This document shows positions 1 through 64,000 of a stretch of 64,000 nucleotides of DNA, in pieces. The notes beneath the pieces were generated by a model. It worked only from the letters and a program-made list of their open reading frames with translations. It made no database searches and had not been told where the DNA came from. Every line of letters starts with the position of its first letter. The stretch's first letter is position 1. The DNA is from an uncultured Methanosarcinales archaeon (lineage in GTDB: Archaea > Nanobdellota > Nanobdellia > Woesearchaeales > GW2011-AR4): assembly GCA_964585935.1 (NCBI GenBank), contig CAZPFO010000002.1, positions 7,465 to 71,464 on the forward strand. Direction: 5' to 3'. The translations under genes and the position numbers were made by a program.

Positions 1-486
1 AATTTCGTAAAGGCCCTTATCATCATCTAAATGACCATCCTTTTTAATCCTGCTTTCATCATACAATTGAGGGTTTCTTTTGACTATCATTGGTTCTGCA
101 TACTGATTCTTGTTTTTTGGTTTTATTAACATATCATTAAAAAATAAAAATTTTCTTTTGAAAATTCCTGCTTCCATCAGGCAAATCTCAAGGGCATTCA
201 ACCCCTCGAATATCTCAGGGGGCGTTTCTCTTGAATTTTCAATACCTCCAAACATAGTTGTAAGAAGGAGATTATCATCTTTTAGATCTTCTTCCTTTTG
301 CCAATTTTGTTTTAAGTGCCTGTTATATTGCGGTAAATGTTCGAGAAGATAAGGAATCTCTATTCCAAAATTCTTTTTATGGTAGATTACAACTTTATCT
401 AAACTAGCAGATTTACTATCTTGAGTATTTGCTTGTTCAGTAAATAGACCTAACTGCTTATTAGAGATTTTTTTAGATTTTCTCAT
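1..486 (-). CDS. hypothetical protein, partial (runs off window start)
   Basis: ATG at 486 opens a stop-free frame to position 1 (MRKSKKISNKQLGLF...); absent from the ORF track because it lacks a stop. Confidence 0.7.
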   Translation of the reverse strand, partial: MRKSKKISNKQLGLFTEQANTQDSKSASLDKVVIYHKKNFGIEIPYLLEHLPQYNRHLKQNWQKEEDLKDDNLLLTTMFGGIENSRETPPEIFEGLNALEICLMEAGIFKRKFLFFNDMLIKPKNKNQYAEPMIVKRNPQLYDESRIKKDGHLDDDKGLYEI

Positions 487-553
487 GAAAAGGAAGATAG
501 AATTGTTTCTTTTTAAATCTTTCTATTTTTAACCATCGAAAAGTAACAACAAA

Positions 554-934
554 TTAAGAAATCAAAACTGCATTTACAGTCCCGTCCTGGCCTGGCCTTG
601 AAGTGATCTTAGCTTTGCCTTTTTCAGTGTCAACAATACAGCCTTTTGTTATTATGTTACGCCTTACAAAGTGCCTGTTAGCAGGATTCTCCAGTATTGT
701 CTTTATCTTCACCTGCTCGTGTTTTTTTGTTTGAGGATTAAGCAGATTCGCTGTCTCTGCGCTTAAAAGCCTTATCTTGCTGTTGCCGCCCATGGTTCTT
801 ATTTTTGTGGATTTCTTCTTGTCCACTTTTGTTAGGGATGGCAGCCCGCCTAATTCGTGCTTTTTCTTCTTCCTGTAGTCTTTATACAAAGCACCTGTCT
901 GTTTTCTCCTTGACCTTGCCTGTGAAATTGCCAT
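554..934 (-). CDS. rps8e: 30S ribosomal protein S8e
   Basis: RSRRKQTGA...IRTMGGN...NPANRHFVRRNIITKG...TSRPGQDG motifs. Confidence 0.98.
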   Translation of the reverse strand: MAISQARSRRKQTGALYKDYRKKKKHELGGLPSLTKVDKKKSTKIRTMGGNSKIRLLSAETANLLNPQTKKHEQVKIKTILENPANRHFVRRNIITKGCIVDTEKGKAKITSRPGQDGTVNAVLIS

Positions 935-1063
935 ATTGAGTGAGAACTATGGGGGATTTATATAGGTTTCTAATTTTTTGGGTTTTCAATAATAATTTTA
1001 GCAACATTTATATATAGGATGGTTATCCTTCAATATGTTTAAATTTTTTTGAGGGGTGCTAAA

Positions 1064-1288
1064 ATGGAAACTTCTAGACCGTTAGATGCCTTGAACAAAG
1101 CAAGAGGCAAAAGAGTAATAGTTGACTTAAAAAACGACAGGCAGTACATAGGCAAGTTGAATGCATTTGACATCCACATCAATGTTGTGCTGGATGATGC
1201 AGAAGAAAGGGAGAATGGAGAAATAAAGAAAAAACTTGGCACTGTCTTTATAAGAGGAGACACAATAACAGTAATCTCACCCGAGTAA
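1064..1288 (+). CDS. Sm-like archaeal protein (SmAP/Lsm)
   Basis: RPLDAL...[14 protein letters not shown]...FIRGD Sm1/Sm2 motifs; GAGGGG SD before ATG 1064; adjacent to L37e as is typical in archaea. Confidence 0.96.
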
Positions 1289-1298
1289 GAATTCTAAA

Positions 1299-1463
1299 AT
1301 GTCAAAAGGAACTGCATCAATGGGCAAGAAGTCTGGAAAGTTGAATATGACACATTGCAGAAGGTGCGGTAAAAGGACATACCATATGAGGAAAAAGAAG
1401 TGCAGCTCATGCGGTTATGGCAAAAGCTCCAGATTAAGAAGCTATAAGTGGCAGAAGAAGTAG
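1299..1463 (+). CDS. rpl37e: 50S ribosomal protein L37e (54 aa; below ORF-track cutoff)
   Basis: Hand translation [11 protein letters not shown]...[23 protein letters not shown]...YKWQKK. Confidence 0.97.
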
Positions 1464-1684
1464 AGTAATATTTTATATCTTTTAAACATTATTTTCTTGT
1501 GAGTTCTTCATATACATCAGAATTCAATATTATCCATTCACTATATAGGTATATTAACAAGAAGTATGAGAAAGAATTTTTTTAGGACCAGGATAAGTAG
1601 GAAAGAAATTATAGCTAAAAATACAAAAAAATTATATACTTATTAGTATTACATAGTGGTTATAGTTAAGTTGGGGGTTTGGAT

Positions 1685-2029
1685 ATGGTAGAACATAAAT
1701 TGATATGTGCTTTTGCTGAAACTACAATTTCCCATGAGAAACAATTTGAACTGATTGATTTATTAGTCAATAATACTTCTACGCCTAAAGAATTACACAT
1801 GGTTATTATAGAGGCAATAGTTATGGGAAATTTTCTAGGAGCATCACATAAGGAACGTATAGATGTTTATCCTACAGAAAGTGCGCCTCATGTAAGTATA
1901 AAAACAAATGGCGGATATCATAAAGACTATGCAGTTCTTGAAACAAAACATTATGATTTTTATATCTACAGGAATCCTAAGAAGGGATTATCAATAGAAT
2001 TCTATTATTACAAAAAAATAAACAGTTAA
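1685..2029 (+). CDS. hypothetical protein
   Basis: Open frame with GGGGG SD-like run; no recognisable motif. Confidence 0.55.
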   Translation: MVEHKLICAFAETTISHEKQFELIDLLVNNTSTPKELHMVIIEAIVMGNFLGASHKERIDVYPTESAPHVSIKTNGGYHKDYAVLETKHYDFYIYRNPKKGLSIEFYYYKKINS

Positions 2030-2063
2030 ATTTTTAAACATCTGCTTATACTCTGAATAATAC

Positions 2064-2206
2064 GCGGGGATGCCGGAGTGGTCAAATTGCTTTAAGCAAG
2101 ACCAGACGGGACAGGCTTAGGCATTTTATGGTGTTCTTTGTGCGATGAAATGAAGACACCTGTTAGCTTAGTGCTTACGTGGGTTCGAATCCTACTCCCC
2201 GCACCA
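2064..2206 (+). tRNA. tRNA-Leu(UAG) with two introns (2086-2105 at ~21/22; 2122-2157 at 37/38), CCA encoded
   Basis: Acceptor GCGGGGA/TCCCCGC+ACCA, anticodon arm ACAGG-CTTAGGA-CCTGT after splicing, long variable arm, GTGGG-TTCGAAT-CCTAC; spliced length 87 nt. Confidence 0.93.
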
Positions 2207-2272
2207 TTTTTACTTCTATTCAGTACGGGTATTTTAGAAAACAATAAAAACAGCACCTGATTTCTTAACAAT

Positions 2273-2788
2273 ATGTCAAAGAGATTAGACTTTTATGTGG
2301 GTAGGGACTTTACTGGAGACCCGCAAATTATTAAATCAGTTAAGCCCGGGGAAGTTAATGAGATAAAAAATGGAATACAAACACTTATTTTAAGATATCC
2401 TGAAGGGGTAGATAAGATTCATGCCGGAATAAATGGGATGATCCATTATTGTGGTGCTGTTCGTCGAGAGGCACAAGTTCTTTTTTATGGAACTCCCTTC
2501 GGAAAATTTAATTTCGATAGAAATTATATAGATACATCATGTACATTAACTCCAGAAGCCGAACCTGATAGATTTGGGGGAACAGAAAGTTCAAATTATA
2601 GAGAACTTTCTGAGATTTTAGAAAATGCAAATATCATAGTATTCATTACACAAATTGGCCAAAATCCTGAAATATTTACTCAATTATTCAGTCAAATTAC
2701 AGATTATATTGCAAAATTTAAAACTGCTGTTGATTTAAAGTATGATCGAAGACAAAATATAGTATCTCTACCAATTACTGAACATTGA
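2273..2788 (+). CDS. hypothetical protein
   Basis: 171-aa ORF; no motif recognised. Confidence 0.65.
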   Translation: MSKRLDFYVGRDFTGDPQIIKSVKPGEVNEIKNGIQTLILRYPEGVDKIHAGINGMIHYCGAVRREAQVLFYGTPFGKFNFDRNYIDTSCTLTPEAEPDRFGGTESSNYRELSEILENANIIVFITQIGQNPEIFTQLFSQITDYIAKFKTAVDLKYDRRQNIVSLPITEH

Positions 2789-2907
2789 TAGGTTAATCCT
2801 TTGAAATCACATAAAGGCCTAATTCTTACTTATCCTTCTTATTTTTATTTCTGCTCAGTAGAAAATACAACAAAACTTTTATAAAGTTCTGACTATTCCT
2901 TTTTTAT

Positions 2908-3399
2908 ATGGAACCTTCTTATAAAAACCCACCCAGAAACCTTCCTTATATTCTGATTCATGATACAGTTGCTAATGTTAATAATTTTAATATAGCTAAA
3001 GTTTCAACTGCTTTATTTGAAGGTATTGATATTCATGCTTTAGATATAAACAGAACTGTCAATCTTTTAAGCTCAGAAAGACCCATCACAACAATATTTG
3101 GGGTCAGAGTTCCTGATGTTTATGTGGTAGGGCAGAGCTGGAGCAAAACTACATATAAGCCAGAATCTGCCATAGAAGATATCGGATGGATAAAAGAAAA
3201 CCATCCAAAAACTAAGATTATTGCATGGCAGAGGGAAAAAGATTTATTCTTGAAATCAGGTGCAGACAAATTTGTAGAATATAATCTTACTGGAGATGAA
3301 GATGCTTTAATCGAGGCAATTAGAGGATGTATTAAGGATACTAGCTTTGGAGATGAAGGTACTTTAATCGAGGTAATTGGAAAATATGCTAGGCTATAA
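2908..3399 (+). CDS. hypothetical protein, possible degenerate receiver (REC)-like fold
   Basis: IKENHPKTKIIAW...FLKSGADKFV resembles the C-terminal half of REC domains; TATA box upstream. Confidence 0.55.
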   Translation: MEPSYKNPPRNLPYILIHDTVANVNNFNIAKVSTALFEGIDIHALDINRTVNLLSSERPITTIFGVRVPDVYVVGQSWSKTTYKPESAIEDIGWIKENHPKTKIIAWQREKDLFLKSGADKFVEYNLTGDEDALIEAIRGCIKDTSFGDEGTLIEVIGKYARL

Positions 3400-3574
3400 G
3401 AGAATTAGCTAAATACAATATCAAATATTGTTTAAAATGAATACTCAATTTATACCTTACCTTATTGGTCTTTTGTTATTGCTTCTTCTTTTATTGCTGT
3501 TTGTTATGAAATATATTTTTAATTTCTTCTGATAAAGTAAAGTTTTTAAATATGGAACATATAATTCTAATAAA

Positions 3575-3931
3575 ATGATAGAATGGGTTGTTTTGATAAT
3601 ACTTATTGTTTTTATAGCTTATCTTCTATTTACTTTAACAACTTACATAGCTCTTGGCGTGAATATTGTTTTGCTGATAGTTCTTGCTATACTGCTCAAG
3701 GGAGACTTAAGGAGAAAGGAAATGACCAGGCATTACCTGATTGCCTTGTTATTGACAGCAATAGTCTTTATTTTCAGCCAATATGGCATCTTTTACACTT
3801 TGCTCAGGATTATGTCAAACAATCTTCTATTGTCTGTTGTTACAGAAGCATTTTTAATGCTTTATGTTTTTGCAAACCTTAGTTTTCTTATTACTAATTC
3901 TGCCAAAGATATTCGCAAAAAGTATAAGTAA
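3575..3931 (+). CDS. hypothetical membrane protein
   Basis: About four hydrophobic segments; TTTTTAAAT box upstream. Confidence 0.75.
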   Translation: MIEWVVLIILIVFIAYLLFTLTTYIALGVNIVLLIVLAILLKGDLRRKEMTRHYLIALLLTAIVFIFSQYGIFYTLLRIMSNNLLLSVVTEAFLMLYVFANLSFLITNSAKDIRKKYK

Positions 3932-4085
3932 TTTTAGCCGGATTTCCAGTCGAAAGCTTTACAAAAAATATATTAGTATACCTTTTTCCTCGACAAAAAC
4001 ACAAAGCTTTTTATACCACCATTCCCATAAGAAAGTTACGTGGGGGTGGATATTTAACCACCATTTTTCTTTATTTTTATTGCAA

Positions 4086-4253
4086 ATGAAACTTAAAATA
4101 CTGGGTTTGGCGTTAGTTGCGGTTATAGTCTCAAACTTAATATTGTATATATTGAAAATAATAAACGGGATAGTATTCTGGAGTGTTCTTATTATTGTTG
4201 CAATAATAGCCTATAAGGTTTTGCCTTACCTTAAAAAGAAAAAAGAAAAATAG
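4086..4253 (+). CDS. small membrane protein
   Basis: MKLKILGLALVAV... two hydrophobic segments and a basic tail; real start likely ATG 4086 inside track ORF 3864..4253. Confidence 0.7.
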   Translation: MKLKILGLALVAVIVSNLILYILKIINGIVFWSVLIIVAIIAYKVLPYLKKKKEK

Positions 4254-4260
4254 AGGAAAA

Positions 4261-4407
4261 TTAAGCTTTTCCCAGTATTCTGAAGACTTTTGTGCCGCAT
4301 TTACCGCAAACACCCTTCATTGCCTTCATTCCGTTCTTCATAACTACCTCTTTTCCGTCTTTTATTTCAACCTGTTTTTTGCATTTCATACATCTTCCTT
4401 CTACCAT
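4261..4407 (-). CDS. small Zn-ribbon protein, DUF5679-like (48 aa)
   Basis: Hand translation MVEGRCMKCKKQVEIKDGKEVVMKNGMKAMKGVCGKCGTKVFRILGKA; GAGGTGA SD. Confidence 0.85.
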   Translation of the reverse strand: MVEGRCMKCKKQVEIKDGKEVVMKNGMKAMKGVCGKCGTKVFRILGKA

Positions 4408-4588
4408 TGAAATTCACCTCGAAGTTTGAATATAAGGGTATTCCACCCTAATTTTAGTATGATTTTACCTATAAAGTATATAAATGTTTGGGTAGAGCCG
4501 GGTTTTATCGATTATTTTTGTTTAATTGTTAAGTTATGGTATTCTTAGAAAACAACCATTAAGTTGGTTTTTATTTAAAACTTGACTA

Positions 4589-5248
4589 TTAAATAATCTT
4601 CAAAATCTCCCTTATATCCTTTATAGTGTAGTCTGCTTTTGCTTTTCCAGCAGGATTGCCGTATTTGGCAAAACAAGTCTTAATTCCTGCTTTTTTTGCC
4701 CCTTCTATGTCCCTTTCAGGCCTGTCCCCCACCATGAGGCATTCTTCCGGCTTGATTTTCAGCTTATTGAGCATTATCTTAAATGGCTGCTTATGGGGCT
4801 TTAGCTTTTTAGAGTCTTCTAAGGCAACAACAACATCAAAGAAGTTGCTAAGCTTCATTGACGCTAACCTTAACCATGCCTTGAGTTTTGGAGCGTCTGT
4901 CAATATTCCCAGTTTTATGCCTTTATCTTTTAACTTTAACAGTACATAATCTGTTCCGGGGTAAGCTTCAAGAAGGCCCGCTCTTACTCTTCTATATGCC
5001 ACTATTCCGCTGGCCAGTATCCTATAGTTGATTTTGCCTTCAACTTCCTTCAGGAATTTCTGGAAGATTTTGTTTTCTTCAAGGGTGTACTTGTTGTAAA
5101 GCTCAAAAAGGATCTTCAATGCCTTTTTTCTTTCTATTTTCAGGCCAGAGCCTATCATTGCGTTTATAGCTGCGTCACAGCTGATCATCTTCATTCTCAT
5201 GAAGTCCACTAAGGTGTTGTCTAAATCGAATATAACTGCTTTTATCAT
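4589..5248 (-). CDS. HAD-superfamily hydrolase
   Basis: IFDLDNTL, KP and MVGD...DIEGA motifs. Confidence 0.93.
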   Translation of the reverse strand: MIKAVIFDLDNTLVDFMRMKMISCDAAINAMIGSGLKIERKKALKILFELYNKYTLEENKIFQKFLKEVEGKINYRILASGIVAYRRVRAGLLEAYPGTDYVLLKLKDKGIKLGILTDAPKLKAWLRLASMKLSNFFDVVVALEDSKKLKPHKQPFKIMLNKLKIKPEECLMVGDRPERDIEGAKKAGIKTCFAKYGNPAGKAKADYTIKDIREILKII

Positions 5249-5453
5249 AGAAAGGGGTATAGGCTGTTTGTTTATATATTTTTTCAATCAAAAACAAACA
5301 ATTCCTCAATCGTTGTCTTTAATGCTTTTGCAACATCATGAGCTAACTGCAAAGAAAACAATATTGATTTTTTACTTAATGCCTTTTGATCCTTCCTAAA
5401 AAACATCGAAAATTATATATACCCCTTATTGAATAATAGAATAAAAGAGGTAA

Positions 5454-5735
5454 ATGCTGATGGCAACTGTTGCATGGGCGATTTTTTCTGCACTTATGTT
5501 TATTTCATTCATATTGATAATATTGATGCAGTATAAAAAAAAGATTGTTAAGAAGCATAATAAGGATCTGTTCTTTTTGCTGACACTTGTATTATTTCTT
5601 TTTACATTATACAGTATTATGAATCTTATAATTGGTTGGGAGTTCGCAATTTTGATAAAGGAAACGTCCGAGACATTAGCTTATATCATTTTCATAATAT
5701 ATGGAATTAACCTTCTCGAAGGAGGGAAAAAATGA
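5454..5735 (+). CDS. small membrane protein
   Basis: Three hydrophobic segments; GAGGT SD. Confidence 0.7.
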   Translation: MLMATVAWAIFSALMFISFILIILMQYKKKIVKKHNKDLFFLLTLVLFLFTLYSIMNLIIGWEFAILIKETSETLAYIIFIIYGINLLEGGKK

Positions 5736-6007
5736 TTACTGAAATTACAAACCCCATTCAGATAGTACTTGGTGTAACTGCGCTAATAATCCTGATATTG
5801 AAAATTAACAAAGATAAAACCTGGAATGTCTTAAAAGGTGATTTTCATGCTAAGATGTTTATAGTGCTTTTTTTGATGGTTGCGGCAGAGTCGCTTGAGC
5901 ACTCATCTGAACTAATTAAGGCTGTCATTGAGCCATATGTTTCCCGGGTTTATGTTCTTGCCAGTGGTTTTTTACTGTTTTTGCTATTTTCAGAATACAA
6001 GAAATAG
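5732..6007 (+). CDS. small membrane protein
   Basis: Three hydrophobic segments; ATGA overlap with previous gene. Confidence 0.7.
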   Translation: MITEITNPIQIVLGVTALIILILKINKDKTWNVLKGDFHAKMFIVLFLMVAAESLEHSSELIKAVIEPYVSRVYVLASGFLLFLLFSEYKK

Positions 6008-6065
6008 TTTGATCTGATATATCAGCCTGTAAATTCTTCTAAAGGGGAAATGGCCATGATTATCT

Positions 6066-6842
6066 TTACGCCGGACACTCTGCTGTTATCTCTGCCTGCT
6101 CTTTAGAGCTTATCTTTTCACTATTAACAGTGTTATTCAAGAGTATTTCATAATCCTTTGCCCCTGCGGAATTTTTTGCATATGCAAAAATTGACATTTT
6201 TTTCTTCGGCGCTTCTTTTAGTTTTGAATTTGCCCTGATCGGGTCTGTCACTTTTTCATAGAACTCATTCTGGATATCATTCAAAATTGATTTTGATATT
6301 TTTAACCTCTTATCAAAGAAGGTTGGAATAATTTTTATAGTTTTTTTACTGTCAATCTTTGAAATTAAATCAATGGTTTTTTTCAGGCCTTTTTGGCCCA
6401 ATACGTCTGTTGAGACTGGAATGTACACTTCATCAGAATAAAACAATGCATTTTTTGTCATAATTCCGAAATGAGGCGGGCAGTCAAAAATTACATAATC
6501 ATACCCCTTACTCTTTTCCATTTTTATGCTTATAACATTATATTTATTTACCTTGTTTGCAAATTCAGAGTCAATCTCATTTAAAGATTCGCTGCTTGCC
6601 ACCAGATCAAGGCCCTTTCCCATGTGGGTTATGCACTCTGCAAGCTCTGCGCCATTAGCCATAAAATGGTACATATTTTTACTTATATCCTCTGCTTCAA
6701 GGCAATTACTGATGCTTGCCTGAGCATCCATATCCATCAAAAGAACTTTCTTTCCTTTCCTTGCAAGGCCTGCTGCAAGGTTAACTGATGTTGTTGTTTT
6801 TCCTACACCGCCTTTTATATTGAATATACATATTTTTCTCAT
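6066..6842 (-). CDS. ParA/Soj family ATPase
   Basis: Deviant Walker A KGGVGKTT, DMDAQ, YDYVIFDCPP. Confidence 0.93.
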   Translation of the reverse strand: MRKICIFNIKGGVGKTTTSVNLAAGLARKGKKVLLMDMDAQASISNCLEAEDISKNMYHFMANGAELAECITHMGKGLDLVASSESLNEIDSEFANKVNKYNVISIKMEKSKGYDYVIFDCPPHFGIMTKNALFYSDEVYIPVSTDVLGQKGLKKTIDLISKIDSKKTIKIIPTFFDKRLKISKSILNDIQNEFYEKVTDPIRANSKLKEAPKKKMSIFAYAKNSAGAKDYEILLNNTVNSEKISSKEQAEITAECPA

Positions 6843-6938
6843 ATTTTACACCCCTTACAGTTTTATTAATGTAGTGAAATGTATACTGGTATATAAATGT
6901 TACTGTTTTGGAATTTCATAACCGAAGCATTTATATAT

Positions 6939-6960
6939 TATTACGTATTTTTACGTAATA
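6939..6960. promoter_or_regulatory. 22-bp inverted repeat TATTACGTA-TTTT-TACGTAATA, putative operator
   Basis: Perfect 9-bp arms between the TTTATATA box (~6930) and ATG 6960. Confidence 0.6.
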
Positions 6961-7760
6961 TGGAAGAATTAATAAGCAAAATAAGCAAAGGAAGCAGGAT
7001 GGACCAGATTTACATTCCAAAGAAAAGGTCAGATTTTCCTATAGGCAGCTATGTGCTTGTAAAGCAGCTGGAAACAGAACCAAAAAAAGAGTTTAAGCCT
7101 TTCTTCTATAACATCAGATATTTAGAGCCTATAAAGGTAGGGATAATAAAAGAGATTTTTAAGAGTACAGCTAATGCAGACAATATTATCATAACAGGGT
7201 CTTTTTTGGACAAAGGATTTAAATTTAATGATATAGACATCATAATGGTCACTGAAAAAAAACAGGATATAGCGCATATAAAGGAAGCGTTAGAGAGGAA
7301 GACTGGCGCAAGAATACACTTCATTAAAATAACTTCCAAGGCATTGGTCAAGGGATTTTCTATAGATCCATTATACAGGGTTATGCTAAACAGGTGTGTA
7401 TCGAAAAGAAGGGTTATATGCAAGCCAAAAAATGAAATAGATTATAAATTGCTTGATTTGCACCTTTTAAAAAGCAAAACATTGATTGATAATTATGATG
7501 TATTAACGGGGGATCAAAAATATGAGATGGTCAGGAACCTGATAGCAATAAATCGGTTTATCAATAAAAAAGAGGTGTCCAAGACAGGCATTGATTCTGC
7601 TATTGATAATGCCTTTGGGCATGATGCAGTAGAAAGATTAAAGAGCAATACATTATCAAAAGGGGGTTTTCTAGAGAAATATAAAAAAATTTATAATATT
7701 GCCAGAAATAATATTTTAGAAGGCATAAAAAATGAGTCAAAACAGAAACAAGTTAATTGA
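6960..7760 (+). CDS. Pol-beta-like nucleotidyltransferase domain protein with possible N-terminal AbrB-like domain
   Basis: IIITGSF...NDIDII motif; N-terminal SKGSRMDQIYIPK. Confidence 0.75.
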   Translation: MEELISKISKGSRMDQIYIPKKRSDFPIGSYVLVKQLETEPKKEFKPFFYNIRYLEPIKVGIIKEIFKSTANADNIIITGSFLDKGFKFNDIDIIMVTEKKQDIAHIKEALERKTGARIHFIKITSKALVKGFSIDPLYRVMLNRCVSKRRVICKPKNEIDYKLLDLHLLKSKTLIDNYDVLTGDQKYEMVRNLIAINRFINKKEVSKTGIDSAIDNAFGHDAVERLKSNTLSKGGFLEKYKKIYNIARNNILEGIKNESKQKQVN

Positions 7761-8070
7761 ATTATTTATAGGCAATATGTCAAATTCAGCAGTTCATGAG
7801 ATACTTGAAAAAGCAATCAAAGAAGAAAATATCAGGAATCATTACAATAAAGAATTATCAATTAGCCTTGATATTGCAAAGAAGTACAGGAAAAAAATTA
7901 ATCCGGTGAATACGCCTCTTCCTGATAAAGATATTTGCTATATAAAGCAAAAGATAATCAGAAATGTTATGGCTGAACTAAAACTAAGGGTGTCTAAAGG
8001 TTATCAAAACATTGATCTTGGATTAATAGATTCCACTGTTGATAAGCTATTGAGAAAGACCGGTATATGA
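7732..8070 (+). CDS. hypothetical helical protein coupled to the nucleotidyltransferase gene
   Basis: 112-aa ORF overlapping the upstream stop. Confidence 0.75.
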   Translation: MSQNRNKLIELFIGNMSNSAVHEILEKAIKEENIRNHYNKELSISLDIAKKYRKKINPVNTPLPDKDICYIKQKIIRNVMAELKLRVSKGYQNIDLGLIDSTVDKLLRKTGI

Positions 8071-8137
8071 TCAATGGGGATTGAATTCTATTCAAAAATA
8101 GGTTAACTTTATATTAAATCGATAATAATTATTTTCT

Positions 8138-8815
8138 ATGCACCGCGTACAAAAATTATTAAGCAATTTCGGCTATTGCTCAAGGAGAAAAGCAGAAGAG
8201 TTGATAAAGGAAGGAAGGGTTAAAGTAAATGGCGAGGTTATTTCTATCGGGGACAAGGCAGAAGAAAGTGACAAGATTTCAGTTGACGGTAAATTAATCC
8301 AGAGGCAGAATAAAGTATATTTAATGTTTAACAAGCCTGTTGGCTGTGTTACTGCCCTTTCTGATGCAAGATACAAGACTGTTATGGATTATATTGATGT
8401 CAAGGAAAGGGTTTTTCCGATTGGAAGGCTTGATTATAATACTTCTGGCTTATTGCTGCTTACAAATGACGGTGACTTTGCAAATAAAGTCATGCACCCC
8501 AGATACGAAATAAAAAAGACTTACCTGGTTAAACTGAGCAAGGATATATCTGCTAACCAGATCAAGATTATTGAGAAAGGGGTAAAGCTTGATGATGGAA
8601 AAACATCTCCTGCAAAAGTAAGAAAACTTGGCGGGAATGTCCTTGAAATAATAATCCATGAAGGGCGGAATCGGATAATCAGAAGAGTCTTTGAAGAGCT
8701 GGATATCGGTGTTGTTTTTCTGGAAAGAATAAGGATAGGAAATTTAGAACTTGGAAATTTAAAAAAAGGGGAGTATAAGGTGTTAGGGAAAAATATTGAC
8801 AAGGTGTTTAATTAG
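8138..8815 (+). CDS. RsuA/RluB-family pseudouridine synthase with S4 domain
   Basis: SRRKAEELI S4 motif, FNKPVG, IGRLD catalytic motif, HEGRNR. Confidence 0.95.
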   Translation: MHRVQKLLSNFGYCSRRKAEELIKEGRVKVNGEVISIGDKAEESDKISVDGKLIQRQNKVYLMFNKPVGCVTALSDARYKTVMDYIDVKERVFPIGRLDYNTSGLLLLTNDGDFANKVMHPRYEIKKTYLVKLSKDISANQIKIIEKGVKLDDGKTSPAKVRKLGGNVLEIIIHEGRNRIIRRVFEELDIGVVFLERIRIGNLELGNLKKGEYKVLGKNIDKVFN

Positions 8816-9455
8816 AAGCTCTTTTTTTAAAAAATCTTTTGGTCCCCAAAACCGCTGCACCACTTATAAAGAGTATTGCACTTAGTGGTTCAGGGACAAT
8901 TGGTGGTTCGGGTTCTTGACAGCCTGTACATTTGTCTACAGGGGGAGAATATTCTTCTATTTGTCTTGAAGGCCCATGCCAATAACCAGGGAAGCCAGAA
9001 CCTATAAAATGGTGAACATACCTAACTCGGTTTTTACCAGACCACTTCGTAGCACCTTGATAAATGGCAGTTTGTGGTGTACTTTCTTTTGTTTCTTCCT
9101 TATCAGCTTTCTTAGTAATCATTTCTTTAGGTTTATAAGGTATTGGTGGCTGCTCTACATCATGTTCAAGCCCTTTAGTCGGTTCTTGCTCATCCTCCCT
9201 AAAAACAGCCTTATTTGAGATTTCTTCAGCTTTTTTTTCCAAAGGACTTGTGGGGACTTGCTTTGGTTTTTCTTTCTTGTCCTTTTTATACGGCAAACTG
9301 ATACTGGATTTGGCATAATGATCTAATCTGATATAATCATTTTTTGAAGTTGGGTATGCTATTAGAGTTATGAAAAGAAAAGCAGAAGTAGCAACAATAA
9401 GTTTCCCATAGTTTGAGGTTGGTTTATAAATCATATCAGATATTGACATATGCAT
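8808..9455 (-). CDS. exported protein with PEP-CTERM-like sorting signal
   Basis: N-terminal hydrophobic helix; C-terminus VPEP + hydrophobic helix + KRFFKKR. Confidence 0.75.
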   Translation of the reverse strand: MHMSISDMIYKPTSNYGKLIVATSAFLFITLIAYPTSKNDYIRLDHYAKSSISLPYKKDKKEKPKQVPTSPLEKKAEEISNKAVFREDEQEPTKGLEHDVEQPPIPYKPKEMITKKADKEETKESTPQTAIYQGATKWSGKNRVRYVHHFIGSGFPGYWHGPSRQIEEYSPPVDKCTGCQEPEPPIVPEPLSAILFISGAAVLGTKRFFKKRASN

Positions 9456-9840
9456 ACGCTCCGGTTATTCCGGATAGAAATTGACCTGCAATATATAAAT
9501 CTTTCCTCTGGAGTGGTAACTCTTTTGTGGAGCTTTGTGCATTATTCTTCACGAGAAGAAAAATTTGTTAAGAAAACAAGGATTTAAACCAGTTTATTAT
9601 TTTTGTAAAAAAGTTTTCTTTATGTTCGGGTGTTATAGGACTTAAACCGCTGTTGTGGAGAGTCGGGAAACATTGGCCGTTGTTGGGTGTTAATAGAGTT
9701 AAACACTCCAATAAGGATAATAAATTAAAATAATTTTTTCATTATAAACTCTTTTTTGGTTATATATATAAATGTTTTTAAAAAATTTATTTAATCCTAA
9801 AAACAAAACCATTTTAAACAAATCCTGAACTAAAATTCTC

Positions 9841-10203
9841 ATGAGGATACCAAAAAGATACGGAGAGTCAAAGATTGCTAACTGCCCTTTTTGCGGAAAA
9901 ATAAGTGTAACCAAAAACAATCAGGGAGTTCCTGTCTGTCAAAGCCATAAAGACGGTGAGTTGAAAGACTTAAAATGTGTATGCGGAGAATGGCTTGATA
10001 TTATGTCTGGAAAATGGGGAACATACTTTAGGTGTATGAATTGCGGGAACATAAACTTCAAAAAAGGGGTTGATATGAATCCGCAGTTAAAAGATATTCT
10101 CCCTCAAGTGAAAGGCAATCAAACTCAAGTAAAAAATAATCAAAAAAAGAGCAATCCAAGGGAGATTACAATAACTTCAGACCAGGTTGATATTATTTAC
10201 TAA
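9841..10203 (+). CDS. Zn-ribbon protein
   Basis: CPFC, CQSH, CVCG and CMNC motifs. Confidence 0.85.
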   Translation: MRIPKRYGESKIANCPFCGKISVTKNNQGVPVCQSHKDGELKDLKCVCGEWLDIMSGKWGTYFRCMNCGNINFKKGVDMNPQLKDILPQVKGNQTQVKNNQKKSNPREITITSDQVDIIY

Positions 10204-10209
10204 ATTACT

Positions 10210-10524
10210 ATGAAATGTCATGAATGCGGAGTATGCTGTAAACTTTTCCTGATAAACCTTACGGAAGAAGAGTACCAATCAAGTAGATATAAGACCCAGT
10301 TCGAAAGTTTTGGGATAGAGAATGATTTTAATGAAGCACAAATGAATGCTGCAAATATAATCTCGCAAAAAGATGATGGAAGCTGCATATATCTTAAGGG
10401 GGGCAAATGTTCTATTCATTCAAAAAGGCCTCAATCATGCAGAAAATTCTTTTGTACATCAAAAGAGCAAGGGTTTAAAACAATGATTGATAAGATTAGA
10501 AAAGAGAAAGAAATGAATAACTGA
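10210..10524 (+). CDS. YkgJ-like CxxCxxCC cysteine-cluster protein
   Basis: CHECGVCC...CIYL...CSIH..RP..CR.F.C. Confidence 0.9.
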   Translation: MKCHECGVCCKLFLINLTEEEYQSSRYKTQFESFGIENDFNEAQMNAANIISQKDDGSCIYLKGGKCSIHSKRPQSCRKFFCTSKEQGFKTMIDKIRKEKEMNN

Positions 10525-10545
10525 TTTTTGTGTTTTAGTAGTTTA

Positions 10546-10818
10546 TTACTTCTCAAACTTAGAGATGTTCTTTTCCAGCTCGTTGAATGGAAACGGCCTT
10601 TTGTTTGAAACAAAGGTCATATATCTTAAGAAGATATATATTTGCGTATTCCAGATTTCGCTGAACTCTGCAATTCCTTTGTTTCTTTTGTTTTCAATCA
10701 GAGTAATGATGCAGTTCACTATTACAAGAATATGTATCAATGCCTTCCATATTCCTAAAATAATTCCTGAAACTATCACCACAACAATCCTCATCAAAGC
10801 TTCTTTTCTTTCTGACAT
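10546..10818 (-). CDS. DUF4389-like membrane protein
   Basis: Hydrophobic segments and YMTFVSNKRPFPF; GAGGTGA SD. Confidence 0.8.
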   Translation of the reverse strand: MSERKEALMRIVVVIVSGIILGIWKALIHILVIVNCIITLIENKRNKGIAEFSEIWNTQIYIFLRYMTFVSNKRPFPFNELEKNISKFEK

Positions 10819-10842
10819 TTTTTTCACCTCAATAATTTTAGG

Positions 10843-11199
10843 TTATATTAACATATTGTACAGCTTGTCAAAATCAACTTCTGTGTTAACACAACCGTCT
10901 TTTGATAATTGGAGGGATTTTGCCTTAATCTTCTTTTTTTTAACCAATTCATTACCTTCCTTTAACTCTGATTGGCAAGCAACTCCAATAACTTCAGGAT
11001 CATCAAAATCTTCAAGGATTTTTTTAACCATTGACCCGCCAGGAACAATAAAAACATTATAGCCTTTTTCTTCTGCTGTTTTCTTAAATGCGCCAATTTT
11101 ACATCTGCCGCAGTTTATACAGTTATACCCATGGCTGGCTAATTTTGCAGGGCACTCTGTGCTTCTAAGGCAATGTGGCAAAAAAATGAGCTTATCCAT
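10843..11199 (-). CDS. DUF116-family protein
   Basis: FLPHCLR...C..CGRC...IVPGGS...GVAC..EL. Confidence 0.88.
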   Translation of the reverse strand: MDKLIFLPHCLRSTECPAKLASHGYNCINCGRCKIGAFKKTAEEKGYNVFIVPGGSMVKKILEDFDDPEVIGVACQSELKEGNELVKKKKIKAKSLQLSKDGCVNTEVDFDKLYNMLI

Positions 11200-11321
11200 A
11201 ATTGATGCGTTAATAAAAGCAGTATTAAAAATCTTTTGGTTGTAAAGTAAAAAATGCTGCATTTAGCTAGATTAAACCAAAAAAAGATAACTATATATAA
11301 TAAATTAACTTCTCAGATTTT

Positions 11322-11675
11322 ATGATACAATGCTCAAATAAAACACAGAAGTGTATCAATTGCCACGATCATTTCCAGCAGTTAAGGCCTTTGGTCAATG
11401 ATGTTGTTGTTTCTAAGCATTTCAAAAGAGACGCCCCTGATTTTAATATAAATCTTATTCTTGACTGCGAGCATATGCACTTCACAAGATTGCATAAATT
11501 TGAAGAAACAATTGAAGGAAACCATATCTTTAGAGCTTTAAAAGATAAGATGCATATTGTTTATGCAATTGACAAAAACCATAGGCTAATTTTTTTGCGC
11601 GCATTTAACAACTTTGGGTCTTATAAGAAGTTTTTGAATGAAAAGAAAGAGATTATGAATATGATTGAGAATTAA
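11322..11675 (+). CDS. possible RelE/ParE-fold protein
   Basis: VVVSKHFKRD...IFRA...HIVYAIDK...LIFLRAF pattern. Confidence 0.5.
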   Translation: MIQCSNKTQKCINCHDHFQQLRPLVNDVVVSKHFKRDAPDFNINLILDCEHMHFTRLHKFEETIEGNHIFRALKDKMHIVYAIDKNHRLIFLRAFNNFGSYKKFLNEKKEIMNMIEN

Positions 11676-11700
11676 TTTAATTTTTTATTAGGGTTGCCTC

Positions 11701-14700
11701 TTAATCACCAAACTCTTTATAATACTCTTCCAAAGAATTAACAGAAACTTCTCCTTTTGTTAAACTCTGTATGGCTTTTAATGAGGCTTTTGTTCCTGCT
11801 ATTGTTGTTACAATTGGGATTCCTAATTCAATCGCGTTTCTTCTTATTTTATAGCCGTCACTGCCAACTCTTGAGCCTTTGGGTATGATAATTATCAAAT
11901 CAAGCTCTTTGTTTTTCATCATGTTTATTATTTTTGGGTTATCGCGAACTTTAGGCACTGCAAAAGTCTCTATATTATTATCCACCAGATACTTTTGGGT
12001 GCCTTCTGTCGAATAAATTTTAAATCCAAGGGAAGAGAATTCTTTTGCTATTGGCAAAAATGTTTCTTTGTTTTGATCTCTACCAATACTGAATAACAAG
12101 CTTCCTTTAGCTGGCAAATTGTTGTAAGCGGATTCCTGGGCCTTGTAGAAAGCTTTTCCAAAATCATAATCAATGCCCATCACTTCTCCAGTTGACTTCA
12201 TCTCAGGGCTTAAAACCGGATCAACTCCTCCTAATTTCAGGAATGGGAAAACAGCTTCCTTGACAGTCACAAAATTAGGCTCTTTATAACTGCCCAGATT
12301 GAAATCTTTTATTTTTTTGCCAATCATTATTTTTGTTGCAATTTTTGCCAGTGGAATTCCTATTGTTTTGCTTACATAAGGCACGGTTCTTGAAGCTCTA
12401 GGGTTTGCTTCTAAAACATAAACCTCATTGTCTTTAACAGCATACTGGATGTTTATTAAGCCAATAACCTCAAGGGATTTTGCAATCTTTGTTGTATAGT
12501 CAATCACTTTATCTTTTACTTCCTTAGAGATTGTCTGAGGCGGAATAACGCAGGCAGAATCTCCTGAATGGATCCCTGCTTCCTCAATGTGCTCCATTAT
12601 TGCTGCAACAAAGACATCTTCTTTGTCTGAAAGGGCATCTACATCAAGCTCGATTGCATTATCCAGGAATTTGTCAATCAAAACAGGATGTTCCGGGCTT
12701 ACCTTGACTGCCTCTTTCATATATTCAGTTAATTCTTCATCATCATCTACAATCTTCATAGCCCTCCCCCCAATTACATAAGAAGGCCTTACCAAAACAG
12801 GATAAGTTATTTTGTTTGCAATCTCTAAAGCTTTTTCAGTTGACATTGTAGTTCCCCACGGAGCAGACGGAATGCTTAGTTTTTCCAATATAGCGCCAAA
12901 CTTCTTCCTGTCTTCAGCAGTATCAACCATTTCAGGGCTTGTTCCTAAAATTTTAACTCCTGCCTTATGCAAGGGCATTGCTAGGTGTATAGGTGTCTGG
13001 CCTCCAAATTGCAGTATAATACCATAAGGCTTTTCCTTCTCGATAATGTTCATAACATCCTCAAAAGTCAAAGGCTCAAAATATAATTTATCAGAAGTGT
13101 CAAAGTCTGTTGAGACAGTCTCAGGATTGTTGTTTATTATCAAAGCTTCTATGTTTTCTTCTCTTAATGCAAATACTGAATGTACGCAGCAATAATCAAA
13201 CTCTATGCCCTGGCCTATCCTTATCGGGCCTCCGCCTATAATAATCACTTTTTTGTTGTTTGAGGGATTGGATTCGTCTTCTTTTTCATAAGTTGAATAT
13301 AAATAAGGAGTTACAGCTTCAAACTCTGCAGCGCATGTATCAACCATCTTGTATGTAGGCAGGATATTGTTTTTTATCCTGAAGTTTCTTATTTCCTTCT
13401 CTGTTTTTCCTAATTTATGCGCAATCTGCGTGTCTGAGAATCCTGATTTTTTCGCATTTAATATTGATTTTTCATTTAATTCAATTTTATTTCCATCTTC
13501 ATAAATATTCTTTACCTTGTTTAGGAACCATTTGTTTATTCCTGTTAACTCATGTATTTCTTCAAGAGTCATTCCTATTTTAATTGCGTCTCTTATGTAC
13601 ATCATTCTTTTGTGAGTTGCAACTTTAAGGTTTTGGATTATTTCTTCTTTGTTTGCACATGGCTTGTCTTTTTTATCATAACCTAGACCAAATCTTCCAA
13701 CTTCCAATGACCTTATTGCTTTTTGCAGAGCTTCTTCAAAAGTCCTTCCAATAGCCATTGTTTCTCCTGTGGATTTCATTTGAGTTCCAATTTCCTTGTT
13801 AGCAGTCTCAAACTTGTCAAATGGCCATCTAGGAATTTTAACAACAACATAATCTATTGTTGGCTCGAAGCATGCTTTTGTCTCTTTAGTCACGTCATTA
13901 GGTATTTCATCTAATGTCATTCCAATAGCTATTTTTGCAGCTATCCTGGCTATTGGGTAGCCTGTTGCCTTTGAAGCTAAGGCTGAGCTTCTTGAAACTC
14001 TTGGATTTACTTCAATGATCATGTACTTGCCTGTGTTGTAATTAAGCGCAAACTGAATATTGCAGCCTCCTTCTACTTTCAAGGCCCTTATTATTTTGAT
14101 TGCAGAAGTTCTCAGGACCTGGAAATCATGGTCATTTAGAGTTTGTGTAGGAGCTGTTACGATGCTTTCACCTGTATGAATTCCCATAGGGTCAAAGTTT
14201 TCCATTGGGCAGATAATGATGCAGTTATCTTGTTTATCCCTCATTACTTCCATTTCAAATTCTCCCCAGTCTTTTGTCCCTAAAATAGCCTGCTCGAGAA
14301 GTATCTGTTTTATTGGGCTTTGTTGCAGTCCAGATTCAATGAATTTTTTTAGCTCTTCCTGGTTTTTTGCGATTCCGCCGCCTGTTCCACCTAGAGTGTA
14401 GGCAGGCCTTATTACTAATGGCAATCCTACTTTTTTGGCAAAATCTTCTGCTTCTTTCATAGAAGTTACAATTGCGCTTGCTGGCACTGGCTCATTGATG
14501 TTTTTCATCAGCTCTTTGAATTTATTTCTGTCTTCACCAGCTTCAATTGTCTTTATTGATGTGCCTAAAACCTCGACATTTAACTCTTTTAGAATTCCTG
14601 ATTTGTGAAGTTGCTCTGCTAAATTTAATCCAGTTTGCCCGCCCATTGTTGGCAGTAAGCCATCAGGCTTTTCTTTCCTGATTATTTTTTTAAGGATATT

Positions 14701-14913
14701 GAGATTGAGCGGCTCAATATAGATATTATCTGCAACATCAGTATCTGTCATGATGGTTGCAGGGTTTGAATTAACCAAGACTACCTTATAGCCGTCTTCT
14801 CTTAAAGCTTTGCAGGCTTGTGTACCTGAGTAATCGAATTCAGCGGCTTGTCCAATAACAATTGGTCCAGAGCCGATTACCATTATTTTTTTAAGATCGG
14901 TTCTTTTTGGCAT
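11701..14913 (-). CDS. carB: carbamoyl-phosphate synthase large subunit
   Basis: MPKRTD...GSGPIVIGQAAEFDYSG, two ATP-grasp domains, C-terminal MGS-like domain. Confidence 0.99.
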   Translation of the reverse strand: MPKRTDLKKIMVIGSGPIVIGQAAEFDYSGTQACKALREDGYKVVLVNSNPATIMTDTDVADNIYIEPLNLNILKKIIRKEKPDGLLPTMGGQTGLNLAEQLHKSGILKELNVEVLGTSIKTIEAGEDRNKFKELMKNINEPVPASAIVTSMKEAEDFAKKVGLPLVIRPAYTLGGTGGGIAKNQEELKKFIESGLQQSPIKQILLEQAILGTKDWGEFEMEVMRDKQDNCIIICPMENFDPMGIHTGESIVTAPTQTLNDHDFQVLRTSAIKIIRALKVEGGCNIQFALNYNTGKYMIIEVNPRVSRSSALASKATGYPIARIAAKIAIGMTLDEIPNDVTKETKACFEPTIDYVVVKIPRWPFDKFETANKEIGTQMKSTGETMAIGRTFEEALQKAIRSLEVGRFGLGYDKKDKPCANKEEIIQNLKVATHKRMMYIRDAIKIGMTLEEIHELTGINKWFLNKVKNIYEDGNKIELNEKSILNAKKSGFSDTQIAHKLGKTEKEIRNFRIKNNILPTYKMVDTCAAEFEAVTPYLYSTYEKEDESNPSNNKKVIIIGGGPIRIGQGIEFDYCCVHSVFALREENIEALIINNNPETVSTDFDTSDKLYFEPLTFEDVMNIIEKEKPYGIILQFGGQTPIHLAMPLHKAGVKILGTSPEMVDTAEDRKKFGAILEKLSIPSAPWGTTMSTEKALEIANKITYPVLVRPSYVIGGRAMKIVDDDEELTEYMKEAVKVSPEHPVLIDKFLDNAIELDVDALSDKEDVFVAAIMEHIEEAGIHSGDSACVIPPQTISKEVKDKVIDYTTKIAKSLEVIGLINIQYAVKDNEVYVLEANPRASRTVPYVSKTIGIPLAKIATKIMIGKKIKDFNLGSYKEPNFVTVKEAVFPFLKLGGVDPVLSPEMKSTGEVMGIDYDFGKAFYKAQESAYNNLPAKGSLLFSIGRDQNKETFLPIAKEFSSLGFKIYSTEGTQKYLVDNNIETFAVPKVRDNPKIINMMKNKELDLIIIIPKGSRVGSDGYKIRRNAIELGIPIVTTIAGTKASLKAIQSLTKGEVSVNSLEEYYKEFGD

Positions 14914-14968
14914 TTTTATCAATTATTTCTTAGTTTAATTTATCCATTTTAATCATTATTTTTATTGA

Positions 14969-16045
14969 TTATTTCAAATCTTTTACGAACTTATCAAAAA
15001 TATGCTCAATATCCTTGGGCCCTGGGCAACTTTCTGGATGCATCTGAACTGTTTGAATTGGCAATTTCTTATGCTTCACTCCTTCAACTGAATTATCATT
15101 GAGGTTAATGTAGGAAACTTCTAATTCAGTTTCGTCTAAGCTTTTTGCATCAACTGCAAAGCCATGGTTTTGAGAAGTGATGTAAACTTTGTTCTCTTCT
15201 AAATTCTTGACAGGCTGGTTTGTTCCTCTATGACCGAATTTAAGCTTGTATGTTTTTCCGCCTAGAGCCAGAGAAACAATTTGGTGGCCGAGGCAGATTC
15301 CTGCTATTGGCATTTCTGACTGCAATTCTTTAACAAGATTGATTGCATCAACTGCTTTTTCAGGGTCTCCTGGGCCGTTTGTAAGAAACAAGCCGTTTGG
15401 TTCTAGGTCAAGAACTTCTTGTGGCTTTGTATTGTAAGGGAGCTGGATAACGTTTATTTTTCTCTTGAGAAAGTTTCTTATTATTGAGAGCTTAGCTCCC
15501 GTATCTATCAATGCTATTGTTTTTTCGCCATTGCAGTCATGTTTTACTGGCTCTTTTACGCTTACTTTTTCAAGAAAATTAAATTCTGAATAGTTTTTTT
15601 GTTTTTTTGCTAAATTTAAAATTTTTTCGTTGTCAATTGGATCTTTTGAAACAATTAATGAACCATTCATAACACCATGAATTCTTATTTTTTTTGTAAG
15701 AAATCTTGTATCAATCCCATGGATTCCCGGAATATTGAATTCTTTAAGGAATTTATCAAGGCTTTTTACAGCATTTCTGTGTTGATAGAAATCATTATAT
15801 TCTCTTACAATAAAGCCTTCTACCTGAACCTTATTAGATTCAAAGTTTCCCTTTCTCACGCCATAATTGCCTATTAATGGGTAGGTTGAAGTAAGAATCT
15901 GGCCTTTGTAAGAAGGGTCTGTCAGGCTTTCTTCATACCCTACCAGAGATGTGTTGAAAACAACTTCTCCTGCTGCCTCTTTCTCAGCCCCAAAGCCCTT
16001 TCCTTCAAGGACAGTGCCGTCATTAAGAGCTAGTGCTGCATACAT
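14969..16045 (-). CDS. carA: carbamoyl-phosphate synthase small subunit
   Basis: GEVVFNT...TDPSY, NGPGDP, GICLGHQ, HPE. Confidence 0.99.
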   Translation of the reverse strand: MYAALALNDGTVLEGKGFGAEKEAAGEVVFNTSLVGYEESLTDPSYKGQILTSTYPLIGNYGVRKGNFESNKVQVEGFIVREYNDFYQHRNAVKSLDKFLKEFNIPGIHGIDTRFLTKKIRIHGVMNGSLIVSKDPIDNEKILNLAKKQKNYSEFNFLEKVSVKEPVKHDCNGEKTIALIDTGAKLSIIRNFLKRKINVIQLPYNTKPQEVLDLEPNGLFLTNGPGDPEKAVDAINLVKELQSEMPIAGICLGHQIVSLALGGKTYKLKFGHRGTNQPVKNLEENKVYITSQNHGFAVDAKSLDETELEVSYINLNDNSVEGVKHKKLPIQTVQMHPESCPGPKDIEHIFDKFVKDLK

Positions 16046-16231
16046 AGAATACACCCCTTAAATAAGAATGAATAATCCCTCAGAAATATACCTCCTAAAA
16101 AAAATATGAAGTTCATTAAAAAAAAGAGAATGTTGGAACTTATTAATAAAGATTGTTATTGTGGATTATATAATTAGTAAATTTGAGAACTTTAGGAAAA
16201 CTTTATAAAAACCTAAAAAAATATATCTTTA

Positions 16232-16612
16232 ATGAAGGACTGGAAAAAAGAGTTTGCACGTGATACATTAGCCTTAGGCTCTATTCCATTCTATCTTCTT
16301 GTTATGGCGAGGGCTGTTGTCGGAAAATATGCTGTTTTTGTTTATCAATTATTGATTGCTTTGCCAATCTTATTTGTATTATCCAAAATTGTAAAAAATT
16401 CAAACCAGCACATAGCAAGGGCTGTTGTCTTGGTTGTGTTTACAAGCCTGTTTTATAATGACTCATTCTATACCCTGTTTGTATCATTGGTTTTTGTCAT
16501 GCTAATTGTGTTTGCTGCTTATATAAAAATCAAGAAAATCGAGATAGTAAAAGGTGTTTTAGCCGGAGTTATTGCTTCTTTGATTAGTTATTATTTGGCT
16601 TCAATAATTTAA
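16232..16612 (+). CDS. membrane protein (PAP2-like, uncertain)
   Basis: RDTLALGS...HIAR with several hydrophobic segments. Confidence 0.7.
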   Translation: MKDWKKEFARDTLALGSIPFYLLVMARAVVGKYAVFVYQLLIALPILFVLSKIVKNSNQHIARAVVLVVFTSLFYNDSFYTLFVSLVFVMLIVFAAYIKIKKIEIVKGVLAGVIASLISYYLASII

Positions 16613-17580
16613 CTCAAACCCTCAACTTCATCAAAACCGAGCATTAAGTTCATGTTCTGGACTGCCTGGCCTGATGCTCCTTTTATGAGGTTGTCAAGCG
16701 CTGCAATAACAACCAGCTGGTTGTTTTCGTCTACTTCAAAGCCGCCAATCAAACATTTATTAGTGCCCTGAACAGCATGCACATCCGGAGCTTTGCTTAA
16801 AACGTCAACAAATGGGCAGTCTTTATAGAAATCCTCATATATTTTTTTTATTTTTCCAGCGTCTTCTTTATGCTTTAATAAAATATGGGCAGTTATCATC
16901 ATCCCCTGGAAAGTGTCAATGACATGCGGGGTAAAGCTTAACTTTGTTTTTATGAATTGCTCAACCTCATACTTATGGCGGTGTTTTGTTAGTTTATAGG
17001 CAATTATATTATCCTTTATTACTGAGCCATCTTTAGCATATACTGATTTTTTTCCCGCTCCAGACCATCCTGATTTGCAGTCAAAAACTAAATACTTTGC
17101 TTGTTTTTGCATTGGAAAAGAACTTAAAATCATACCAGTTGCATAGCATCCAGGATTCCCAATTAATTTTGCTTTTTTTATTTTTTCCTTAAAAAGTTCT
17201 GGTAATCCGTAGGTTGCTTTTGTTTTTTTGTCCTTGTGTTTTACTTTGTAAACCTTTTCATAGTCCTGAAGATTTTTAAAACGGTAGTCTGCGCTTAAGT
17301 CAATTATTTTGCAATTTAGTTTTGGAACATATCCCATTGCCTTTGTATGGGGCACGGCTAAAAAAACAACATCCAGCTTCATGTTGTTTATTTTATCAAT
17401 TGAATAATTTGTAAATTTTAAATTTCCATTTGTAAAATCATGATAAAGGCTTTTTACTGTTTTTCCTTTATAGCTCTTGCTATTCAAAACAGCAAGTTCA
17501 ACTTTCTTATGGCTGCTCAGGATTTTTATTAATTCATATCCAGTATATCCAGATGCGCCTATTATTCCGGCTTTATACAT
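16609..17580 (-). CDS. argC: N-acetyl-gamma-glutamyl-phosphate reductase
   Basis: GASGYTG, DLSADYR, NPGCY, DNLIKGASGQA. Confidence 0.98.
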   Translation of the reverse strand: MYKAGIIGASGYTGYELIKILSSHKKVELAVLNSKSYKGKTVKSLYHDFTNGNLKFTNYSIDKINNMKLDVVFLAVPHTKAMGYVPKLNCKIIDLSADYRFKNLQDYEKVYKVKHKDKKTKATYGLPELFKEKIKKAKLIGNPGCYATGMILSSFPMQKQAKYLVFDCKSGWSGAGKKSVYAKDGSVIKDNIIAYKLTKHRHKYEVEQFIKTKLSFTPHVIDTFQGMMITAHILLKHKEDAGKIKKIYEDFYKDCPFVDVLSKAPDVHAVQGTNKCLIGGFEVDENNQLVVIAALDNLIKGASGQAVQNMNLMLGFDEVEGLS

Positions 17581-18733
17581 TTGCTAATACCTCTTCAAGT
17601 ATTTTCATTGCCCCATCAACATGCTTTTTATTTGTTATCAAAGACGGCAGAAACCTTATCGTATTCGGAGTTGCGTTATTGATCAGCAAACCTTTTTTCA
17701 GGCACTCTTCAGTAATCTTTTTAGCGTCTCCTTCAATATCAACGCCTATCATAAGGCCGATACCTTTTATTTTTTTTATCGCTTGATTTTTATTTTTTAA
17801 CTCGTTTAATTTTTTCAGGAAATAATCTCCGACTTTAGACGCGTTCTCCATTAGCTTATGCTTTGAAATATAATCAAGAGTTGTATTTGCTGCTGTGCAG
17901 CTTAAGCTATTCCCTCCAAAAGTGCTTGCATGGTCTCCTTTATCAAAATCATATTTTGAAATGCAAACCCCAATAGGAACTCCGTTTGCAAGACCTTTGG
18001 ATAAAGTTACGATATCCGGCAAAATTCCATTATGCTGGTAAGCGAAAAACTTCCCGGTCTTGCCGTTTCCTGACTGAACTTCATCTAAAATCAATAATAC
18101 TTTTTTCTTTTTGCAAATCTCAGCAACTTTTTTCAGATAATCCTTATCCGGAACAATGATTCCTGCTTCCCCTTGTATTGGCTCGAGCATTACTGCTGCT
18201 GTGTTTTCTGTTATTGAGTTCTCAACAGCTTTTGGATCATCATAAGGAACAAAATTAAAGCCCTGTACTAAAGGGTTAAATGGCTTTTTGATGTTTTTTT
18301 TCCAGGTAGCTGCTAAACTAGCGTGTGTGCGGCCGTGAAAAGACTGCTTGCAGACTATAAATTCTGTCTTGCCAGTTACTTTCTTTGCTAATTTTATAGC
18401 TGTCTCATTTGCCTCTGCTCCTGAATTGCAGAAAAAGCACTTTTTCAGCCCAGACAGCCTTGCCAGCTTCTCAGCCAGCACAACCTGCGGCTCAGTATAG
18501 TAAAGATTGCTTACATGGAACAATTTTTTGGACTGTTCGATTATCGCTTTTGCGACTTCCTTATTGGCGTGCCCTATCGGGATGCAGCCGAGGCCTGTAA
18601 TAAAATCCAGGTATTTCTTTCCTTTTTTATCAAATACATAAACACCCTTTCCATGATCTATGACAAGGTCAAACCTATTATAGGTCTGCATTATGTACTT
18701 TTTCTCGTTTTGCTTTACCTTACTTGCTTCCAT
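17573..18733 (-). CDS. argD: acetylornithine aminotransferase
   Basis: CNSGAEANE, FHGRT, EPIQGE, DEVQ, SKGLANG; lies in the arg operon. Confidence 0.95.
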   Translation of the reverse strand: MEASKVKQNEKKYIMQTYNRFDLVIDHGKGVYVFDKKGKKYLDFITGLGCIPIGHANKEVAKAIIEQSKKLFHVSNLYYTEPQVVLAEKLARLSGLKKCFFCNSGAEANETAIKLAKKVTGKTEFIVCKQSFHGRTHASLAATWKKNIKKPFNPLVQGFNFVPYDDPKAVENSITENTAAVMLEPIQGEAGIIVPDKDYLKKVAEICKKKKVLLILDEVQSGNGKTGKFFAYQHNGILPDIVTLSKGLANGVPIGVCISKYDFDKGDHASTFGGNSLSCTAANTTLDYISKHKLMENASKVGDYFLKKLNELKNKNQAIKKIKGIGLMIGVDIEGDAKKITEECLKKGLLINNATPNTIRFLPSLITNKKHVDGAMKILEEVLANV

Positions 18734-19556
18734 TTTTCACCAGCTCTGTTCCGATACCTTTATCCGTAAAAATCTCAAACAATATTGCGTGAGTTATTGT
18801 TCCATTAATAAGGTGGGCTTTTTTACAGCCGGATTCTATTGCTTCTATGCATGCCTTAACTTTTGGGATCATTCCTTTTGAAATTATTCCTTTTTTGATG
18901 TGTTTATGGGCATCTTTTATTGATAAATGCGCAATCAATTTTCCTTTTTCCATTACACCATCAACATCTGTCAAAATTGTCAGTTTTTCTGCTTTAAGTG
19001 CAGTTGCTATTTTTGTTGCTGCTGTATCAGCATTTATGTTGTATTTTTTTCCATTGCCTATGGCTAATGGCGAAATGATAGGAACGTACCCTTTGTTTAT
19101 TACGCTTAATATCTTCTTTTTGTCTACTTTTGTTATTCTGCCAACCAACCCAAGTCTCTTGTCTTTTTGTTTTGCAATCAGGCATCCGGTTACTGTTTCG
19201 CCCTGCTCCTTGAATTCTTTCAATAACCCCTTGATTTCATTATTTATTTTTTTGAAAACCTTGTCTATTATCTTTATTGTTGAGCCATCAGTAACCCTCA
19301 ATCCATTTACAAACTTAGGCTTTAGATTTGCTTTTTTCATTTCTTTGGTTATTTCAGGGCCTCCGCCATGGACAATAATTGGCTTGATGCCTAATGATTT
19401 AAGGAAAGCTATGTCTTTCATTACTGAGTGCTTGAGCTTGCTGTTTATCATAGCATTTCCGCCATATTTGATTACAAATATTTTGCCTTTAAACTTACGA
19501 ATATATGGAAGCGCTTCTTCAATCAGCATCTTTGCTTTTTTTATCAGTTGTTTCAT
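18720..19556 (-). CDS. argB: acetylglutamate kinase
   Basis: VIKYGGNAM, VHGGGP, NINAD, GMIPK. Confidence 0.98.
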   Translation of the reverse strand: MKQLIKKAKMLIEEALPYIRKFKGKIFVIKYGGNAMINSKLKHSVMKDIAFLKSLGIKPIIVHGGGPEITKEMKKANLKPKFVNGLRVTDGSTIKIIDKVFKKINNEIKGLLKEFKEQGETVTGCLIAKQKDKRLGLVGRITKVDKKKILSVINKGYVPIISPLAIGNGKKYNINADTAATKIATALKAEKLTILTDVDGVMEKGKLIAHLSIKDAHKHIKKGIISKGMIPKVKACIEAIESGCKKAHLINGTITHAILFEIFTDKGIGTELVKNGSK

Positions 19557-19557
19557 T

Positions 19558-20718
19558 TTAAGTATGATAATCTGCATTAATTTTTATATAATCTTCAGTC
19601 ATATCGCAGCCATAAGCTGTTGCTTTTTCTTTTCCTTCTTTTAGGTCAACCAGGATTTTTAATTCTTTTTTGCCCATGATTTTTTTTATCTCTTTGCAAT
19701 TGAAATTTATTGATACGCCGTTTTTTACAATTGCTTTGTCTGCAAAATAAACATCAACCTTTGACTCATCAAATTTTGCTCCGGAATTGCCCATTGCTCC
19801 GAAAATACGGCCCCAATTCGGGTCGTTGCCGTAAACTGCGCATTTGAACAAGTTTGAGCTTACAATTGCTTTTGCCAGTTTTTTAGCTGAGTTTTTGTCT
19901 TTAGTGTTTTTTACAATAACTTCAATAAGTTTTGTTGCTCCTTCGCCGTCAGCTGCTATTTTTTTAGCAAGCTCTACACATACAAAATCAAGAGCTTTCT
20001 GGAATTTTGATTCATTAACTTCTCCTGCATAACCATTTGCCATCAAAATGCACATGTCTGAGGTTGAGGTGTCCATGTCAACACTTACCATGTTGAATGA
20101 TTTGTCAACTGATTTCTTTAACATCATGTTTAGCTTATTTGATGGAATGTCTGCATCAGTCTGTATAAAACAAAGCATAGTGGCCATGTTTGGATGTATC
20201 ATTCCAGAGCCTTTTGCAATTGCTCCTATTGTAAAATTGTCTTCTTTAACATAAACTTCTTTTTCTATCAAATCTGTTGTTAATATTGCTTCTGCTGCCT
20301 TGTGTTTTTTTGAAAGCTGTTTTTTTATTCCTTTTACTCCTTTTTTTATCTTGTCCATTGGAAGGTAAGCGCCAATAACTCCTGTTGAAGCAACTAAAAC
20401 ATCTGTTGTTTTGATATTGAGTTCTTTTGCTGCTAGTTTTGCAGTTGTCCCTGCATCTTGGACTCCCTTTTTGCCCGTGCATACGTTTGCGATCCCTGCG
20501 TTTATAACTATCGCTTGCGCTTTCCCATCTTTAAGATGCTCTTTGGTTATAGCTAATGGGGCGCCTTTAACTGCATTTTTAGTATAAACAGCTGCTGCAT
20601 TGCATAATTTATCCGAATATATAACTGCAAAATCAGGCTTGCCTGATTTTTTAACCCCAATAGATTTTCCAAGAGCTTCAAATCCTTTGGGCAGGTGATG
20701 ATTCTTCAGAATTTGCAT
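19558..20718 (-). CDS. argJ: ornithine acetyltransferase
   Basis: AKGSGMIHPNMATML autoprocessing site, DGEGATK, DPNWGR. Confidence 0.98.
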   Translation of the reverse strand: MQILKNHHLPKGFEALGKSIGVKKSGKPDFAVIYSDKLCNAAAVYTKNAVKGAPLAITKEHLKDGKAQAIVINAGIANVCTGKKGVQDAGTTAKLAAKELNIKTTDVLVASTGVIGAYLPMDKIKKGVKGIKKQLSKKHKAAEAILTTDLIEKEVYVKEDNFTIGAIAKGSGMIHPNMATMLCFIQTDADIPSNKLNMMLKKSVDKSFNMVSVDMDTSTSDMCILMANGYAGEVNESKFQKALDFVCVELAKKIAADGEGATKLIEVIVKNTKDKNSAKKLAKAIVSSNLFKCAVYGNDPNWGRIFGAMGNSGAKFDESKVDVYFADKAIVKNGVSINFNCKEIKKIMGKKELKILVDLKEGKEKATAYGCDMTEDYIKINADYHT

Positions 20719-20720
20719 TT

Positions 20721-22061
20721 TTACCCTACCAAACTCCCCAGTTTAGAATTGAATTCAGACTCCTGTTTAGCTGTTTTTGATTTAATCTTGGTTAAGGCTG
20801 AGGCTGCCTTTTCCAGGCCCAGATTTCCTGTTGCTCCTAAGTGTTTTTTTGATTCGATGTTTTTTACAGGGTCTATATCCTTTAGTTTGTCAAGCTCCTT
20901 GGAAACTTTTTGATACGCTTCACGGAAAGGAACTCCTGCTTTAACCAGCTCATTAACCTTATCAGTTGCAAAGATATCTTTGCTTAAACTTTTAATACAA
21001 TTTGCTTTGTTTACTTTCAATCCATTTAATACTAAGTTCATGATACTTATGCTGGCTAATGTTATTTCAAAGCTCTTTATCAATGGTTCTTTTGTAAGCT
21101 GCAAGTCCTTGTTATACCCTGAGGGCATTTTTGAAAGTGAATTGTTTATTTGAAACAAATTGGACTGTAAAATACTTGATTTTGCCCTTATTAATTCTAA
21201 AACATCAGGATTCTTTTTTTGAGGCATTATAGAGCTGCCTGTTGTAAACTCATCAGGCAATGTGAAAAAGCCAAACTCATCCATACTGAACATGATTAAG
21301 TCATTTGAGATTTTAGCCAGGTCTTCCATTATTTTTGAAAGAGCAAAGACAGTAACAGATTCTATCTTTCCGCGGCTGTTCTGGACATAGAGAACATTAT
21401 TTTGCGTTTTTTCGAAGCCCAGCAGATGGGTTGTCAAGGCACGATCAATTTCAAGATTAACGCCGTAGCCTGCAGCGCTGCCTAAAGGATTCTGGTTGTT
21501 TAGTTTATAGGCTGCTTCAAGCAATTCAAAATTGTCCAACAATGATTCTGCATAGGCACCAAATAACAGGCCCACAGAAGAAGGCATAGCCTTCCTTGTA
21601 TGAGTATATCCCGGCATTGGAATTTTTTTGCTCTTTTCAGCAAAATTGATTATGGTTCCGGTTAATTCTGCCAGCGCCTTATTAATTTCGATTAAATTTT
21701 TTTTAGAGTATAGCCGTGTATCGACCAAAACCTGGTCATTCCTTGAGCGGGCAGTATGTATCTTTTTGCCTAAGCTGCCTAATTTTTTTGCCAGGTAATT
21801 TTCAACAGCTGTATGCATATCCTCATCTTCCAGCTTGATCTCAAACTTGTTCTTTTGTTTTAGAATTCCAACTAATTCTTTTTTTAATTTAGTGAATTCA
21901 GTTTTGTTTAAGATTCCAATCTCCTTAAGCATAGTAGCGTGGGCAATGCTGCTATAGATATCGTATTCCAATAGTTTTTTATCTATCAAAAAGTCATTGC
22001 CTACTGTAAACTTTTCAATTTCCTCATTTAGTTTGTAGGTTTTTTGCCAGAGTTTTGTCAT
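20721..22061 (-). CDS. argH: argininosuccinate lyase
   Basis: HTARSRNDQ, TGSSIMPQKKNPD. Confidence 0.98.
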   Translation of the reverse strand: MTKLWQKTYKLNEEIEKFTVGNDFLIDKKLLEYDIYSSIAHATMLKEIGILNKTEFTKLKKELVGILKQKNKFEIKLEDEDMHTAVENYLAKKLGSLGKKIHTARSRNDQVLVDTRLYSKKNLIEINKALAELTGTIINFAEKSKKIPMPGYTHTRKAMPSSVGLLFGAYAESLLDNFELLEAAYKLNNQNPLGSAAGYGVNLEIDRALTTHLLGFEKTQNNVLYVQNSRGKIESVTVFALSKIMEDLAKISNDLIMFSMDEFGFFTLPDEFTTGSSIMPQKKNPDVLELIRAKSSILQSNLFQINNSLSKMPSGYNKDLQLTKEPLIKSFEITLASISIMNLVLNGLKVNKANCIKSLSKDIFATDKVNELVKAGVPFREAYQKVSKELDKLKDIDPVKNIESKKHLGATGNLGLEKAASALTKIKSKTAKQESEFNSKLGSLVG

Positions 22062-22990
22062 TTTAACCATATCTTTTTCAATAATTTCAATATTATTGCC
22101 TTTTGCATGTGCAGCCTGTTTTCTGCCTGGTCAAAGACAATGCTTTGCTTGCCATCTATGACCTCAGCTGTCTGCTCGTATCCGCGCAAAGCAGGAAGGC
22201 AGTGCATAAACAAAGCGTCTTTTTTTGCAGCCTTCATCAGTTCTTTATTAACCTGAAATGGTTTGAATGTTTTTATCCGGGATTTTTCCTGTTCTTTTGG
22301 AATTTGATAGCTCATCCATGTGTCTGTATACACGATATCAGCCCCTTTAACTGCTTTTTTCGCATCATCCAATATTTCAATTTTTGATCCTGATTTTCCT
22401 GCATTTTTTTCTGCAATATTCACAATCCATGGCTGAGGCGTGTGTTTTTTTGGGCAGCCAACTGAAATGTCCATGCCCATGATTGAACATCCTAAAAGCA
22501 GCGAGTGGGTTATGTTGTTGTTGCCATCTCCCACAAAGCAGAGCTTCAGGCCTTTGAGCTTTTTCTTTTTTTCGGATATTGTCATTAAGTCAGATAATAT
22601 CTGGCATGGATGAAATGTATCTGTTAACCCATTTACTACAGGGACTATTGAGTTATTTGCAAGCTCTTCTATATCATTCTGGCTGAACAACCTTGCAATT
22701 ATAATCTCACAGTACCTGCTGGATGCTTTTGCAGTGTCTGCTACTGACTCTTTTTCTTTGAATGGAGCATTTTTTGATTCAACAAAGATTGCATGGCCCC
22801 CTAACTGAGTCATTGCCACTTCAAATGAAATCCTTGTGCGCAATGAGGGCTTCTCAAATATCATGAGCATTGTCTTGTTTGACAGGCTGTTTGAATATTT
22901 CTCAGGATGTTTTTTTATTTGAGATGCATGGCTGATTAAATCTAGTATGCTTTTTTCGCCCCATTCAGCTAAAGATATTAGGTCTTTCAT
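22058..22990 (-). CDS. argF: ornithine carbamoyltransferase
   Basis: KPSLRTR, HPCQ, HCLP, QAENR. Confidence 0.98.
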   Translation of the reverse strand: MKDLISLAEWGEKSILDLISHASQIKKHPEKYSNSLSNKTMLMIFEKPSLRTRISFEVAMTQLGGHAIFVESKNAPFKEKESVADTAKASSRYCEIIIARLFSQNDIEELANNSIVPVVNGLTDTFHPCQILSDLMTISEKKKKLKGLKLCFVGDGNNNITHSLLLGCSIMGMDISVGCPKKHTPQPWIVNIAEKNAGKSGSKIEILDDAKKAVKGADIVYTDTWMSYQIPKEQEKSRIKTFKPFQVNKELMKAAKKDALFMHCLPALRGYEQTAEVIDGKQSIVFDQAENRLHMQKAIILKLLKKIWLK

Positions 22991-24162
22991 TTTGACTTTT
23001 TTGATGCTATTTTCTGCTGCATTCCATAAAATTTAATGAATGCCTCTGCTTCTTTTCCTTCCCATGTGCCTCCCTGGGCATAGCTGGCAATTTCTTCGTC
23101 TATTAAAGATTTTTTTGCCTTGATTTCAGCAGGTATTATATTCATTTTATCTATCTTCATCTTTACAGTGCCTGTAACAACTTTTTGGTTCGAATCATTA
23201 AATGCCTGGATATCCTTGACCAAAGGCTCATAAAGCAGCCCATTGTAAGCGAGATCAGCCCATTCATTCCCGAGTATCGCTTTAATTTTCTGCTGTTTTT
23301 TTGTAAGCACTGCTTTTTCCAGGGCTTTATGCGCTTCTATCAGCAGCAATAAGCCAGGGGCTTCAAAAGCCTGTATTCCTTTAATGCCTATGGTCTCGTC
23401 TTCATAATAGATCCCTCTGCCGAAACCATGGGCTCCTGCTATCTTATTAAGCTCTGCCAGTATATCAGAGCCATGCATTTTCTTCCCATTCAATCCAGCA
23501 AGGGATCCTCCCCTAAATTCTATCTCGACATATTCCGGATCATCATTGGAAAGTTTTGTTATCTGCCATGCTTCTTCATCAGGCTCCTTGCCTTCATCAA
23601 TCTCGCTTCCAGAGATAGTTACTCCAAAAATATTTGCATTTATGGTATATTTCTTTACTTTTTTATCTATCTTGAATCCTTTGCTTTCCAAAATTTTTAT
23701 TTCCTCTGGCCGTGTTATCATTAATTCGCGTATTGGAGCAATAATCTTTAGCTCAGGTGCTAATGTATTAAGTGTAACATCTATCCTTACCTGATCATTG
23801 CCAGCCCCTGTACAGCCATGCGAAACAAGCTTTGTATTCTCCTTTTTTGCTATGCTGATAAGATGCTTTGCTATTGCATACCTGTCTGCGCACATATTTG
23901 GGTAAATTCCCTGATACAACCCATTTGCTTTTATCAGGTTGGATATGATCTCATCAAATATCTCCTTTTTAGCATCAACACTGATATGCTTTACCGCGCC
24001 AAGTTCCTTGCTACGCGCTTTAATTTTATTAAGCTCTTCGCCGCTTAATCCCCCTGTATCAATTGTAGCTGTAACTACATCAAACCCTTTTTCTTTCAGG
24101 TAGAGGACACAAAAACTAGTATCCAAGCCTCCTGAAAATGCCAATATAACTTTTTGGTTCAT
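22987..24162 (-). CDS. argG: argininosuccinate synthase
   Basis: LAFSGGLDTS, HGCTGAGNDQVR, FEAP. Confidence 0.98.
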   Translation of the reverse strand: MNQKVILAFSGGLDTSFCVLYLKEKGFDVVTATIDTGGLSGEELNKIKARSKELGAVKHISVDAKKEIFDEIISNLIKANGLYQGIYPNMCADRYAIAKHLISIAKKENTKLVSHGCTGAGNDQVRIDVTLNTLAPELKIIAPIRELMITRPEEIKILESKGFKIDKKVKKYTINANIFGVTISGSEIDEGKEPDEEAWQITKLSNDDPEYVEIEFRGGSLAGLNGKKMHGSDILAELNKIAGAHGFGRGIYYEDETIGIKGIQAFEAPGLLLLIEAHKALEKAVLTKKQQKIKAILGNEWADLAYNGLLYEPLVKDIQAFNDSNQKVVTGTVKMKIDKMNIIPAEIKAKKSLIDEEIASYAQGGTWEGKEAEAFIKFYGMQQKIASKKSK

Positions 24163-24205
24163 AAGCATTGAAAGGCGCAGTTTGTTTTTAAACCTATTGC
24201 CCTAT

Positions 24206-24290
24206 TTAGGACAAATCAAACAAAAATGTCTAATATTGGACATTGTCTAATATTAAGCTTAAATATTCTATACAAAACTATTATGTCCGA
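24206..24290. promoter_or_regulatory. cluster of GGACA/TGTC(C/T) half-sites, putative arg operator region
   Basis: TAGGACA 24207, TGTCTAA 24227, TTGGACA 24236, TGTCTAA 24244, TGTCCGA 24284; overlapping near-palindromes AATGTCTAATATTGGACATT and AATATTGGACATTGTCTAATATT. Confidence 0.55.
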
Positions 24291-24551
24291 AACAAAACAT
24301 TTAAATATAAGTTATGAAATAGTTAATAATGAACGGTGCATCTTTTTGAGAGGGTACTATAATGAACAAGGTGTAAACGTTCCATAAAAAATTTGTAAAT
24401 TGCAGGGAGCCAAAAAGGCTCCTATTTTTCATGTACCAAAAAGACCTTTCAGAGTGGATTGATGTAAGGAAGGTAGAGATAAACCAGAGAGTCTCGCAAT
24501 TGATCAGCAGGCCTTATACTATCATGTATTAAGGGACATCGGGGGGTGGAA

Positions 24552-25184
24552 ATGAACATAACAAAGCTTACAGAGGGCTATATAAAAGAGCATCCGTCAG
24601 TAAAAGACTGCCTGAAAAAAGGGCTTATTAATTATTCCTCTTTGACAAGGCAGGTATGTGATGATATGAACCTGGACCTAAAGAAAAACTTTGATGCTGT
24701 TTTGATAGCCTGCAGAAGATACTACAGGAAGATAAAATCTGAACATTCCAATGAAGACCAGGTATTGAGCATATTAAGGCAGAGCAAGGTAGAAGTGAAA
24801 AATAAGATCATAGTTTTGGTCCTGGAGAAAAATATCCATATGCCTAATCTGATTGAAATAGAGAAAAATGCAAAAAAGCAAAATGAAATCTTCCATATAA
24901 TCGAAGGGGTTTCAGCAATTACTGTTATTACATCAGAAGATTTAATTGGCAGTCTAAAAAGCGCTTTTAAAAATAAGATAGTCAAGGAGAATAAAAACCT
25001 GGCAGAAATAACGTTAAAGAGCCCAAAAGATATTGAGACAACTCCCGGCCTGATATCTTACCTTTATTCCCTGCTGGGAGAGAATAACATCAATATCTTT
25101 GAGACAATGTCCTGCTGGACAGACACTATATTTGTTGTAGAAGAGAAGGATATTGCAAGAGTCATGGAACTGGTTAGGTTTTAG
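24552..25184 (+). CDS. ACT-domain protein with helical N-terminus, probable amino-acid-sensing regulator
   Basis: GLINYSSL N-terminus; TPGLISYLYSLLGENNINIFETMSCWTDTIFVV ACT-like C-terminus; divergent from argG. Confidence 0.8.
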   Translation: MNITKLTEGYIKEHPSVKDCLKKGLINYSSLTRQVCDDMNLDLKKNFDAVLIACRRYYRKIKSEHSNEDQVLSILRQSKVEVKNKIIVLVLEKNIHMPNLIEIEKNAKKQNEIFHIIEGVSAITVITSEDLIGSLKSAFKNKIVKENKNLAEITLKSPKDIETTPGLISYLYSLLGENNINIFETMSCWTDTIFVVEEKDIARVMELVRF

Positions 25185-25199
25185 GGTTGATTATTTTAT

Positions 25200-25985
25200 T
25201 CAGCAACTTGGAGTATCATCCCAATTCCAACGGAGATTATGAAGTGGTGGTAGAGATAGTAAGAAATAAAATTCTTCAGGAGTGAGTAGAATATTTTCAT
25301 CATCTGTGATGTAGCCTTCTTCATCAAATAATTTCTTTCTTAATTTTTCAAATTCCCTTCGTAATGAGGGTTTTAAAAAATTATACTTCCCTCTTAACCC
25401 CTTGATTTCTGTCCTTTCCTCAATTTCTCCATTTATCCATGAAATCTCATTACTAATTTCATCATCAGTTATTGGCAATCTCGAAACAAACTCTAATCTT
25501 CCATCATAAAGTCCCTTTTGGGGCGATGTAGGTGAAATAACCTTTACGTTAGGTTCAGAAGAAATTGGAAATCCATAACTCATCAATAAAGGCATGCCTT
25601 TTTTATGCCTTAGTTTAGGCTTAAATGTGGTTATTGGTGCTGCTTTGCCATCTTTCTCGAAGAATAGCTTCTCTGCATATGAGGTATAAACTCCTCCTAG
25701 AAATTTACAGCCCTCTTTTATTTGGTCATAATCTACTCTAAATATCTTTTTTTTGGGAATTCTCTCCTCCAATGATCCTATATCTTTCTCTTCAGGAGGT
25801 GCTACTATAGTTTGGATTCCATCGGACAAATTAAAGATAACATCTAATGTTCTAGATTCATATTCTATAACACTGGTAAGGGTGCGACAGCTACCTTTAC
25901 AACAGTCTCCTCCACTATAATTACTTTCAACAGGAATGATTTCAATAGTGGCCTTGTTCCATTGAATGGGCATATATTTTGCCAT
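25200..25985 (-). CDS. hypothetical protein
   Basis: 261-aa ORF with GGGGGA SD; no motif recognised. Confidence 0.7.
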   Translation of the reverse strand: MAKYMPIQWNKATIEIIPVESNYSGGDCCKGSCRTLTSVIEYESRTLDVIFNLSDGIQTIVAPPEEKDIGSLEERIPKKKIFRVDYDQIKEGCKFLGGVYTSYAEKLFFEKDGKAAPITTFKPKLRHKKGMPLLMSYGFPISSEPNVKVISPTSPQKGLYDGRLEFVSRLPITDDEISNEISWINGEIEERTEIKGLRGKYNFLKPSLRREFEKLRKKLFDEEGYITDDENILLTPEEFYFLLSLPPLHNLRWNWDDTPSC

Positions 25986-26020
25986 TTATTCCCCCAACAT
26001 TAATAATTTAAAAAATGAAT

Positions 26021-26608
26021 TCACTCAACAACTCCCTTACCCTCCAAATAATGCCCTAATTTATCTTTTTTTGTTTTCAGGTATTTTTCAGATTCCTTTG
26101 TTGGATTAATGATCAAAGGTATTCTTTCAACAATCTTAATGCCGTATTTCTCTAAACCTTCTATTTTCTTAGGGTTGTTTGTCAAAAGCCTGATATTCTT
26201 TACACCCAGATCTGCAAGGATCTTAACTCCTATTGTGTAATCTCTGGCGTCTGCCTTGAAGCCAAGCTTTTCATTTGCTTCTACAGTGTCCATGCCCTGC
26301 TCCTGAAGAGCATAAGCCTTGACTTTGTTTGTCAATCCTATGCCCCGGCCTTCCTGCCTCAGATAAAGCAAAACACCGCCTTCTTTGCCAATAATCTCCA
26401 ATGCCTTTTCTAATTGCTGTTTGCAGTCGCATTTCTTGGAATGGAAAACTTCTCCTGTCATGCATTCAGAATGGACTCTTACCAGAACAGTTTTATCTTT
26501 GATGTTATTAACCAAAGCTATATGCTGCAGCTTATTATGGTCTTCGTAAACTATTAATTTAAAGTTGCCATATTCTGTTGGTAAATTAGACTCTGCTTTT
26601 TTCTCCAT
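26021..26608 (-). CDS. ribA: GTP cyclohydrolase II
   Basis: [10 protein letters not shown]...[18 protein letters not shown]. Confidence 0.97.
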
Positions 26609-26710
26609 TGTAAAAAGAAATAATGCAAGTTAGTTTTTAAAGTTATTGTTAAGAAAAGTTTATCTTTTGAAAAACATAGAGATGTCTCTTAGAAAAAAAG
26701 TTATTTTTGC

Positions 26711-26905
26711 TTACTCTCCCTTTTCCTCTTCTTCGCCTTCTTTTCCTTCTTCTTCGCCTTCCTCTTTCTCCTCTTCGTCTGCTTCTTCATAGCCCTTCAT
26801 AAAGCCTGCTTCTTCAGGGCTTATTTCACCGTCGTCTACCAGCTCTTCCCTGCCTTCTTCATCATAGATTGTTTCTTTATCGCTTTTTTCTTCATCTTCT
26901 GCCAT
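26711..26905 (-). CDS. small acidic protein
   Basis: IYDEEGREELVDDGEISPEEAGFMKGYE; very Glu-rich. Confidence 0.8.
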   Translation of the reverse strand: MAEDEEKSDKETIYDEEGREELVDDGEISPEEAGFMKGYEEADEEEKEEGEEEGKEGEEEEKGE

Positions 26906-27022
26906 GTTGCATCAAAAACAAACTCTGAAACAACTTATTTAAAAAGATTTCTGTTTTACAGGACAACATTGGATAGAGAAAACAAGGAAAGATTTAAATA
27001 GATGAATTGGTTTGTAGAAGTT

Positions 27023-27184
27023 ATGGATAATACAATGTGGATCGGGGTTTATGCACTAATCGGGGTTTATATTTTTTACAGGCTGTTCTTTAAAAAAAAT
27101 AAATTTGATTTAGAGTATGAAAGAAGGTATAATAAGGTCCTGAATTCTGATGAATATAAGGTAAAAGGGCAGTATGAGAGATAA
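27023..27184 (+). CDS. small single-TM protein
   Basis: Hydrophobic segment then charged tail; TTTAAATA box upstream. Confidence 0.65.
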   Translation: MDNTMWIGVYALIGVYIFYRLFFKKNKFDLEYERRYNKVLNSDEYKVKGQYER

Positions 27185-27270
27185 TTCTAAAATATTTTCT
27201 AGAAGGAATCAGCCAAAACATAAAATATTTAAATCAATTCAATCATTAATAACAAAAAAGAGGGATATTG

Positions 27271-28299
27271 ATGAAAAAACCATACTTATTAATGCTTTTT
27301 TTAATTTTTTTAGTCAGCTTGTTTTCTTCCTCTGCTTTATTGACATGTGATATTAAGGGTGTTTGTGATAGTGGAGAAGTAGAGATGCTGGAATTAACTG
27401 CTACTCCAAATGCTCATGTTGCTGACCCTAGTTTTGATTCTTACCCTTATAGCATTTGTTGTTCCGGAGTCCCTGGTTTAGGTACAGACAATAGTGGCGA
27501 AACATTTCTTAGGTTGAGCGGCCCTAATAATGCGCATGTGGAAATTAGCACTAACAACAATTATCCAGTATTAGTGAATATTTCGCCATCTCAGGTATCA
27601 TGCAATTACCGGTCTGGCAGCTGTGCAAGCGATTATACATGCCTGGCCTCGATTTCCAGCTCTACTAATGCTGTTGTTGGGGAGTGTGACCCTGGTCCTT
27701 TTGATTACGATACTCAGGTCTGTTGCAAGTGCGATGCAACAATAAAAGGTTATGTCAGTGATGAAGAAGGTTTTCTAGATGGTGTAAAAGTGGAATTATT
27801 TTATGGCTTAAACATGATAGCAGAGTATCCCTCTACAGCAGCAGGGGGTTATTATGAAATGGATGTGCCATGCGGAACATACTCATTAGTGGCATCTAAA
27901 GAAGATTATGTTGTTAGTACAGTGACTGATGTGTCTCTGGGCTTAACAGCTGAAACAGAAATAAATATTACCATGACGTATGGCCTTGTGTGCGAAGCAG
28001 ACTGCACTTATTTGCTGGACGACAGGTGCCATGAAGAGTGTGATGGATTTACTGATGGAGGAGATAGCTGCCAGTTTTATGATAACATTGCCAAAACAAA
28101 ATGCGATCTGGCACAAAGTGGATGGCAGGTAGAGTATGATTCAGACAATATTGTTAGATGCTGTGAGGGTACGCCTGGTGCAGTGACTCAAATAGACACC
28201 GTCATTAACTGTCCTTATAAAAATTTAGTTAAATTTTACAGGATAGTCACTTATCAAGGAAAACCAATAAAAATGGTGACTGTTGTTTGCGGTGATTAA
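27271..28299 (+). CDS. secreted Cys-rich protein with carboxypeptidase-regulatory-like domain
   Basis: Signal peptide, repeated NAHV/Cys motifs, GYV...GYYEMDVPCGTYSLVASKEDY. Confidence 0.85.
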   Translation: MKKPYLLMLFLIFLVSLFSSSALLTCDIKGVCDSGEVEMLELTATPNAHVADPSFDSYPYSICCSGVPGLGTDNSGETFLRLSGPNNAHVEISTNNNYPVLVNISPSQVSCNYRSGSCASDYTCLASISSSTNAVVGECDPGPFDYDTQVCCKCDATIKGYVSDEEGFLDGVKVELFYGLNMIAEYPSTAAGGYYEMDVPCGTYSLVASKEDYVVSTVTDVSLGLTAETEINITMTYGLVCEADCTYLLDDRCHEECDGFTDGGDSCQFYDNIAKTKCDLAQSGWQVEYDSDNIVRCCEGTPGAVTQIDTVINCPYKNLVKFYRIVTYQGKPIKMVTVVCGD

Positions 28300-28690
28300 A
28301 ATTAAAGCACAGGCTTGGTCTATGGATGTGGCTTTGGCAGTCGTCATTTTCATAATAGCATTTTTTATCGTATACAGCATAGTTACAAACAAAACATCAG
28401 GAGATGTTTCTGATTTGTATGAGGAGGCAGAAAGAATCTCAAAAGAAGCGGTTTTGCAAAATTCCACTATCAGTCTGGTAAACGGCGAAAGCTTGAATGA
28501 AACAAAAATTAAAAACGTTTTAGGCCAAGATTATTCCGAATTAAAGCGAAAGCTAAGGGTAAACAATGAATTCTGCATTTATTTTGAAGATGAAAATGGA
28601 AATTTGATAGTGTTCCAGAACTCCTCAGATGACAATGCTTCTGGCATAGGCTCGCAGAGCATCAATATCAGCGGGATTGTGTGCAGTTAA
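28292..28690 (+). CDS. type IV pilin-like protein (start codon uncertain)
   Basis: Class III signal KAQAWSMDV + hydrophobic helix. Confidence 0.85.
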   Translation: MIKIKAQAWSMDVALAVVIFIIAFFIVYSIVTNKTSGDVSDLYEEAERISKEAVLQNSTISLVNGESLNETKIKNVLGQDYSELKRKLRVNNEFCIYFEDENGNLIVFQNSSDDNASGIGSQSINISGIVCS

Positions 28691-28792
28691 TTGTCCTGAG
28701 CTAATGATCTGATAAAGGGGAATCAATGATTGAAAATTTAACCAATAAAAATTAACCTAAAATCAATAAAAAGGACTAGAAAAAAGAGGCAG

Positions 28793-29917
28793 ATGAACCA
28801 TAAAGCTCAGGCAGCATTGGAATTTGTTACTACCTACGGCTGGGCAATAATAATTGTGCTGGTAATGGTGAGTGCTATGGCTTACTTCGGGGTTTTTGAT
28901 TTGTTTAAATTCACACCAGATGTGTGCACTTTTGGCTCTAAATTGGACTGCAAGAGCTCCAGCTTGGTTAGTGATGGGATGAAGCTAAGGCTAATGAACA
29001 ATCTGGGAGAGAATGTTGTGATTAACAATGTGATTGTATCAAGCAAAGGAACTGAGCTAGACTGTACTTCTCCTATGGCTGGAGAGTCATGGTCCAAAAA
29101 AACCATAAAAAACATCGATGTTAGATGTGATTTTAGCAGCTTAGGGTTTGTGGAAGGGGATAAGAAGAAGCTGGAGCTGAAAATCAACTATACAGGGGCT
29201 TTTAACCGCATTGTTGAAGGTGAGATATCTGCAGTAGTTCAGAGCGGAGAGATTGGTTTAAGCGATATTGAGTACTTGAAAAGTATGGATGGCTTGATTT
29301 CATGGTATAGAATGAATGATGATCCTAGCGATGGAATTGATGATGAGATGAATAGAAATCCTGGAACTTGTACAAATTGTCCAGCATTAACAACAGATAA
29401 TTGGGGGAATGCAAATCAGGCTTATGAATTTGACGGTATTAATGATGAAATTAATCTTGGAAATAATCCTTCTATTGCAAATCTAAATGCTAATATAACT
29501 ATCTTAGCTTGGATTAATTTTACAAATACTCCTACAATTAGCGATACAATCATTGGTAAGCCAAATTGGAATTGGCACTTCCAACTTGTGAGCAATAACA
29601 AAATAACTTTTAGGAGATGGAATCCTTATATGAGTACTAGTAGTAATATGGCTTTAATACAAAATAAATGGCATCATATTAGTACAACACTTTCTTCTAA
29701 CCCAATTAATAACAACAAAATGTATATTGATGGAACACTTGATAATACAGGCACAATCACAACACCTTTAGGAGGTACTGGCGGCATCACAGAGATATCT
29801 GGGTATGTTCAAAGCGACATAGATTGGTTTGATGGCTTAATAGACGAAGTAATGATATTTAACAGAAGCTTAACAGCTTCGGAGATAGATACAATCTATG
29901 GATTGGATTTGAGTTAA
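28793..29917 (+). CDS. type IV pilin fused to LamG/concanavalin-like domain
   Basis: KAQAALEFVTTYGWA; GLISWYRM...AYEFDG...WHHI...FDGLIDEVMIFNRSL. Confidence 0.9.
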   Translation: MNHKAQAALEFVTTYGWAIIIVLVMVSAMAYFGVFDLFKFTPDVCTFGSKLDCKSSSLVSDGMKLRLMNNLGENVVINNVIVSSKGTELDCTSPMAGESWSKKTIKNIDVRCDFSSLGFVEGDKKKLELKINYTGAFNRIVEGEISAVVQSGEIGLSDIEYLKSMDGLISWYRMNDDPSDGIDDEMNRNPGTCTNCPALTTDNWGNANQAYEFDGINDEINLGNNPSIANLNANITILAWINFTNTPTISDTIIGKPNWNWHFQLVSNNKITFRRWNPYMSTSSNMALIQNKWHHISTTLSSNPINNNKMYIDGTLDNTGTITTPLGGTGGITEISGYVQSDIDWFDGLIDEVMIFNRSLTASEIDTIYGLDLS

Positions 29918-30125
29918 GCTTATTATTAAAATTTAACCAATAAAAATTAAACCAAAATCAAAAAAAGAAACCATTAAAAAGTTTAATAATAAAAAATAAA
30001 ACAAAAAATCAATAAAAAGAACTAGAAAAAAATAAAACAGAAAAAAAGATAAGCTATTCAAAGGTTAATTGGCCAGCAGGGAAAATTTAAGTTGGTCAGA
30101 ACTTGCCGGCAATATTCAAGTCAAG

Positions 30126-30680
30126 ATGATTAAAATCGGTCAAAAAAGAAGATGGGGGGCAAACAAAAGGGGTTATTTTTTTGTTTTGGATGCTTTGCTT
30201 GCCCTTGGGGTCCTGGTTATGGGAGTTAGCCTTCTCCTAGCTGCTTATACGAGAACGCCGGAAAAAGGGCAGACAACAAATCTGGCAGAAGATGTACTGG
30301 ACTTTTTTGCAAAAACAAAAATAGAGGATTTCAACAACCCTTATTTTGGGCCTTCAGGCACTTTGGTGCGGGAAGGGTATATCAAGGATGAAAAAAAGAC
30401 ACTGCTGCAGCAACTAGGGGAGTTCTATGTTAATGGTGACCTTGATACTGCGGAAAAACTAATAACAAACGTGACTGAAAATCTAATCCAGGTCCAGTAC
30501 AAATATGAATTTTCGATTGAAGGTATAAGAGTATACCCTCAAAGCCCTTCTCAGGAGTTTTTAACATCAAAAAACAATGCAAAAGTTTTGTTTCCATCAA
30601 AAAAATTCAGTTTTGGGACAATAAACAATACCCTGGATTTATTTGGACCTTATGAGGTAGAGGTTTTAGTATGGCAGTAA
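30126..30680 (+). CDS. pilin-like protein
   Basis: KRGYFFVLDALL class III-like signal; start uncertain (30069 TTG or 30126 ATG). Confidence 0.8.
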   Translation: MIKIGQKRRWGANKRGYFFVLDALLALGVLVMGVSLLLAAYTRTPEKGQTTNLAEDVLDFFAKTKIEDFNNPYFGPSGTLVREGYIKDEKKTLLQQLGEFYVNGDLDTAEKLITNVTENLIQVQYKYEFSIEGIRVYPQSPSQEFLTSKNNAKVLFPSKKFSFGTINNTLDLFGPYEVEVLVWQ

Positions 30681-31654
30681 GACATAATAAAAAAGGAGTA
30701 TTTTTTACCTTCATAGCTATCCTTCTGGTAATGGTTCTTATGATGGTCTTTAATCCACAAACAGAGACGAGCTTTGATAAAGATTTTCCAAGCTTAAAAA
30801 CAAGAGTATCAAAAATTGACAATTTTATAACAGAGTTTGAAGCAGTATATCTTGAAAGAATATTGCAGAGTGCAACATATAAGGCCCTAATATCATTAAC
30901 TTATTATATGGACCAAAGGGATAGTTTTCTCACAGATTTGCAAGGGGATTTTAAGGAGGTTGTATTGTTTGGGACTATAGAAGGAGGCACAAAAATTGAC
31001 GACATTACCGGAGAAGATATCATGAAGAACAGTACGCTTCTGAACTGGACTGACAAAATAAAAGCGATTGCAAAAGACAATCTGAATATAGACATGAACA
31101 TTACAGTAACAGATGTTTCTATTAACCAATCAACACCATGGTTGGTTGATGTAATGCTCAGCCTGGACTATACGGTTTCGTCGGAAACAGCATTCTGGAG
31201 AAGGGAAAATGTCCTGATAAAGACAAAGTTAGGCACAGGCAATCTTTACGATCCTTTGTATTATGTAAACACAGACGGGGTTTATGAAAAGAAAGTTGTG
31301 CAGACTAATATAAGATTAGGGGAATGGAATGCAACAGCCTTAAAACAATTCATAAGAAATGACACATATTTCCGATGGCAGGGCACTAATGCCTCGAGCT
31401 TTTTAATGAGATTCACAAACACCTTTGAACCTTCACAGTGTTGCGGCATTGAATCTGTTGTTAACCCGAATAATATAGCTCCTTCTGACGTGATTGAAAG
31501 CTATGTTGATTATCACTTCTGGAATGATACTTACGAAGACCAGTGTGAAAAACTATACAATATAACGGAAATCTGGGATGAATTTGATGGATTTAAGTTA
31601 GATTTTGATTATACTATAAAATATAATGTAACAGGCGGGGAACGAACCTGTTAA
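30671..31654 (+). CDS. pilin-like exported protein
   Basis: KKGVFFTFIAILL signal; LYDPLY and CCGIES motifs. Confidence 0.8.
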   Translation: MAVRHNKKGVFFTFIAILLVMVLMMVFNPQTETSFDKDFPSLKTRVSKIDNFITEFEAVYLERILQSATYKALISLTYYMDQRDSFLTDLQGDFKEVVLFGTIEGGTKIDDITGEDIMKNSTLLNWTDKIKAIAKDNLNIDMNITVTDVSINQSTPWLVDVMLSLDYTVSSETAFWRRENVLIKTKLGTGNLYDPLYYVNTDGVYEKKVVQTNIRLGEWNATALKQFIRNDTYFRWQGTNASSFLMRFTNTFEPSQCCGIESVVNPNNIAPSDVIESYVDYHFWNDTYEDQCEKLYNITEIWDEFDGFKLDFDYTIKYNVTGGERTC

Positions 31655-31714
31655 ATGATACCACTCTTGAAAAATAACTAAAGTTTTTATATAGATTGCC
31701 TCTTTAGATGAGAC

Positions 31715-32167
31715 ATGGTTACAAAGAGCACTATCCTACAGACCGCGGCAGACCAATTAGTTGATTTTGTCATGAGCAAAGAAAAAGTCACGATAGAAGA
31801 GACAGCAAAAAGATTGAAGATACCCACAAAAACGGTTCAGGCATTGGTTGATTTTTTGGTTGAAGAAAAGGTGCTGGGCATAGAATATAAATTTACAACG
31901 CCTTATATTTATTTAAGCAAAAAAGACTCAAAAGAGCATTCCTTAACAAGAAAAAAAGAAGCGCCGGTTTTGATTTCAAAAGAGGAATTTTATGAAAAAT
32001 CAAAATCAAGAGATATATCCTACCAAAAGATAGGAGGCTTATGGAAAAAATACCTTGAAAAGCAGTTAGGGGGTGTGAGGGAGCAATTTTTTGAAAGAGC
32101 AAAAGAAAAAAAAATACATCCTGAAAAAATAGAAGGGTTATGGCAGAAATACCTCACTTATCTATGA
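31715..32167 (+). CDS. hypothetical protein with N-terminal winged-HTH-like region
   Basis: VTIEETAKRLKIPTKTVQALVDFLVEEKVL. Confidence 0.75.
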   Translation: MVTKSTILQTAADQLVDFVMSKEKVTIEETAKRLKIPTKTVQALVDFLVEEKVLGIEYKFTTPYIYLSKKDSKEHSLTRKKEAPVLISKEEFYEKSKSRDISYQKIGGLWKKYLEKQLGGVREQFFERAKEKKIHPEKIEGLWQKYLTYL

Positions 32168-32183
32168 GGATAGAGCAACTAAA

Positions 32184-33236
32184 ATGGACATAGACGAATT
32201 TTTGGATAAAGAGGAAGGTTCGCTTACAGGAAAGGAACCTGTAGAAGATAAAAAAACTGCAGAAGAAGGGCAGGAGATAGAAGAGCCTGTTATAGATGAG
32301 GAAGTATCTCCGATAATTGTTAAAGGGTACAAGGGCATTTTGGAAGAGATAAGCAAGTGTATTGAAAAAAATGATTTAATACAGGCAGAAAAGCTTTATT
32401 CTAAGCTTTGGCTTAAAATAACTGAGGATAAATTTACCTGGCAACAAGGAATGTATGATGACTTAATCCATATAAGCAACAGGCTAAAGGGCTCTGTAAA
32501 CAACCTGCAAAGCGAAACAACAGCAAAAATAGACACTATTCGCAGTTTGATAGTGGGTGTGAGGAAGAGCCTGAAAGAAGGGAAAGCTGAATCTGCTTTA
32601 ATTGCTTACTCAGAGATGATAGATGTTTACAACAAGATTCACTCCCAATTCTCTATGGAAAAAAAAGTGATTTATATAAATGAGATATTGCCATTATACT
32701 GGGAACTAAAGGACAGGGTGGAGAAGGTATTCTCCCAGAATTTCAATTTTGAGCTATCCCGCATTAATAATCTTATTCAGTCAACTAAAATAGCATTGCA
32801 AAAACATAAAGTTGAAAAATCAGCACAACTTTACAAAAACTGCTTCGATGGGTATAATGCACTGCCAGGTGGCTTTTTTCTTGAAAAAATAGAATTAGGC
32901 GCTAAGATTCTGGAACTTTACAAAGAGATGACAATTGTTCTTGAAATAGGGGATTTGAAATCCAGACTTAGGCTTGGGATGGGAGATGCTGGCAAAAGAA
33001 AGTATAGCACAAATATTCCTGCAAGGAGTGCAGTAGTACCGGGGAGACCGCCACTGCCTAAAATAGCCGGAGCACCACCTCTGCCAAACAATCTCAAAAG
33101 GTCTATTTCCCCTGAAATGCCAAATGTGGCTGCAGAAAGCGCTTCAAAAAAAAATTTAAAAGGGGAATTGATAAAAAGAAAAATAGGGAGCCTGTTGTCC
33201 AAGCGCAATAAAAGCCACATAAAAGAAGGCAATTAA
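32184..33236 (+). CDS. hypothetical helical-repeat protein
   Basis: 350-aa ORF; acidic N-terminus, repeated A..LY helices, Pro-rich tail. Confidence 0.8.
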   Translation: MDIDEFLDKEEGSLTGKEPVEDKKTAEEGQEIEEPVIDEEVSPIIVKGYKGILEEISKCIEKNDLIQAEKLYSKLWLKITEDKFTWQQGMYDDLIHISNRLKGSVNNLQSETTAKIDTIRSLIVGVRKSLKEGKAESALIAYSEMIDVYNKIHSQFSMEKKVIYINEILPLYWELKDRVEKVFSQNFNFELSRINNLIQSTKIALQKHKVEKSAQLYKNCFDGYNALPGGFFLEKIELGAKILELYKEMTIVLEIGDLKSRLRLGMGDAGKRKYSTNIPARSAVVPGRPPLPKIAGAPPLPNNLKRSISPEMPNVAAESASKKNLKGELIKRKIGSLLSKRNKSHIKEGN

Positions 33237-33333
33237 GATCTATAGTATAATTTAAGAAGAGTTCGTTATTTTTGATGTTCGAGTTTATACATGCGCTGAG
33301 TGGAGGGCATTCTCAACAAAAAGGGTGTATTGA

Positions 33334-34809
33334 TTGCAGGAAAAAATCATAGAATCTTATGAACTTTTGGTCAATGATATAATTGTAGATGTCGTGATTA
33401 AATATGTCGAGGGGGAGGCTGTGCCCTTATACACTATTTCTATTACAAACATCACTGATACGACTAAAATAGTCCTGGAGAAGATTAGGGAGGAATTTGT
33501 AGCAGAAGAAACAAAAGATCTTGCAGTAGGCCCTGAAGGCCTTATTGTTAAGGATATCCAAGAGCAGTTTAGAAAAAAAATATTAAAACTTTTAAAAAAA
33601 TATTTCCCTAATGCGGATAAAAAAACAATGGATATGCTTGTTAATTATGTCCTGCAGCAGAATATAGGATTGGGCAATATCGAGATATTATTAAAGGACA
33701 TAAACCTTGAGGAGATTGTGATAAACAGCGCTACAGAACCGCTATGGGTTTACCATAGAAGATATGGATGGCTAAAAACAAATGTTAAAGTGCCGAATGA
33801 GGCCAGAATCAGGCACTATTCCTCAATCATTGGAAGGGATGTTGGGAAGGAGATAACAGTCCTGAACCCATTAATGGATGCTCATTTGAAAACAGGAGAC
33901 AGGGTAAATGCAACCTTGCTTCCTATTTCATCAAAAGGCAATACAATAACCATAAGAAAATTTTCAGTAAGGCCCTGGACAATTACTGATTTTATTAAAG
34001 ACAATGTTGTGTCATACGAGGCTGCTGCCTTGCTTTGGATGGCTGTGCAGAACGAGCTGTCAGTTCTAATCACGGGAGGTACAGCTTCTGGTAAAACTTC
34101 TATGCTTAATGTAATCTCAAATTTCTTTCCCCCTAACCAGAGAATTCTCAGCATAGAGGACACAAGAGAGCTTCAATTGCCCAGCATACTGCACTGGGTT
34201 CCTTTGGAAACAAGGCTGCCCAACCCGGAAGGGAAAGGGGGAGTGAGTATGCTTGATTTGATTGTCAACTCATTAAGAATGAGGCCTGACAGAATAATAG
34301 TTGGAGAAATCAGGCGTAAAAGGGAGGCGGAGGTCCTGTTTGAAGCAATGCATACAGGCCATTCTGTGTATGGAACTTTGCATGCGAATAATGCAAGGGA
34401 AACAGTAATAAGGCTTACAACTCCCCCTATTGACCTGCCAAAAGCAATACTTTCTGCATTATCCTTAATTGTTGTTCAAAATCTCAACAGAAGAACAGGG
34501 AAGAGGAGAATGTTGCAGATAGCGGAAGTTTTACCAAATGGCGACCCCAACGTTCTAATGCAGTTAAATGCCCATAAAGGGCGTTTGGAGAAGGTTAATG
34601 AACCCAAGGCCATAATGGAAACCTTAAATCTTTACACAGGCTTTTCAAAAGAGGAAATAAATAAGGATTTAAAAGGAAAGGAAAAGATACTTCATTGGAT
34701 GGTGAGAAAAAACATTAATGATATCAATAAAGTAGGCCTTATTATGTCAAAGTATTATCTCGATAAGCCATTTTTAAAAGAAAAAGGGGTGGAAAAATCG
34801 CAGATATAG
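33334..34809 (+). CDS. type II/IV secretion ATPase (TadA/VirB11/FlaI-like)
   Basis: GGTASGKT, SIEDTREL, LRMRPDRIIVGEIR, HTGH. Confidence 0.97.
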   Translation: MQEKIIESYELLVNDIIVDVVIKYVEGEAVPLYTISITNITDTTKIVLEKIREEFVAEETKDLAVGPEGLIVKDIQEQFRKKILKLLKKYFPNADKKTMDMLVNYVLQQNIGLGNIEILLKDINLEEIVINSATEPLWVYHRRYGWLKTNVKVPNEARIRHYSSIIGRDVGKEITVLNPLMDAHLKTGDRVNATLLPISSKGNTITIRKFSVRPWTITDFIKDNVVSYEAAALLWMAVQNELSVLITGGTASGKTSMLNVISNFFPPNQRILSIEDTRELQLPSILHWVPLETRLPNPEGKGGVSMLDLIVNSLRMRPDRIIVGEIRRKREAEVLFEAMHTGHSVYGTLHANNARETVIRLTTPPIDLPKAILSALSLIVVQNLNRRTGKRRMLQIAEVLPNGDPNVLMQLNAHKGRLEKVNEPKAIMETLNLYTGFSKEEINKDLKGKEKILHWMVRKNINDINKVGLIMSKYYLDKPFLKEKGVEKSQI

Positions 34810-34856
34810 CTCATTGGCTGGCTCATCTGTATCCTAACTTAAAAAAAGACCTTAGG

Positions 34857-35609
34857 ATGGCTCATATAAAAGAAGCCCCAGATGTGTTTATGGGCGGGAA
34901 CCTAAAAAAATCTTTGCTTTTTGCTTTCCTATCCACAGTTCTTTTTTTTTTCTTGCTCGACAAGGCAGGGGCGCCTAAATTTCTGCTTATAGTGGTTTTT
35001 GCAGTTATGTTTTTTGTCTTTTTCAACTTCTCTCTTCTAACTATACAGGGCAAAATAAAGAAGAGGGAAAGGGAGATAAACCAGGAAATCTTATTTGTAG
35101 GCCAGTATTTACTGGTAAAACTATATTCTGGAAAGCCAATCATGAATGCGTTGATGGAGACTGCCCAGAGCAGGGGCATAACAGCCAAATCTATCAAGGA
35201 GATAGTGGATGATATTGACACAGGGTCTCCTGTAGAGGTGGCGCTTGAAAATGCCGCAAACTATTCCCCTTCTGAAAAATTCAGGAAAATCCTCTTCCAG
35301 ATTAATAACGCACTGAAACTAGGCATAGACGTCAGTACCCCCCTGGAATCAGTGATAAGTGAGATAGAAGATGAACAAGAGATAGAAATAAAAAAATACA
35401 GCAAAAAACTCAACAGCATTGTAGTTTTTTATATGCTTGGAGCAATAGTCATCCCGTCTATAGGGATGGTAATGTTTATTGTTTTTGCAAGTTTCATAAA
35501 TTTTGCAATTGACAATGTTGTGTTTTTTGTTGTTTTATTTTTTATCGCGTTAATACAAGTGGTATTTATTTCATTGTTTAAATCAATAAAACCAATGGTG
35601 GAGCTATAG
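34857..35609 (+). CDS. T2SS F-domain pilus platform protein (TadB/C-like); may start upstream
   Basis: Hydrophobic segments + SGKP..NAL...EIVDDIDTG; follows the ATPase. Confidence 0.9.
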   Translation: MAHIKEAPDVFMGGNLKKSLLFAFLSTVLFFFLLDKAGAPKFLLIVVFAVMFFVFFNFSLLTIQGKIKKREREINQEILFVGQYLLVKLYSGKPIMNALMETAQSRGITAKSIKEIVDDIDTGSPVEVALENAANYSPSEKFRKILFQINNALKLGIDVSTPLESVISEIEDEQEIEIKKYSKKLNSIVVFYMLGAIVIPSIGMVMFIVFASFINFAIDNVVFFVVLFFIALIQVVFISLFKSIKPMVEL

Positions 35610-35619
35610 GTGTTTTTTT

Positions 35620-36651
35620 ATGCCGCTTAAGTTAGTATTTTTAGACGAGTTTGGAAAAGCATTTGTCCCTAAGAAGGCTGTGCCTTATCTTAGGAAATAC
35701 CTGCTAAAAGCGAATATTTCTCCAGTGCCCTACAAATTTTTTGGAGCCTTGTTCTACCTTACAGCCTTGATTACAGCAATAATTTATATATTGTTTATCT
35801 ATCCGTTTTTAACACAATATCCTCCACTGGCCTTGCTCCTACTTTCTTTTTCATCCTGGTTTGTTACTCAATTCTTCTTTGCAGCTTTATTCATCATGCT
35901 TATTTATTTCTACCTTGATTTGAAAATTTACCGCAGGACAAAGCATCTGGAGGAGATGCTTCCTGATTTCCTGCAAGTAGTATCCTCAAATTTAAAGGGG
36001 GGAATGTCTTTTGAGAACTCATTATGGGCTGCAATAAAACCCAGGTTCTCTATCCTGGCAAACGAGATGGCAGAAGTGTCAAAAAAAGTTATGACTGGTT
36101 ACGATGTTGACAAGGCTTTGATAGAGTTATCAGAAAAGTACAACTCCACTACCCTAAAGCGCGCTGTTGACCTTATAATAAGCGAGTTAGAAAGCGGGGG
36201 CAATATAGCAGAATTGATTGATAAGGTTGTCGAAAATATGAAAAGGACTAAAAATTTAAAAGCTGATATGGTTGCATCCGCTACTTCCTATATAATCTTT
36301 ATTGGGGTGATAGTAGTTCTGATAGCTCCATTGCTTTTTTCTCTTTCATATACTTTATTGATTGTTGTGTCTGGCTTTATGTCAAAGATTTCAAGCGCTA
36401 CACAAAATGCCCCCAATATACCATTTTCATTCGGCCAGGTATCGGTTGACCTGGAAAGTTTCAAGATATTCTCATATTTAGCAGTTTCTGTCATCGCGCT
36501 TTTTTCTTCAATGATAGTAGCTATAGTTGAGAAAAATGATATCAGGGGGGGCATTAAATACATACCCATGTTTTTGGCTGGCTCTCTGATTTTTTATACT
36601 ATATTCATGAATGTGCTGTCACTTTTATTTTCGGGTTTAGCTCCCGCTTAA
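35620..36651 (+). CDS. T2SS F-domain pilus platform protein (TadC/FlaJ-like)
   Basis: LPDFLQVVSSNLKGGMS...ESGGNIAELI. Confidence 0.92.
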   Translation: MPLKLVFLDEFGKAFVPKKAVPYLRKYLLKANISPVPYKFFGALFYLTALITAIIYILFIYPFLTQYPPLALLLLSFSSWFVTQFFFAALFIMLIYFYLDLKIYRRTKHLEEMLPDFLQVVSSNLKGGMSFENSLWAAIKPRFSILANEMAEVSKKVMTGYDVDKALIELSEKYNSTTLKRAVDLIISELESGGNIAELIDKVVENMKRTKNLKADMVASATSYIIFIGVIVVLIAPLLFSLSYTLLIVVSGFMSKISSATQNAPNIPFSFGQVSVDLESFKIFSYLAVSVIALFSSMIVAIVEKNDIRGGIKYIPMFLAGSLIFYTIFMNVLSLLFSGLAPA

Positions 36652-36708
36652 ACGAAACATTTAAATATGATCCAGATAGAGAATAATGTAAAAAGAGGTA
36701 AGAAAAAA

Positions 36709-36942
36709 ATGGAGCACCATCGTCATAAGCTTTTTATGGGGATTACGTCTATAGTTATATTGATTTTAGGCCTGATCTTCGGCGTTTTCTTGGTTTCAAA
36801 TAATAACGGCCTTATCAGCATAGACGGCATAAACTTCGCTTTATTGCTGACTACAATAATACTGCTCCTTATGAACGGGGGCTTGATTTTAGAAATGAGG
36901 GATATTTTAACTGAAAAAACAAAAAAATCCAAACGCAAATGA
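36709..36942 (+). CDS. small two-TM protein
   Basis: GAGGT SD; two hydrophobic segments. Confidence 0.7.
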   Translation: MEHHRHKLFMGITSIVILILGLIFGVFLVSNNNGLISIDGINFALLLTTIILLLMNGGLILEMRDILTEKTKKSKRK

Positions 36943-37442
36943 TATTGACGATTAAAAGCAGGGGTAAAGGCCAGATAGCATTGGAATTCCTGACTACATA
37001 CGGCTGGGCATTTCTGGTCATTATAATAATGATATCTGCTTTGGCTTATTTTGGAATCTTAGACCCGAGCAAATTATTGCCTGACAGGTGCAACTTCGGC
37101 ACTGAGATCGGGTGTGCGGATCATCTGCTTGATGCAAGCGGCGATAATTTCAGGTTGAGATTGAAGAATAATGTTGGCGAGATTATAACAGTTTCCGGTA
37201 TTTCCTTAAGCAGTCAAACAGCTACATCATTTACCTGTAGTTCGTTCGATTCCGGAAATCCTTCAAATTGGAAAAGCGGGAATATAGAAGACCTCTCATG
37301 GAGCGGCTGCACCTGGAGTTCGGCGGGATTCGAGCCCGGCAGCAAAGCCAAAATAGAGGTAAAAATAACATATAACAAGGTCAAAAGTGGAGCAAGCTAC
37401 CCCCATGATGTCCATGGCGAGGTTTTAGCAACAGTAGGCTAA
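36939..37442 (+). CDS. type IV pilin
   Basis: KGQIALEFLTTYGWA. Confidence 0.92.
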   Translation: MILTIKSRGKGQIALEFLTTYGWAFLVIIIMISALAYFGILDPSKLLPDRCNFGTEIGCADHLLDASGDNFRLRLKNNVGEIITVSGISLSSQTATSFTCSSFDSGNPSNWKSGNIEDLSWSGCTWSSAGFEPGSKAKIEVKITYNKVKSGASYPHDVHGEVLATVG

Positions 37443-37509
37443 TTTTACTTTTTCTGTGTTGATAAGGTGAAAAAGGGAAAGAGTTAAATAGAATAAAAGA
37501 AAAAATTAA

Positions 37510-37875
37510 GATTATCAATAATAAAAATAATCAAGATTTAATAAAATTATTAGTAAGAATTAAACAATAAATAAAAATTATCAATAAGAAATTATCACTA
37601 ATAAAAATAATCAATAAAAAACAAACCAATGAGTGCACAAACAGTGATTCCTTGGTTGTGAGTGTTTATGTGCGGTCGTTTTTTTATTTTAAAATCCTAA
37701 AAAATCAAAGATTTTTGGGACACCAAAAATTCTGAAGGAATTTTTTAGTGTTTTAAAACAATTGAAAAAATAAATAAAAAACGCTGCTGGAAAACGAGCA
37801 AATAATTGTGAATGTGGAACATGAATAATGATTAAATATTTAAATGATAGAAATTGATTAAAATACTGATTAAAA
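37510..37875 (+). repeat. structured intergenic element copy 1 (subtype A; core 37625-37832)
   Basis: ACCAATGAGTGCACAAACA...GTTGTGAG...GGTCGTTTTTT [nested-hairpin insert] AAAAAACG...CAAATAATTGTG..TGTGGAACAT...AATGAT. Confidence 0.85.
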
Positions 37876-37887
37876 AAGAGGTACAAA

Positions 37888-38370
37888 ATGGGCAATAGAA
37901 AAGCTCAGGCAGCGCTGGAATTTCTTACTACATACGGCTGGGCAATTCTGGTTATATTGATTACGATAAGCGCGCTTTATTACTTCGGAATCTTTGATTT
38001 TACCAAATATCTTCCTCAGGAATGTAATTTCCCGCCGCAATTCAAGTGTATTGACTTTAGCATGATAGATGAAGGAGGAACTCAGGAGATAAGATTCCTG
38101 CTTTTGAATAATATTGGGGAGGAGGTTTATGTAGAGGGATTCGATATAACGAATAATGCAGATCCGCCTCTGGAATGTACAGGGCCAACAAACACTCCTG
38201 AGTGGGTGAGTGGTGAAGAGAAGGATTTTGTATTTACCAACTGCCAATATGGAGTGTTTATAGAGGGAGAAAGAATTGAAGCCAAAATAAATTTTACATA
38301 CTATGCTCCTCTTACGCCTTCTCAACCAAGACATACTGTAAGAGGAAAAATAACAGGCACAGTAGGATGA
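37888..38370 (+). CDS. type IV pilin
   Basis: KAQAALEFLTTYGWA. Confidence 0.92.
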   Translation: MGNRKAQAALEFLTTYGWAILVILITISALYYFGIFDFTKYLPQECNFPPQFKCIDFSMIDEGGTQEIRFLLLNNIGEEVYVEGFDITNNADPPLECTGPTNTPEWVSGEEKDFVFTNCQYGVFIEGERIEAKINFTYYAPLTPSQPRHTVRGKITGTVG

Positions 38371-38816
38371 AAGCACAATCTGCCTTGGAATATCTGATGG
38401 TCGTAGCACTGACGCTAATGATAATTGTACCTACAACTTACTTGTTTTATAGCTATTCAAAACAATCGACAGACCAGCTGATTTATCCCCAGATAAATGG
38501 TATAGGAAGAGAAATTATAAGCACTGCAGAATCGGTTTATTATTCTGGCGAGCATTCAAGAATTGTCATGGACATCAACATGCCTGAGAAAGTCAATGAT
38601 GTTTATATCCTTGACGAGAGGGAGCTTGTTTTTGAGATTGAGGGTGAATCAGGAAACAATGAAATGGTTTTTTTCTCAGATGTCAACATAACCTCTGATT
38701 CAGATTCGTGCACTACAGTAAAATGCTATGTAAATATATCGTCTTCTGGAATAAAAAAAGTAAAGATAGAGTCTATCAACCAAGGCAGAGAGGTTTTGAT
38801 TAATAAAACAGGATGA
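38367..38816 (+). CDS. type IV pilin-like protein
   Basis: MKAQSALEYL. Confidence 0.9.
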   Translation: MKAQSALEYLMVVALTLMIIVPTTYLFYSYSKQSTDQLIYPQINGIGREIISTAESVYYSGEHSRIVMDINMPEKVNDVYILDERELVFEIEGESGNNEMVFFSDVNITSDSDSCTTVKCYVNISSSGIKKVKIESINQGREVLINKTG

Positions 38817-39814
38817 TCAAACCATACAAAAAAGCCCAGTTTGGAATAGAATTCGTCATACTAATCACTTTTATGCTCATAGTATTTCTTGGGTTTTTTG
38901 GCATAATCACATACAAATTGGCTGATCTGGAAGAAGAGGGAAAGCAGCAGGCAGCAGCAAATATAGCTTTATTGGTGGATAATGAAGTAAAGCTGGCTAA
39001 ATCCTCTAATAATGGCTATGAAAGGGTTTTTGAAATTCCTAGTAAAATAGAAGGCAGTGATTATAACATAAGCATTATTGGTAATAGGGAGGTTGTTGTT
39101 GCTTACCCTGGGTATGAGCATATTTTGTTTCTGCCTCCGGGTGTTGAAGGAAATGTAAGCAGCGGCCTTAATAATATTACAAAAACAGAAGGCATTGTAT
39201 ATCTTCAGGGTATTACTCCGGAATGTAACAATGGAGAGGATGATGATGGCGATACTTACTTAGATTCGGCTGATCCAGGCTGTTATATTAATTGTGATTA
39301 TGTAGATGCTGGTAATTTTAGAAGGTATAGGCATGAAGCAGATAGCTGCAGTTGCAGCTCTGTAGGGCAGTGCTGCTCAGGCGCGGGCTTTGGATCTTAT
39401 TATGGCTATTTTGATGGTGATTGTGGCGGAGGCCAGTGCTGGTCAGCATGCTCTATTGGTGAAAATGTGTTGTTGATAATGAGGAACCTTATTTCAAATG
39501 TTATCAGGTTTGAAAATGATGGGGATGTTATATTGAAAGGGCAATTTCAGGATGATGATCCTAACCCTCCTGTTTCAGATGATGATGAATTCATATTTAA
39601 GGATAGAAATGGAATTACTGTTGCAGTGATCAATTTAGGGTCTGGAGATATGTTCATAAATGGAAGCAAATATGAAAACCAGCCAGCATTAACGCCTTCT
39701 CCAACAAGCAATGATTTCATTGTAAAAGACTCTAGTGGAGAGGTGATGTATTACATTGATGAGACTGGAAATCTTTATTTAAAAGGGACTTTAACAGACA
39801 ATGGAAATCCTTGA
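38813..39814 (+). CDS. pilin-like protein with Cys/Asp-rich motif and repeated C-terminal domain
   Basis: KKAQFGIEF; ECNNGEDDDGDTYLDSADPGC; two F.(F/V)KD..G repeats. Confidence 0.88.
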   Translation: MIKPYKKAQFGIEFVILITFMLIVFLGFFGIITYKLADLEEEGKQQAAANIALLVDNEVKLAKSSNNGYERVFEIPSKIEGSDYNISIIGNREVVVAYPGYEHILFLPPGVEGNVSSGLNNITKTEGIVYLQGITPECNNGEDDDGDTYLDSADPGCYINCDYVDAGNFRRYRHEADSCSCSSVGQCCSGAGFGSYYGYFDGDCGGGQCWSACSIGENVLLIMRNLISNVIRFENDGDVILKGQFQDDDPNPPVSDDDEFIFKDRNGITVAVINLGSGDMFINGSKYENQPALTPSPTSNDFIVKDSSGEVMYYIDETGNLYLKGTLTDNGNP

Positions 39815-39819
39815 ATAGA

Positions 39820-40160
39820 AAAATAAACAATTGAAAAAAAAGCCAATGATAAAAATCAATGAAAAATTCAATATTTAATAAAATTATCAATGAAAAAATA
39901 ACCAATAAGAAAAAAATTCAATAAAAAAATACCAATGAAAATTAAAAAAATAACCAAGGAGTGCACAAACACTGCTTCCTCAATGGTGAGCGTGTATCTG
40001 CAGTCATTTTTTAATTTTTGAAAATTTAAACAATTTAAAAATAAATAAAAAAACTCAGATGATGAAAGCGCAAACAATTGTGCATGTGGAACATAAATAA
40101 TGGCGGAAAATTTAAATGGTAAAAATTGATAATAAAAATTTAAAAAATTGATTAAAAAAT
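39820..40160 (+). repeat. structured intergenic element copy 2 (subtype A; core 39953-40104)
   Basis: ACCAAGGAGTGCACAAACACTGC...GCAGTCATTTTTT...AAAAAAACTCAGATGATGAAAGCGCAAACAATTGTGCATGTGGAACAT. Confidence 0.9.
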
Positions 40161-40187
40161 AATTTAAAATAAATATTGAGGTGAAAA

Positions 40188-41693
40188 ATGAATAAAACAA
40201 AAATAAAGAGAAGATATGGTAAAAAATGCATGGGTGTTTTAAATAAAAAAACTGCATTGAATTCTTTTTTTGCCTCATTTTTAAAGTTCAGCATAGCGGT
40301 AGCTCTGTTGTTTGTAATTGCCTTGTTTGTTACTGCAGGAGATGTTATAATCGAGAACGGCAAACTGAATGTAAACAACAGCTTTTATGTTGATGGTGAT
40401 GGGAATGTAGGGATTGGAACATCGCCGGGTTCAAAATTACATATAAGACAGAGTGTTGATAGTAATGTGGGTGGGTTTATGATACAAGATGTTGGTGGGG
40501 CTAATTTTAGGATTTGGAAAGATTCTGGAAACACTTATTTTTATAGAGGGCCAACACTTAATTTAATGACTTTTAATGATGCAACAGGTAATGTTGGCAT
40601 TGGGACGACGAGTCCTACTAAAAAATTACAGATTCAAGGCGGCAATGATAACGGTATTTTGATTACTGATGCAAGTGATAATAATAGGGTTATTTTAGCT
40701 CCTGATGGTGATGGTGATGGGGAAATTTCTTTGTATGATCAATCAACAGTATTAAAAGTATTAATTAGAGCTAGTGGAGATTCTTTTTTAGATGGGGGCA
40801 ACGTCGGAATTGGGACGGCGAGTCCTGGGGCACCCCTTCATATTAAAAGAGATAGTAGTTTGAGTGCCACGCAACATCTAATAATTTCAAATACAGATCC
40901 AACAAATGGCAATGCCGCATATATAAAGTTTCTTGGTTCAAGTGTGGTTAATTATGGTGATATAGGTACAGAATTTGTAGATCGCACAAGCGGTTCAGAG
41001 GACGGAAGTCTTATTTTTAGTACACGTGTTAATGGGGCGATGGCAGAGGGGATGCGAATTCATAACGGCAACGTCGGCATTGGGACGGCAAACCCTCAAG
41101 AAACGCTCCATGTTCGTGGCTGGATTATGACAGAGACAGCAGCCGCAAATCCGAGCGTGCATTTTAAAGACTCTACTTCTGGTCAAGTCTATACTCTACA
41201 GATAGACAGCAGCAACAATAATTTTCAGTTATATGACAATACTGCAGGCCAATCGCGTATTGTTGTAAAAACCGATGGCAATGTCGGCATCGGAACAACT
41301 AACCCAGATCATGACCTGGAGATTGGCACTGGAACCTATTCAGAGATTGACGCAGGTGAAGCACAATTCACCACAGGTTCGTCTAAAGAGTACAAAGAAA
41401 ACATTCGGCCGATAGCAGTACAAAAGATACTTGATAAAATCTCTACTATTCCTGTAACTACTTATGATTTCAGAGAAGAATATTGTGATAGTGCAGATGA
41501 TAAATGCAAAAATAAGCTGGGCCTGATAGCAGAAGATTTTCATGTGATCTTCAAAAGAGGTTCTGATAAGGAGATTAATGGACAAGAAGTGCAAATGGCT
41601 TTATGGCTTGCTGTTCAGGAGTTAACCAAAGAAAACCAACAACTAAAATCAATCATCTGCCTTGATTATAAAGATGCTGAGATTTGCACTTAA
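40188..41693 (+). CDS. tail-fibre-like adhesin with GNVGIGT repeats and C-terminal peptidase S74-like chaperone domain
   Basis: Five GNVGIGT repeats; SSKEYKENI...LGLIAEDF...AVQEL; N-terminal hydrophobic segment. Confidence 0.88.
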   Translation: MNKTKIKRRYGKKCMGVLNKKTALNSFFASFLKFSIAVALLFVIALFVTAGDVIIENGKLNVNNSFYVDGDGNVGIGTSPGSKLHIRQSVDSNVGGFMIQDVGGANFRIWKDSGNTYFYRGPTLNLMTFNDATGNVGIGTTSPTKKLQIQGGNDNGILITDASDNNRVILAPDGDGDGEISLYDQSTVLKVLIRASGDSFLDGGNVGIGTASPGAPLHIKRDSSLSATQHLIISNTDPTNGNAAYIKFLGSSVVNYGDIGTEFVDRTSGSEDGSLIFSTRVNGAMAEGMRIHNGNVGIGTANPQETLHVRGWIMTETAAANPSVHFKDSTSGQVYTLQIDSSNNNFQLYDNTAGQSRIVVKTDGNVGIGTTNPDHDLEIGTGTYSEIDAGEAQFTTGSSKEYKENIRPIAVQKILDKISTIPVTTYDFREEYCDSADDKCKNKLGLIAEDFHVIFKRGSDKEINGQEVQMALWLAVQELTKENQQLKSIICLDYKDAEICT

Positions 41694-41709
41694 ATTAAAG
41701 AAAATTCCA

Positions 41710-43617
41710 TCAAACATAAGGTATATCGTGGTGGAATTTAATTCCGTAAACATAAACATAATTCCAGAACAGGCCTTGTTTTCTTGTTACAAAAACACTG
41801 AAGCCGCATTCCCTGAATATCTTGGATATTTCCTGATCAGAGCTTAGCCATGCAACATTAGGTATTAGCTTGAAAAAGTCAACATAGTCGACAAAAACAA
41901 TTTTTCCTCCATAAGGCAGCAATTCCCTCATCTCTCTTAAAACTTTCTTAACATCCTGCAGATAGCCCATCATGCCCATGCTCACGATTGAGTCTACATG
42001 GGGGATGTCAGGATGGACTCTGTTAATCTGGTGCTTATCATGGATGATAATGACATGCATATGCCCTTCTTTGACGAGCCTTTTCTTTGCTATAATCAGG
42101 TCATTTTCTGACAAGTCAGTTGCATAAATCCTGCCTTGCGGCTTAACTTTTTCTGCAAGCTGGAGAGTTAAAGTGCCAACAGAACACCCAAACTCAAGGA
42201 TTGTTTTGTTTCTTACGTCCCCCAATAACTTAAGAATTTCGTCCCTTACCCCCTTTGGCAGGATCATTTTTTCTGTCAACAGCGTTAAATATGCCAGAGA
42301 ATTGTTTACTCTTACTATTGCATCAGGATTGTAATAGAGGACCAGCAAAAGGTAAATTGGTATGCCTACAAATATAAAAGATATCGCCAGCACCAGAATA
42401 TTAAATGCGCCCTCTACCTGAAGAAGCCACACTGCAACTAAAGAAAGCATAAACAAAGTGATAAGCAGGGAGCCGGCTTTTCCAAAAGGGGCTTTAAATG
42501 GCCTTATTATATGGGGTTTTTTTAACCTTAAAATCCAGACAGCCAAAATTGTAAATATATACATCACTATCCCTAATGGCAGCAGAAGGCTCAGCAAAGT
42601 TTTGTAATTTCCAAAAGCCATTGCAAAAACAATTAATGATACTATTGCCTGGAATATTATTGCCTTGTGAGGTGTATGGAATTTTGGATGTATGCTGCTT
42701 AGCTGCGCTATAAATAATTTGTCTCTTGATAAGGCAAGGATAAGCCTAGGCAAAGCAACTATACCTCCTGCTGCAGAGCCTACAAGGGCAAAGAAAACGC
42801 CAAAATTGATAATTTTAGTGGCTGCCTCGCCAAAGATAACGCCAAAAACAGAGGACAAAGGAGTGTTTAATCCTATTAAAATACTCCAGGGTATTATCCC
42901 TAGTGAGACTATGACTATTGAAATCCCTAAGATGCCTGTTAAAATGGTTCCAAGAACCAAAGCAAGGGGTATAGTCTTTTCAGGATTCTTGATCTCTTCA
43001 GCAAGATATGTAGCTGATTCCCAGCCGAAAAAACTTTCTGCAATAAAAAATATTGTAACAAAGACAGGCAAATAACCATGAGTAAAAAACGGCGTTAGAT
43101 TGCTAATATCCATGTAAAAGACTCCTGGCAGAATAATCGATAATAAGATAGTTATTGATACTCCTGCAAGCAACACTAGAATAAATCCGCTGGCTTCTAT
43201 TCCGACGTAGGCTACAAAGTTTAATGCCAAAATAAGCAATATGCTTATCCCAATTTTCAATAATATCTGGGAGGGGTCTGGAATCAAATAATTAACAGCA
43301 GCTACAACAAGCAATGCCACTGTCAAATTCCCCACTAACCACGCAACCCAGCCAACCATAAATGAAGTAAACCTTGAATATGTTTGTTTGCTGTATTCAT
43401 AGACGCCGCCTGCACTTGGAAACATAGACACTAACTCGCCAAAAAACGTGCTTATGTAAACAGCAAAAACTGTTAATATGACCCAGGAGAGTATTGAAGA
43501 ATTGCCGGAATAAGAAGCGCCTATAGCAGAGCCAAAAAACATGCCAGTACCCATTATAGTGGCGACTGCCAAAGCCAATACAGTCCAAAATCCCAGAACC
43601 CTCTTTAACTCAGCCAT
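41710..43617 (-). CDS. APC-family amino acid permease fused to class I SAM-methyltransferase-like domain
   Basis: LKRVLG..IMGTGMF, AGGVY, FFGWE..AEE; C-terminal ILEFGCSVG...YATD...LPYGGKIVFVD. Confidence 0.9.
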   Translation of the reverse strand: MAELKRVLGFWTVLALAVATIMGTGMFFGSAIGASYSGNSSILSWVILTVFAVYISTFFGELVSMFPSAGGVYEYSKQTYSRFTSFMVGWVAWLVGNLTVALLVVAAVNYLIPDPSQILLKIGISILLILALNFVAYVGIEASGFILVLLAGVSITILLSIILPGVFYMDISNLTPFFTHGYLPVFVTIFFIAESFFGWESATYLAEEIKNPEKTIPLALVLGTILTGILGISIVIVSLGIIPWSILIGLNTPLSSVFGVIFGEAATKIINFGVFFALVGSAAGGIVALPRLILALSRDKLFIAQLSSIHPKFHTPHKAIIFQAIVSLIVFAMAFGNYKTLLSLLLPLGIVMYIFTILAVWILRLKKPHIIRPFKAPFGKAGSLLITLFMLSLVAVWLLQVEGAFNILVLAISFIFVGIPIYLLLVLYYNPDAIVRVNNSLAYLTLLTEKMILPKGVRDEILKLLGDVRNKTILEFGCSVGTLTLQLAEKVKPQGRIYATDLSENDLIIAKKRLVKEGHMHVIIIHDKHQINRVHPDIPHVDSIVSMGMMGYLQDVKKVLREMRELLPYGGKIVFVDYVDFFKLIPNVAWLSSDQEISKIFRECGFSVFVTRKQGLFWNYVYVYGIKFHHDIPYV

Positions 43618-43769
43618 TATTTAAAAAATTGGAACTGTAGTATAAAAATAATTGTTTGTACTGCGGTGTGGTGAAAGAGTTTTTAATCAAATTATCAAGT
43701 AGGCCAACAAACACTGCTGACCTTATAAAATCAATAAGATTAAAAATAAAACAGAATAACTAACAGTAT

Positions 43770-44426
43770 ATGAAAACATTATTTATTGAATCAAAATATA
43801 TGGGAAACGCAGAATTGGATAAAATCAAAGCAGAAAAGCTGCCAAAAAACATAGGATTAGTTGCTACAATACAATTTACAGGCCAGTTAGATAAAATAAA
43901 AGATTATCTGGCTGATAAAAACAAAAAAGTATATGTTGCAAAAGGCAACCAGAAATATCCTGGACAGATTCTTGGATGCGATGCATCTTCTGGTGAAAAG
44001 ATAAAGAGCAAGGTTGATGCTTTTCTTTATATCGGAGACGGGAGGTTCCATCCTTTAGGCTTAGCGATGAGCACAAATAAAGAGGTTTTCTGTTTTAATC
44101 CTGCTAATGGTTATTTTTCTGAAATTGATAATAAAGAAATTGAGGAGTATAAAAAATCATTAAAAGTAAAAAAAATAAGATTCTTGAGCGCGGAAAATGT
44201 AGGCATTTTGGTTTCGACAAAACCAGGCCAAAATAATTCCAAAAAAGCGTCTGAAATAAAAAAGAAACTTGAAAAAGAAGGCAAAAAGTGCTATACTTTT
44301 GTGTTTGATACATTAAGCTTAAATGAGCTGGAAAACTTCCCATTTGTAGACTTCTGGGTCAATACAGCGTGCCCGAGGATAGAAGGAGATAGTAAGGAGG
44401 TTGTTAATGTAAGGGATGTTGAATAA
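43770..44426 (+). CDS. dph2: diphthamide synthesis Dph1/Dph2-family protein (short form)
   Basis: ATIQF, GQILGC, GDGRFH, STKPGQ, NTACPRI. Confidence 0.9.
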   Translation: MKTLFIESKYMGNAELDKIKAEKLPKNIGLVATIQFTGQLDKIKDYLADKNKKVYVAKGNQKYPGQILGCDASSGEKIKSKVDAFLYIGDGRFHPLGLAMSTNKEVFCFNPANGYFSEIDNKEIEEYKKSLKVKKIRFLSAENVGILVSTKPGQNNSKKASEIKKKLEKEGKKCYTFVFDTLSLNELENFPFVDFWVNTACPRIEGDSKEVVNVRDVE

Positions 44427-44555
44427 AAAATAAATAAGATGAATTCGTTATAAATTAATTAAACTATTATCAATAAAAAAGAAATCAATAAATAAAGTTA
44501 CCAATAAAAAACCAAAAAGAAAAAAATCAATAAAATAATAAAAAATTAATTAAAA

Positions 44556-45395
44556 TTACTTATTTTTTCCTTTTGCCGTTTCCTTGATCCACACATCCCT
44601 TTGAGGGAAAGGTATTGTAATTCCGTTCTTGTCAAACTCTTCTTTTATTTTCTTGATTGTGTCAAAGTAAACTCCCCAATAATCCTCTTTTTTTATAGAA
44701 GGCCTTACAGCGATGTTGACAGAACTATCTCCCAAGCTTTTGACAACTATCTGATGCTCAGGGTCTTTTAAAACACGCTTGTCTTTTTTCAGGATATTGT
44801 CTATGATTCTTATTGCCTTGTCTATATTTGAGTCGTAGCTGATGCCAATTTCAAGGTTATAAAGCTTCCTTGTAGAGTTTCCATGGAAATTTTGTATTAC
44901 ACCCCCCCATATCTTGCTGTTAGGGATGGTTATTTTTACATTATCCGGGCTTTTTAGTACGCAGGCCGCTATTCCAATGTGCTCTACACCCCCTACAACT
45001 CCCCCTACTTTTATCCAGTCATGCACCCTGAATGGCCTATGGAAAAGGATGAAGACTCCGGATGCTAAATTGCCTAAAGTGTCTTTCAAGGCAAAGCCAA
45101 CTATGAAGCCCATTATCCCCAGGCCTGCAATAAGGCCGGAGACATTAATGCCTAAATTGCTGAGGATGATTATGAGGAGTATGAACCATAAAATCACTTT
45201 TAATGCATTTTCTATAAATGTTTCTACAGACCTTTCAAAATCAACTTTGTCAAAGAACTTCTCTATTAATTTAACAAGAATTTTCACTACTATATAGCCT
45301 ATAACCACAATTACAATTGTGCCTATTATTTTAGGCGTATAAGCATTCAAGGAAGTTATCCAATCCTGCATTACCTTGTTTATATCTATCGCCAT
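44556..45395 (-). CDS. mscS: small-conductance mechanosensitive channel
   Basis: GFALKDTLGNLASG...RPFRV.D, IPN, IPFPQRDV. Confidence 0.95.
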   Translation of the reverse strand: MAIDINKVMQDWITSLNAYTPKIIGTIVIVVIGYIVVKILVKLIEKFFDKVDFERSVETFIENALKVILWFILLIIILSNLGINVSGLIAGLGIMGFIVGFALKDTLGNLASGVFILFHRPFRVHDWIKVGGVVGGVEHIGIAACVLKSPDNVKITIPNSKIWGGVIQNFHGNSTRKLYNLEIGISYDSNIDKAIRIIDNILKKDKRVLKDPEHQIVVKSLGDSSVNIAVRPSIKKEDYWGVYFDTIKKIKEEFDKNGITIPFPQRDVWIKETAKGKNK

Positions 45396-45514
45396 CTTTT
45401 TTAATAAATGATAATATTCTTTTATTTAAAGGTTTCTATTAGGAAAAAGATAAAGTTAGTTTAATGATTTAAATTCGGAACAACAATTGCTGTTGCCTAT
45501 CAGAAATTATAATC

Positions 45515-46384
45515 TTATTTTAAATGTTCAGCAATCAAATCAGAAACGTCAATCTTAGATGTTCTGTTGGGTATTGTATTTGTGGTTATGACCCTGGCTC
45601 CTGCTTTTTCCAGTTTCTTTAGAGAGTCCTCGACCAGGATTCCATGGGCAGCAAAGCATGTCACTTTTTTGGCGCCTAATTTTCTCATTGCCTTTATTGC
45701 CCCGATTAAGGTGCGCCCTGTAGATATCATATCATCTATAAATATCAGGTTTTTAGAGCCTACATCAACTTTTTTATTTAGGGTTACTTTAACTTTTCTT
45801 GCAGAATACCTCTCTTTTTGCATTATCGCAAAATCACATCCGATTCTTTCAGCAACTCTTTGCGCCCATTTGTAGCTCTCCCAGTCAGGGCCTATTATTA
45901 TTGGACTTTTTATATTTTTTTTGATATATTCTGCAATTAAGGAGTTAGCGGTTAATTTATGCGCTTTTGTTTTGAATATATGGCTGAGTGTTTTTTCCCT
46001 ATGAAGATGAGGATCAATTATATATACTTCATCAAAGTCTTCGTCTATGTTTTTGGCAATTGTCCTAAGGCTTATACATTCGCCTGGATTAAATCTTTTA
46101 TCCTGCCTCATGTAAGGGAAGAATGGAGCAATTAAAATAACTTTTTTAGCCCCTAAATCAGCTGCTGTCTCTGCCGCAAATAATGTTTCAATTACACAAT
46201 CATTGACACTTTTGTAAAATGACTGTACCAGGACTACAACCTTTTTTTTTATGTTTATGTTAAACTTTAATTTTATCTCAGAGTCAGGGAAATGGGTAAC
46301 CTCCAGCCCAGAATAAGGTTTTTTTAGCTTACTTGCTATTTTTTTAGCCAAATGCTTTCCGTGCGAGCAGCCAATTATTATCAT
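45515..46384 (-). CDS. prs: ribose-phosphate pyrophosphokinase
   Basis: FPDSE, PYMRQDK, DPH, IDDMISTGRT. Confidence 0.96.
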   Translation of the reverse strand: MIIIGCSHGKHLAKKIASKLKKPYSGLEVTHFPDSEIKLKFNINIKKKVVVLVQSFYKSVNDCVIETLFAAETAADLGAKKVILIAPFFPYMRQDKRFNPGECISLRTIAKNIDEDFDEVYIIDPHLHREKTLSHIFKTKAHKLTANSLIAEYIKKNIKSPIIIGPDWESYKWAQRVAERIGCDFAIMQKERYSARKVKVTLNKKVDVGSKNLIFIDDMISTGRTLIGAIKAMRKLGAKKVTCFAAHGILVEDSLKKLEKAGARVITTNTIPNRTSKIDVSDLIAEHLK

Positions 46385-46394
46385 CTCAACCTCT

Positions 46395-46735
46395 TTATCA
46401 AATTTTTAATCAATTTTTAAATTTTTATTTATCAATCAATCATTATTTTTTAATCATTTTTAAAACAAAATAGGAAATTTTCTTGATTCTCAACGAGATT
46501 GAAAATTTCGTCTTCTTCTGCTCCTTTCACCAATGGTGTAAAGGAACCCAATCAGTTGATTTTCACCATTACGTTAAGTATAAAGTGAAAATCCTATTTA
46601 TTTTTTGTTGTAAACGTTATAGTTAACTAAGGTCAATGCAAAATTATTTACAACTAGTTGTGCAGTGTTTGTGTACTCATTGGTTATTTTTTTAATTTAT
46701 TTTAACATTGATTGATTTTTTATTGATTTTATTGT
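46395..46735 (-). repeat. structured intergenic element copy 5 (subtype B; core 46453-46684)
   Basis: Minus strand ACCAATGAGTACACAAACACTGCACAACTAGTTGT... plus multi-stem domain shared with copy 6. Confidence 0.85.
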
Positions 46736-47314
46736 TTATTTATTTAATGATTTTATAAACTTTTTCAAATCCTGGTTTAATTCTAGGGCTATTGATAATG
46801 AGCTTTGCTCTGCTGATTTTCTTGAGGAAGCGAAAGTTGCGATCAGAATATCCTTGTTTTTGAAATCATAGCGATGCTCCAGCTCTGAAAAGTCTTCCCT
46901 GCATTCAAAGTCAGGCATTTTGAGCTTTTGGTCAAAAACCAAAATCATAGCAGCTTCTGCGCCGTTCTTGATTGCTATGTCCCTCAGCTGAGTTGTTTTT
47001 TCTATCTTATCCTTGTTTTTTATGACTATTCCTTTGGCTTTCAGGTTTTTATGAGGTTTGTAGCTGATTTTATTTAACACTTCAATCTCTCTTTTTATAT
47101 TGCCTATTGCCTTTGTTCCTTTTTCACTCAAAGAATGGCCTTTTTTTGTTGATTCAATAAGGCTGTTGTCTTTCAAAATGTCCAGGATGGTCCTTATAGT
47201 GCCTTCTCCTAATTCCAATTTATCAACCAATTCAGCCCTGCTCGTGCTCTCACCTATATATAGGAAGCATCTTAAAATGTCAATATCTGTAAAATTAGCT
47301 ATGTTGCCTACCAT
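46736..47314 (-). CDS. winged-HTH protein (DUF4443-like)
   Basis: SRAELVDKLELGEGTIRTIL...GH.L; LRDIAIKNGA. Confidence 0.85.
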   Translation of the reverse strand: MVGNIANFTDIDILRCFLYIGESTSRAELVDKLELGEGTIRTILDILKDNSLIESTKKGHSLSEKGTKAIGNIKREIEVLNKISYKPHKNLKAKGIVIKNKDKIEKTTQLRDIAIKNGAEAAMILVFDQKLKMPDFECREDFSELEHRYDFKNKDILIATFASSRKSAEQSSLSIALELNQDLKKFIKSLNK

Positions 47315-47442
47315 AATGCCTTATTTTGAGGATTATTTTTATAGTTTTCTATATGGAGCTCATGACTGTTTACTATTGTAAAATAGCAAAAACTTTAAAT
47401 ATGAGTAGTGTATTTCTAACCTTTAAGGTGGTAAAAATAAAT

Positions 47443-48510
47443 ATGAACAAACTAATTTTGGGAATGATTTTTCTAATGATGATAGTTGTGCCAATGGCAT
47501 ATGCTAAACCTGGGCAACTGTTGGTAGATAAGCTGGATGTTAAGGTTGATGAAAAGTGGGACAGGAGAATTACTGACGGGGACACAATAACAAGAGAAGC
47601 TGAACCTGGTTCTACAGTTGATTTTAAGATTGAGCTCAAGAATAATTATACAGACGCTGAGGATTTAAGAATTGAGGATATAACAGTTACTGTCACAATT
47701 GAAGGGATTGATGATGGAGAAGATATTGACGAGGAATCTAACGAGTTTGATATAAGGGAAGATGATGACAAGACTGTAACCATCAAATTCAAGCTGCCTA
47801 TCGAGATTGAAGAAGATACTTATAATGTATTAATTGAAGCAGAAGGTAAAGATGAGAATGGGACAGACCAAATGGTTGTATTGAATGTCGATCTAGAAGT
47901 TGAAAAAGAAGAGCAGGAGCTGAGGATTTACAGAAAGACATTGTCACCTTCAGAAGTGAAATGTGGCGGAATTGCAAGCTTAAACTTCGGCCTTATCAAC
48001 ACTGGCAGTGAAGACCAAGAAGATGTTGAGCTTATAATCTCAAATAACGATTTAGAGTATAATAATGTCGTTACAATAAGCGACATAACAGCAGATCCTT
48101 ACGAAGATGACAGCAAGTACCTTAAAACATACAGAATAGAGATTCCAGAAACTGCTGAACCTGGTATTTATCCACTGGATATAACAGTTAATTACGACAA
48201 TGGAGATGAAATCATTGAAGAGATTGTTGATATAACAGTCAGTGAGTGTGAAGTGGTGGTGGAAGAACCAGAAGAGGTTGTTGATGAAGAAACAGGTGGA
48301 GATGAGGATGTTGTTGTTGTAACACAGCCTCCAGCTGATACTGCTCCTGTTGTAACACAGCCAATAATAACAGGGCTAGCAACCGCAACTGAGGAGAAAT
48401 CTTTCTTTGAGAGTGGAACATTCATTGCATTACTGTTTGGAGCAGAAGCAATTATAGTAGTGATTGCAATATTGCTGGTAATGATGATTGTTAGAAAGAG
48501 AAAGCAATAA
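47443..48510 (+). CDS. acidic S-layer-like surface protein with Ig-like domains and C-terminal TM anchor
   Basis: Signal peptide from ATG 47443, AEPGIYPL, Thr/Pro linker, hydrophobic helix + RKRKQ. Confidence 0.85.
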   Translation: MNKLILGMIFLMMIVVPMAYAKPGQLLVDKLDVKVDEKWDRRITDGDTITREAEPGSTVDFKIELKNNYTDAEDLRIEDITVTVTIEGIDDGEDIDEESNEFDIREDDDKTVTIKFKLPIEIEEDTYNVLIEAEGKDENGTDQMVVLNVDLEVEKEEQELRIYRKTLSPSEVKCGGIASLNFGLINTGSEDQEDVELIISNNDLEYNNVVTISDITADPYEDDSKYLKTYRIEIPETAEPGIYPLDITVNYDNGDEIIEEIVDITVSECEVVVEEPEEVVDEETGGDEDVVVVTQPPADTAPVVTQPIITGLATATEEKSFFESGTFIALLFGAEAIIVVIAILLVMMIVRKRKQ

Positions 48511-48642
48511 ACTTTCTTTTTTACTTTTTTTATTTTCATTTACTTTATCTAGAAAAAAAGAGTTGTGAACTATTAATATGTCCTTACTTAGAAGTAACAA
48601 AAACAGAAAGGTTTAAAAAGGGGCAAGGTATACTATAATAAA

Positions 48643-49419
48643 ATGTTAGCACAAAAAAACTTTTTAGATGAATTAAAAAAGAACTTCAAGCTTAATATTT
48701 ATGAGGTTAAGGTATGGACTGCCTTGTTAAGCAGGGGGATAGCTGCTGCTGGCGAATTGGCTGATATTTCTGGGGTGCCAAGGTCAAGATGCTATGATGT
48801 CCTGGAAAGCCTTGAGAAAAAAGGATTTATTATAATGAAGATTGGGAAGCCAATAAAGTACATAGCTGTCCAGCCAGATGCCATTGTTGAAAGAGTCAAG
48901 AGAGATACAGAAGATAAGGCTGAAATGCAGACAGAGTTTATTGAAAATATAAGGCAGACAAACACTTTCAAGGAACTGGATCTTTTGCACAAGACAGGTG
49001 TAAAGCATATTGATATTACTGAATTATCAACCGCTATAACAGGCAGAGACAACCTAAACAGGTTTATCAAAAGCATGGTTGAAAAATCAAAGAAGAATGT
49101 CAAGATCATAACCACAAAAGACGGCTTCAAGAGAAAAGCAAAGGTTTTAAAAAATATTTTAGGAGATCTTGGAAAAAAGAAAGTCAATGTGGAGATTTTC
49201 AGCGAGATTGACAGTGAAACTGCTAAAAAGCTGCCTAAAAGCGTTAAATTAAATGAGTACAAGACAGACTCAAGATTCATAATGGTTGATAATGAGGAAT
49301 TATTATTCATGAGTTCTGATAAAGATTTAGATCCTGAATATGATTCAGGAGTGTGGGTGAAGAGCAAATTCTTTGTAGATGCCTTAAATGGAATGTTTGA
49401 AGATGGGTTAAAGGGATAA
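48643..49419 (+). CDS. TrmB-family transcriptional regulator
   Basis: LNIYE.KV..ALL...SGVPRSRCYDVLESLEKKGF...P.KY. Confidence 0.95.
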   Translation: MLAQKNFLDELKKNFKLNIYEVKVWTALLSRGIAAAGELADISGVPRSRCYDVLESLEKKGFIIMKIGKPIKYIAVQPDAIVERVKRDTEDKAEMQTEFIENIRQTNTFKELDLLHKTGVKHIDITELSTAITGRDNLNRFIKSMVEKSKKNVKIITTKDGFKRKAKVLKNILGDLGKKKVNVEIFSEIDSETAKKLPKSVKLNEYKTDSRFIMVDNEELLFMSSDKDLDPEYDSGVWVKSKFFVDALNGMFEDGLKG

Positions 49420-49491
49420 ACAACTGCCTATTTTTTAAACAGAAAAGTTTAAAAGTGATTTATTATTGATTTTTTATAATAAAGGATTAAA

Positions 49492-49740
49492 ATGAAATTT
49501 ATGAAACCAAAACCAGTGGAAATTGATCGTACACATCCCAGTGATTTGGGTATTGAGGGGGAGGTACTAAAGCCAGATGTTAAACAAGTGTCAAAGGATA
49601 TAAGTGCCCTATTCCAACTTACTCATAAAAAAGTTGATTTAGCACGACCTGTACAAGGAGAAGATATACCTCAAAGCGAGTCTTCATCTTTATATGATGG
49701 GGGAGAAGCAAGTGTAAAAGAGGATTATAACCAAAAATAA
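49492..49740 (+). CDS. hypothetical protein
   Basis: 82-aa ORF with AAGGA SD. Confidence 0.5.
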   Translation: MKFMKPKPVEIDRTHPSDLGIEGEVLKPDVKQVSKDISALFQLTHKKVDLARPVQGEDIPQSESSSLYDGGEASVKEDYNQK

Positions 49741-49826
49741 TAATTTTATAAAATATTATTAAATTCCGATACATTTAAATATAACCTATACATTAACAAA
49801 AACATAAGAGTTCTTAAGGATTAAAG

Positions 49827-50465
49827 ATGATAGATGGAGAATTAAAAACCGGCACAACAACGGTAGGACTAGTATGTAAAGATGGTGTTATATTGGCAGC
49901 AGATAAGAGAGCAACTTCTGGTAATTTAATATCTTACAAAAAGTTTGAAAAAATAATGCCAATAACTGACAATATTGCTGTTACTGTTGCAGGTACTGTC
50001 TCTGATGTGCAGCTATTGACAAAGTACATAAAGGCTGAATTGAGACTAAAAGACATAAGAACAGGAAGAACGAGCAGTGTCAAGGAGGCAGCCAATTTAC
50101 TCGCAAGTATGGTTTATAATAACATAAGGAAGCTAAGCTTAATACCCGGGATTTCACATTTTTTAATTGGCGGTACAGATGATTCAGGATTGTACCTTTA
50201 TGACTTGGCTCCTGATGGGAGCATTGTGGAAGTGGATGATTTTGTGTCATCAGGCTCTGGCAGCGTCATGGCATATGGTGTTTTAGAAACTTTATATAAG
50301 GAGAATAGTTCAATTGAGGAAGGCACTAAGTTAGCTGTAAAGTGCATTAATGCGGCCTTGCAAAGAGACTCAGCATCAGGTGATGGCATTGATGTTATTG
50401 CAATAACAAAAGAAGGCGTAAAAAAAGTCATGACAAAAAAAGTCGAGTATAGAATCGAGGCTTAA
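49827..50465 (+). CDS. psmB: proteasome subunit beta
   Basis: KTG/TTTVG propeptide junction, AADKRAT, SGSG, RDSASG. Confidence 0.97.
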   Translation: MIDGELKTGTTTVGLVCKDGVILAADKRATSGNLISYKKFEKIMPITDNIAVTVAGTVSDVQLLTKYIKAELRLKDIRTGRTSSVKEAANLLASMVYNNIRKLSLIPGISHFLIGGTDDSGLYLYDLAPDGSIVEVDDFVSSGSGSVMAYGVLETLYKENSSIEEGTKLAVKCINAALQRDSASGDGIDVIAITKEGVKKVMTKKVEYRIEA

Positions 50466-50479
50466 AAAAGTTGTTCTAA

Positions 50480-50700
50480 AAATCAATAAAAAATTATCAA
50501 TAGTATAATTTATCATTAGGTGCACAAACACTGCACAATAAGTTGTGAGCGTGTATGTGCAGTCATTTTTTTATTTTAAATATTTAATAACAAATAAAAA
50601 AACTCAGATAATGAAAGCACAAATAATTGTGACTGTAGAACATAAACAATGATTAGAAATTCAAATGATAAATTAAAATAATAAAATTGATTAATAAATT
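50480..50700 (+). repeat. structured intergenic element copy 3 (subtype A; core 50512-50653)
   Basis: ATCATTAGGTGCACAAACACTGCACA...TGTGCAGTCATTTTTTT...AAAAAAACTCAGATAATGAAAGCACAAATAATTGTG...AATGAT. Confidence 0.9.
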
Positions 50701-50720
50701 AAATTCTAAATTAAAGTAAA

Positions 50721-52613
50721 ATGAGCGAAATAATCAAGGAAATTATGCAGAATCTTCCAAGGGAGAAAATATCTGCAGCGAATTTTGAAGGTGCTAATAT
50801 TGTTCTTTATACAAAGGACAAGGATTTTTTTCTCAACAACAACGGCATGATCAAGGAAGTAGTTGACAGGATAAAGAAAAGGGTGGAGTTAAGGCCGGAT
50901 CCTGCAATAACAATGGATATGGAAAAGGCAGAAAAAGAGATTAAAAAGATAATCCCTGAAGAAGCAGGAATTGATGAAGTCATATTTGACCCTCAGAGAA
51001 GCAGAGTTATCATAGAGTCTGAAAAACCTGGATTGGCCATAGGAAAGCAGGGAGCAATTTTGAGAGATATAAGGGCAAAGACATTATGGGTGCCTTTAAT
51101 CAGGAGAAAGCCCGCTATAAAGTCAAAGATTATTGAGAATATAAGGGCTGTCCTTTATCAGAATTCTGAGTATAGGAGAAAGTTCCTTGATAAAGTAGGC
51201 CATAGGATTTATGATGGGTGGGTGAGGGAAAAGAAAAATGAGTGGATTAGAGTTTCGTATCTTGGCGGAGGAAGGCAGGTTGGAAGAAGCTGCTTGTTTT
51301 TACAGACACCTGAATCAAGAGTCCTGCTTGATTGCGGGATTAATGTGGCTAGTGATGACAAGGCTTACCCTTATTTAGAAGCGCCTGAATTTGATATAAA
51401 CCAGCTGGATGCTGTTATTGTGAGCCATAGCCATCTGGATCATAGCGGATTTGTGCCTTACCTGTTCAAGTTTGGGTACAGAGGCCCTGTCTACTGCACC
51501 GAGCCAACAAGGGATGTAATGGCCCTTTTAGCTCTAGATTTTATCAAGATACAGCGTTCAGAGGGAAAAGACCCTGTTTATGATGCTGAAGATATTAAAG
51601 AGATGGTAAAGCATACAATAACCCTGGATTATGATGAAGTAAGTGATGTAACGCCTGACGTAAGAATCACCTTGTATAATGCAGGCCATATTTTGGGAAG
51701 CTCTATGGTGCATCTTCATATAGGCAACGGGCTGCATAATCTTCTTTATACCGGAGATATGAAATACGGCAAGACAATGCTGCTGGAGCCTGCTATAACG
51801 CATTTCCCAAGGCTTGAAACATTGATGATAGAGGCTACATATGGCGCCAAAGAAAACGTTTTGCCTCCGCGGCACAAGCCTGAAGAGGAATGCAAGCAGA
51901 TAATCCAGGAAACTATCAAAAGAGGAGGCAAGGTTTTAATTCCTGTTCTTGGAACAGGAAGAGCACAGGAAGTCATGGTCCTGATAGAGAGCATGGTAAG
52001 AAGGGGGCTGATTGATAATATCCCTGTCTATATTGACGGCCTGGTGTGGGACATAACTGCAATACATACTGCTTATCCAGAGTACCTGAACAACATGGTA
52101 AGAAAATTAATATTCCATAAAGACCAGAATCCTTTTTTATCTGAGATTTTCAAAAGGGTCGGCAGCCAGAAAGAGAGGAAGGAGATCATTGAAGAAGGAG
52201 GACCTTGTGTTGTGATTGCAACATCAGGGATGCTGGTTGGCGGGCCTTCAGTTGAATATTTGAAAAATTTTGCAGACAATCCAAAAAATTCAATGATGTT
52301 TGTCTGTTATCAGGGTGAGGGCAGCCTTGGAAGAAGAATACAGAGAGGCGAAAAGGAATTTAATTTAGGAAGCGTAGCAAAGCCTGAGATGCTGAATATT
52401 AAGCTTGATGTCCATACAATAGAGGGCTTTACAGGACATTCGGGAAGAAATGAGCTGATGAATTTTGTTTCGAGATGCGAACCAAGGCCTAAAAAAATTA
52501 TTATAAACCACGGAGAAAACTCCAAATGTCTGGATTTGGCCAGTTCTTTGCATAAAAGCTACAGGGTTGAAACGAATGCTCCAAGGTGTTTGGAGACTGT
52601 AAGGATAAAATAA
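50721..52613 (+). CDS. fttA: beta-CASP ribonuclease aCPSF1 / termination factor FttA
   Basis: Two KH domains, VGRSC, SHSHLDH, AGHILGS, FTGHS. Confidence 0.97.
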   Translation: MSEIIKEIMQNLPREKISAANFEGANIVLYTKDKDFFLNNNGMIKEVVDRIKKRVELRPDPAITMDMEKAEKEIKKIIPEEAGIDEVIFDPQRSRVIIESEKPGLAIGKQGAILRDIRAKTLWVPLIRRKPAIKSKIIENIRAVLYQNSEYRRKFLDKVGHRIYDGWVREKKNEWIRVSYLGGGRQVGRSCLFLQTPESRVLLDCGINVASDDKAYPYLEAPEFDINQLDAVIVSHSHLDHSGFVPYLFKFGYRGPVYCTEPTRDVMALLALDFIKIQRSEGKDPVYDAEDIKEMVKHTITLDYDEVSDVTPDVRITLYNAGHILGSSMVHLHIGNGLHNLLYTGDMKYGKTMLLEPAITHFPRLETLMIEATYGAKENVLPPRHKPEEECKQIIQETIKRGGKVLIPVLGTGRAQEVMVLIESMVRRGLIDNIPVYIDGLVWDITAIHTAYPEYLNNMVRKLIFHKDQNPFLSEIFKRVGSQKERKEIIEEGGPCVVIATSGMLVGGPSVEYLKNFADNPKNSMMFVCYQGEGSLGRRIQRGEKEFNLGSVAKPEMLNIKLDVHTIEGFTGHSGRNELMNFVSRCEPRPKKIIINHGENSKCLDLASSLHKSYRVETNAPRCLETVRIK

Positions 52614-52651
52614 TCAAAATCTTTTTATTCTATTTAATCAAAAATACTTAA

Positions 52652-53377
52652 ATGGCCGGTAAAAAGAGTGTGAAATTTTTTTCTTCAAAAGAAGAAAGGA
52701 GAACTGCATTACAGGTTCTGGTTTTAATTGCTGCATTTTTTGCTTTATTGGCTATATTGAGTTATCCTCTTCTGCCTTTATTCAAAGATGCAGTCAGATT
52801 GAGAGCTATAGTACAGGGCTTTGGCTTTTTTGGGCCTGCTTTCTTTATTTTACTGCAGGTCTTGCAGGTGTTAATAGCGCCAGTCCCTGGGCAGGCAGCT
52901 GGCTTTGTCAGCGGCTACATATTCGGGGTTTTCCCGGGAACTGTTTATACCATGATTGGCACCACCATTGGATCATATATCGCCTTTATTTTGGCAAGAA
53001 AATTTGGAAGGCCGTTTGTTGAAAAAGCCATCAGCAAGAGTTTATTGAAAAAATTTGACTATGTATCAAAAAGCAAAGGCGTATTTGCGCTTTTTTTGAT
53101 ATTTCTACTTCCAGCACTGCCTGATGATGCGATTTGTTTTATAGCCGGCTTGACAAAAATAAGGATAAGGGTTCTGGTTTTGATTGCTTTCCTTGGAAGG
53201 CTGCCTGGATTTTTTATATTGAATCTAGTTGGCAATGGGATGGCGCTTTCGCAATGGGAAACATCAGTTATAATATTCAGTTTGATGATTTTTGTTTCTT
53301 TGATTATATTTTTGTTCAGGAAACAGTTAGAAGATCATACAAATAATATTATTAAAAATAATTTTAAGGGAAAATAA
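52652..53377 (+). other. VTT/DedA (TVP38) family membrane protein
   Basis: QVLIAPVPGQ...F.LAR.FGR...LPALPDD. Confidence 0.92.
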
Positions 53378-53667
53378 AAAAATCAATCAATGTTAAAATA
53401 ATCAATAAAAAAAGAAATCAGGATAATCAATAAAAAACAAAAAAATTAACCAATGGGTGCACAAACACTGCTTCACTAGTTGTGAGCGCGGATATGCAGT
53501 CGTTTTTTGATTTAATTTTTTTAAAACAAATAAAAATCGATAAAAAACGCAGATGATGAAAGCGCAAATAATTGTGCGTGTGGAACATTACCATTGATTG
53601 GATAATTATTGATAAAAAATCTAATTTTATCCAAATATTTAAATAAAAATCCTGTTTCTGCTTTTTC
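53378..53667 (+). repeat. structured intergenic element copy 4 (subtype A; core 53449-53598)
   Basis: ACCAATGGGTGCACAAACACTGC...GCAGTCGTTTTTT...AAAAAACGCAGATGATGAAAGCGCAAATAATTGTGCGTGTGGAACATTACCATTG. Confidence 0.9.
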
Positions 53668-54561
53668 ATGGAAGAAGAAGTCAAAAATAAGTATATCAAA
53701 GCAGGGAAGATAGCTGCCCAGGTTTTAGAGTACGGCAAGGGGTTGATTAAAAAAGGCAATTCTTTATTGGATGTTGCTGAGAAAACTGAAAATAAGATAT
53801 TTGAGTTAGGGGCAAAGCCTGCTTTTCCTGTCCAGATGTCCATGAATCATGTTGCTGCCCATTCCTGCCCTGAAGAGGATGATAAGACTATGTTTGATGA
53901 GCAGGTTGTTTGCCTGGATGTAGGGGTTCATATTGGCGGTTATATAGGAGATAATGCATGCACAGTTGACTTATCAGGAAATTATGGGGATTTAGTTAAA
54001 GCGTCAGGAGAAGCGTTAGATGAGGCAATTAAGGTTGTCAAGGAGGGAATTACTTTGGGGGAGATAGGCAGGGCCATACATGACACTATTGTAAAATACG
54101 GCTTCAGCCCTGTGAGGAATTTATCAGGGCATGGCTTAGATGAATTCAAGCAGCATACAAAGCCTTCTATACCTAATTTTGATACCCAGGATAAGACTAA
54201 AATTGAGAAAGGGATGGTATTTGCGATTGAGCCTTTTGCTTCCACAGGCTCTGGAATTGTGCAAGACTCAGGCACGGGGAGTGTTTATGCTCTTGTGAAT
54301 ATGAAGCCTGTAAGAAGCCAAATAACAAGGGATGTTTTAAAGGAAATTAATGGTTATGATGGATTGCCGTTTGCAAAAAGGTGGCTGACAAAAAAGTTTG
54401 GTGTTAAGGCAAATTTTGCATTAAGGGAATTGCTGCAGAGAAATATCATCAGGGATTACAAGCCTTTGGCAGACAGCGCAAAAGGGATTGTTTCACAGGC
54501 TGAACATTCTCTGATGATTGATGATGATGGAAAAGTTATAATAACAACAAAACCAGATTAA
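53668..54561 (+). CDS. map: type II methionine aminopeptidase
   Basis: PAFP, AAH, DVGVH..GYIGD, LSGH, AIEPF, QAEH. Confidence 0.97.
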   Translation: MEEEVKNKYIKAGKIAAQVLEYGKGLIKKGNSLLDVAEKTENKIFELGAKPAFPVQMSMNHVAAHSCPEEDDKTMFDEQVVCLDVGVHIGGYIGDNACTVDLSGNYGDLVKASGEALDEAIKVVKEGITLGEIGRAIHDTIVKYGFSPVRNLSGHGLDEFKQHTKPSIPNFDTQDKTKIEKGMVFAIEPFASTGSGIVQDSGTGSVYALVNMKPVRSQITRDVLKEINGYDGLPFAKRWLTKKFGVKANFALRELLQRNIIRDYKPLADSAKGIVSQAEHSLMIDDDGKVIITTKPD

Positions 54562-54592
54562 TTTTTAAATAAAAAATAATGCTTGATTAAAA

Positions 54593-54904
54593 ATGACAGA
54601 AAAAATATATGAAACCGCATCACAGTTATTTGAAATATTAGTAAAATCAAAAGATAGGGTTAATTTATCAGTAAATGAACGCAATTTTTTACTGAAGTCT
54701 ATTTACGGATTAAATGATTGTATAAAAAGCTCAGAACTGATTGATGTGTCTAGGATTGAAACAATAATAGGATTAATTAAAAATGGATCTTCTTCGCATA
54801 TGGGTGATGTAAAATACACCAATAGTGAAAAACAGAGTTACTATCGGCAATTATATAATGCATGTTGCGTTGTTCAAGAAAGTATTGATAATCAAAGGAC
54901 CTAA
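54593..54904 (+). CDS. hypothetical protein
   Basis: 103-aa ORF; no motif recognised. Confidence 0.55.
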   Translation: MTEKIYETASQLFEILVKSKDRVNLSVNERNFLLKSIYGLNDCIKSSELIDVSRIETIIGLIKNGSSSHMGDVKYTNSEKQSYYRQLYNACCVVQESIDNQRT

Positions 54905-56172
54905 GGAATATTCTCTTTAATCTCAGCAGCAGTTAAAAGCTTTTCTTCTCCTGTTTTCATATTTTTCAATTTAACTTTGCCTTGTTTTAATTCCTCTTCA
55001 CCTATAAACAGAACGTAAGGAATGTTCAGGGAATTAGCATACTTTAAATTCTTGCTTGGGCCCTTGCCAGCCAGGTCAATATCAACATTAACGCCTTCTC
55101 TTCTCAGCTCTTCTGCTATCTTCATGCTTTCATCGAATGTGTTTATGGGTATGATATAAACCTGAGTTACTGTTTTTTTCTCTTCCTTGTTTTTTTCAAG
55201 ATAAGCATCATAAATCCTGTCCAGACCAAACGAAATTCCAACAGCAGGATAATCTCCCCTGCCTAAAAAGTCGCCAATCATCTTATCATATCTACCGCCT
55301 GCACAGACTGCGCTTTTTACTTTGGAGTTTTTCAGGAAGACTTCAATTACTGTTTCTGTATAATAACTTAATCCTCTTGCAAGAGAAGCATCAAATTCAA
55401 CATCAATATTTAACGATTTAAGAGAATTTAATAACCGCTCTATTTCATCTAAACTCTCAGAGTTTTTTATTATTTTTTTTAATTTTTTAATTTTTTCGTT
55501 ATTGGAACCTTTTATACTGATTGTTTTTAATATTTGATTGGTTGTTTTTTCATTGATCTTTTTCTCTTTTAATTCTTTTTTAACTGATTCTAAACCAAAT
55601 TTTTCGAGTTTGTCTATTGATAGAATTGTCTCTTCGATTTTGCTCTTATCAACTTTACAGTATTTCAAGATGTCATTCAATAATTTCCTGTTGTTGATCT
55701 TGATGGTGAAATCAAAACTCAGTTTTTTGAATACTAAATCTGTTAAGGACACTAGCTCAGCTTCTGCTGTCATTTCCTTACACCCTATAATGTCTACATC
55801 GCATTGAGTAAATTGTCTGTATCTTGCAGATTCAACTGGACCATCACGGAAAACTTTCCCAATTTGGTATCTTTTAAAGGGCAATTTTAAATTTGGATTA
55901 GAACCAACAAATCTTGCTAAGGGTACTGTTAAGTCATACCTTAAACCAAGATCCCTATTTCCCTGATCTTTAAGCTTGAATGTTTCTTTAAGAATTTCTG
56001 CTCCTCCGGCATACTTTGAAGCTAAGATATCATACCTTTCAGAGGTAGGGGTTTCCAAAGGAGGGTAGCCGTAAAGCTCAAAAGTGCTTTTTAGAGTATC
56101 AACTATCTTATTCCTCATTATCATCTCCTCGGGATTGAAATCCCGCGTTCCTTTTGGTAATTGGAGTTTCAT
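54901..56172 (-). CDS. hisS: histidine--tRNA ligase
   Basis: PKGTRD, LRYDLTVP, RYRQFTQCD, LARGLSYY, GGRYD. Confidence 0.98.
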   Translation of the reverse strand: MKLQLPKGTRDFNPEEMIMRNKIVDTLKSTFELYGYPPLETPTSERYDILASKYAGGAEILKETFKLKDQGNRDLGLRYDLTVPLARFVGSNPNLKLPFKRYQIGKVFRDGPVESARYRQFTQCDVDIIGCKEMTAEAELVSLTDLVFKKLSFDFTIKINNRKLLNDILKYCKVDKSKIEETILSIDKLEKFGLESVKKELKEKKINEKTTNQILKTISIKGSNNEKIKKLKKIIKNSESLDEIERLLNSLKSLNIDVEFDASLARGLSYYTETVIEVFLKNSKVKSAVCAGGRYDKMIGDFLGRGDYPAVGISFGLDRIYDAYLEKNKEEKKTVTQVYIIPINTFDESMKIAEELRREGVNVDIDLAGKGPSKNLKYANSLNIPYVLFIGEEELKQGKVKLKNMKTGEEKLLTAAEIKENIP

Positions 56173-56243
56173 TTTAACATTCTCTTATTTAGCTGGTTTA
56201 TAAAATTTGTGATGATTATACTCCTCTAAGCATCAATATAGAA

Positions 56244-57239
56244 CTATTTTATTATTTGGGAAGGATCTAATCTCACAATATCATCTGCGCCATGTCTTTT
56301 AAGTCCATAAGCTATATTCAACCATTTTGATTTTAGAATTTCAATACCTATTTGCAAATAGTTTCCTTCGTTAGCTGTGATAGTTGGTTCTTTTGTATAT
56401 AATTTTTCTCTTCTTAAATATTTCAACATCTGCTCTTTTTTCTTGTTAGGTATATTAAAAACAATATAATCAGTTTTTCTTGCTTTTACAACACCATCAA
56501 GCATTGTTTTTATAAAATCAATTTTTTTATTTTTCCAAGGATCTCTTAAAGCCTCTTCTGTGGTATAAAGTACTGCACTTGATTCTATTAAAGTATCAAT
56601 TGCTTTTAAGTTATTCTCATCTAAGGTTTTACCAGAAGATGAGCATTCTACAATAAAATCCGCTGATTGTTTGGGATTAACAGCTGATTCTGTAGCACCA
56701 TAAGAATCATTTATTATTAATCTTGTATTTTTACCTATTTTTCCAAATTTGGATACGATCATTGGTTTTCCTTGATTGAATAGTTCTCGATATTTCTTAT
56801 TTTTATAGATTTTATCTTGAGTTATAAAAGGGTATTCTGTATCACATCTCACAATATTTTTTTTTGATACTCTTTTAAGATATGAATTTAAATTTCTGAC
56901 ATTTAAGGTATCTGGTACTGCTACTACCAGATTTGCATATCCATATTCTAAATCAGATATCTTATCCAGTCCAAACCCTGCTAATCTCCACTCTTCTGCT
57001 ATATCCTGCCCTAATATAGCTAAATCAAAAACTCCATCTCGCAGTTCTCTAGGCATATTTTGGGGCCTGTCAACAATTACTTCTAATTCTGGATCATTTT
57101 TTATTTCGGGGGAATAAGATCTAGAAGAAGGGGAATAACCTCTAATATCAAAGCCTGCTTGTTTTAATAAAGCTTCAGTACTCCATCTATCTTTATCATT
57201 TAAGCTTCCTTTTGGTAATGCAAATCTAAGTTTCCCCAT
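56244..57239 (-). CDS. hisG: ATP phosphoribosyltransferase (long, divergent)
   Basis: ALPKGSL, DLAILGQD..EE, YGATE, SSGKTL..NNL, C-terminal regulatory domain. Confidence 0.85.
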   Translation of the reverse strand: MGKLRFALPKGSLNDKDRWSTEALLKQAGFDIRGYSPSSRSYSPEIKNDPELEVIVDRPQNMPRELRDGVFDLAILGQDIAEEWRLAGFGLDKISDLEYGYANLVVAVPDTLNVRNLNSYLKRVSKKNIVRCDTEYPFITQDKIYKNKKYRELFNQGKPMIVSKFGKIGKNTRLIINDSYGATESAVNPKQSADFIVECSSSGKTLDENNLKAIDTLIESSAVLYTTEEALRDPWKNKKIDFIKTMLDGVVKARKTDYIVFNIPNKKKEQMLKYLRREKLYTKEPTITANEGNYLQIGIEILKSKWLNIAYGLKRHGADDIVRLDPSQIIK

Positions 57240-57305
57240 TTCACTAATCTTAATTTGTTCCTATTTATAAATCTTTTGGTTTTGTAACCACTAATAAGTA
57301 AAGAA

Positions 57306-58016
57306 TTAGAATAATTCTGCCAAATCACTAAAATCCCCAATCTTCAAGTCTCCGTTCATCTTATAGCCTATGAAGAACATACCTGCGTTTTTTGCTGCTC
57401 CTTTGTCGTTTATTGTGTCTCCGACCAAGACTGCTTCCCGGGGCTCTATATTTAATCTTTTGCACGCCTCTAATAAAGAATCAGGCTGCGGTTTTCCTTG
57501 ATCTACTTCATTTCCTCCAATAATAGCGTTAAATAAGCTTTTTATCTTATGGTGCTCTAATATTTCGGATGTTGGTTTTTTGTAGCTGTTTGTCACTATG
57601 CCCAGTTTAATATTTTTCTTTTTTAACTTTTCCAGTGTTTCTTTAACATCCGGGTTTAATTTTGTATCTGCCTTAAACTTGCCCATGTTTGAATAGTAAT
57701 GTTTGCTTATTTCTTCTACTGTTTTTCCTTTAAAGTACTGCATGGCATCCTTTTTTATTGAGCCGCCCCATACTTTTTCCATGAATTCTTTTTTTGTTAT
57801 TTTTTGGAGCTTATAGTGCTGCCTTGTATTATTAAAAACATTTAACCATGCATCCAATGAATCAATTATAACCCCGTCTAAATCAAAGATGACTGCCTTT
57901 AATTTATTGGGCTTATGATGCCTCATCATTTTATTATAAGTCCACTGGCCTACGACTACCCAGTAAATTGCCAGGATTGCAGTTATTGACAAAACAAAAA
58001 GCAGAATATCATTCAT
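57306..58016 (-). CDS. HAD-family phosphatase with N-terminal hydrophobic helix
   Basis: IFDLDGVIID, GKPQPD, VGD..ND. Confidence 0.9.
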   Translation of the reverse strand: MNDILLFVLSITAILAIYWVVVGQWTYNKMMRHHKPNKLKAVIFDLDGVIIDSLDAWLNVFNNTRQHYKLQKITKKEFMEKVWGGSIKKDAMQYFKGKTVEEISKHYYSNMGKFKADTKLNPDVKETLEKLKKKNIKLGIVTNSYKKPTSEILEHHKIKSLFNAIIGGNEVDQGKPQPDSLLEACKRLNIEPREAVLVGDTINDKGAAKNAGMFFIGYKMNGDLKIGDFSDLAELF

Positions 58017-58609
58017 TTTTTACCTTTATAACGCCCTCTTTTTTCCACTTTCTCCAGTCTTTTTATTATTTCTTCTGAATTTGATGCTTTCTTTTTATAG
58101 CTTTGAAGGATATTTCTAAAAGAGTTCTCCCAGATTTTATAATGCTTGCTTTCCAGAGCTTCCTTTAATAGATGAAGATCAACTGCTTTGTCTTCTGTTT
58201 TATGGGAAAATGAGCTTAAGCCAAAATCAATAAAATAAATTTCTTTGTTCAATATCATATTTGAAGTCGTCAGGTCCCCATGAATGATGTTGTTGTTATG
58301 CAGGAGAGCAATCTTTTCTCCGATCTCTTTTGATAGGTTTTCAAGGTCTTTTTCCAATATATCTTTTATCAGCGGTCCGGGAATGTTCTCCATGGTTATT
58401 TTTTCTTTTTTGTCTGTTTTGATCAGTTCCGGGGAGGGGAAATTGATCAATGATAATTTTTCAAGTATTTTTGATTCCCGTTTTGTTCTTGATTTTCTCA
58501 GTCTTTCATCTATTTCTTTAATCCTGTATTTTTTTGGGAAACGGTCTTTGACTATTTCGTTATCTTTCAGAAATAATTTAGATTCTGCTCCTTGCGCTAT
58601 TAGTTTCAT
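58013..58609 (-). CDS. bud32: KEOPS complex kinase Bud32
   Basis: QGAE, RTKRE, HGDLTTSN, IDFGL, DKAVDL, RGRY. Confidence 0.97.
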   Translation of the reverse strand: MKLIAQGAESKLFLKDNEIVKDRFPKKYRIKEIDERLRKSRTKRESKILEKLSLINFPSPELIKTDKKEKITMENIPGPLIKDILEKDLENLSKEIGEKIALLHNNNIIHGDLTTSNMILNKEIYFIDFGLSSFSHKTEDKAVDLHLLKEALESKHYKIWENSFRNILQSYKKKASNSEEIIKRLEKVEKRGRYKGKK

Positions 58610-58611
58610 TT

Positions 58612-58955
58612 TTTATCATTAATTTTTGATCATTAGGGAATATTACACCCTCACAATTATTTGTGTATTTTCTTGTTAATTTTCTAAATTATATTATTTG
58701 TTTTGAAAATTTAAAATAAAAAGGAAAATTCCTTGTTTCCACACGTTATAGGAATTTTCAACTTCTTCTGTTGCATTAAAGTTCACATAAAACAATATCA
58801 CTGGCTGATTTTCGTAATTAGCTATGAAATAAAACGAAAATCCTATTTAATTTTTGTTGAATACCTGATAGTTAGCTTAAGGCAATACAAAACTAATTAC
58901 AACTAATTGTGTACTGTTTGTGCACCTAATGGTTTAATTTACTGATTAATTGAAT
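58612..58955 (-). repeat. structured intergenic element copy 6 (subtype B; core 58629-58933)
   Basis: Minus strand ACCATTAGGTGCACAAACAGTACACAATTAGTTGT...multi-stem domain...CACAAATAATTGTG...CCTAATGAT. Confidence 0.85.
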
Positions 58956-58960
58956 TTTAA

Positions 58961-59098
58961 TAGCCCTGCCAGGACTTTCGAGCCATAAATTGCTGCGCAA
59001 TTTAACAGCGTTCGAACCTGGGTCAAAAGGCCCAGAACCTCTTATGCCTAGTCTTCTTAAAGCGTTCTTCAAGAATTTGACCACTACACCACAGGGCT
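58961..59098 (-). tRNA. tRNA-Gln(CUG) with two non-canonical introns (59048-59076 at ~21/22; 58975-59010 at 59/60)
   Basis: A1-U72 acceptor AGCCCTG/CAGGGCT, anticodon arm AGAGG-TTCTGGG-CCTTT, T arm CCAGG-TTCGAA|T-CCTGG; spliced length 73 nt. Confidence 0.93.
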
Positions 59099-59219
59099 AT
59101 AAGATTGAAGTTATTTAATTTGATTTAAAAACTTAACTCTTTTGTTCCAAAACACGGCAAAACTTTTTAAATAAATAAGCATTAGCGACTAAATGTTAAT
59201 GCTTAATGGAGGTATCTGA

Positions 59220-59540
59220 ATGCCTGATATTCATGCAACATACAATGGAGACAGGGTAGATGGTAATTATAGACTCCCCCAGGGACAAAAAGATTCGATA
59301 TCCAGCATAAAACAGTCTACAGGGAAATTAAATCTTGATCTTGGGTCAGCAGTCAATCAGATGGTCAGCGCAATAGGGGAGTTGGAGAAAGGGGATGCTA
59401 CTATTGCAAGAGTATTGGCGCAGAGAGGCATATACGGCCTTGATTTAAAATATAAAGATGCTCAGTTAACTGCTGTCCATAATGTCAATGGCAATCTTCT
59501 CAGAATTTGTGTTTCTCCATCATTTAAGGGTGGAGATTAA
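59220..59540 (+). CDS. hypothetical protein
   Basis: GGAGGT SD; 106-aa ORF. Confidence 0.75.
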   Translation: MPDIHATYNGDRVDGNYRLPQGQKDSISSIKQSTGKLNLDLGSAVNQMVSAIGELEKGDATIARVLAQRGIYGLDLKYKDAQLTAVHNVNGNLLRICVSPSFKGGD

Positions 59541-59543
59541 TAA

Positions 59544-60290
59544 TTAAGCAGGATTATCAATTAAAACTGGTTTTCCTTCTTTAACATCATTTTCCTTCTT
59601 TTCTTCAGTTTTCTCGGCTGGTTTTTCCTCTTTTTTAGCTTCAGCAGGCTTTTCTTCAATCTCTTTCTTTTCTTCTTTTACTTCTGCTTCCTTTGATTCA
59701 GAAGGCTTTTTTTCCTTTTCCAGCCTCATTGATTTTATTTCGAATTTCCTCAAAGGGTATATCTTTTTTAAATACGCTGATGCAGAGCTTTGTAGCTTAT
59801 AGCTGATTATATCGGTAACTAAATTATCAAAGGTCACTTTCTTTACTGCCCTTGTCAAATATTCTACTGCTGTATTGCATAATTTGGCGTTGACAGAGCC
59901 TTTTGTTGCAGACCTTGTAAAAAGCAATGGCTTAAGCCTAATTTTCCTGTTGTCTGATGTTTCGCAGACAAAAGATGGCTCTATTTTTTGGCTTCTTCTT
60001 CTTGTCAGCCTCTTGATGGATCCTGGCACCATATCATAACCAATAAGGCTTGTGTAGGCTTTATTTCCATCTACCTTATCAACTATAAATTTTATATTGA
60101 CATTCTGCCTTTTGACATCACTGGTAAGATTCATCAAGTTTTGAGTAATCGGCTTGTTTAATGCCAGCTTAGACTCGGTTAGCAATGTTTCTCCTAAAAC
60201 AACATTCCTGAATAGTTTTGGAGCTATTATAGAATACCAGTTCTTTTTCTTTATCTTGGTGGTTTTTTCTTGTTTTTTTGCTTCTGCCAT
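59544..60290 (-). CDS. rps3ae: 30S ribosomal protein S3ae with charged C-terminal tail
   Basis: KKKNWYSIIAP..F...GET; RLTRRR; KKIYPLR; start reassigned to ATG 60290. Confidence 0.93.
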   Translation of the reverse strand: MAEAKKQEKTTKIKKKNWYSIIAPKLFRNVVLGETLLTESKLALNKPITQNLMNLTSDVKRQNVNIKFIVDKVDGNKAYTSLIGYDMVPGSIKRLTRRRSQKIEPSFVCETSDNRKIRLKPLLFTRSATKGSVNAKLCNTAVEYLTRAVKKVTFDNLVTDIISYKLQSSASAYLKKIYPLRKFEIKSMRLEKEKKPSESKEAEVKEEKKEIEEKPAEAKKEEKPAEKTEEKKENDVKEGKPVLIDNPA

Positions 60291-60413
60291 TCTAATTTGT
60301 TTATAATGTAAATATTGTATTTTGGGAAAAGAATTCGCTTTATAAAGCTTATGGTTTAAGTAAGTGAGAGGAGTAAAATATGAATTTAACAATAATAATG
60401 ATTGGTTAAGTTG

Positions 60414-60528
60414 GAAAAACCACCAACAATATTGGCAGGAGACGGTCAAATTGCTATGCAATTTGCCCTACCGACCACCCCGTAAGGGACATCCCCGGGT
60501 CGGTCTCCGCCAATGTTGGTGGTTTTTC
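60414..60528 (+). ncRNA. candidate structured ncRNA (three-way junction), identity unknown
   Basis: GAAAAACCACCAACA/TGTTGGTGGTTTTTC + TTGGC/GCCAA + GGAGA/TCTCC closing two hairpins, one with a GTAA tetraloop; GC-rich island in AT-rich DNA. Confidence 0.6.
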
Positions 60529-60604
60529 TCGCCATGGCTGGATTTTTTACCTATAAGTTCAATCAACAAATACCTTTATTAATAAGTAAATATTTGCGGT
60601 TTCT

Positions 60605-61813
60605 ATGAATTATGATGAAGTAATAAAATACCTGTATTCTTTAGAGAGGGCAAAAGGCAGCAAACTAGGGCTTGGAAATATCAATAGGCTGTTGAAAAAA
60701 ACAGGCAATCCTGAAAAAAAACTTCGATGCGTGCATGTTGCAGGAACTAATGGCAAGGGCTCTGTCTGTGTGATGATCTCAGCTGTTTTGCAGGAAGCTG
60801 GCTATAAGGTTGGGATGTACACAAGCCCCCATTTAAAGGATTTCAGGGACAGATTTCTGGTGAATAATAAAAAAATCTCAGAGAAGGATATAATTAAATA
60901 TTTTCTAAAAGTTAAAAGCTTTATTACTGGGCAGACTTTCTTCGAGGTTATAACTGCCATGGCTTTTCTTTATTTTAAGGAACAAAAGGTTGATTTTTTG
61001 GTTTTGGAAGTTGGTTTAGGTGGAAGGCTGGATGCGACAAATGTTGTAAAGCCTTTGGTTAGTGTGATAACAAATGTGGATATTGAGCATACTGATTTTT
61101 TAGGCGAGAGTATAGAAAAGATTGCTTATGAGAAAGGGGGAGTTATCAAAGAAGAGGTTCCGGTTGTTACAGGAGCTTCAGGTAAAGCATTAACAGTTAT
61201 TAAGAAAATTTCCAATAAAAACAATTCAAAGTTATTTATCAATAAAAAATATAAAAAGGCTAATGGTGAGTTTGAAATAAATAATTATAAAAATTTAAAA
61301 TTGAATTTAAAAGGTGATTTTCAGCTTGTGAATTCGTCAATAGCTATAGCTGCAATAGATGTTTTAAACCAATATTACAAATTAGACATAAATAAGAATA
61401 ATATAAAAAATGGCCTGAAAAATGTAGAATGGCATGGCAGGTTTGACTTTATCCGGAAAAATGTTTTAGTTGATTGCGCGCATAATCCTTCTTCTTTCAA
61501 GGTTTTAATTGACGAACTAAGAAGAATAAAAAACTGCTATGGAAAAATAATCTTGGTTATTGGGATTCTGGATGATAAGGATATAAAGAAAATGGTTAAA
61601 ATGATTGAACCATTAACTGATAAAATAATAGTAACTAAAGCAAAAACTCCAAGAGCTGAAGAACCGATTAATATTAAAAAATTCATTAAAAAGAAAATAA
61701 AAATAATAAAAAACGTCAAAAAGGCTGTAAAATATGCTGAAAAAACAGCTGGAAAAGGGGATTTGGTCTTAGTAACAGGAAGCTGTTTTGTTGTTGGTGA
61801 AGCTTTAAAATAA
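60605..61813 (+). CDS. folC: folylpolyglutamate/dihydrofolate synthase
   Basis: HVAGTNGKGS, YTSPHL, EVGLGGRLDATN, DCAHN. Confidence 0.96.
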   Translation: MNYDEVIKYLYSLERAKGSKLGLGNINRLLKKTGNPEKKLRCVHVAGTNGKGSVCVMISAVLQEAGYKVGMYTSPHLKDFRDRFLVNNKKISEKDIIKYFLKVKSFITGQTFFEVITAMAFLYFKEQKVDFLVLEVGLGGRLDATNVVKPLVSVITNVDIEHTDFLGESIEKIAYEKGGVIKEEVPVVTGASGKALTVIKKISNKNNSKLFINKKYKKANGEFEINNYKNLKLNLKGDFQLVNSSIAIAAIDVLNQYYKLDINKNNIKNGLKNVEWHGRFDFIRKNVLVDCAHNPSSFKVLIDELRRIKNCYGKIILVIGILDDKDIKKMVKMIEPLTDKIIVTKAKTPRAEEPINIKKFIKKKIKIIKNVKKAVKYAEKTAGKGDLVLVTGSCFVVGEALK

Positions 61814-61887
61814 CCAAAAGTATACTCACTGCGTTCGTAGGTTTCGTAAAACGAAACCTTTAAAAATAACTATATCTCTACTATTAT

Positions 61888-62955
61888 ATGTTGCTTGTAA
61901 TAAATTTTGATAAGTTCTTAGATTTTGATAAAACATACCTACGAAATCGCTTTTCAGTTCTTGATTTTAATCGGAATGAAGTTTTTCCAGAAAAATGTAA
62001 TTTTATGAAAAATTCAAATAAAATAAAGAACATTGAAAAATTTGAGTTCTCTAAGTTAAATTTACCTAAGAATCTAAGTAACCGAGCTTTTGCTCAGATC
62101 AAAAGAAGGGTAAAGGAATATGAAAATAAAAAGAAGGCGTATAAATTCGAAAGCGATTATATTAAATATTTTCTTAAAGAAATTTTACCTTCTGATATTG
62201 ATAATTCAGAGTTAAAAAAATATACCTTACCCTTAATAGCTTCATTCATCGTCACTGACGGACATACAACTCTCAGAAAGAAAAAAGAGTTAGATACTTG
62301 GGAGTTAGGATTCAGCAATAAAAATACTGAATTGATTGATGCATTTAACGATTTAATATTCTTATCATTCAATGAGATTCCAAGTAGCGTAGATCATTCT
62401 CCAGATTTAAAAAGAACAAGGTATGTTGGTTCTTGGCATAAGTCTATGATAGAAGAAATCAGAGAATATTGTTACAAGAACAACCAAAAAGATATAAAAA
62501 ATCTATTAAATTCCAATAAAAAGATTTTATTTGAATGTTTTAGAATTGCAATGTCTTGTGACGGATTTGTTACATTCCACATTGCAAAAGAAAAGTATGG
62601 TTTCAAAGGAAAACAATATTATAATCGGATAAGAGCTTCTATTGACTTGGGCTGTAAACCCTTAAGTTTAAGAGAAGATTGGAAAAAATTAACAGACAAA
62701 TTAGAATTAAAGTTCAGTATTAAAAAAGATAGAATTAAATGCACTCTTCACAAATCTTTAGAAGATTTTTTAAACATCGGTGGATTTATTCCAAAAACTA
62801 TGATAGGGGACGACAGTAAATATTTTAGAAATTTAGATAAAAATCAAGCATTAGAAACTTTAATAAGGATTAAAAATAATAAGTCGAATAACATCATTTC
62901 AAATGATAAGGAACAAAAAATATTAATAAAGAGAGTGATGGGTGGGTTAAAATGA
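61888..62955 (+). CDS. free-standing double-motif LAGLIDADG endonuclease-like protein
   Basis: LIASFIVTDG...LGFSNKNTELIDAF and FRIAMSCDGFV; no intein splice residues. Confidence 0.75.
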   Translation: MLLVINFDKFLDFDKTYLRNRFSVLDFNRNEVFPEKCNFMKNSNKIKNIEKFEFSKLNLPKNLSNRAFAQIKRRVKEYENKKKAYKFESDYIKYFLKEILPSDIDNSELKKYTLPLIASFIVTDGHTTLRKKKELDTWELGFSNKNTELIDAFNDLIFLSFNEIPSSVDHSPDLKRTRYVGSWHKSMIEEIREYCYKNNQKDIKNLLNSNKKILFECFRIAMSCDGFVTFHIAKEKYGFKGKQYYNRIRASIDLGCKPLSLREDWKKLTDKLELKFSIKKDRIKCTLHKSLEDFLNIGGFIPKTMIGDDSKYFRNLDKNQALETLIRIKNNKSNNIISNDKEQKILIKRVMGGLK

Positions 62956-64000
62956 GTCAAATAATTATTATAAACTTTGGCGGACAACTGACGCATATGA
63001 TAGCAAGGCGTGTTAGAGACCTTGGTGTTTATTCTGAAATCAAGCCTTATGATATAACTGCTGCTGAGATCAAGAATCTTAATCCAAAAGGCATAATACT
63101 ATCAGGAGGGCCTAGCTCTGTTAACAGCAAAAATGCTCCTTTGCCTGACAGAAGAATATTTGAGCTTGGGATTCCTGTTTTAGGCATCTGTTATGGCCAG
63201 CAGCTGATAGGGAAATATTATGGGGAGATTCTGCCTGGAAAATTGAAGGAATACGGCAAGAAAAATCTATTCATCAAAAATAACGGGATTCTGTTAAAAA
63301 AACTGGGTAAGAAGGAGCAGGTCTGGATGTCACATGGTGATTTAGTCAGTAAATTGCCTAATGATTTTAGTGTGTTGGCGAAAACAGATTCTTGTTCAAT
63401 AGCTGCTTTTGAAAATAAAGAAAAAAAGCTGTATGGTGTGCAGTTCCATCCAGAGGTTGCGCATACTCCAAAAGGTAATGAGATTTTGAAGAATTTTGTT
63501 TTTGATATCTGCAAAGCAAAAAAGGACTGGAATATCGGCAGCTTGAAAGATAAGTTAATTAAGGAAATTAAAGATGAAGTTAATGATGATTACGTGATAA
63601 TGGGGGCTTCTGGTGGGGTTGATAGCACAGTTGCTTCTGTTCTGATGCATGGGGCAATTAAGGATAGAATTTATTGTGTTTTTATTGACCATGGGCTTAT
63701 AAGGAAAAATGAGGCTGAGGAGGTCAGGGATGCTTTTAAGAAATTCGAATTTAAGCATTTTTATATGATTGATGCAAGCAGATTATTTCTGAAAAGGCTG
63801 AGGAGGGTTGTAGATCCTGAAAAGAAGAGAAAGATAATTGCTAAGACTTTTATTGAGGTTTTTGAGAAGAAGGTCAAGGAGCTGGAGAGGAAAAACCCTG
63901 CGATTAAGTTTTTAGGCCAGGGCACAATCTACCCTGACAGGATTGAAAGTGCGCAGCCTTCAAAACAGGCTGACAAGATCAAAAGCCATCATAATGTTAT
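62952..64000 (+). CDS. guaA: GMP synthase, fused GATase + ATPPase, partial (runs off window end)
   Basis: Hand translation MSQIIIINFGGQLTHMIARRVR...SGGP...GICYGQQL...VWMSHGD...QFHPEV...SGGVDSTVA...QGTIYPD. Confidence 0.97.
   Translation, partial: MSQIIIINFGGQLTHMIARRVRDLGVYSEIKPYDITAAEIKNLNPKGIILSGGPSSVNSKNAPLPDRRIFELGIPVLGICYGQQLIGKYYGEILPGKLKEYGKKNLFIKNNGILLKKLGKKEQVWMSHGDLVSKLPNDFSVLAKTDSCSIAAFENKEKKLYGVQFHPEVAHTPKGNEILKNFVFDICKAKKDWNIGSLKDKLIKEIKDEVNDDYVIMGASGGVDSTVASVLMHGAIKDRIYCVFIDHGLIRKNEAEEVRDAFKKFEFKHFYMIDASRLFLKRLRRVVDPEKKRKIIAKTFIEVFEKKVKELERKNPAIKFLGQGTIYPDRIESAQPSKQADKIKSHHNV

What the first reader, a model, noticed from the sequence alone, without database searches (positions are those of the whole stretch)
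37510..58955. Six-copy family of sense-oriented, structured intergenic elements: candidate undescribed repeated RNA
Seen: cores at 37625-37832(+), 39953-40104(+), 50512-50653(+), 53449-53598(+), 46453-46684(-) and 58629-58933(-). All begin A(C/T)CA(A/T)(T/G)RRGT(G/A)CACAAACA(C/G)T and align without gaps over the first ~35 nt (about 55 nt among the four subtype A copies). Five end with a CAAA(T/C)AATTGTG hairpin motif. Predicted stems change in a compensatory way. The closing stem is CAATGG/CCATTG in copy 4, ATCATT/AATGAT in copy 3 and CATTAGG/CCTAATG in copy 6. An inner stem is ACTGC/GCAGT in subtype A and CAGTACA/TGTATTG in copy 6. A T-run/A-run stem has a variable-length loop, which in copy 1 holds extra nested hairpins. 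Every copy lies between two co-directional genes and points the same way as they do. No conserved ORF, transposase or target duplication is visible. Inference: the element acts as RNA within polycistronic transcripts, for example as a processing or stability element, ribozyme, or non-autonomous mobile RNA. I do not recognise it as a named family.
Basis: partly seen in the sequence, partly recalled or inferred. Interest (0 to 1): 0.92.

Follow-up and report, generated by a model that had tools for sequence, protein, structure and literature searches.

The report
Mosaic intergenic repeat family, archaeal genome
The six look-alike stretches belong to a family of about fifty short repeats scattered between the genes of a small archaeal genome; they behave more like copied and homogenised DNA than like one conserved RNA, but two of them carry a nested 145-base module whose fold is supported by compensatory changes.

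Summary
The six copies are at the stated coordinates (0 expected by chance). They belong to about 49 loci in this 1.16-Mb genome, and diverged relatives occur in 3 of 40 related genomes searched.

Polarity is striking. In co-directional gene gaps, 31 copies are sense and 0 antisense.

The RNA reading is only partly supported. They show no covariation above shuffled controls.

TATA-like boxes peak about 30 nt before start codons. This places the repeat core upstream of the likely promoter of the next gene.

Between two species of one genus, some sites are shared and most are not. Copies resemble paralogues in their own genome more than copies at the same site in the other species. Identical blocks and a strain-level patch point to gene conversion or copying.

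My best reading is a non-autonomous, mosaic intergenic repeat, like MITE, BIME or REPIN elements. Its hairpin, T-run and A-run centre probably acts as a terminator or insulator.

Copies 5 and 6 carry a nested 145-nt module with a four-way-junction fold. That fold is supported by covariation (0 of 500 shuffles reach it) and has no Rfam match. It is the real candidate for a new structured RNA.

The parts
37620..37833 (+). Copy 1, subtype A. 5' module about 37620-37690, then a T-run. A nested hairpin module of about 65 nt lies at about 37693-37757. 3' module 37775-37833.
   Evidence: contig C2:45084-45297. The nested module recurs in C19, C23 and C7, and in genomes G001 and G002. An element lies at the orthologous site in G001.
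39948..40105 (+). Copy 2, subtype A: 5' module, T-run, AT-rich spacer, A-run, 3' module.
   Evidence: C2:47412-47569. It is a row of alignment A2.
50507..50654 (+). Copy 3, subtype A. It lies between a proteasome subunit gene and the FttA/aCPSF1 gene.
   Evidence: The orthologous G001 site keeps a 3' module and the T/A centre, but its 5' module is degenerate.
53444..53600 (+). Copy 4, subtype A, upstream of a methionine aminopeptidase gene.
   Evidence: No element at the G001 orthologous site.
46621..46689 (-). Copy 5, 5' module only (subtype B, no 3' module).
   Evidence: C2:54085-54153. It lies upstream of a ribose-phosphate pyrophosphokinase gene. G001 has a subtype A-like element before the orthologous gene.
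46457..46622 (-). Copy 5, nested B-core: a four-way junction with closing stem AUAGG/CCUAU and three hairpins.
   Evidence: Model R2 scores 167.3 bits. Covariation.
58871..58935 (-). Copy 6, 5' module (subtype B).
   Evidence: C2:66335-66399.
58707..58871 (-). Copy 6, nested B-core.
   Evidence: Model R2 scores 146.7 bits.. No Rfam match at E<=10.
58629..58665 (-). Copy 6, 3' module (CACAAATAATTGTG hairpin ... CCCTAATGAT), upstream of a RIO-type kinase gene.
   Evidence: No element at the G001 orthologous site.
37510..37619 (+). Example of a flanking array of ATCAAT + A-run motifs upstream of a copy. Matching AWTGAT + A-run motifs follow each copy.
   Evidence: Read. These motifs are 5- to 20-fold enriched in gaps that hold an element, compared with other upstream regions. 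In one identical pair the downstream motifs lie inside the copied block.

Best explanation
The copies belong to a lineage-restricted family of mosaic, non-coding, non-autonomous intergenic repeats. The family behaves like bacterial MITE, BIME or REPIN elements and acts mainly at the DNA level.

Anatomy of one unit:
- A conserved 5' module of about 65 nt (ACCAWT..GTGCACAAACA..TTGTGAGCGTG..GCAGTCG) that runs into a T-run.
- An AT-rich spacer that accepts other small inserts.
- An A-run.
- A conserved 3' module of about 60 nt with a CACAA-N4-TTGTG hairpin, ending in AWTGAT.
- A tail of AWTGAT + A-run motifs.

Shown:
- About 49 loci in this genome.
- Strict polarity in co-directional gene gaps.
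- Gain and loss of copies between two species of one genus.
- Concerted evolution within each genome.
- Identical blocks and a strain-level patch, which indicate gene conversion or copying.
- No covariation in the subtype A stems.

Inferred:
- The family spreads and is homogenised by recombination, and possibly by a single-strand (HUH/Y1) transposase acting in trans next to polar CAAT-type motifs. That would explain the polarity without any RNA function.
- The hairpin, oligo-T and oligo-A centre works as an archaeal terminator or insulator between the upstream gene and the -30 TATA box of the next, mostly leaderless, gene.

A separate 145-nt module (B-core) is nested in about 12 copies, including window copies 5 and 6. 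It folds as a four-way junction supported by covariation. It is the one part that may act as RNA.
For: Copy number and spread:
- 6 of 6 window copies.
- 40 motif matches in the genome against 0 for the reversed control.
- 49 loci.
- Sequence-only model R1 matched in 4 of 41 genomes: G000, G001 (34 matches), G002 (7) and G025 (32). The other 37 had none.

Polarity:
- In G000 the downstream gene is on the same strand for 42 of 47 callable loci. In co-directional gaps the count is 31 sense to 0 antisense.
- In G001, 17 of 18.

No RNA-type covariation in subtype A:
- The top mutual-information pairs are adjacent block variants.
- 490 of 500 shuffles reach the observed covariation score.

Position relative to promoters:
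- In 439 element-free genes, TATA-like hexamers total 0.70 per gene at -35 to -26. A Shine-Dalgarno-like motif is present in about 22%.

Turnover between species:
- 16 G001 elements have a G000 orthologue of the downstream gene. 4 of these 16 have an element in G000 as well. The background is 42 of 1184 genes.
- Window copies 1, 3 and 5 are shared in position with G001. Copies 4 and 6 are not.

Concerted evolution:
- Identity is 0.764 within G000, 0.665 within G001 and 0.569 between them.
- Four orthologous pairs are 0.54-0.66 identical and rank 2, 14, 10 and 4 of 18.
- All 18 G001 copies form one clade (support 1.0).

Copying and conversion:
- A 167-nt block is 100% identical between C13:6603 and C20:27266. 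It starts 61 nt upstream of the element and ends inside it.
- A block of about 217 nt is identical between C19 and a metagenome contig with unrelated flanks.
- 10 of 10 differences over 3.2 kb between a metagenome contig and C19 fall in 67 nt inside the element.

Other points:
- Edges of pairwise similarity are ragged.
- A T6+ run is present in 77% of element-bearing co-directional gaps and an A6+ run in 100%. In the other gaps the figures are 27% and 38%.
- Y1 transposase genes are present. No IS110, DDE_Tnp_1 or reverse transcriptase was found.

B-core:
- On 10 copies, 92.4% of cells are paired and 20 cells show compensatory change. The score is 0.213 against 0.134+-0.015, reached by 0 of 500 shuffles.
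- On 25 copies, 12 pairs and 55 cells are compensatory. The score is 0.229 against 0.117+-0.009, reached by 0 of 500 shuffles (this alignment includes the unpublished genome G155).
Against: - No clean ends or target-site duplication were found.
- Terminal inverted complementarity is short. The closing stem is 74.6% paired. The score for the 5' end against the reverse complement of the 3' end is 4.3, against 5.2 for the direct comparison and 2.7 for shuffles.
- No autonomous partner is known. The Y1 transposase genes of this genome end in different, GC-rich hairpins.
- Y1 genes occur in all 4 genomes that hold the element, but also in 16 of 37 that do not.
- Polarity follows local transcription direction, not one replication direction. 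This is not the known behaviour of IS200/IS605 elements (recalled).
- Conserved G.U pairs in the 3' hairpin (18 of 21 copies) favour folding of the sense strand, so an RNA role is not excluded.
- Retention at some orthologous sites in a compact genome may mean selection for a function I have not identified.
- No copy pair inside G000 exceeds 92% identity over more than 75 nt, apart from the 167-nt block. Recent transposition inside this genome is therefore not shown.
- Gene calls are my own crude ORF calls.
- The terminator role is inferred only. No transcript data exist.
Confidence: 0.5

Rival explanations
1. The whole element is a cis-acting structured RNA, transcribed in sense within polycistronic or leader transcripts. 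It would work as a processing, stability or terminator-protecting element, or as a ribozyme.
For: - Polarity of 31 to 0 in co-directional gaps, and 17 of 18 in G001.
- Hairpins keep G.U pairs on the sense strand.
- B-core covariation and greater sense-strand stability in 9 of 9 copies.
- Some sites are retained between species.
- No known Rfam family.
Against: - Subtype A stems show no covariation above shuffles. The consensus fold is weak. Fold z-scores are equal on both strands.
- The core lies upstream of the -30 TATA peak of mostly leaderless genes.
- 7 copies lie in divergent gaps and 5 called copies in convergent gaps.
- In G002, 4 of 4 copies are antisense. In G155, 5 of 13 B-cores oppose the downstream gene (G155 is unpublished).
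- The family is found in only 4 of 41 relatives.
Confidence: 0.2
2. The element is an IS200/IS605-type non-autonomous element (PATE), or a REP/REPIN-like partner of a Y1 (HUH) transposase. It would be moved as single-stranded DNA. Hairpins on the same strand at both ends would be the recognition sites, and a CAAT-type motif the target.
For: - Both ends carry a near-identical CACAA-N4-TTGTG hairpin followed by similar bases on the same strand. The direct end-to-end score of 5.2 is at least as high as the inverted score of 4.3.
- The start (ATAAACCAATGA) and the end (ATAAACAATGA) look like direct repeats of a CAAT motif (by eye).
- No target duplication was seen.
- Y1 transposases are the only transposase family found. 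All 4 element-bearing genomes have one.
- An identical block with sharp ends starts at CAATGAG.
Against: - The genome's own Y1 genes carry different GC-rich hairpins.
- 16 of 37 genomes without the element also have Y1 genes.
- Polarity follows transcription, not replication.
- The local 5' hairpin exists only in the ACAA variant, 11 of 27 copies.
- The ends of similarity are mostly ragged.
Confidence: 0.2
3. The modules and the ATCAAT/AWTGAT arrays are DNA binding sites for a lineage-specific protein (transcription factor, chromatin or boundary protein). They would co-evolve with that protein, which would give species-specific consensus sequences.
For: - The consensus is species-specific at shared positions.
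- The location is upstream of core promoters.
- Short motif arrays are 5- to 20-fold enriched.
- The downstream genes are functionally diverse.
Against: - About 150 nt of conserved sequence is long for binding sites.
- Conversion tracts and identical blocks explain the homogeneity without a protein factor.
- Copies occur in convergent gaps.
- No candidate protein is known.
Confidence: 0.1

Closest known systems
REP/BIME and REPIN-RAYT systems of bacteria
   Same: - Short extragenic repeats, tens to hundreds of copies.
- Conserved palindrome-bearing ends around a variable spacer.
- Mosaic composition.
- Species-specific consensus with long vertical persistence.
- Proposed roles in termination and in protecting mRNA 3' ends.
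- A Y1 transposase family is present in the genome.

   Basis: passages of bioRxiv 10.1101/2021.07.10.451892 read, abstracts listed, otherwise recalled.
   Different: - The host is archaeal.
- The unit is about 155 nt and AT-rich, not GC-rich.
- The two palindromes sit in the same orientation rather than clearly inverted.
- No GTAG/CGTC tag.
- No flanked single-copy RAYT was identified.
- Polarity relative to genes is strict.
[quoted passage not shown]
IS200/IS605-derived non-autonomous elements (PATEs)
   Same: - Subterminal hairpins on one strand at both ends.
- No evident target duplication.
- Oriented insertion.
- Y1 transposases in the genome, and a clear PATE of another type is inserted in two copies.
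   Different: - No cognate transposase with matching hairpins.
- Orientation follows transcription, not replication.
- Long conserved modules extend beyond the hairpins.
Bacterial MITEs with transcript-level effects (Correia, ERIC, RUP, BOX; recalled)
   Same: - Intergenic location, 100-200 nt, hairpin-forming.
- Able to carry terminator or promoter signals.
- Sub-families and nested inserts.
   Different: - Terminal inverted repeats here are only about 6-12 nt and imperfect.
- No target duplication.
- Strictly polar.
- A 2024 census (PMC11602168, passages read) reports high MITE density in a Woesearchaea genome. It does not describe this family in the passages I saw, and I could not see its supplements.

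Membership tests
Any Rfam family | A match to a curated covariance model | tested here: not met
   0 matches at gathering score on the window. None at the elements at E<=1 in five loci or at E<=10 around copy 6.
Structured RNA (subtype A element) | Base pairs kept through compensatory change more often than chance | tested here: not met
   score 0.076 against 0.088+-0.007, and 490 of 500 shuffles score at least as high; the top covarying columns are adjacent block variants.
Structured RNA or single-strand fold (B-core module) | Base pairs kept through compensatory change more often than chance | tested here: met
   (10 copies, MAFFT alignment): 0 of 500 shuffles reach the score, and 9 pairs have changes on both sides. 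(25 copies, includes unpublished G155): 12 pairs, 55 cells, 0 of 500. Whether RNA or DNA forms the fold was not tested.
MITE | Terminal inverted repeats | tested here: inconclusive
   The 6-bp terminal complementarity is 74.6% paired. The inverted end-to-end score of 4.3 is no better than the direct score of 5.2; shuffles give 2.7. The complementarity is clearer by eye in copy 6 and in G025 and G001.
MITE | Target-site duplication and sharp ends | tested here: inconclusive
   Edges of similarity are ragged in 449 left and 452 right pairwise comparisons. One pair has sharp ends but no clear duplication.
MITE | A related autonomous insertion sequence with the same ends | tested here: not met
   No IS110 or DDE_Tnp_1. 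The Y1 genes have other hairpins. The genome is 85% complete, so absence is not shown.
IS200/IS605 PATE | Similar subterminal hairpins on the same strand at both ends | tested here: met
   The 3' hairpin is 97.1% paired in 21 of 21 copies. The local 5' hairpin CACAA-TTAG-TTGTG is present in the ACAA variant, 11 of 27 copies. An alternative 5' pairing is 85.7% paired.
IS200/IS605 PATE | A cognate Y1 transposase whose own ends carry the same hairpins | tested here: not met
   two intact Y1 genes, followed by GC-rich hairpins plus TTGTTTAC.
REPIN-RAYT | Two REP palindromes in inverted orientation, plus a single-copy RAYT flanked by REPs | tested here: inconclusive
   Two palindromes of about 14 nt are present. 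Their orientation is ambiguous because they are near-palindromic, and the bases after them repeat directly. No Y1 gene flanked by the element was found.

The most novel reading that the evidence does not exclude
An archaeal counterpart of the REPIN-RAYT kind of long-lived, vertically kept repeat population. It would be polar with respect to transcription and homogenised within each genome. Into it has nested a separate mobile 145-nt RNA with a conserved four-way junction (B-core). The B-core could be a new self-processing or guide-type RNA.
Probability: 0.15. Interest if true: 0.8.

Novelty: new variant of a known kind. Interest (0 to 1): 0.55.

Why it matters
Small, reduced archaeal genomes are thought to carry little repeated DNA. 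Here about 50 polar repeats occupy the largest intergenic gaps of a 1.16-Mb genome.

- If the hairpin, T-run and A-run centre is a terminator or insulator, this family shows how transcription units are separated in a genome of mostly leaderless genes.
- The species-specific consensus at shared sites gives a natural system for studying concerted evolution of dispersed repeats in archaea. The preprint passages I read say that REPIN-like systems have not been found in archaea.
- The B-core is a compact motif supported by covariation, with no Rfam family, seen in only 3 of about 300 genomes searched. It is a concrete candidate for bench tests of a new structured RNA.

Tried and rejected
- Rfam: nothing at gathering score or at permissive thresholds.
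- ARAGORN: no tRNA in the window.
- C/D box, H/ACA, hammerhead, hairpin ribozyme, group II intron and bulge-helix-bulge readings were considered by eye and dropped. The defining motifs are absent or present in only some copies.
- RNA evidence: no RNA holder was listed for the window stretch.
- My first genome contigs pattern was too loose.
- Viral contigs: 0 matches for the 5' module pattern. 13 matches for a B-core hairpin pattern, none confirmed by model R2.
- Metagenome contigs: 29 matches. About 16 are the same or a near-identical organism and 13 are chance matches in a coding repeat.
- Long-range pairing between the 5' and 3' modules: rejected, because the block variants assort independently.
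- Long terminal inverted repeats of about 36 nt: not supported numerically.
- Retro-mobility: no RVT_1 match.
- Y1 transposase presence does not separate genomes with the element from those without.
- A B-core search in a second sample of 150 genomes found it only in G000.
- Literature: searches listed no description of this family. Supplements were closed, so MITE catalogues could still hold it.

Full report
**1. What is there**

None is expected in 100 dinucleotide shuffles. I read all six copies and aligned them.

- Four copies (1-4) are a form of about 155 nt, called subtype A. Copy 1 holds an extra insert.
- Copies 5 and 6 share a longer form, subtype B.
- Five copies end with the CAAAYAATTGTG motif. 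Copy 5 does not.
- Rfam gives nothing at gathering score on the window. It gives nothing at the copies with permissive thresholds.

The genome is archaeal by its genes. The copies precede an FttA/aCPSF1 gene, a methionine aminopeptidase, a ribose-phosphate pyrophosphokinase, a RIO-type kinase, a 501-aa protein and a 160-aa protein with no Pfam match. A proteasome subunit and a VTT-domain protein lie upstream of two of them.

**2. The family is genome-wide**

- The motif has 40 matches at up to 2 mismatches in the 1,158,295-base, 32-contig, 85%-complete genome. The reversed pattern has 0.
- Profiles of the 5' and 3' modules give 49 loci: 35 with both modules, 6 with the 5' module only, 8 with the 3' module only. 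Some of the partial loci lie at contig ends.

**3. Anatomy**

- A 5' module, ACCAWT..GTGCACAAACA..(TTCC or ACAA)..TTGTGAGCGTG..GCAGTCG, runs into a T-run.
- An AT-rich spacer and an A-run follow.
- A 3' module comes next, with CTCAGATGATGAAAGCGC or a CTGGAACAGGTGC variant, the CACAA-N4-TTGTG hairpin, GTGGAACAT and AWTGAT.
- Upstream lie arrays of ATCAAT + A-run motifs. Downstream lie arrays of AWTGAT + A-run motifs.
- These motifs are 5- to 20-fold enriched in gaps that hold an element. For example, TCAATAAAA occurs 2.74 times per kb there against 0.32 per kb elsewhere.
- The spacer accepts other small inserts:
  - a hairpin module of about 65 nt, in window copy 1, three other G000 copies, G001 and G002;
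  - an IS200-type hairpin element of about 160 nt, in two copies;
  - the B-core.

**4. Polarity**

I made my own crude ORF calls: 1184 ORFs covering 88% of the genome.

- The downstream gene is on the element's strand at 42 of 47 callable loci. The upstream gene is on that strand at 37 of 45.
- In co-directional gaps, 31 copies are sense and 0 are antisense.
- 7 copies lie in divergent gaps and 5 in convergent gaps.
- Of those 5, I judge two to be ORF miscalls: window copy 1, and a copy before a small zinc-ribbon ORF. Two look truly convergent and one is unclear. These judgements are by eye.
- Across gap types the elements are spread roughly as large gaps are: 171 co-directional, 83 divergent and 45 convergent gaps of at least 150 nt.
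- In G001 (same genus), 17 of 18 elements have the downstream gene on their strand.
- In G002 (another genus), 4 of 4 are antisense to both neighbours.

**5. Test of the RNA-structure claim for subtype A**

- RNAalifold on 27 copies gives a weak consensus of -2.5 kcal/mol. Single-sequence folds disagree with each other.
- Mutual information with average-product correction ranks adjacent columns first. These are block variants such as TTCC against ACAA. No long-range canonical pair stands out.
  - 85.1% of cells pair.
  - The covariation score is 0.076 against 0.088+-0.007 in shuffles. 490 of 500 shuffles score at least as high.
  - The one variable closing-stem pair reads UA 5, AU 4, unpaired 12.
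- Fold z-scores are -1.56 on the sense strand and -1.77 on the antisense strand. The sense strand is the more stable in 17 of 27 copies.
- One point in favour of sense-strand folding remains. The 3' hairpin keeps a G.U pair in 18 of 21 copies.

**6. The B-core**

Copies 5 and 6 share a module of about 145 nt running from AAATAGG to CCTATTT. The genome holds about 12 copies, some without the 5' or 3' modules.

- On a MAFFT alignment of 9 G000 copies and 1 G025 copy, RNAalifold predicts a closing stem, three hairpins and a short middle stem. 9 of the 37 pairs show changes on both sides.
- Pair counts on that alignment: 92.4% paired and 20 compensatory cells, against 8.3+-2.2 in shuffles. The score is 0.213 against 0.134+-0.015, reached by 0 of 500 shuffles. 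Slid controls reach at most 0.082.
- By my count, G.U cells number 27 and A.C cells 9.
- The sense strand is the more stable in 9 of 9 copies, at -32.5 against -27.4 kcal/mol.
- With 25 copies from three genomes: 94.7% paired, 12 pairs and 55 cells compensatory, score 0.229 against 0.117+-0.009, reached by 0 of 500 shuffles. This larger test rests partly on G155, an unpublished genome.
- The covariance model R2 finds the B-core in 3 of 151 genomes sampled from the order: G000, G025 and G155. In a second sample of 151 it finds it only in G000.
- In G155, 8 of 13 copies point with the downstream gene and 5 against it.

**7. Position relative to promoters**

- In 439 element-free genes with an upstream gap of at least 70 nt, TATA-like hexamers peak at -35 to -26 from the ATG. 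The two bins hold 0.29 and 0.41 per gene, against a background of about 0.1.
- A Shine-Dalgarno-like motif is present in about 22% of these genes. This suggests mostly leaderless mRNAs.
- The 33 element-bearing genes show a similar enrichment at -40 to -26.
- The 3' module ends 20-160 nt before the ATG. In most loci the core therefore lies upstream of the likely promoter, not inside the downstream mRNA.
- A T6+ run is present in 77% of element-bearing co-directional gaps and an A6+ run in 100%. In other gaps the figures are 27% and 38%.

**8. Evolution**

- Relatives. The sequence-only model R1 hits G001 (34 matches), G002 (7) and G025 (32). The other 37 of 41 genomes searched have none. Each genome has its own consensus.
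- Shared and unshared sites.
  - 16 G001 elements have a G000 orthologue of the downstream gene. 4 of these 16 also have an element in G000, against a background of 42 of 1184 genes.
  - By reading, the S19e, pilin-like and FttA sites are shared too.
  - Of the six window copies, three are shared in position with G001 (1, 3, 5), two are absent there (4, 6) and one is undetermined (2).
- Concerted evolution.
  - Identity is 0.764 within G000, 0.665 within G001 and 0.569 between them.
  - Four orthologous pairs are only 0.54-0.66 identical and rank 2, 14, 10 and 4 of 18.
  - All 18 G001 copies form one clade with support 1.0.
- Signs of conversion or copying.
  - A 167-nt block is 100% identical between two loci. 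It starts 61 nt upstream of the element and ends inside it.
  - A block of about 217 nt is identical between the C19 copy and a metagenome contig with unrelated flanks. It starts at CAATGAG and includes about 70 nt of the downstream motif tail.
  - Another metagenome contig matches 3.2 kb of C19 with 10 differences. All 10 fall in 67 nt inside the element.
- Edges of similarity between copies are otherwise ragged. No pair inside G000 is above 92% identical over more than 75 nt.

**9. Who moves it?**

- The genome has three Y1_Tnp matches. Two are intact genes. It also has three tyrosine recombinases.
- No IS110, DDE_Tnp_1 or RVT_1 match was found. The TnpB-type zinc-ribbon family gave only a sub-threshold match.
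- The Y1 genes end in GC-rich hairpins that differ from those of the element.
- Y1 genes occur in all 4 element-bearing genomes, and also in 16 of 37 genomes without the element.
- A partner is therefore not identified.

**10. Reading**

The data fit a mosaic, non-autonomous intergenic repeat that is copied and homogenised at the DNA level. It resembles the BIME/REPIN and MITE families of bacteria.

I infer, without transcript data, two further points.

- The hairpin, oligo-T and oligo-A centre terminates or insulates transcription between units.
- Polarity comes from oriented insertion or recombination next to polar CAAT-type, A-rich motifs, or from selection on read-through RNA.

The B-core is a separate nested module with a real conserved fold. 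Whether RNA or single-stranded DNA forms that fold is open.

**11. Literature**

- Four searches listed no description of this family.
- In PMC11602168 I read passages only. The paper reports a high MITE density in a Woesearchaea genome. Its supplements, which could list such elements, were closed.
- In bioRxiv 10.1101/2021.07.10.451892 I read passages only. REPINs are described there as two REP palindromes of about 14 bp around a variable spacer. They are said to be duplicated by single-copy RAYTs and vertically inherited, and not detected in archaea.

Noticed in passing
window 58960-59100 (-): By eye this is a tRNA gene with at least two introns. The acceptor stem is AGCCCTG/CAGGGCT and the GGTTCGAA T-loop is interrupted. 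ARAGORN and Rfam both miss it. It lies 25 nt upstream of copy 6 on the same strand.
   Followed up: partly
G000 C13:29165-29524 (-) and C13:11222-11587 (+) (loci L031, L032): Two intact IS200-like Y1 transposase genes. Each is followed by a GC-rich hairpin and TTGTTTAC. An ORF-less derivative of about 160 nt with similar hairpins is inserted in the spacer of elements C22:17031-17339 and C17:31624. It also lies at C6:20021-20175 and twice in C16.
   Followed up: partly
G000 C16:25334-25486, C12:29470-29625, C5:18905-19057, C11:4335-4487, C6:14422-14574, C32:3071-3223: Another repeat of about 153 nt, 96-98% identical between copies, seen through a metagenome contig. I did not characterise it.
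   Followed up: no
whole genome G000: TATA-like hexamers peak sharply at -35 to -26 from start codons. Only about 22% of genes have a Shine-Dalgarno-like motif. This suggests mostly leaderless mRNAs.
   Followed up: partly
window 37693-37757 (+); also C19:28416-28627, C23:25341-25552, C7:12978-13190, and G002:C37: A nested hairpin module of about 65 nt (..AAAAATCAAAGATTTTTGGGACACCAAAAATTC..GGAATTTTTTAGTGTTTT) is inserted in the spacer of several copies. It is conserved across genera.
   Followed up: partly
G000 C6:40136-40345 (-) and downstream: A subtype B copy without a 3' module is followed, about 60 nt downstream on the same strand, by what looks by eye like another intron-bearing tRNA gene.
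   Followed up: no

Follow-up and report, generated by a model that had tools for sequence, protein, structure and literature searches.

The subtype B insert is probably a non-coding repeat unit of ~140 nt that represents a new MITE/REPIN-like family. Its best reading is a new structured miniature mobile repeat nested in a mosaic repeat (the host repeat, built of block 5 and block 3) that is promoter-proximal and orientation-locked. The B module is shown to be structured and repeated, and its distribution is patchy; it stands alone before genes, is truncated, or lies within the block 5/block 3 repeat. The window, meaning the whole 64-kb stretch of DNA that was analyzed (G000:C2:7465-71464), comes from the Woesearchaeota-like host genome G000 (1.16 Mb, 32 contigs, 35% G+C). 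Among the genes of the window are those for a proteasome subunit, aCPSF1/FttA, a RIO-type kinase and a DUF4443 protein, which mark it as archaeal by content. The nearest homologues of its Prs protein were records labelled Woesearchaeota, Nanoarchaeota or Nanoarchaeia, together with MAGs titled 'uncultured Methanosarcinales archaeon'.

Structure of the B module

Copies 5 and 6 of the repeat have a common layout, a 5' block followed by ~140 nt with three inverted repeats, and they form rows 1 and 2 of alignments A5 and A8. Copy 5 occupies a 351-nt spacer between the DUF4443 gene (46736-47314, minus strand) and prs. The sequence of both copies confirmed the strings quoted in the earlier note at their places on the minus strand. 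The features are as follows.

46620..46694, minus strand: block 5 of copy 5, B-subtype form; copy 5 has no block 3 (nhmmer C2:54158-54084, 56.3 bits)
46464..46603, minus strand: B module of copy 5, complete 140-nt unit (R1 covariance model 155.5 bits; G000:C2:53928-54067)
46594..46603, minus strand: P0 5' strand (AAATAAATAG), terminal inverted repeat and closing stem, paired with 46464-46473
46558..46593, minus strand: hairpin H1 (GATTTTCAC ... GTGAAAATC, with an inner UUAU/GUAA extension)
46510..46557, minus strand: long hairpin H2, with basal P2a (46550-46557 with 46510-46517) and distal P2b (46522-46545)
46474..46509, minus strand: hairpin H3 (GAAATTTTC ... GAAAATTTC)
46464..46473, minus strand: P0 3' strand (CTATTTTGTT)
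45515..46384, minus strand: prs, ribose-phosphate pyrophosphokinase (Pfam), the gene downstream of copy 5
58869..58943, minus strand: block 5 of copy 6 (nhmmer C2:66407-66333)
58714..58852, minus strand: B module of copy 6 (R1 131.6 bits)
58611..58687, minus strand: block 3 of copy 6 (nhmmer C2:66151-66075)
58013-58609: RIO-type kinase gene (Pfam RIO1), starting 2 nt past block 3 of copy 6

We compared the stems of the two copies. Hairpin 1 reads GATTTTCAC/GTGAAAATC in copy 5 and GATTTTCGT/ACGAAAATC in copy 6, and hairpin 3 reads GAAATTTTC/GAAAATTTC and GAAAATTCCT/AGGAATTTTC, respectively. Hairpin 2 pairs as GTTCCTTT/AAAGGAGC in copy 5 and has only ~4 weak pairs in copy 6. Over the nine full-length copies of G000, H1 was 97.4% paired with three pairs changed on both sides, H3 was 93.3% paired with two such pairs, and H2 was 74.4% paired with four. 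The covariation score of these nine copies was 0.204 as compared to 0.119 for shuffled alignments; none of 500 shuffles scored as high, and slid partners reached at most 0.093.

We then assembled a structure set of 24 copies, nine from G000, 12 from G191 and three from G025. G191 is marked unpublished, and the count was therefore repeated without its 12 rows on a public-only set of 34 distinct rows: those of G000 and G025 plus 22 from metagenomes (23 were added, one being a duplicate). Six of these metagenome rows have the same sequence as rows of G191. The copies of G025 and G191 brought out two further helices, P2a and P0. P0 is the closing stem of 7-11 bp, in which AAATAG pairs with its 3'-terminal counterpart. 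In P2a, the bases past hairpin 1 pair with the bases past GCAGAAG, which lies on the 3' side of H2, and they do so in many different complementary variants; P2a is degenerate in copy 5, with 3 of 5 pairs. The pairings held up in the further copies, as the five-helix structure (51 pairs) had 84.6% of its cells paired in the 24 copies as compared to 41-55% when slid. Its covariation score was 0.191 relative to 0.105 for shuffles (0/500 as high) and at most 0.073 for slides, and both sides had changed in 20 of the 51 pairs. By helix, the values were:

P0: 79.2% paired in the 24 copies, 5 of 10 pairs changed on both sides; 76.3% paired in the 34 public rows
H1: 92.9% paired, 4 of 13 pairs changed on both sides; 91.2% in the public rows
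P2a: 72.0% paired, 5 of 8 pairs changed on both sides; 69.4% in the public rows
P2b: 78.8% paired, 4 of 10 pairs changed on both sides; 76.2% in the public rows
H3: 95.0% paired, 2 of 10 pairs changed on both sides; 95.9% in the public rows

The compensatory changes in the nine G000 copies, the 24 copies and the 34 public rows thus uphold the extra multi-stem junction that the earlier note had proposed. The gene-sense strand of the B module is predicted to fold into a four-way junction of P0, H1, H2 (P2a plus P2b) and H3, in which H1 and H3 are subterminal hairpins in mirror arrangement around the central H2. The three junction linkers described before as conserved fared unevenly. AATAGG was invariant in all nine G000 copies and GCAGAAG was kept in seven of nine, while TAACTAT was exact in only two of the six B copies that bear block 5. 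The single-stranded status of two of them did not stand: AAATAG is the 5' strand of P0 and covaries in other genomes, and the stretch beginning CAGAAG is partly the 3' strand of P2a, the basal helix under hairpin 2. Since AAATAG and the bases after CAGAAG are helix strands, the predicted junction is almost linker-free. We also reconsidered the idea that CAGAAGAAG echoes CAGATGATG of subtype A. In the element at C2:26-263, GCAGAAGCGGCTG lies inside the B module, and the block-3 stretch CTCTGCTGGAAAAC, the counterpart of CTCAGATGATGAAAGC, follows further downstream. As both stretches are present in one element, CAGAAGAAG and CAGATGATG are different parts and not homologues.

Thermodynamic folding gave a mixed picture. 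Relative to shuffled sequences, copy 5 had a z of -4.3 and the C18 copy a z of -3.2; copy 6 (z -1.4) did not beat its shuffles. The minimum-energy fold of the C18 copy was the four-way junction, that of copy 5 was an alternative long left-right hairpin (-38.9 kcal/mol), and one copy each of G191 and G025 (z -6.3 and -5.7) gave three separate hairpins without P0. The R1 covariance model had 12 forward matches in G000. It scored the forward strand at 117-155 bits, and the reverse strand of the B copies still scored 52-90 bits, the forward strand being ahead by 30-65 bits. The reverse-strand scores, together with the long left-right hairpin of copy 5, indicate that the unit is pseudo-palindromic. 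Its left and right units are inverted copies of each other that share their flanks on each strand but differ in their stems.

Copies and strand bias

A profile search with the insert located 13 B-module loci in G000. Nine were full length, one was cut after hairpin 2 (C6:40266), one was a stub (C12), and two (C24 and C8) retained hairpin 1 and part of hairpin 2. Five of the 13 had no recognisable block 5, and at C3:9330, C24:16272 and C8:43912 the module stands alone before genes with neither block 5 nor block 3. A G+C-rich RNA-like stretch (GCCGGGATGGCACAATTTGG...GGGTTCAAAAC...) was seen after the truncated module C6:40266, at L002 (G000:C6:39700-40500), and Rfam gave no match for it.

Several of these observations bear on whether the B module might instead be a functional structured RNA, transcribed in the gene sense by upstream read-through or from a block 5 promoter, and acting in cis on termination, processing or stability or else as a small RNA, with its copies domesticated. 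The junction is kept by compensatory changes in at least three genomes, and this cross-genus maintenance is stronger than a decaying selfish repeat needs. On the sense strand, G.U pairs outnumbered A.C pairs by 64 to 30 overall (H1 26:1, P2b 21:10, P2a 12:12, P0 5:5, H3 0:2); this excess and the score lead of the forward strand would fit an RNA or some other one-strand function. A T-rich run follows H3. Moreover, 12 of the 13 G000 modules had a co-oriented gene next downstream (eight by the ORF heuristic described below and four read from the loci themselves, one being unclear), and the truncated copies C8, C24 and L088 of genome G001 retained H1 directly upstream of start codons. On the other hand, among 15 loci of G191 and G025 (12 of them from G191) the next downstream gene was co-oriented at nine and opposite at six, with both neighbours opposite at three. 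The strand calls in G191 hang on narrow margins, 10-23 bits in those three copies for which both strands were scored. A number of ~90-100 copies in one genome with absence from most relatives is unlike a conserved RNA gene, and Rfam had no match. In addition, a TTTAAAAA box and GAGGT lie between the B module of copy 5 and the prs ATG, so the module need not be in the prs leader. We consider a structured RNA of this kind unlikely.

Rfam searches returned no match at the gathering score in the 64-kb window, including none to riboswitches or to the group I/II intron domains suggested for comparison; around copy 5, a search at E<=10 gave only a chance-level CRISPR-DR match (E 7.4). The notion of a folded catalytic or protein-binding RNA thus found no backing; the module's copy number, patchy occurrence and pseudo-palindromic build speak for a mobile repeat.

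The host repeat and its slot modules

We searched G000 with profiles of the host repeat and obtained 39 block-5 and 43 block-3 copies, which make up 48 elements. A spacer of 18-34 nt rich in A/T separates the blocks in 27 of them (A-type), an 83-87-nt hairpin insert in four (D-type), and 182-199 nt in three; five elements have block 5 only and nine block 3 only. The order is block 5 with a T-run, an A/T-rich slot, block 3, TGATWAAAA arrays and the start codon. The window has these examples:

37615..37852, plus strand: D-type element (block 5, 86-nt hairpin insert, block 3)
39943..40124, plus strand: A-type element (block 5, ~31-nt A/T spacer, block 3)
50502..50672, plus strand: A-type element, upstream of the aCPSF1/FttA gene
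53438..53617, plus strand: A-type element, upstream of the methionine aminopeptidase gene

Gene orientation was taken from our own ORF heuristic, with no gene finder. By this measure 43 of the 47 elements with a downstream neighbour were co-oriented with it and none was opposite to both neighbours. Two of the four exceptions dissolved on inspection (a 46-aa zinc-ribbon ORF lies directly downstream of one, and the other involved a spurious overlapping ORF), which brings the count to 45/47; the host repeat is thus orientation-locked to the downstream gene. The genes behind the elements are unrelated housekeeping genes, with aCPSF1, MetAP and prs identified by Pfam. Others, which we take from their N-terminal sequences to be aIF2-gamma, RFC, S19e, Pth2 and APRT, are led by elements as well. 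Tiny host-dependent archaea are usually called streamlined; here ~50 copies of a mosaic repeat front housekeeping genes (presumably including aIF2-gamma, RFC and S19e besides aCPSF1 and prs), and for annotation these elements account for many long 'empty' spacers.

We compared the upstream regions of 37 element-bearing genes with those of 638 other genes preceded by a gap of 60 nt or more. The canonical TATA motif TTTAWAWA at -45..-20 was depleted in element-bearing genes (4/37 as compared to 194/638), and TGAT[ATG][AG]AA at -50..-8 was found in 18/37 as compared to 24/638. Arrays of the latter motif span the region from block 3 to the start codon, for example at 46385-46460 (minus strand) and 40125-40187 (plus strand) of the window. 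The host repeat probably brings a promoter-like region with it, and a terminator-like signal is probably supplied by the T-run that follows block 5. The TATA depletion raises the testable idea that the repeats deliver promoters.

These data also touch on a reading in which proteins bind the conserved pieces as double-stranded DNA, be they operator arrays or sites for nucleoid proteins, and in which the potential to form hairpins merely comes along with the dyad symmetry. Blocks 5 and 3 have invariant CACAA...TTGTG dyads, the A-type consensus showed no RNA fold (-2.2 kcal/mol, 0 compensatory pairs), and the TGAT[ATG][AG]AA enrichment is in line with such sites. However, the B stems vary and still pair, and sequence-specific duplex sites behave otherwise. 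Protein-binding sites would fit the host repeat better than the B module, and for the latter we find this explanation barely credible.

The slots hold at least three kinds of hairpin modules, B, C and D. In the C module, G+C-rich hairpins on both the left and the right are combined with a TTCTTTAG tail, as at the right ends of the IS200-type tnpA genes of G000 (L031, L032), and from its sequence it is clearly recognisable as a miniature IS200/IS605 derivative; like hairpins at both ends, a single orientation and the lack of an inverted repeat are features of such derivatives. It was found at L005 (G000:C22:16800-17500), at L006 (C17 end) and upstream of G000:C11:4274, and it also occurs free-standing. 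The D insert of ~85 nt (AAAAATCAAAGATTTTTGG...) lies between blocks 5 and 3 and is common to G000 and the same-genus genome (window 37615-37852 on the plus strand, L007, L008 and L009; L074, L075 and L073 in G001), and it is a third conserved slot module.

Three other assignments for the repeat were tried and dropped. Short ORFs, one in block 5 (ATG AGT GCA CAA...) and one in block 3 (ATGATGAAAGCG...), do not keep their ATG among copies. A C/D-box sRNA suggested by AGATGATGA has no D box, and its would-be guide is common to the copies. An integron attC site, suggested by CACAAC/GTTGTG, was rejected as the elements are dispersed singly before housekeeping genes.

Distribution and turnover

With the R1 model, the B module was detected in 4 of 61 sampled genomes of the family and 3 of 151 sampled genomes of the order. 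The other 60 family genomes gave weak or diverged matches in G001 (3), G049 (6) and G023 (2), and the other 150 genomes of the order gave matches only in G025 (5) and in G191, which belongs to a different family (21 scored). G025 and G191 have full 140-nt units at 80-118 bits, as compared to at most 48 bits in the same-genus genome. In public metagenomes, ~27 further distinct contigs carry the module (58-118 bits), and three more contigs score exactly as G000 copies. Viral contigs were also screened: 42 loci fitted the H3 pattern, scored at most 29 bits with the model and were treated as unrelated hairpins.

Searches of G191 for the end motifs gave 99 left-end and 89 right-end matches, relative to 1-2 in the reversed control, which corresponds to ~90-100 B copies; this copy number, like the first sight of P2a and the 12 orientation loci above, comes from G191. 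In a relative, one structured module makes up ~1% of the genome. Left-end units also occur in tandem ~66 nt apart, and left-to-right end spacings of ~100, 115, 155 and 180-200 nt reflect variable interiors. In genus g12 the order is a block-5-like stretch, the B module, a block-3-like stretch, ~50 nt and the ATG, and the terminal inverted repeat is TAATAATAGG/CCTATTATTA.

Orthologous spacers differ in what they hold. Among 14 G001 elements whose downstream gene is orthologous in G000, only four also have an element in G000. The prs spacer has B in G000 and an A-type element in G001; the orthologue of C3:9278 has D with block 3 in G001, and G000 has B alone; C11:4274 has a stand-alone C module in G000 and an A-type element in G001. 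One G001 element sits between two genes that overlap in G000. Where A-type copies are themselves orthologous (L058 and G000:C17:8243-8425), each resembles the consensus of its own genome, and CTCAAATGATGAAAGCGC is present only in G000; this resemblance may be due either to concerted evolution or to replacement. The earlier note had suggested that subtype A may be a reduced derivative of B. Since B occurs without block 5 and block 3, is found in a genome of another family, and is swapped with A or D at orthologous spacers, B instead behaves as a separate insertable module.

We favour the mobile-repeat reading because of the patchiness, the copy numbers, the inverted ends, the variable interiors, the differing contexts and the turnover at orthologous sites. 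The B module would spread as DNA, with its inverted ends and subterminal hairpins serving as recognition structures for an enzyme acting in trans, and hairpins formed in a single-stranded or cruciform intermediate may select for the compensatory changes. Against mobility, no target-site duplication or empty site was established for B (the flanks are A/T-rich and themselves inverted, and the sole candidate is a possible ATTAA at the host repeat in G001), and no autonomous parent was found.

A different synthesis would make the four-way-junction module a transcribed, strand-specific RNA device that Woesearchaeota-type archaea acquired horizontally and kept near gene starts, either as a portable terminator, processing or stability element or as the scaffold RNA of an unrecognised RNA-dependent mobile system; block 5, block 3 and the TGATWAAAA arrays would then be a portable non-canonical promoter replacing the TATA box. 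We regard this combination as quite unlikely.

Partner enzymes and known elements

We looked for enzymes that could move the B module and for an ORF-bearing autonomous parent of the repeat, and no such parent was found. For TnpB, PF07282 gave 21.6 bits, below the cut-off, and PF01385 had no match in five genomes; IS110 (PF01548) matched only in G001. A kinship with IS-associated RNAs therefore gained nothing, as TnpB omega-RNAs and IS110 bridge RNAs come with a cognate nuclease or recombinase and the B module has neither a cognate TnpB nuclease nor a shared IS110 recombinase partner. DDE_Tnp_1 was present in G001, G049, G191 and G025 and had no match in G000. The B module has several features of MITEs, namely short non-coding dispersed copies (140 nt), terminal inverted repeats and presence/absence differences between related genomes; it departs from them in that an autonomous relative with the same ends was not seen, the DDE_Tnp_1 loci of the four B-bearing genomes being without B end motifs (gene surroundings were read for the G191 locus). 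A noisy scan for kb-scale end pairs in G000 showed none.

Y1_Tnp matches were found in G000 (3), G001 (4), G023 (4) and G025 (1), which brings up a REPIN-like doublet, that is, a pair of hairpin units in inverted orientation that an HUH/Y1 transposase (RAYT or IS200-type) encoded elsewhere would mobilise as single-stranded DNA. The inverted left and right units, with shared flanks and dissimilar stems, agree with this, and so does the IS200/IS605 derivation of the C module in the same slots. For 256 Nanobdellota proteomes, a preprint reports a RAYT orthologue group to be the sole transposase orthologue that gave strict hits (10.64898/2026.05.13.725050). However, the hairpins flanking the Y1 genes are G+C-rich, matching the C module and unlike H1 or H3, the copy-richest genome G191 (92% completeness) and G049 (67% completeness) had no Y1 match, and no conserved 5' tetranucleotide was identified for B. 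We judge Y1-driven movement of B to be very improbable.

Among known repeats, REP/BIME and REPIN-RAYT systems resemble B in having inverted doublets of hairpin units and mosaic arrays with other motifs. They differ in that no Y1 gene is flanked by B hairpins, the richest genome has no Y1, and B is larger with a central third hairpin. IS200/IS605 miniatures (PATEs) have two like hairpins and one orientation, as does the C module, whereas B carries an inverted repeat at its termini and its subterminal hairpins, H1 and H3, are unlike each other. ERIC/IRU and BOX are short non-coding imperfect intergenic palindromes with strong hairpins and a modular build (boxA-boxB-boxC, or internal inserts in ERIC), and copies with and without the internal module coexist. 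B is likewise short, non-coding, intergenic and modular, but ERIC/IRU and BOX fold as one long hairpin, while B is archaeal, forms a predicted four-way junction and has no known sequence relation to them; the host repeat, in addition, is locked to the downstream gene. In Neisseria, the inverted-repeat elements Correia/NEMIS are found in large numbers between genes; they can be co-transcribed and may carry promoter parts. They have a TA duplication and long inverted repeats, while the inverted repeat of B is 7-11 nt and no duplication was established.

A full-text literature search yielded no description of the B-module family. Dense MITE loads in a Woesearchaea lineage are already on record, with one genome at 105 MITEs per Mb among the MITE-densest archaea (PMC11602168). 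The portion of that census compared here gives counts only, with no family, structure or context, and its supplementary tables may list the B family. A covariation-backed four-way junction with no known partner enzyme offers a handle on DNA movement in DPANN archaea.

Genes around the elements

The Prs protein downstream of copy 5 (45515-46384, minus strand) had 66% identity to that of the same-genus genome, yet 73-81% to other MAG lineages, and these lineages have ordinary TTTATA promoters upstream of prs. Gene transfer or uneven rates are possible explanations for the identity pattern. The models built here found no element in the upstream regions of 52 related prs loci, and at the 11 loci whose Prs is closest (identity 73-81%; 15 of the upstream regions read), this place mostly holds a TTTATA-type box.

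Directly upstream of copy 6, a G+C-richer stretch (58958-59098, minus strand) starts with GCCCTGTGGTGTAGTGGTC, includes GGTTCGAA and ends with CCTGGCAGGGCTA. It resembles a tRNA gene that introns have interrupted; neither ARAGORN, which called no tRNA in the window, nor Rfam matched this stretch. Two more genes of the window lie behind elements. The product of the gene at 40188-41693 (plus strand) is 501 aa long and contains a Peptidase_S74 (endosialidase chaperone) domain, and the product of the gene at 37888-38370 (plus strand) has a pilin-like N-terminus, QAALEFLTTYGW.
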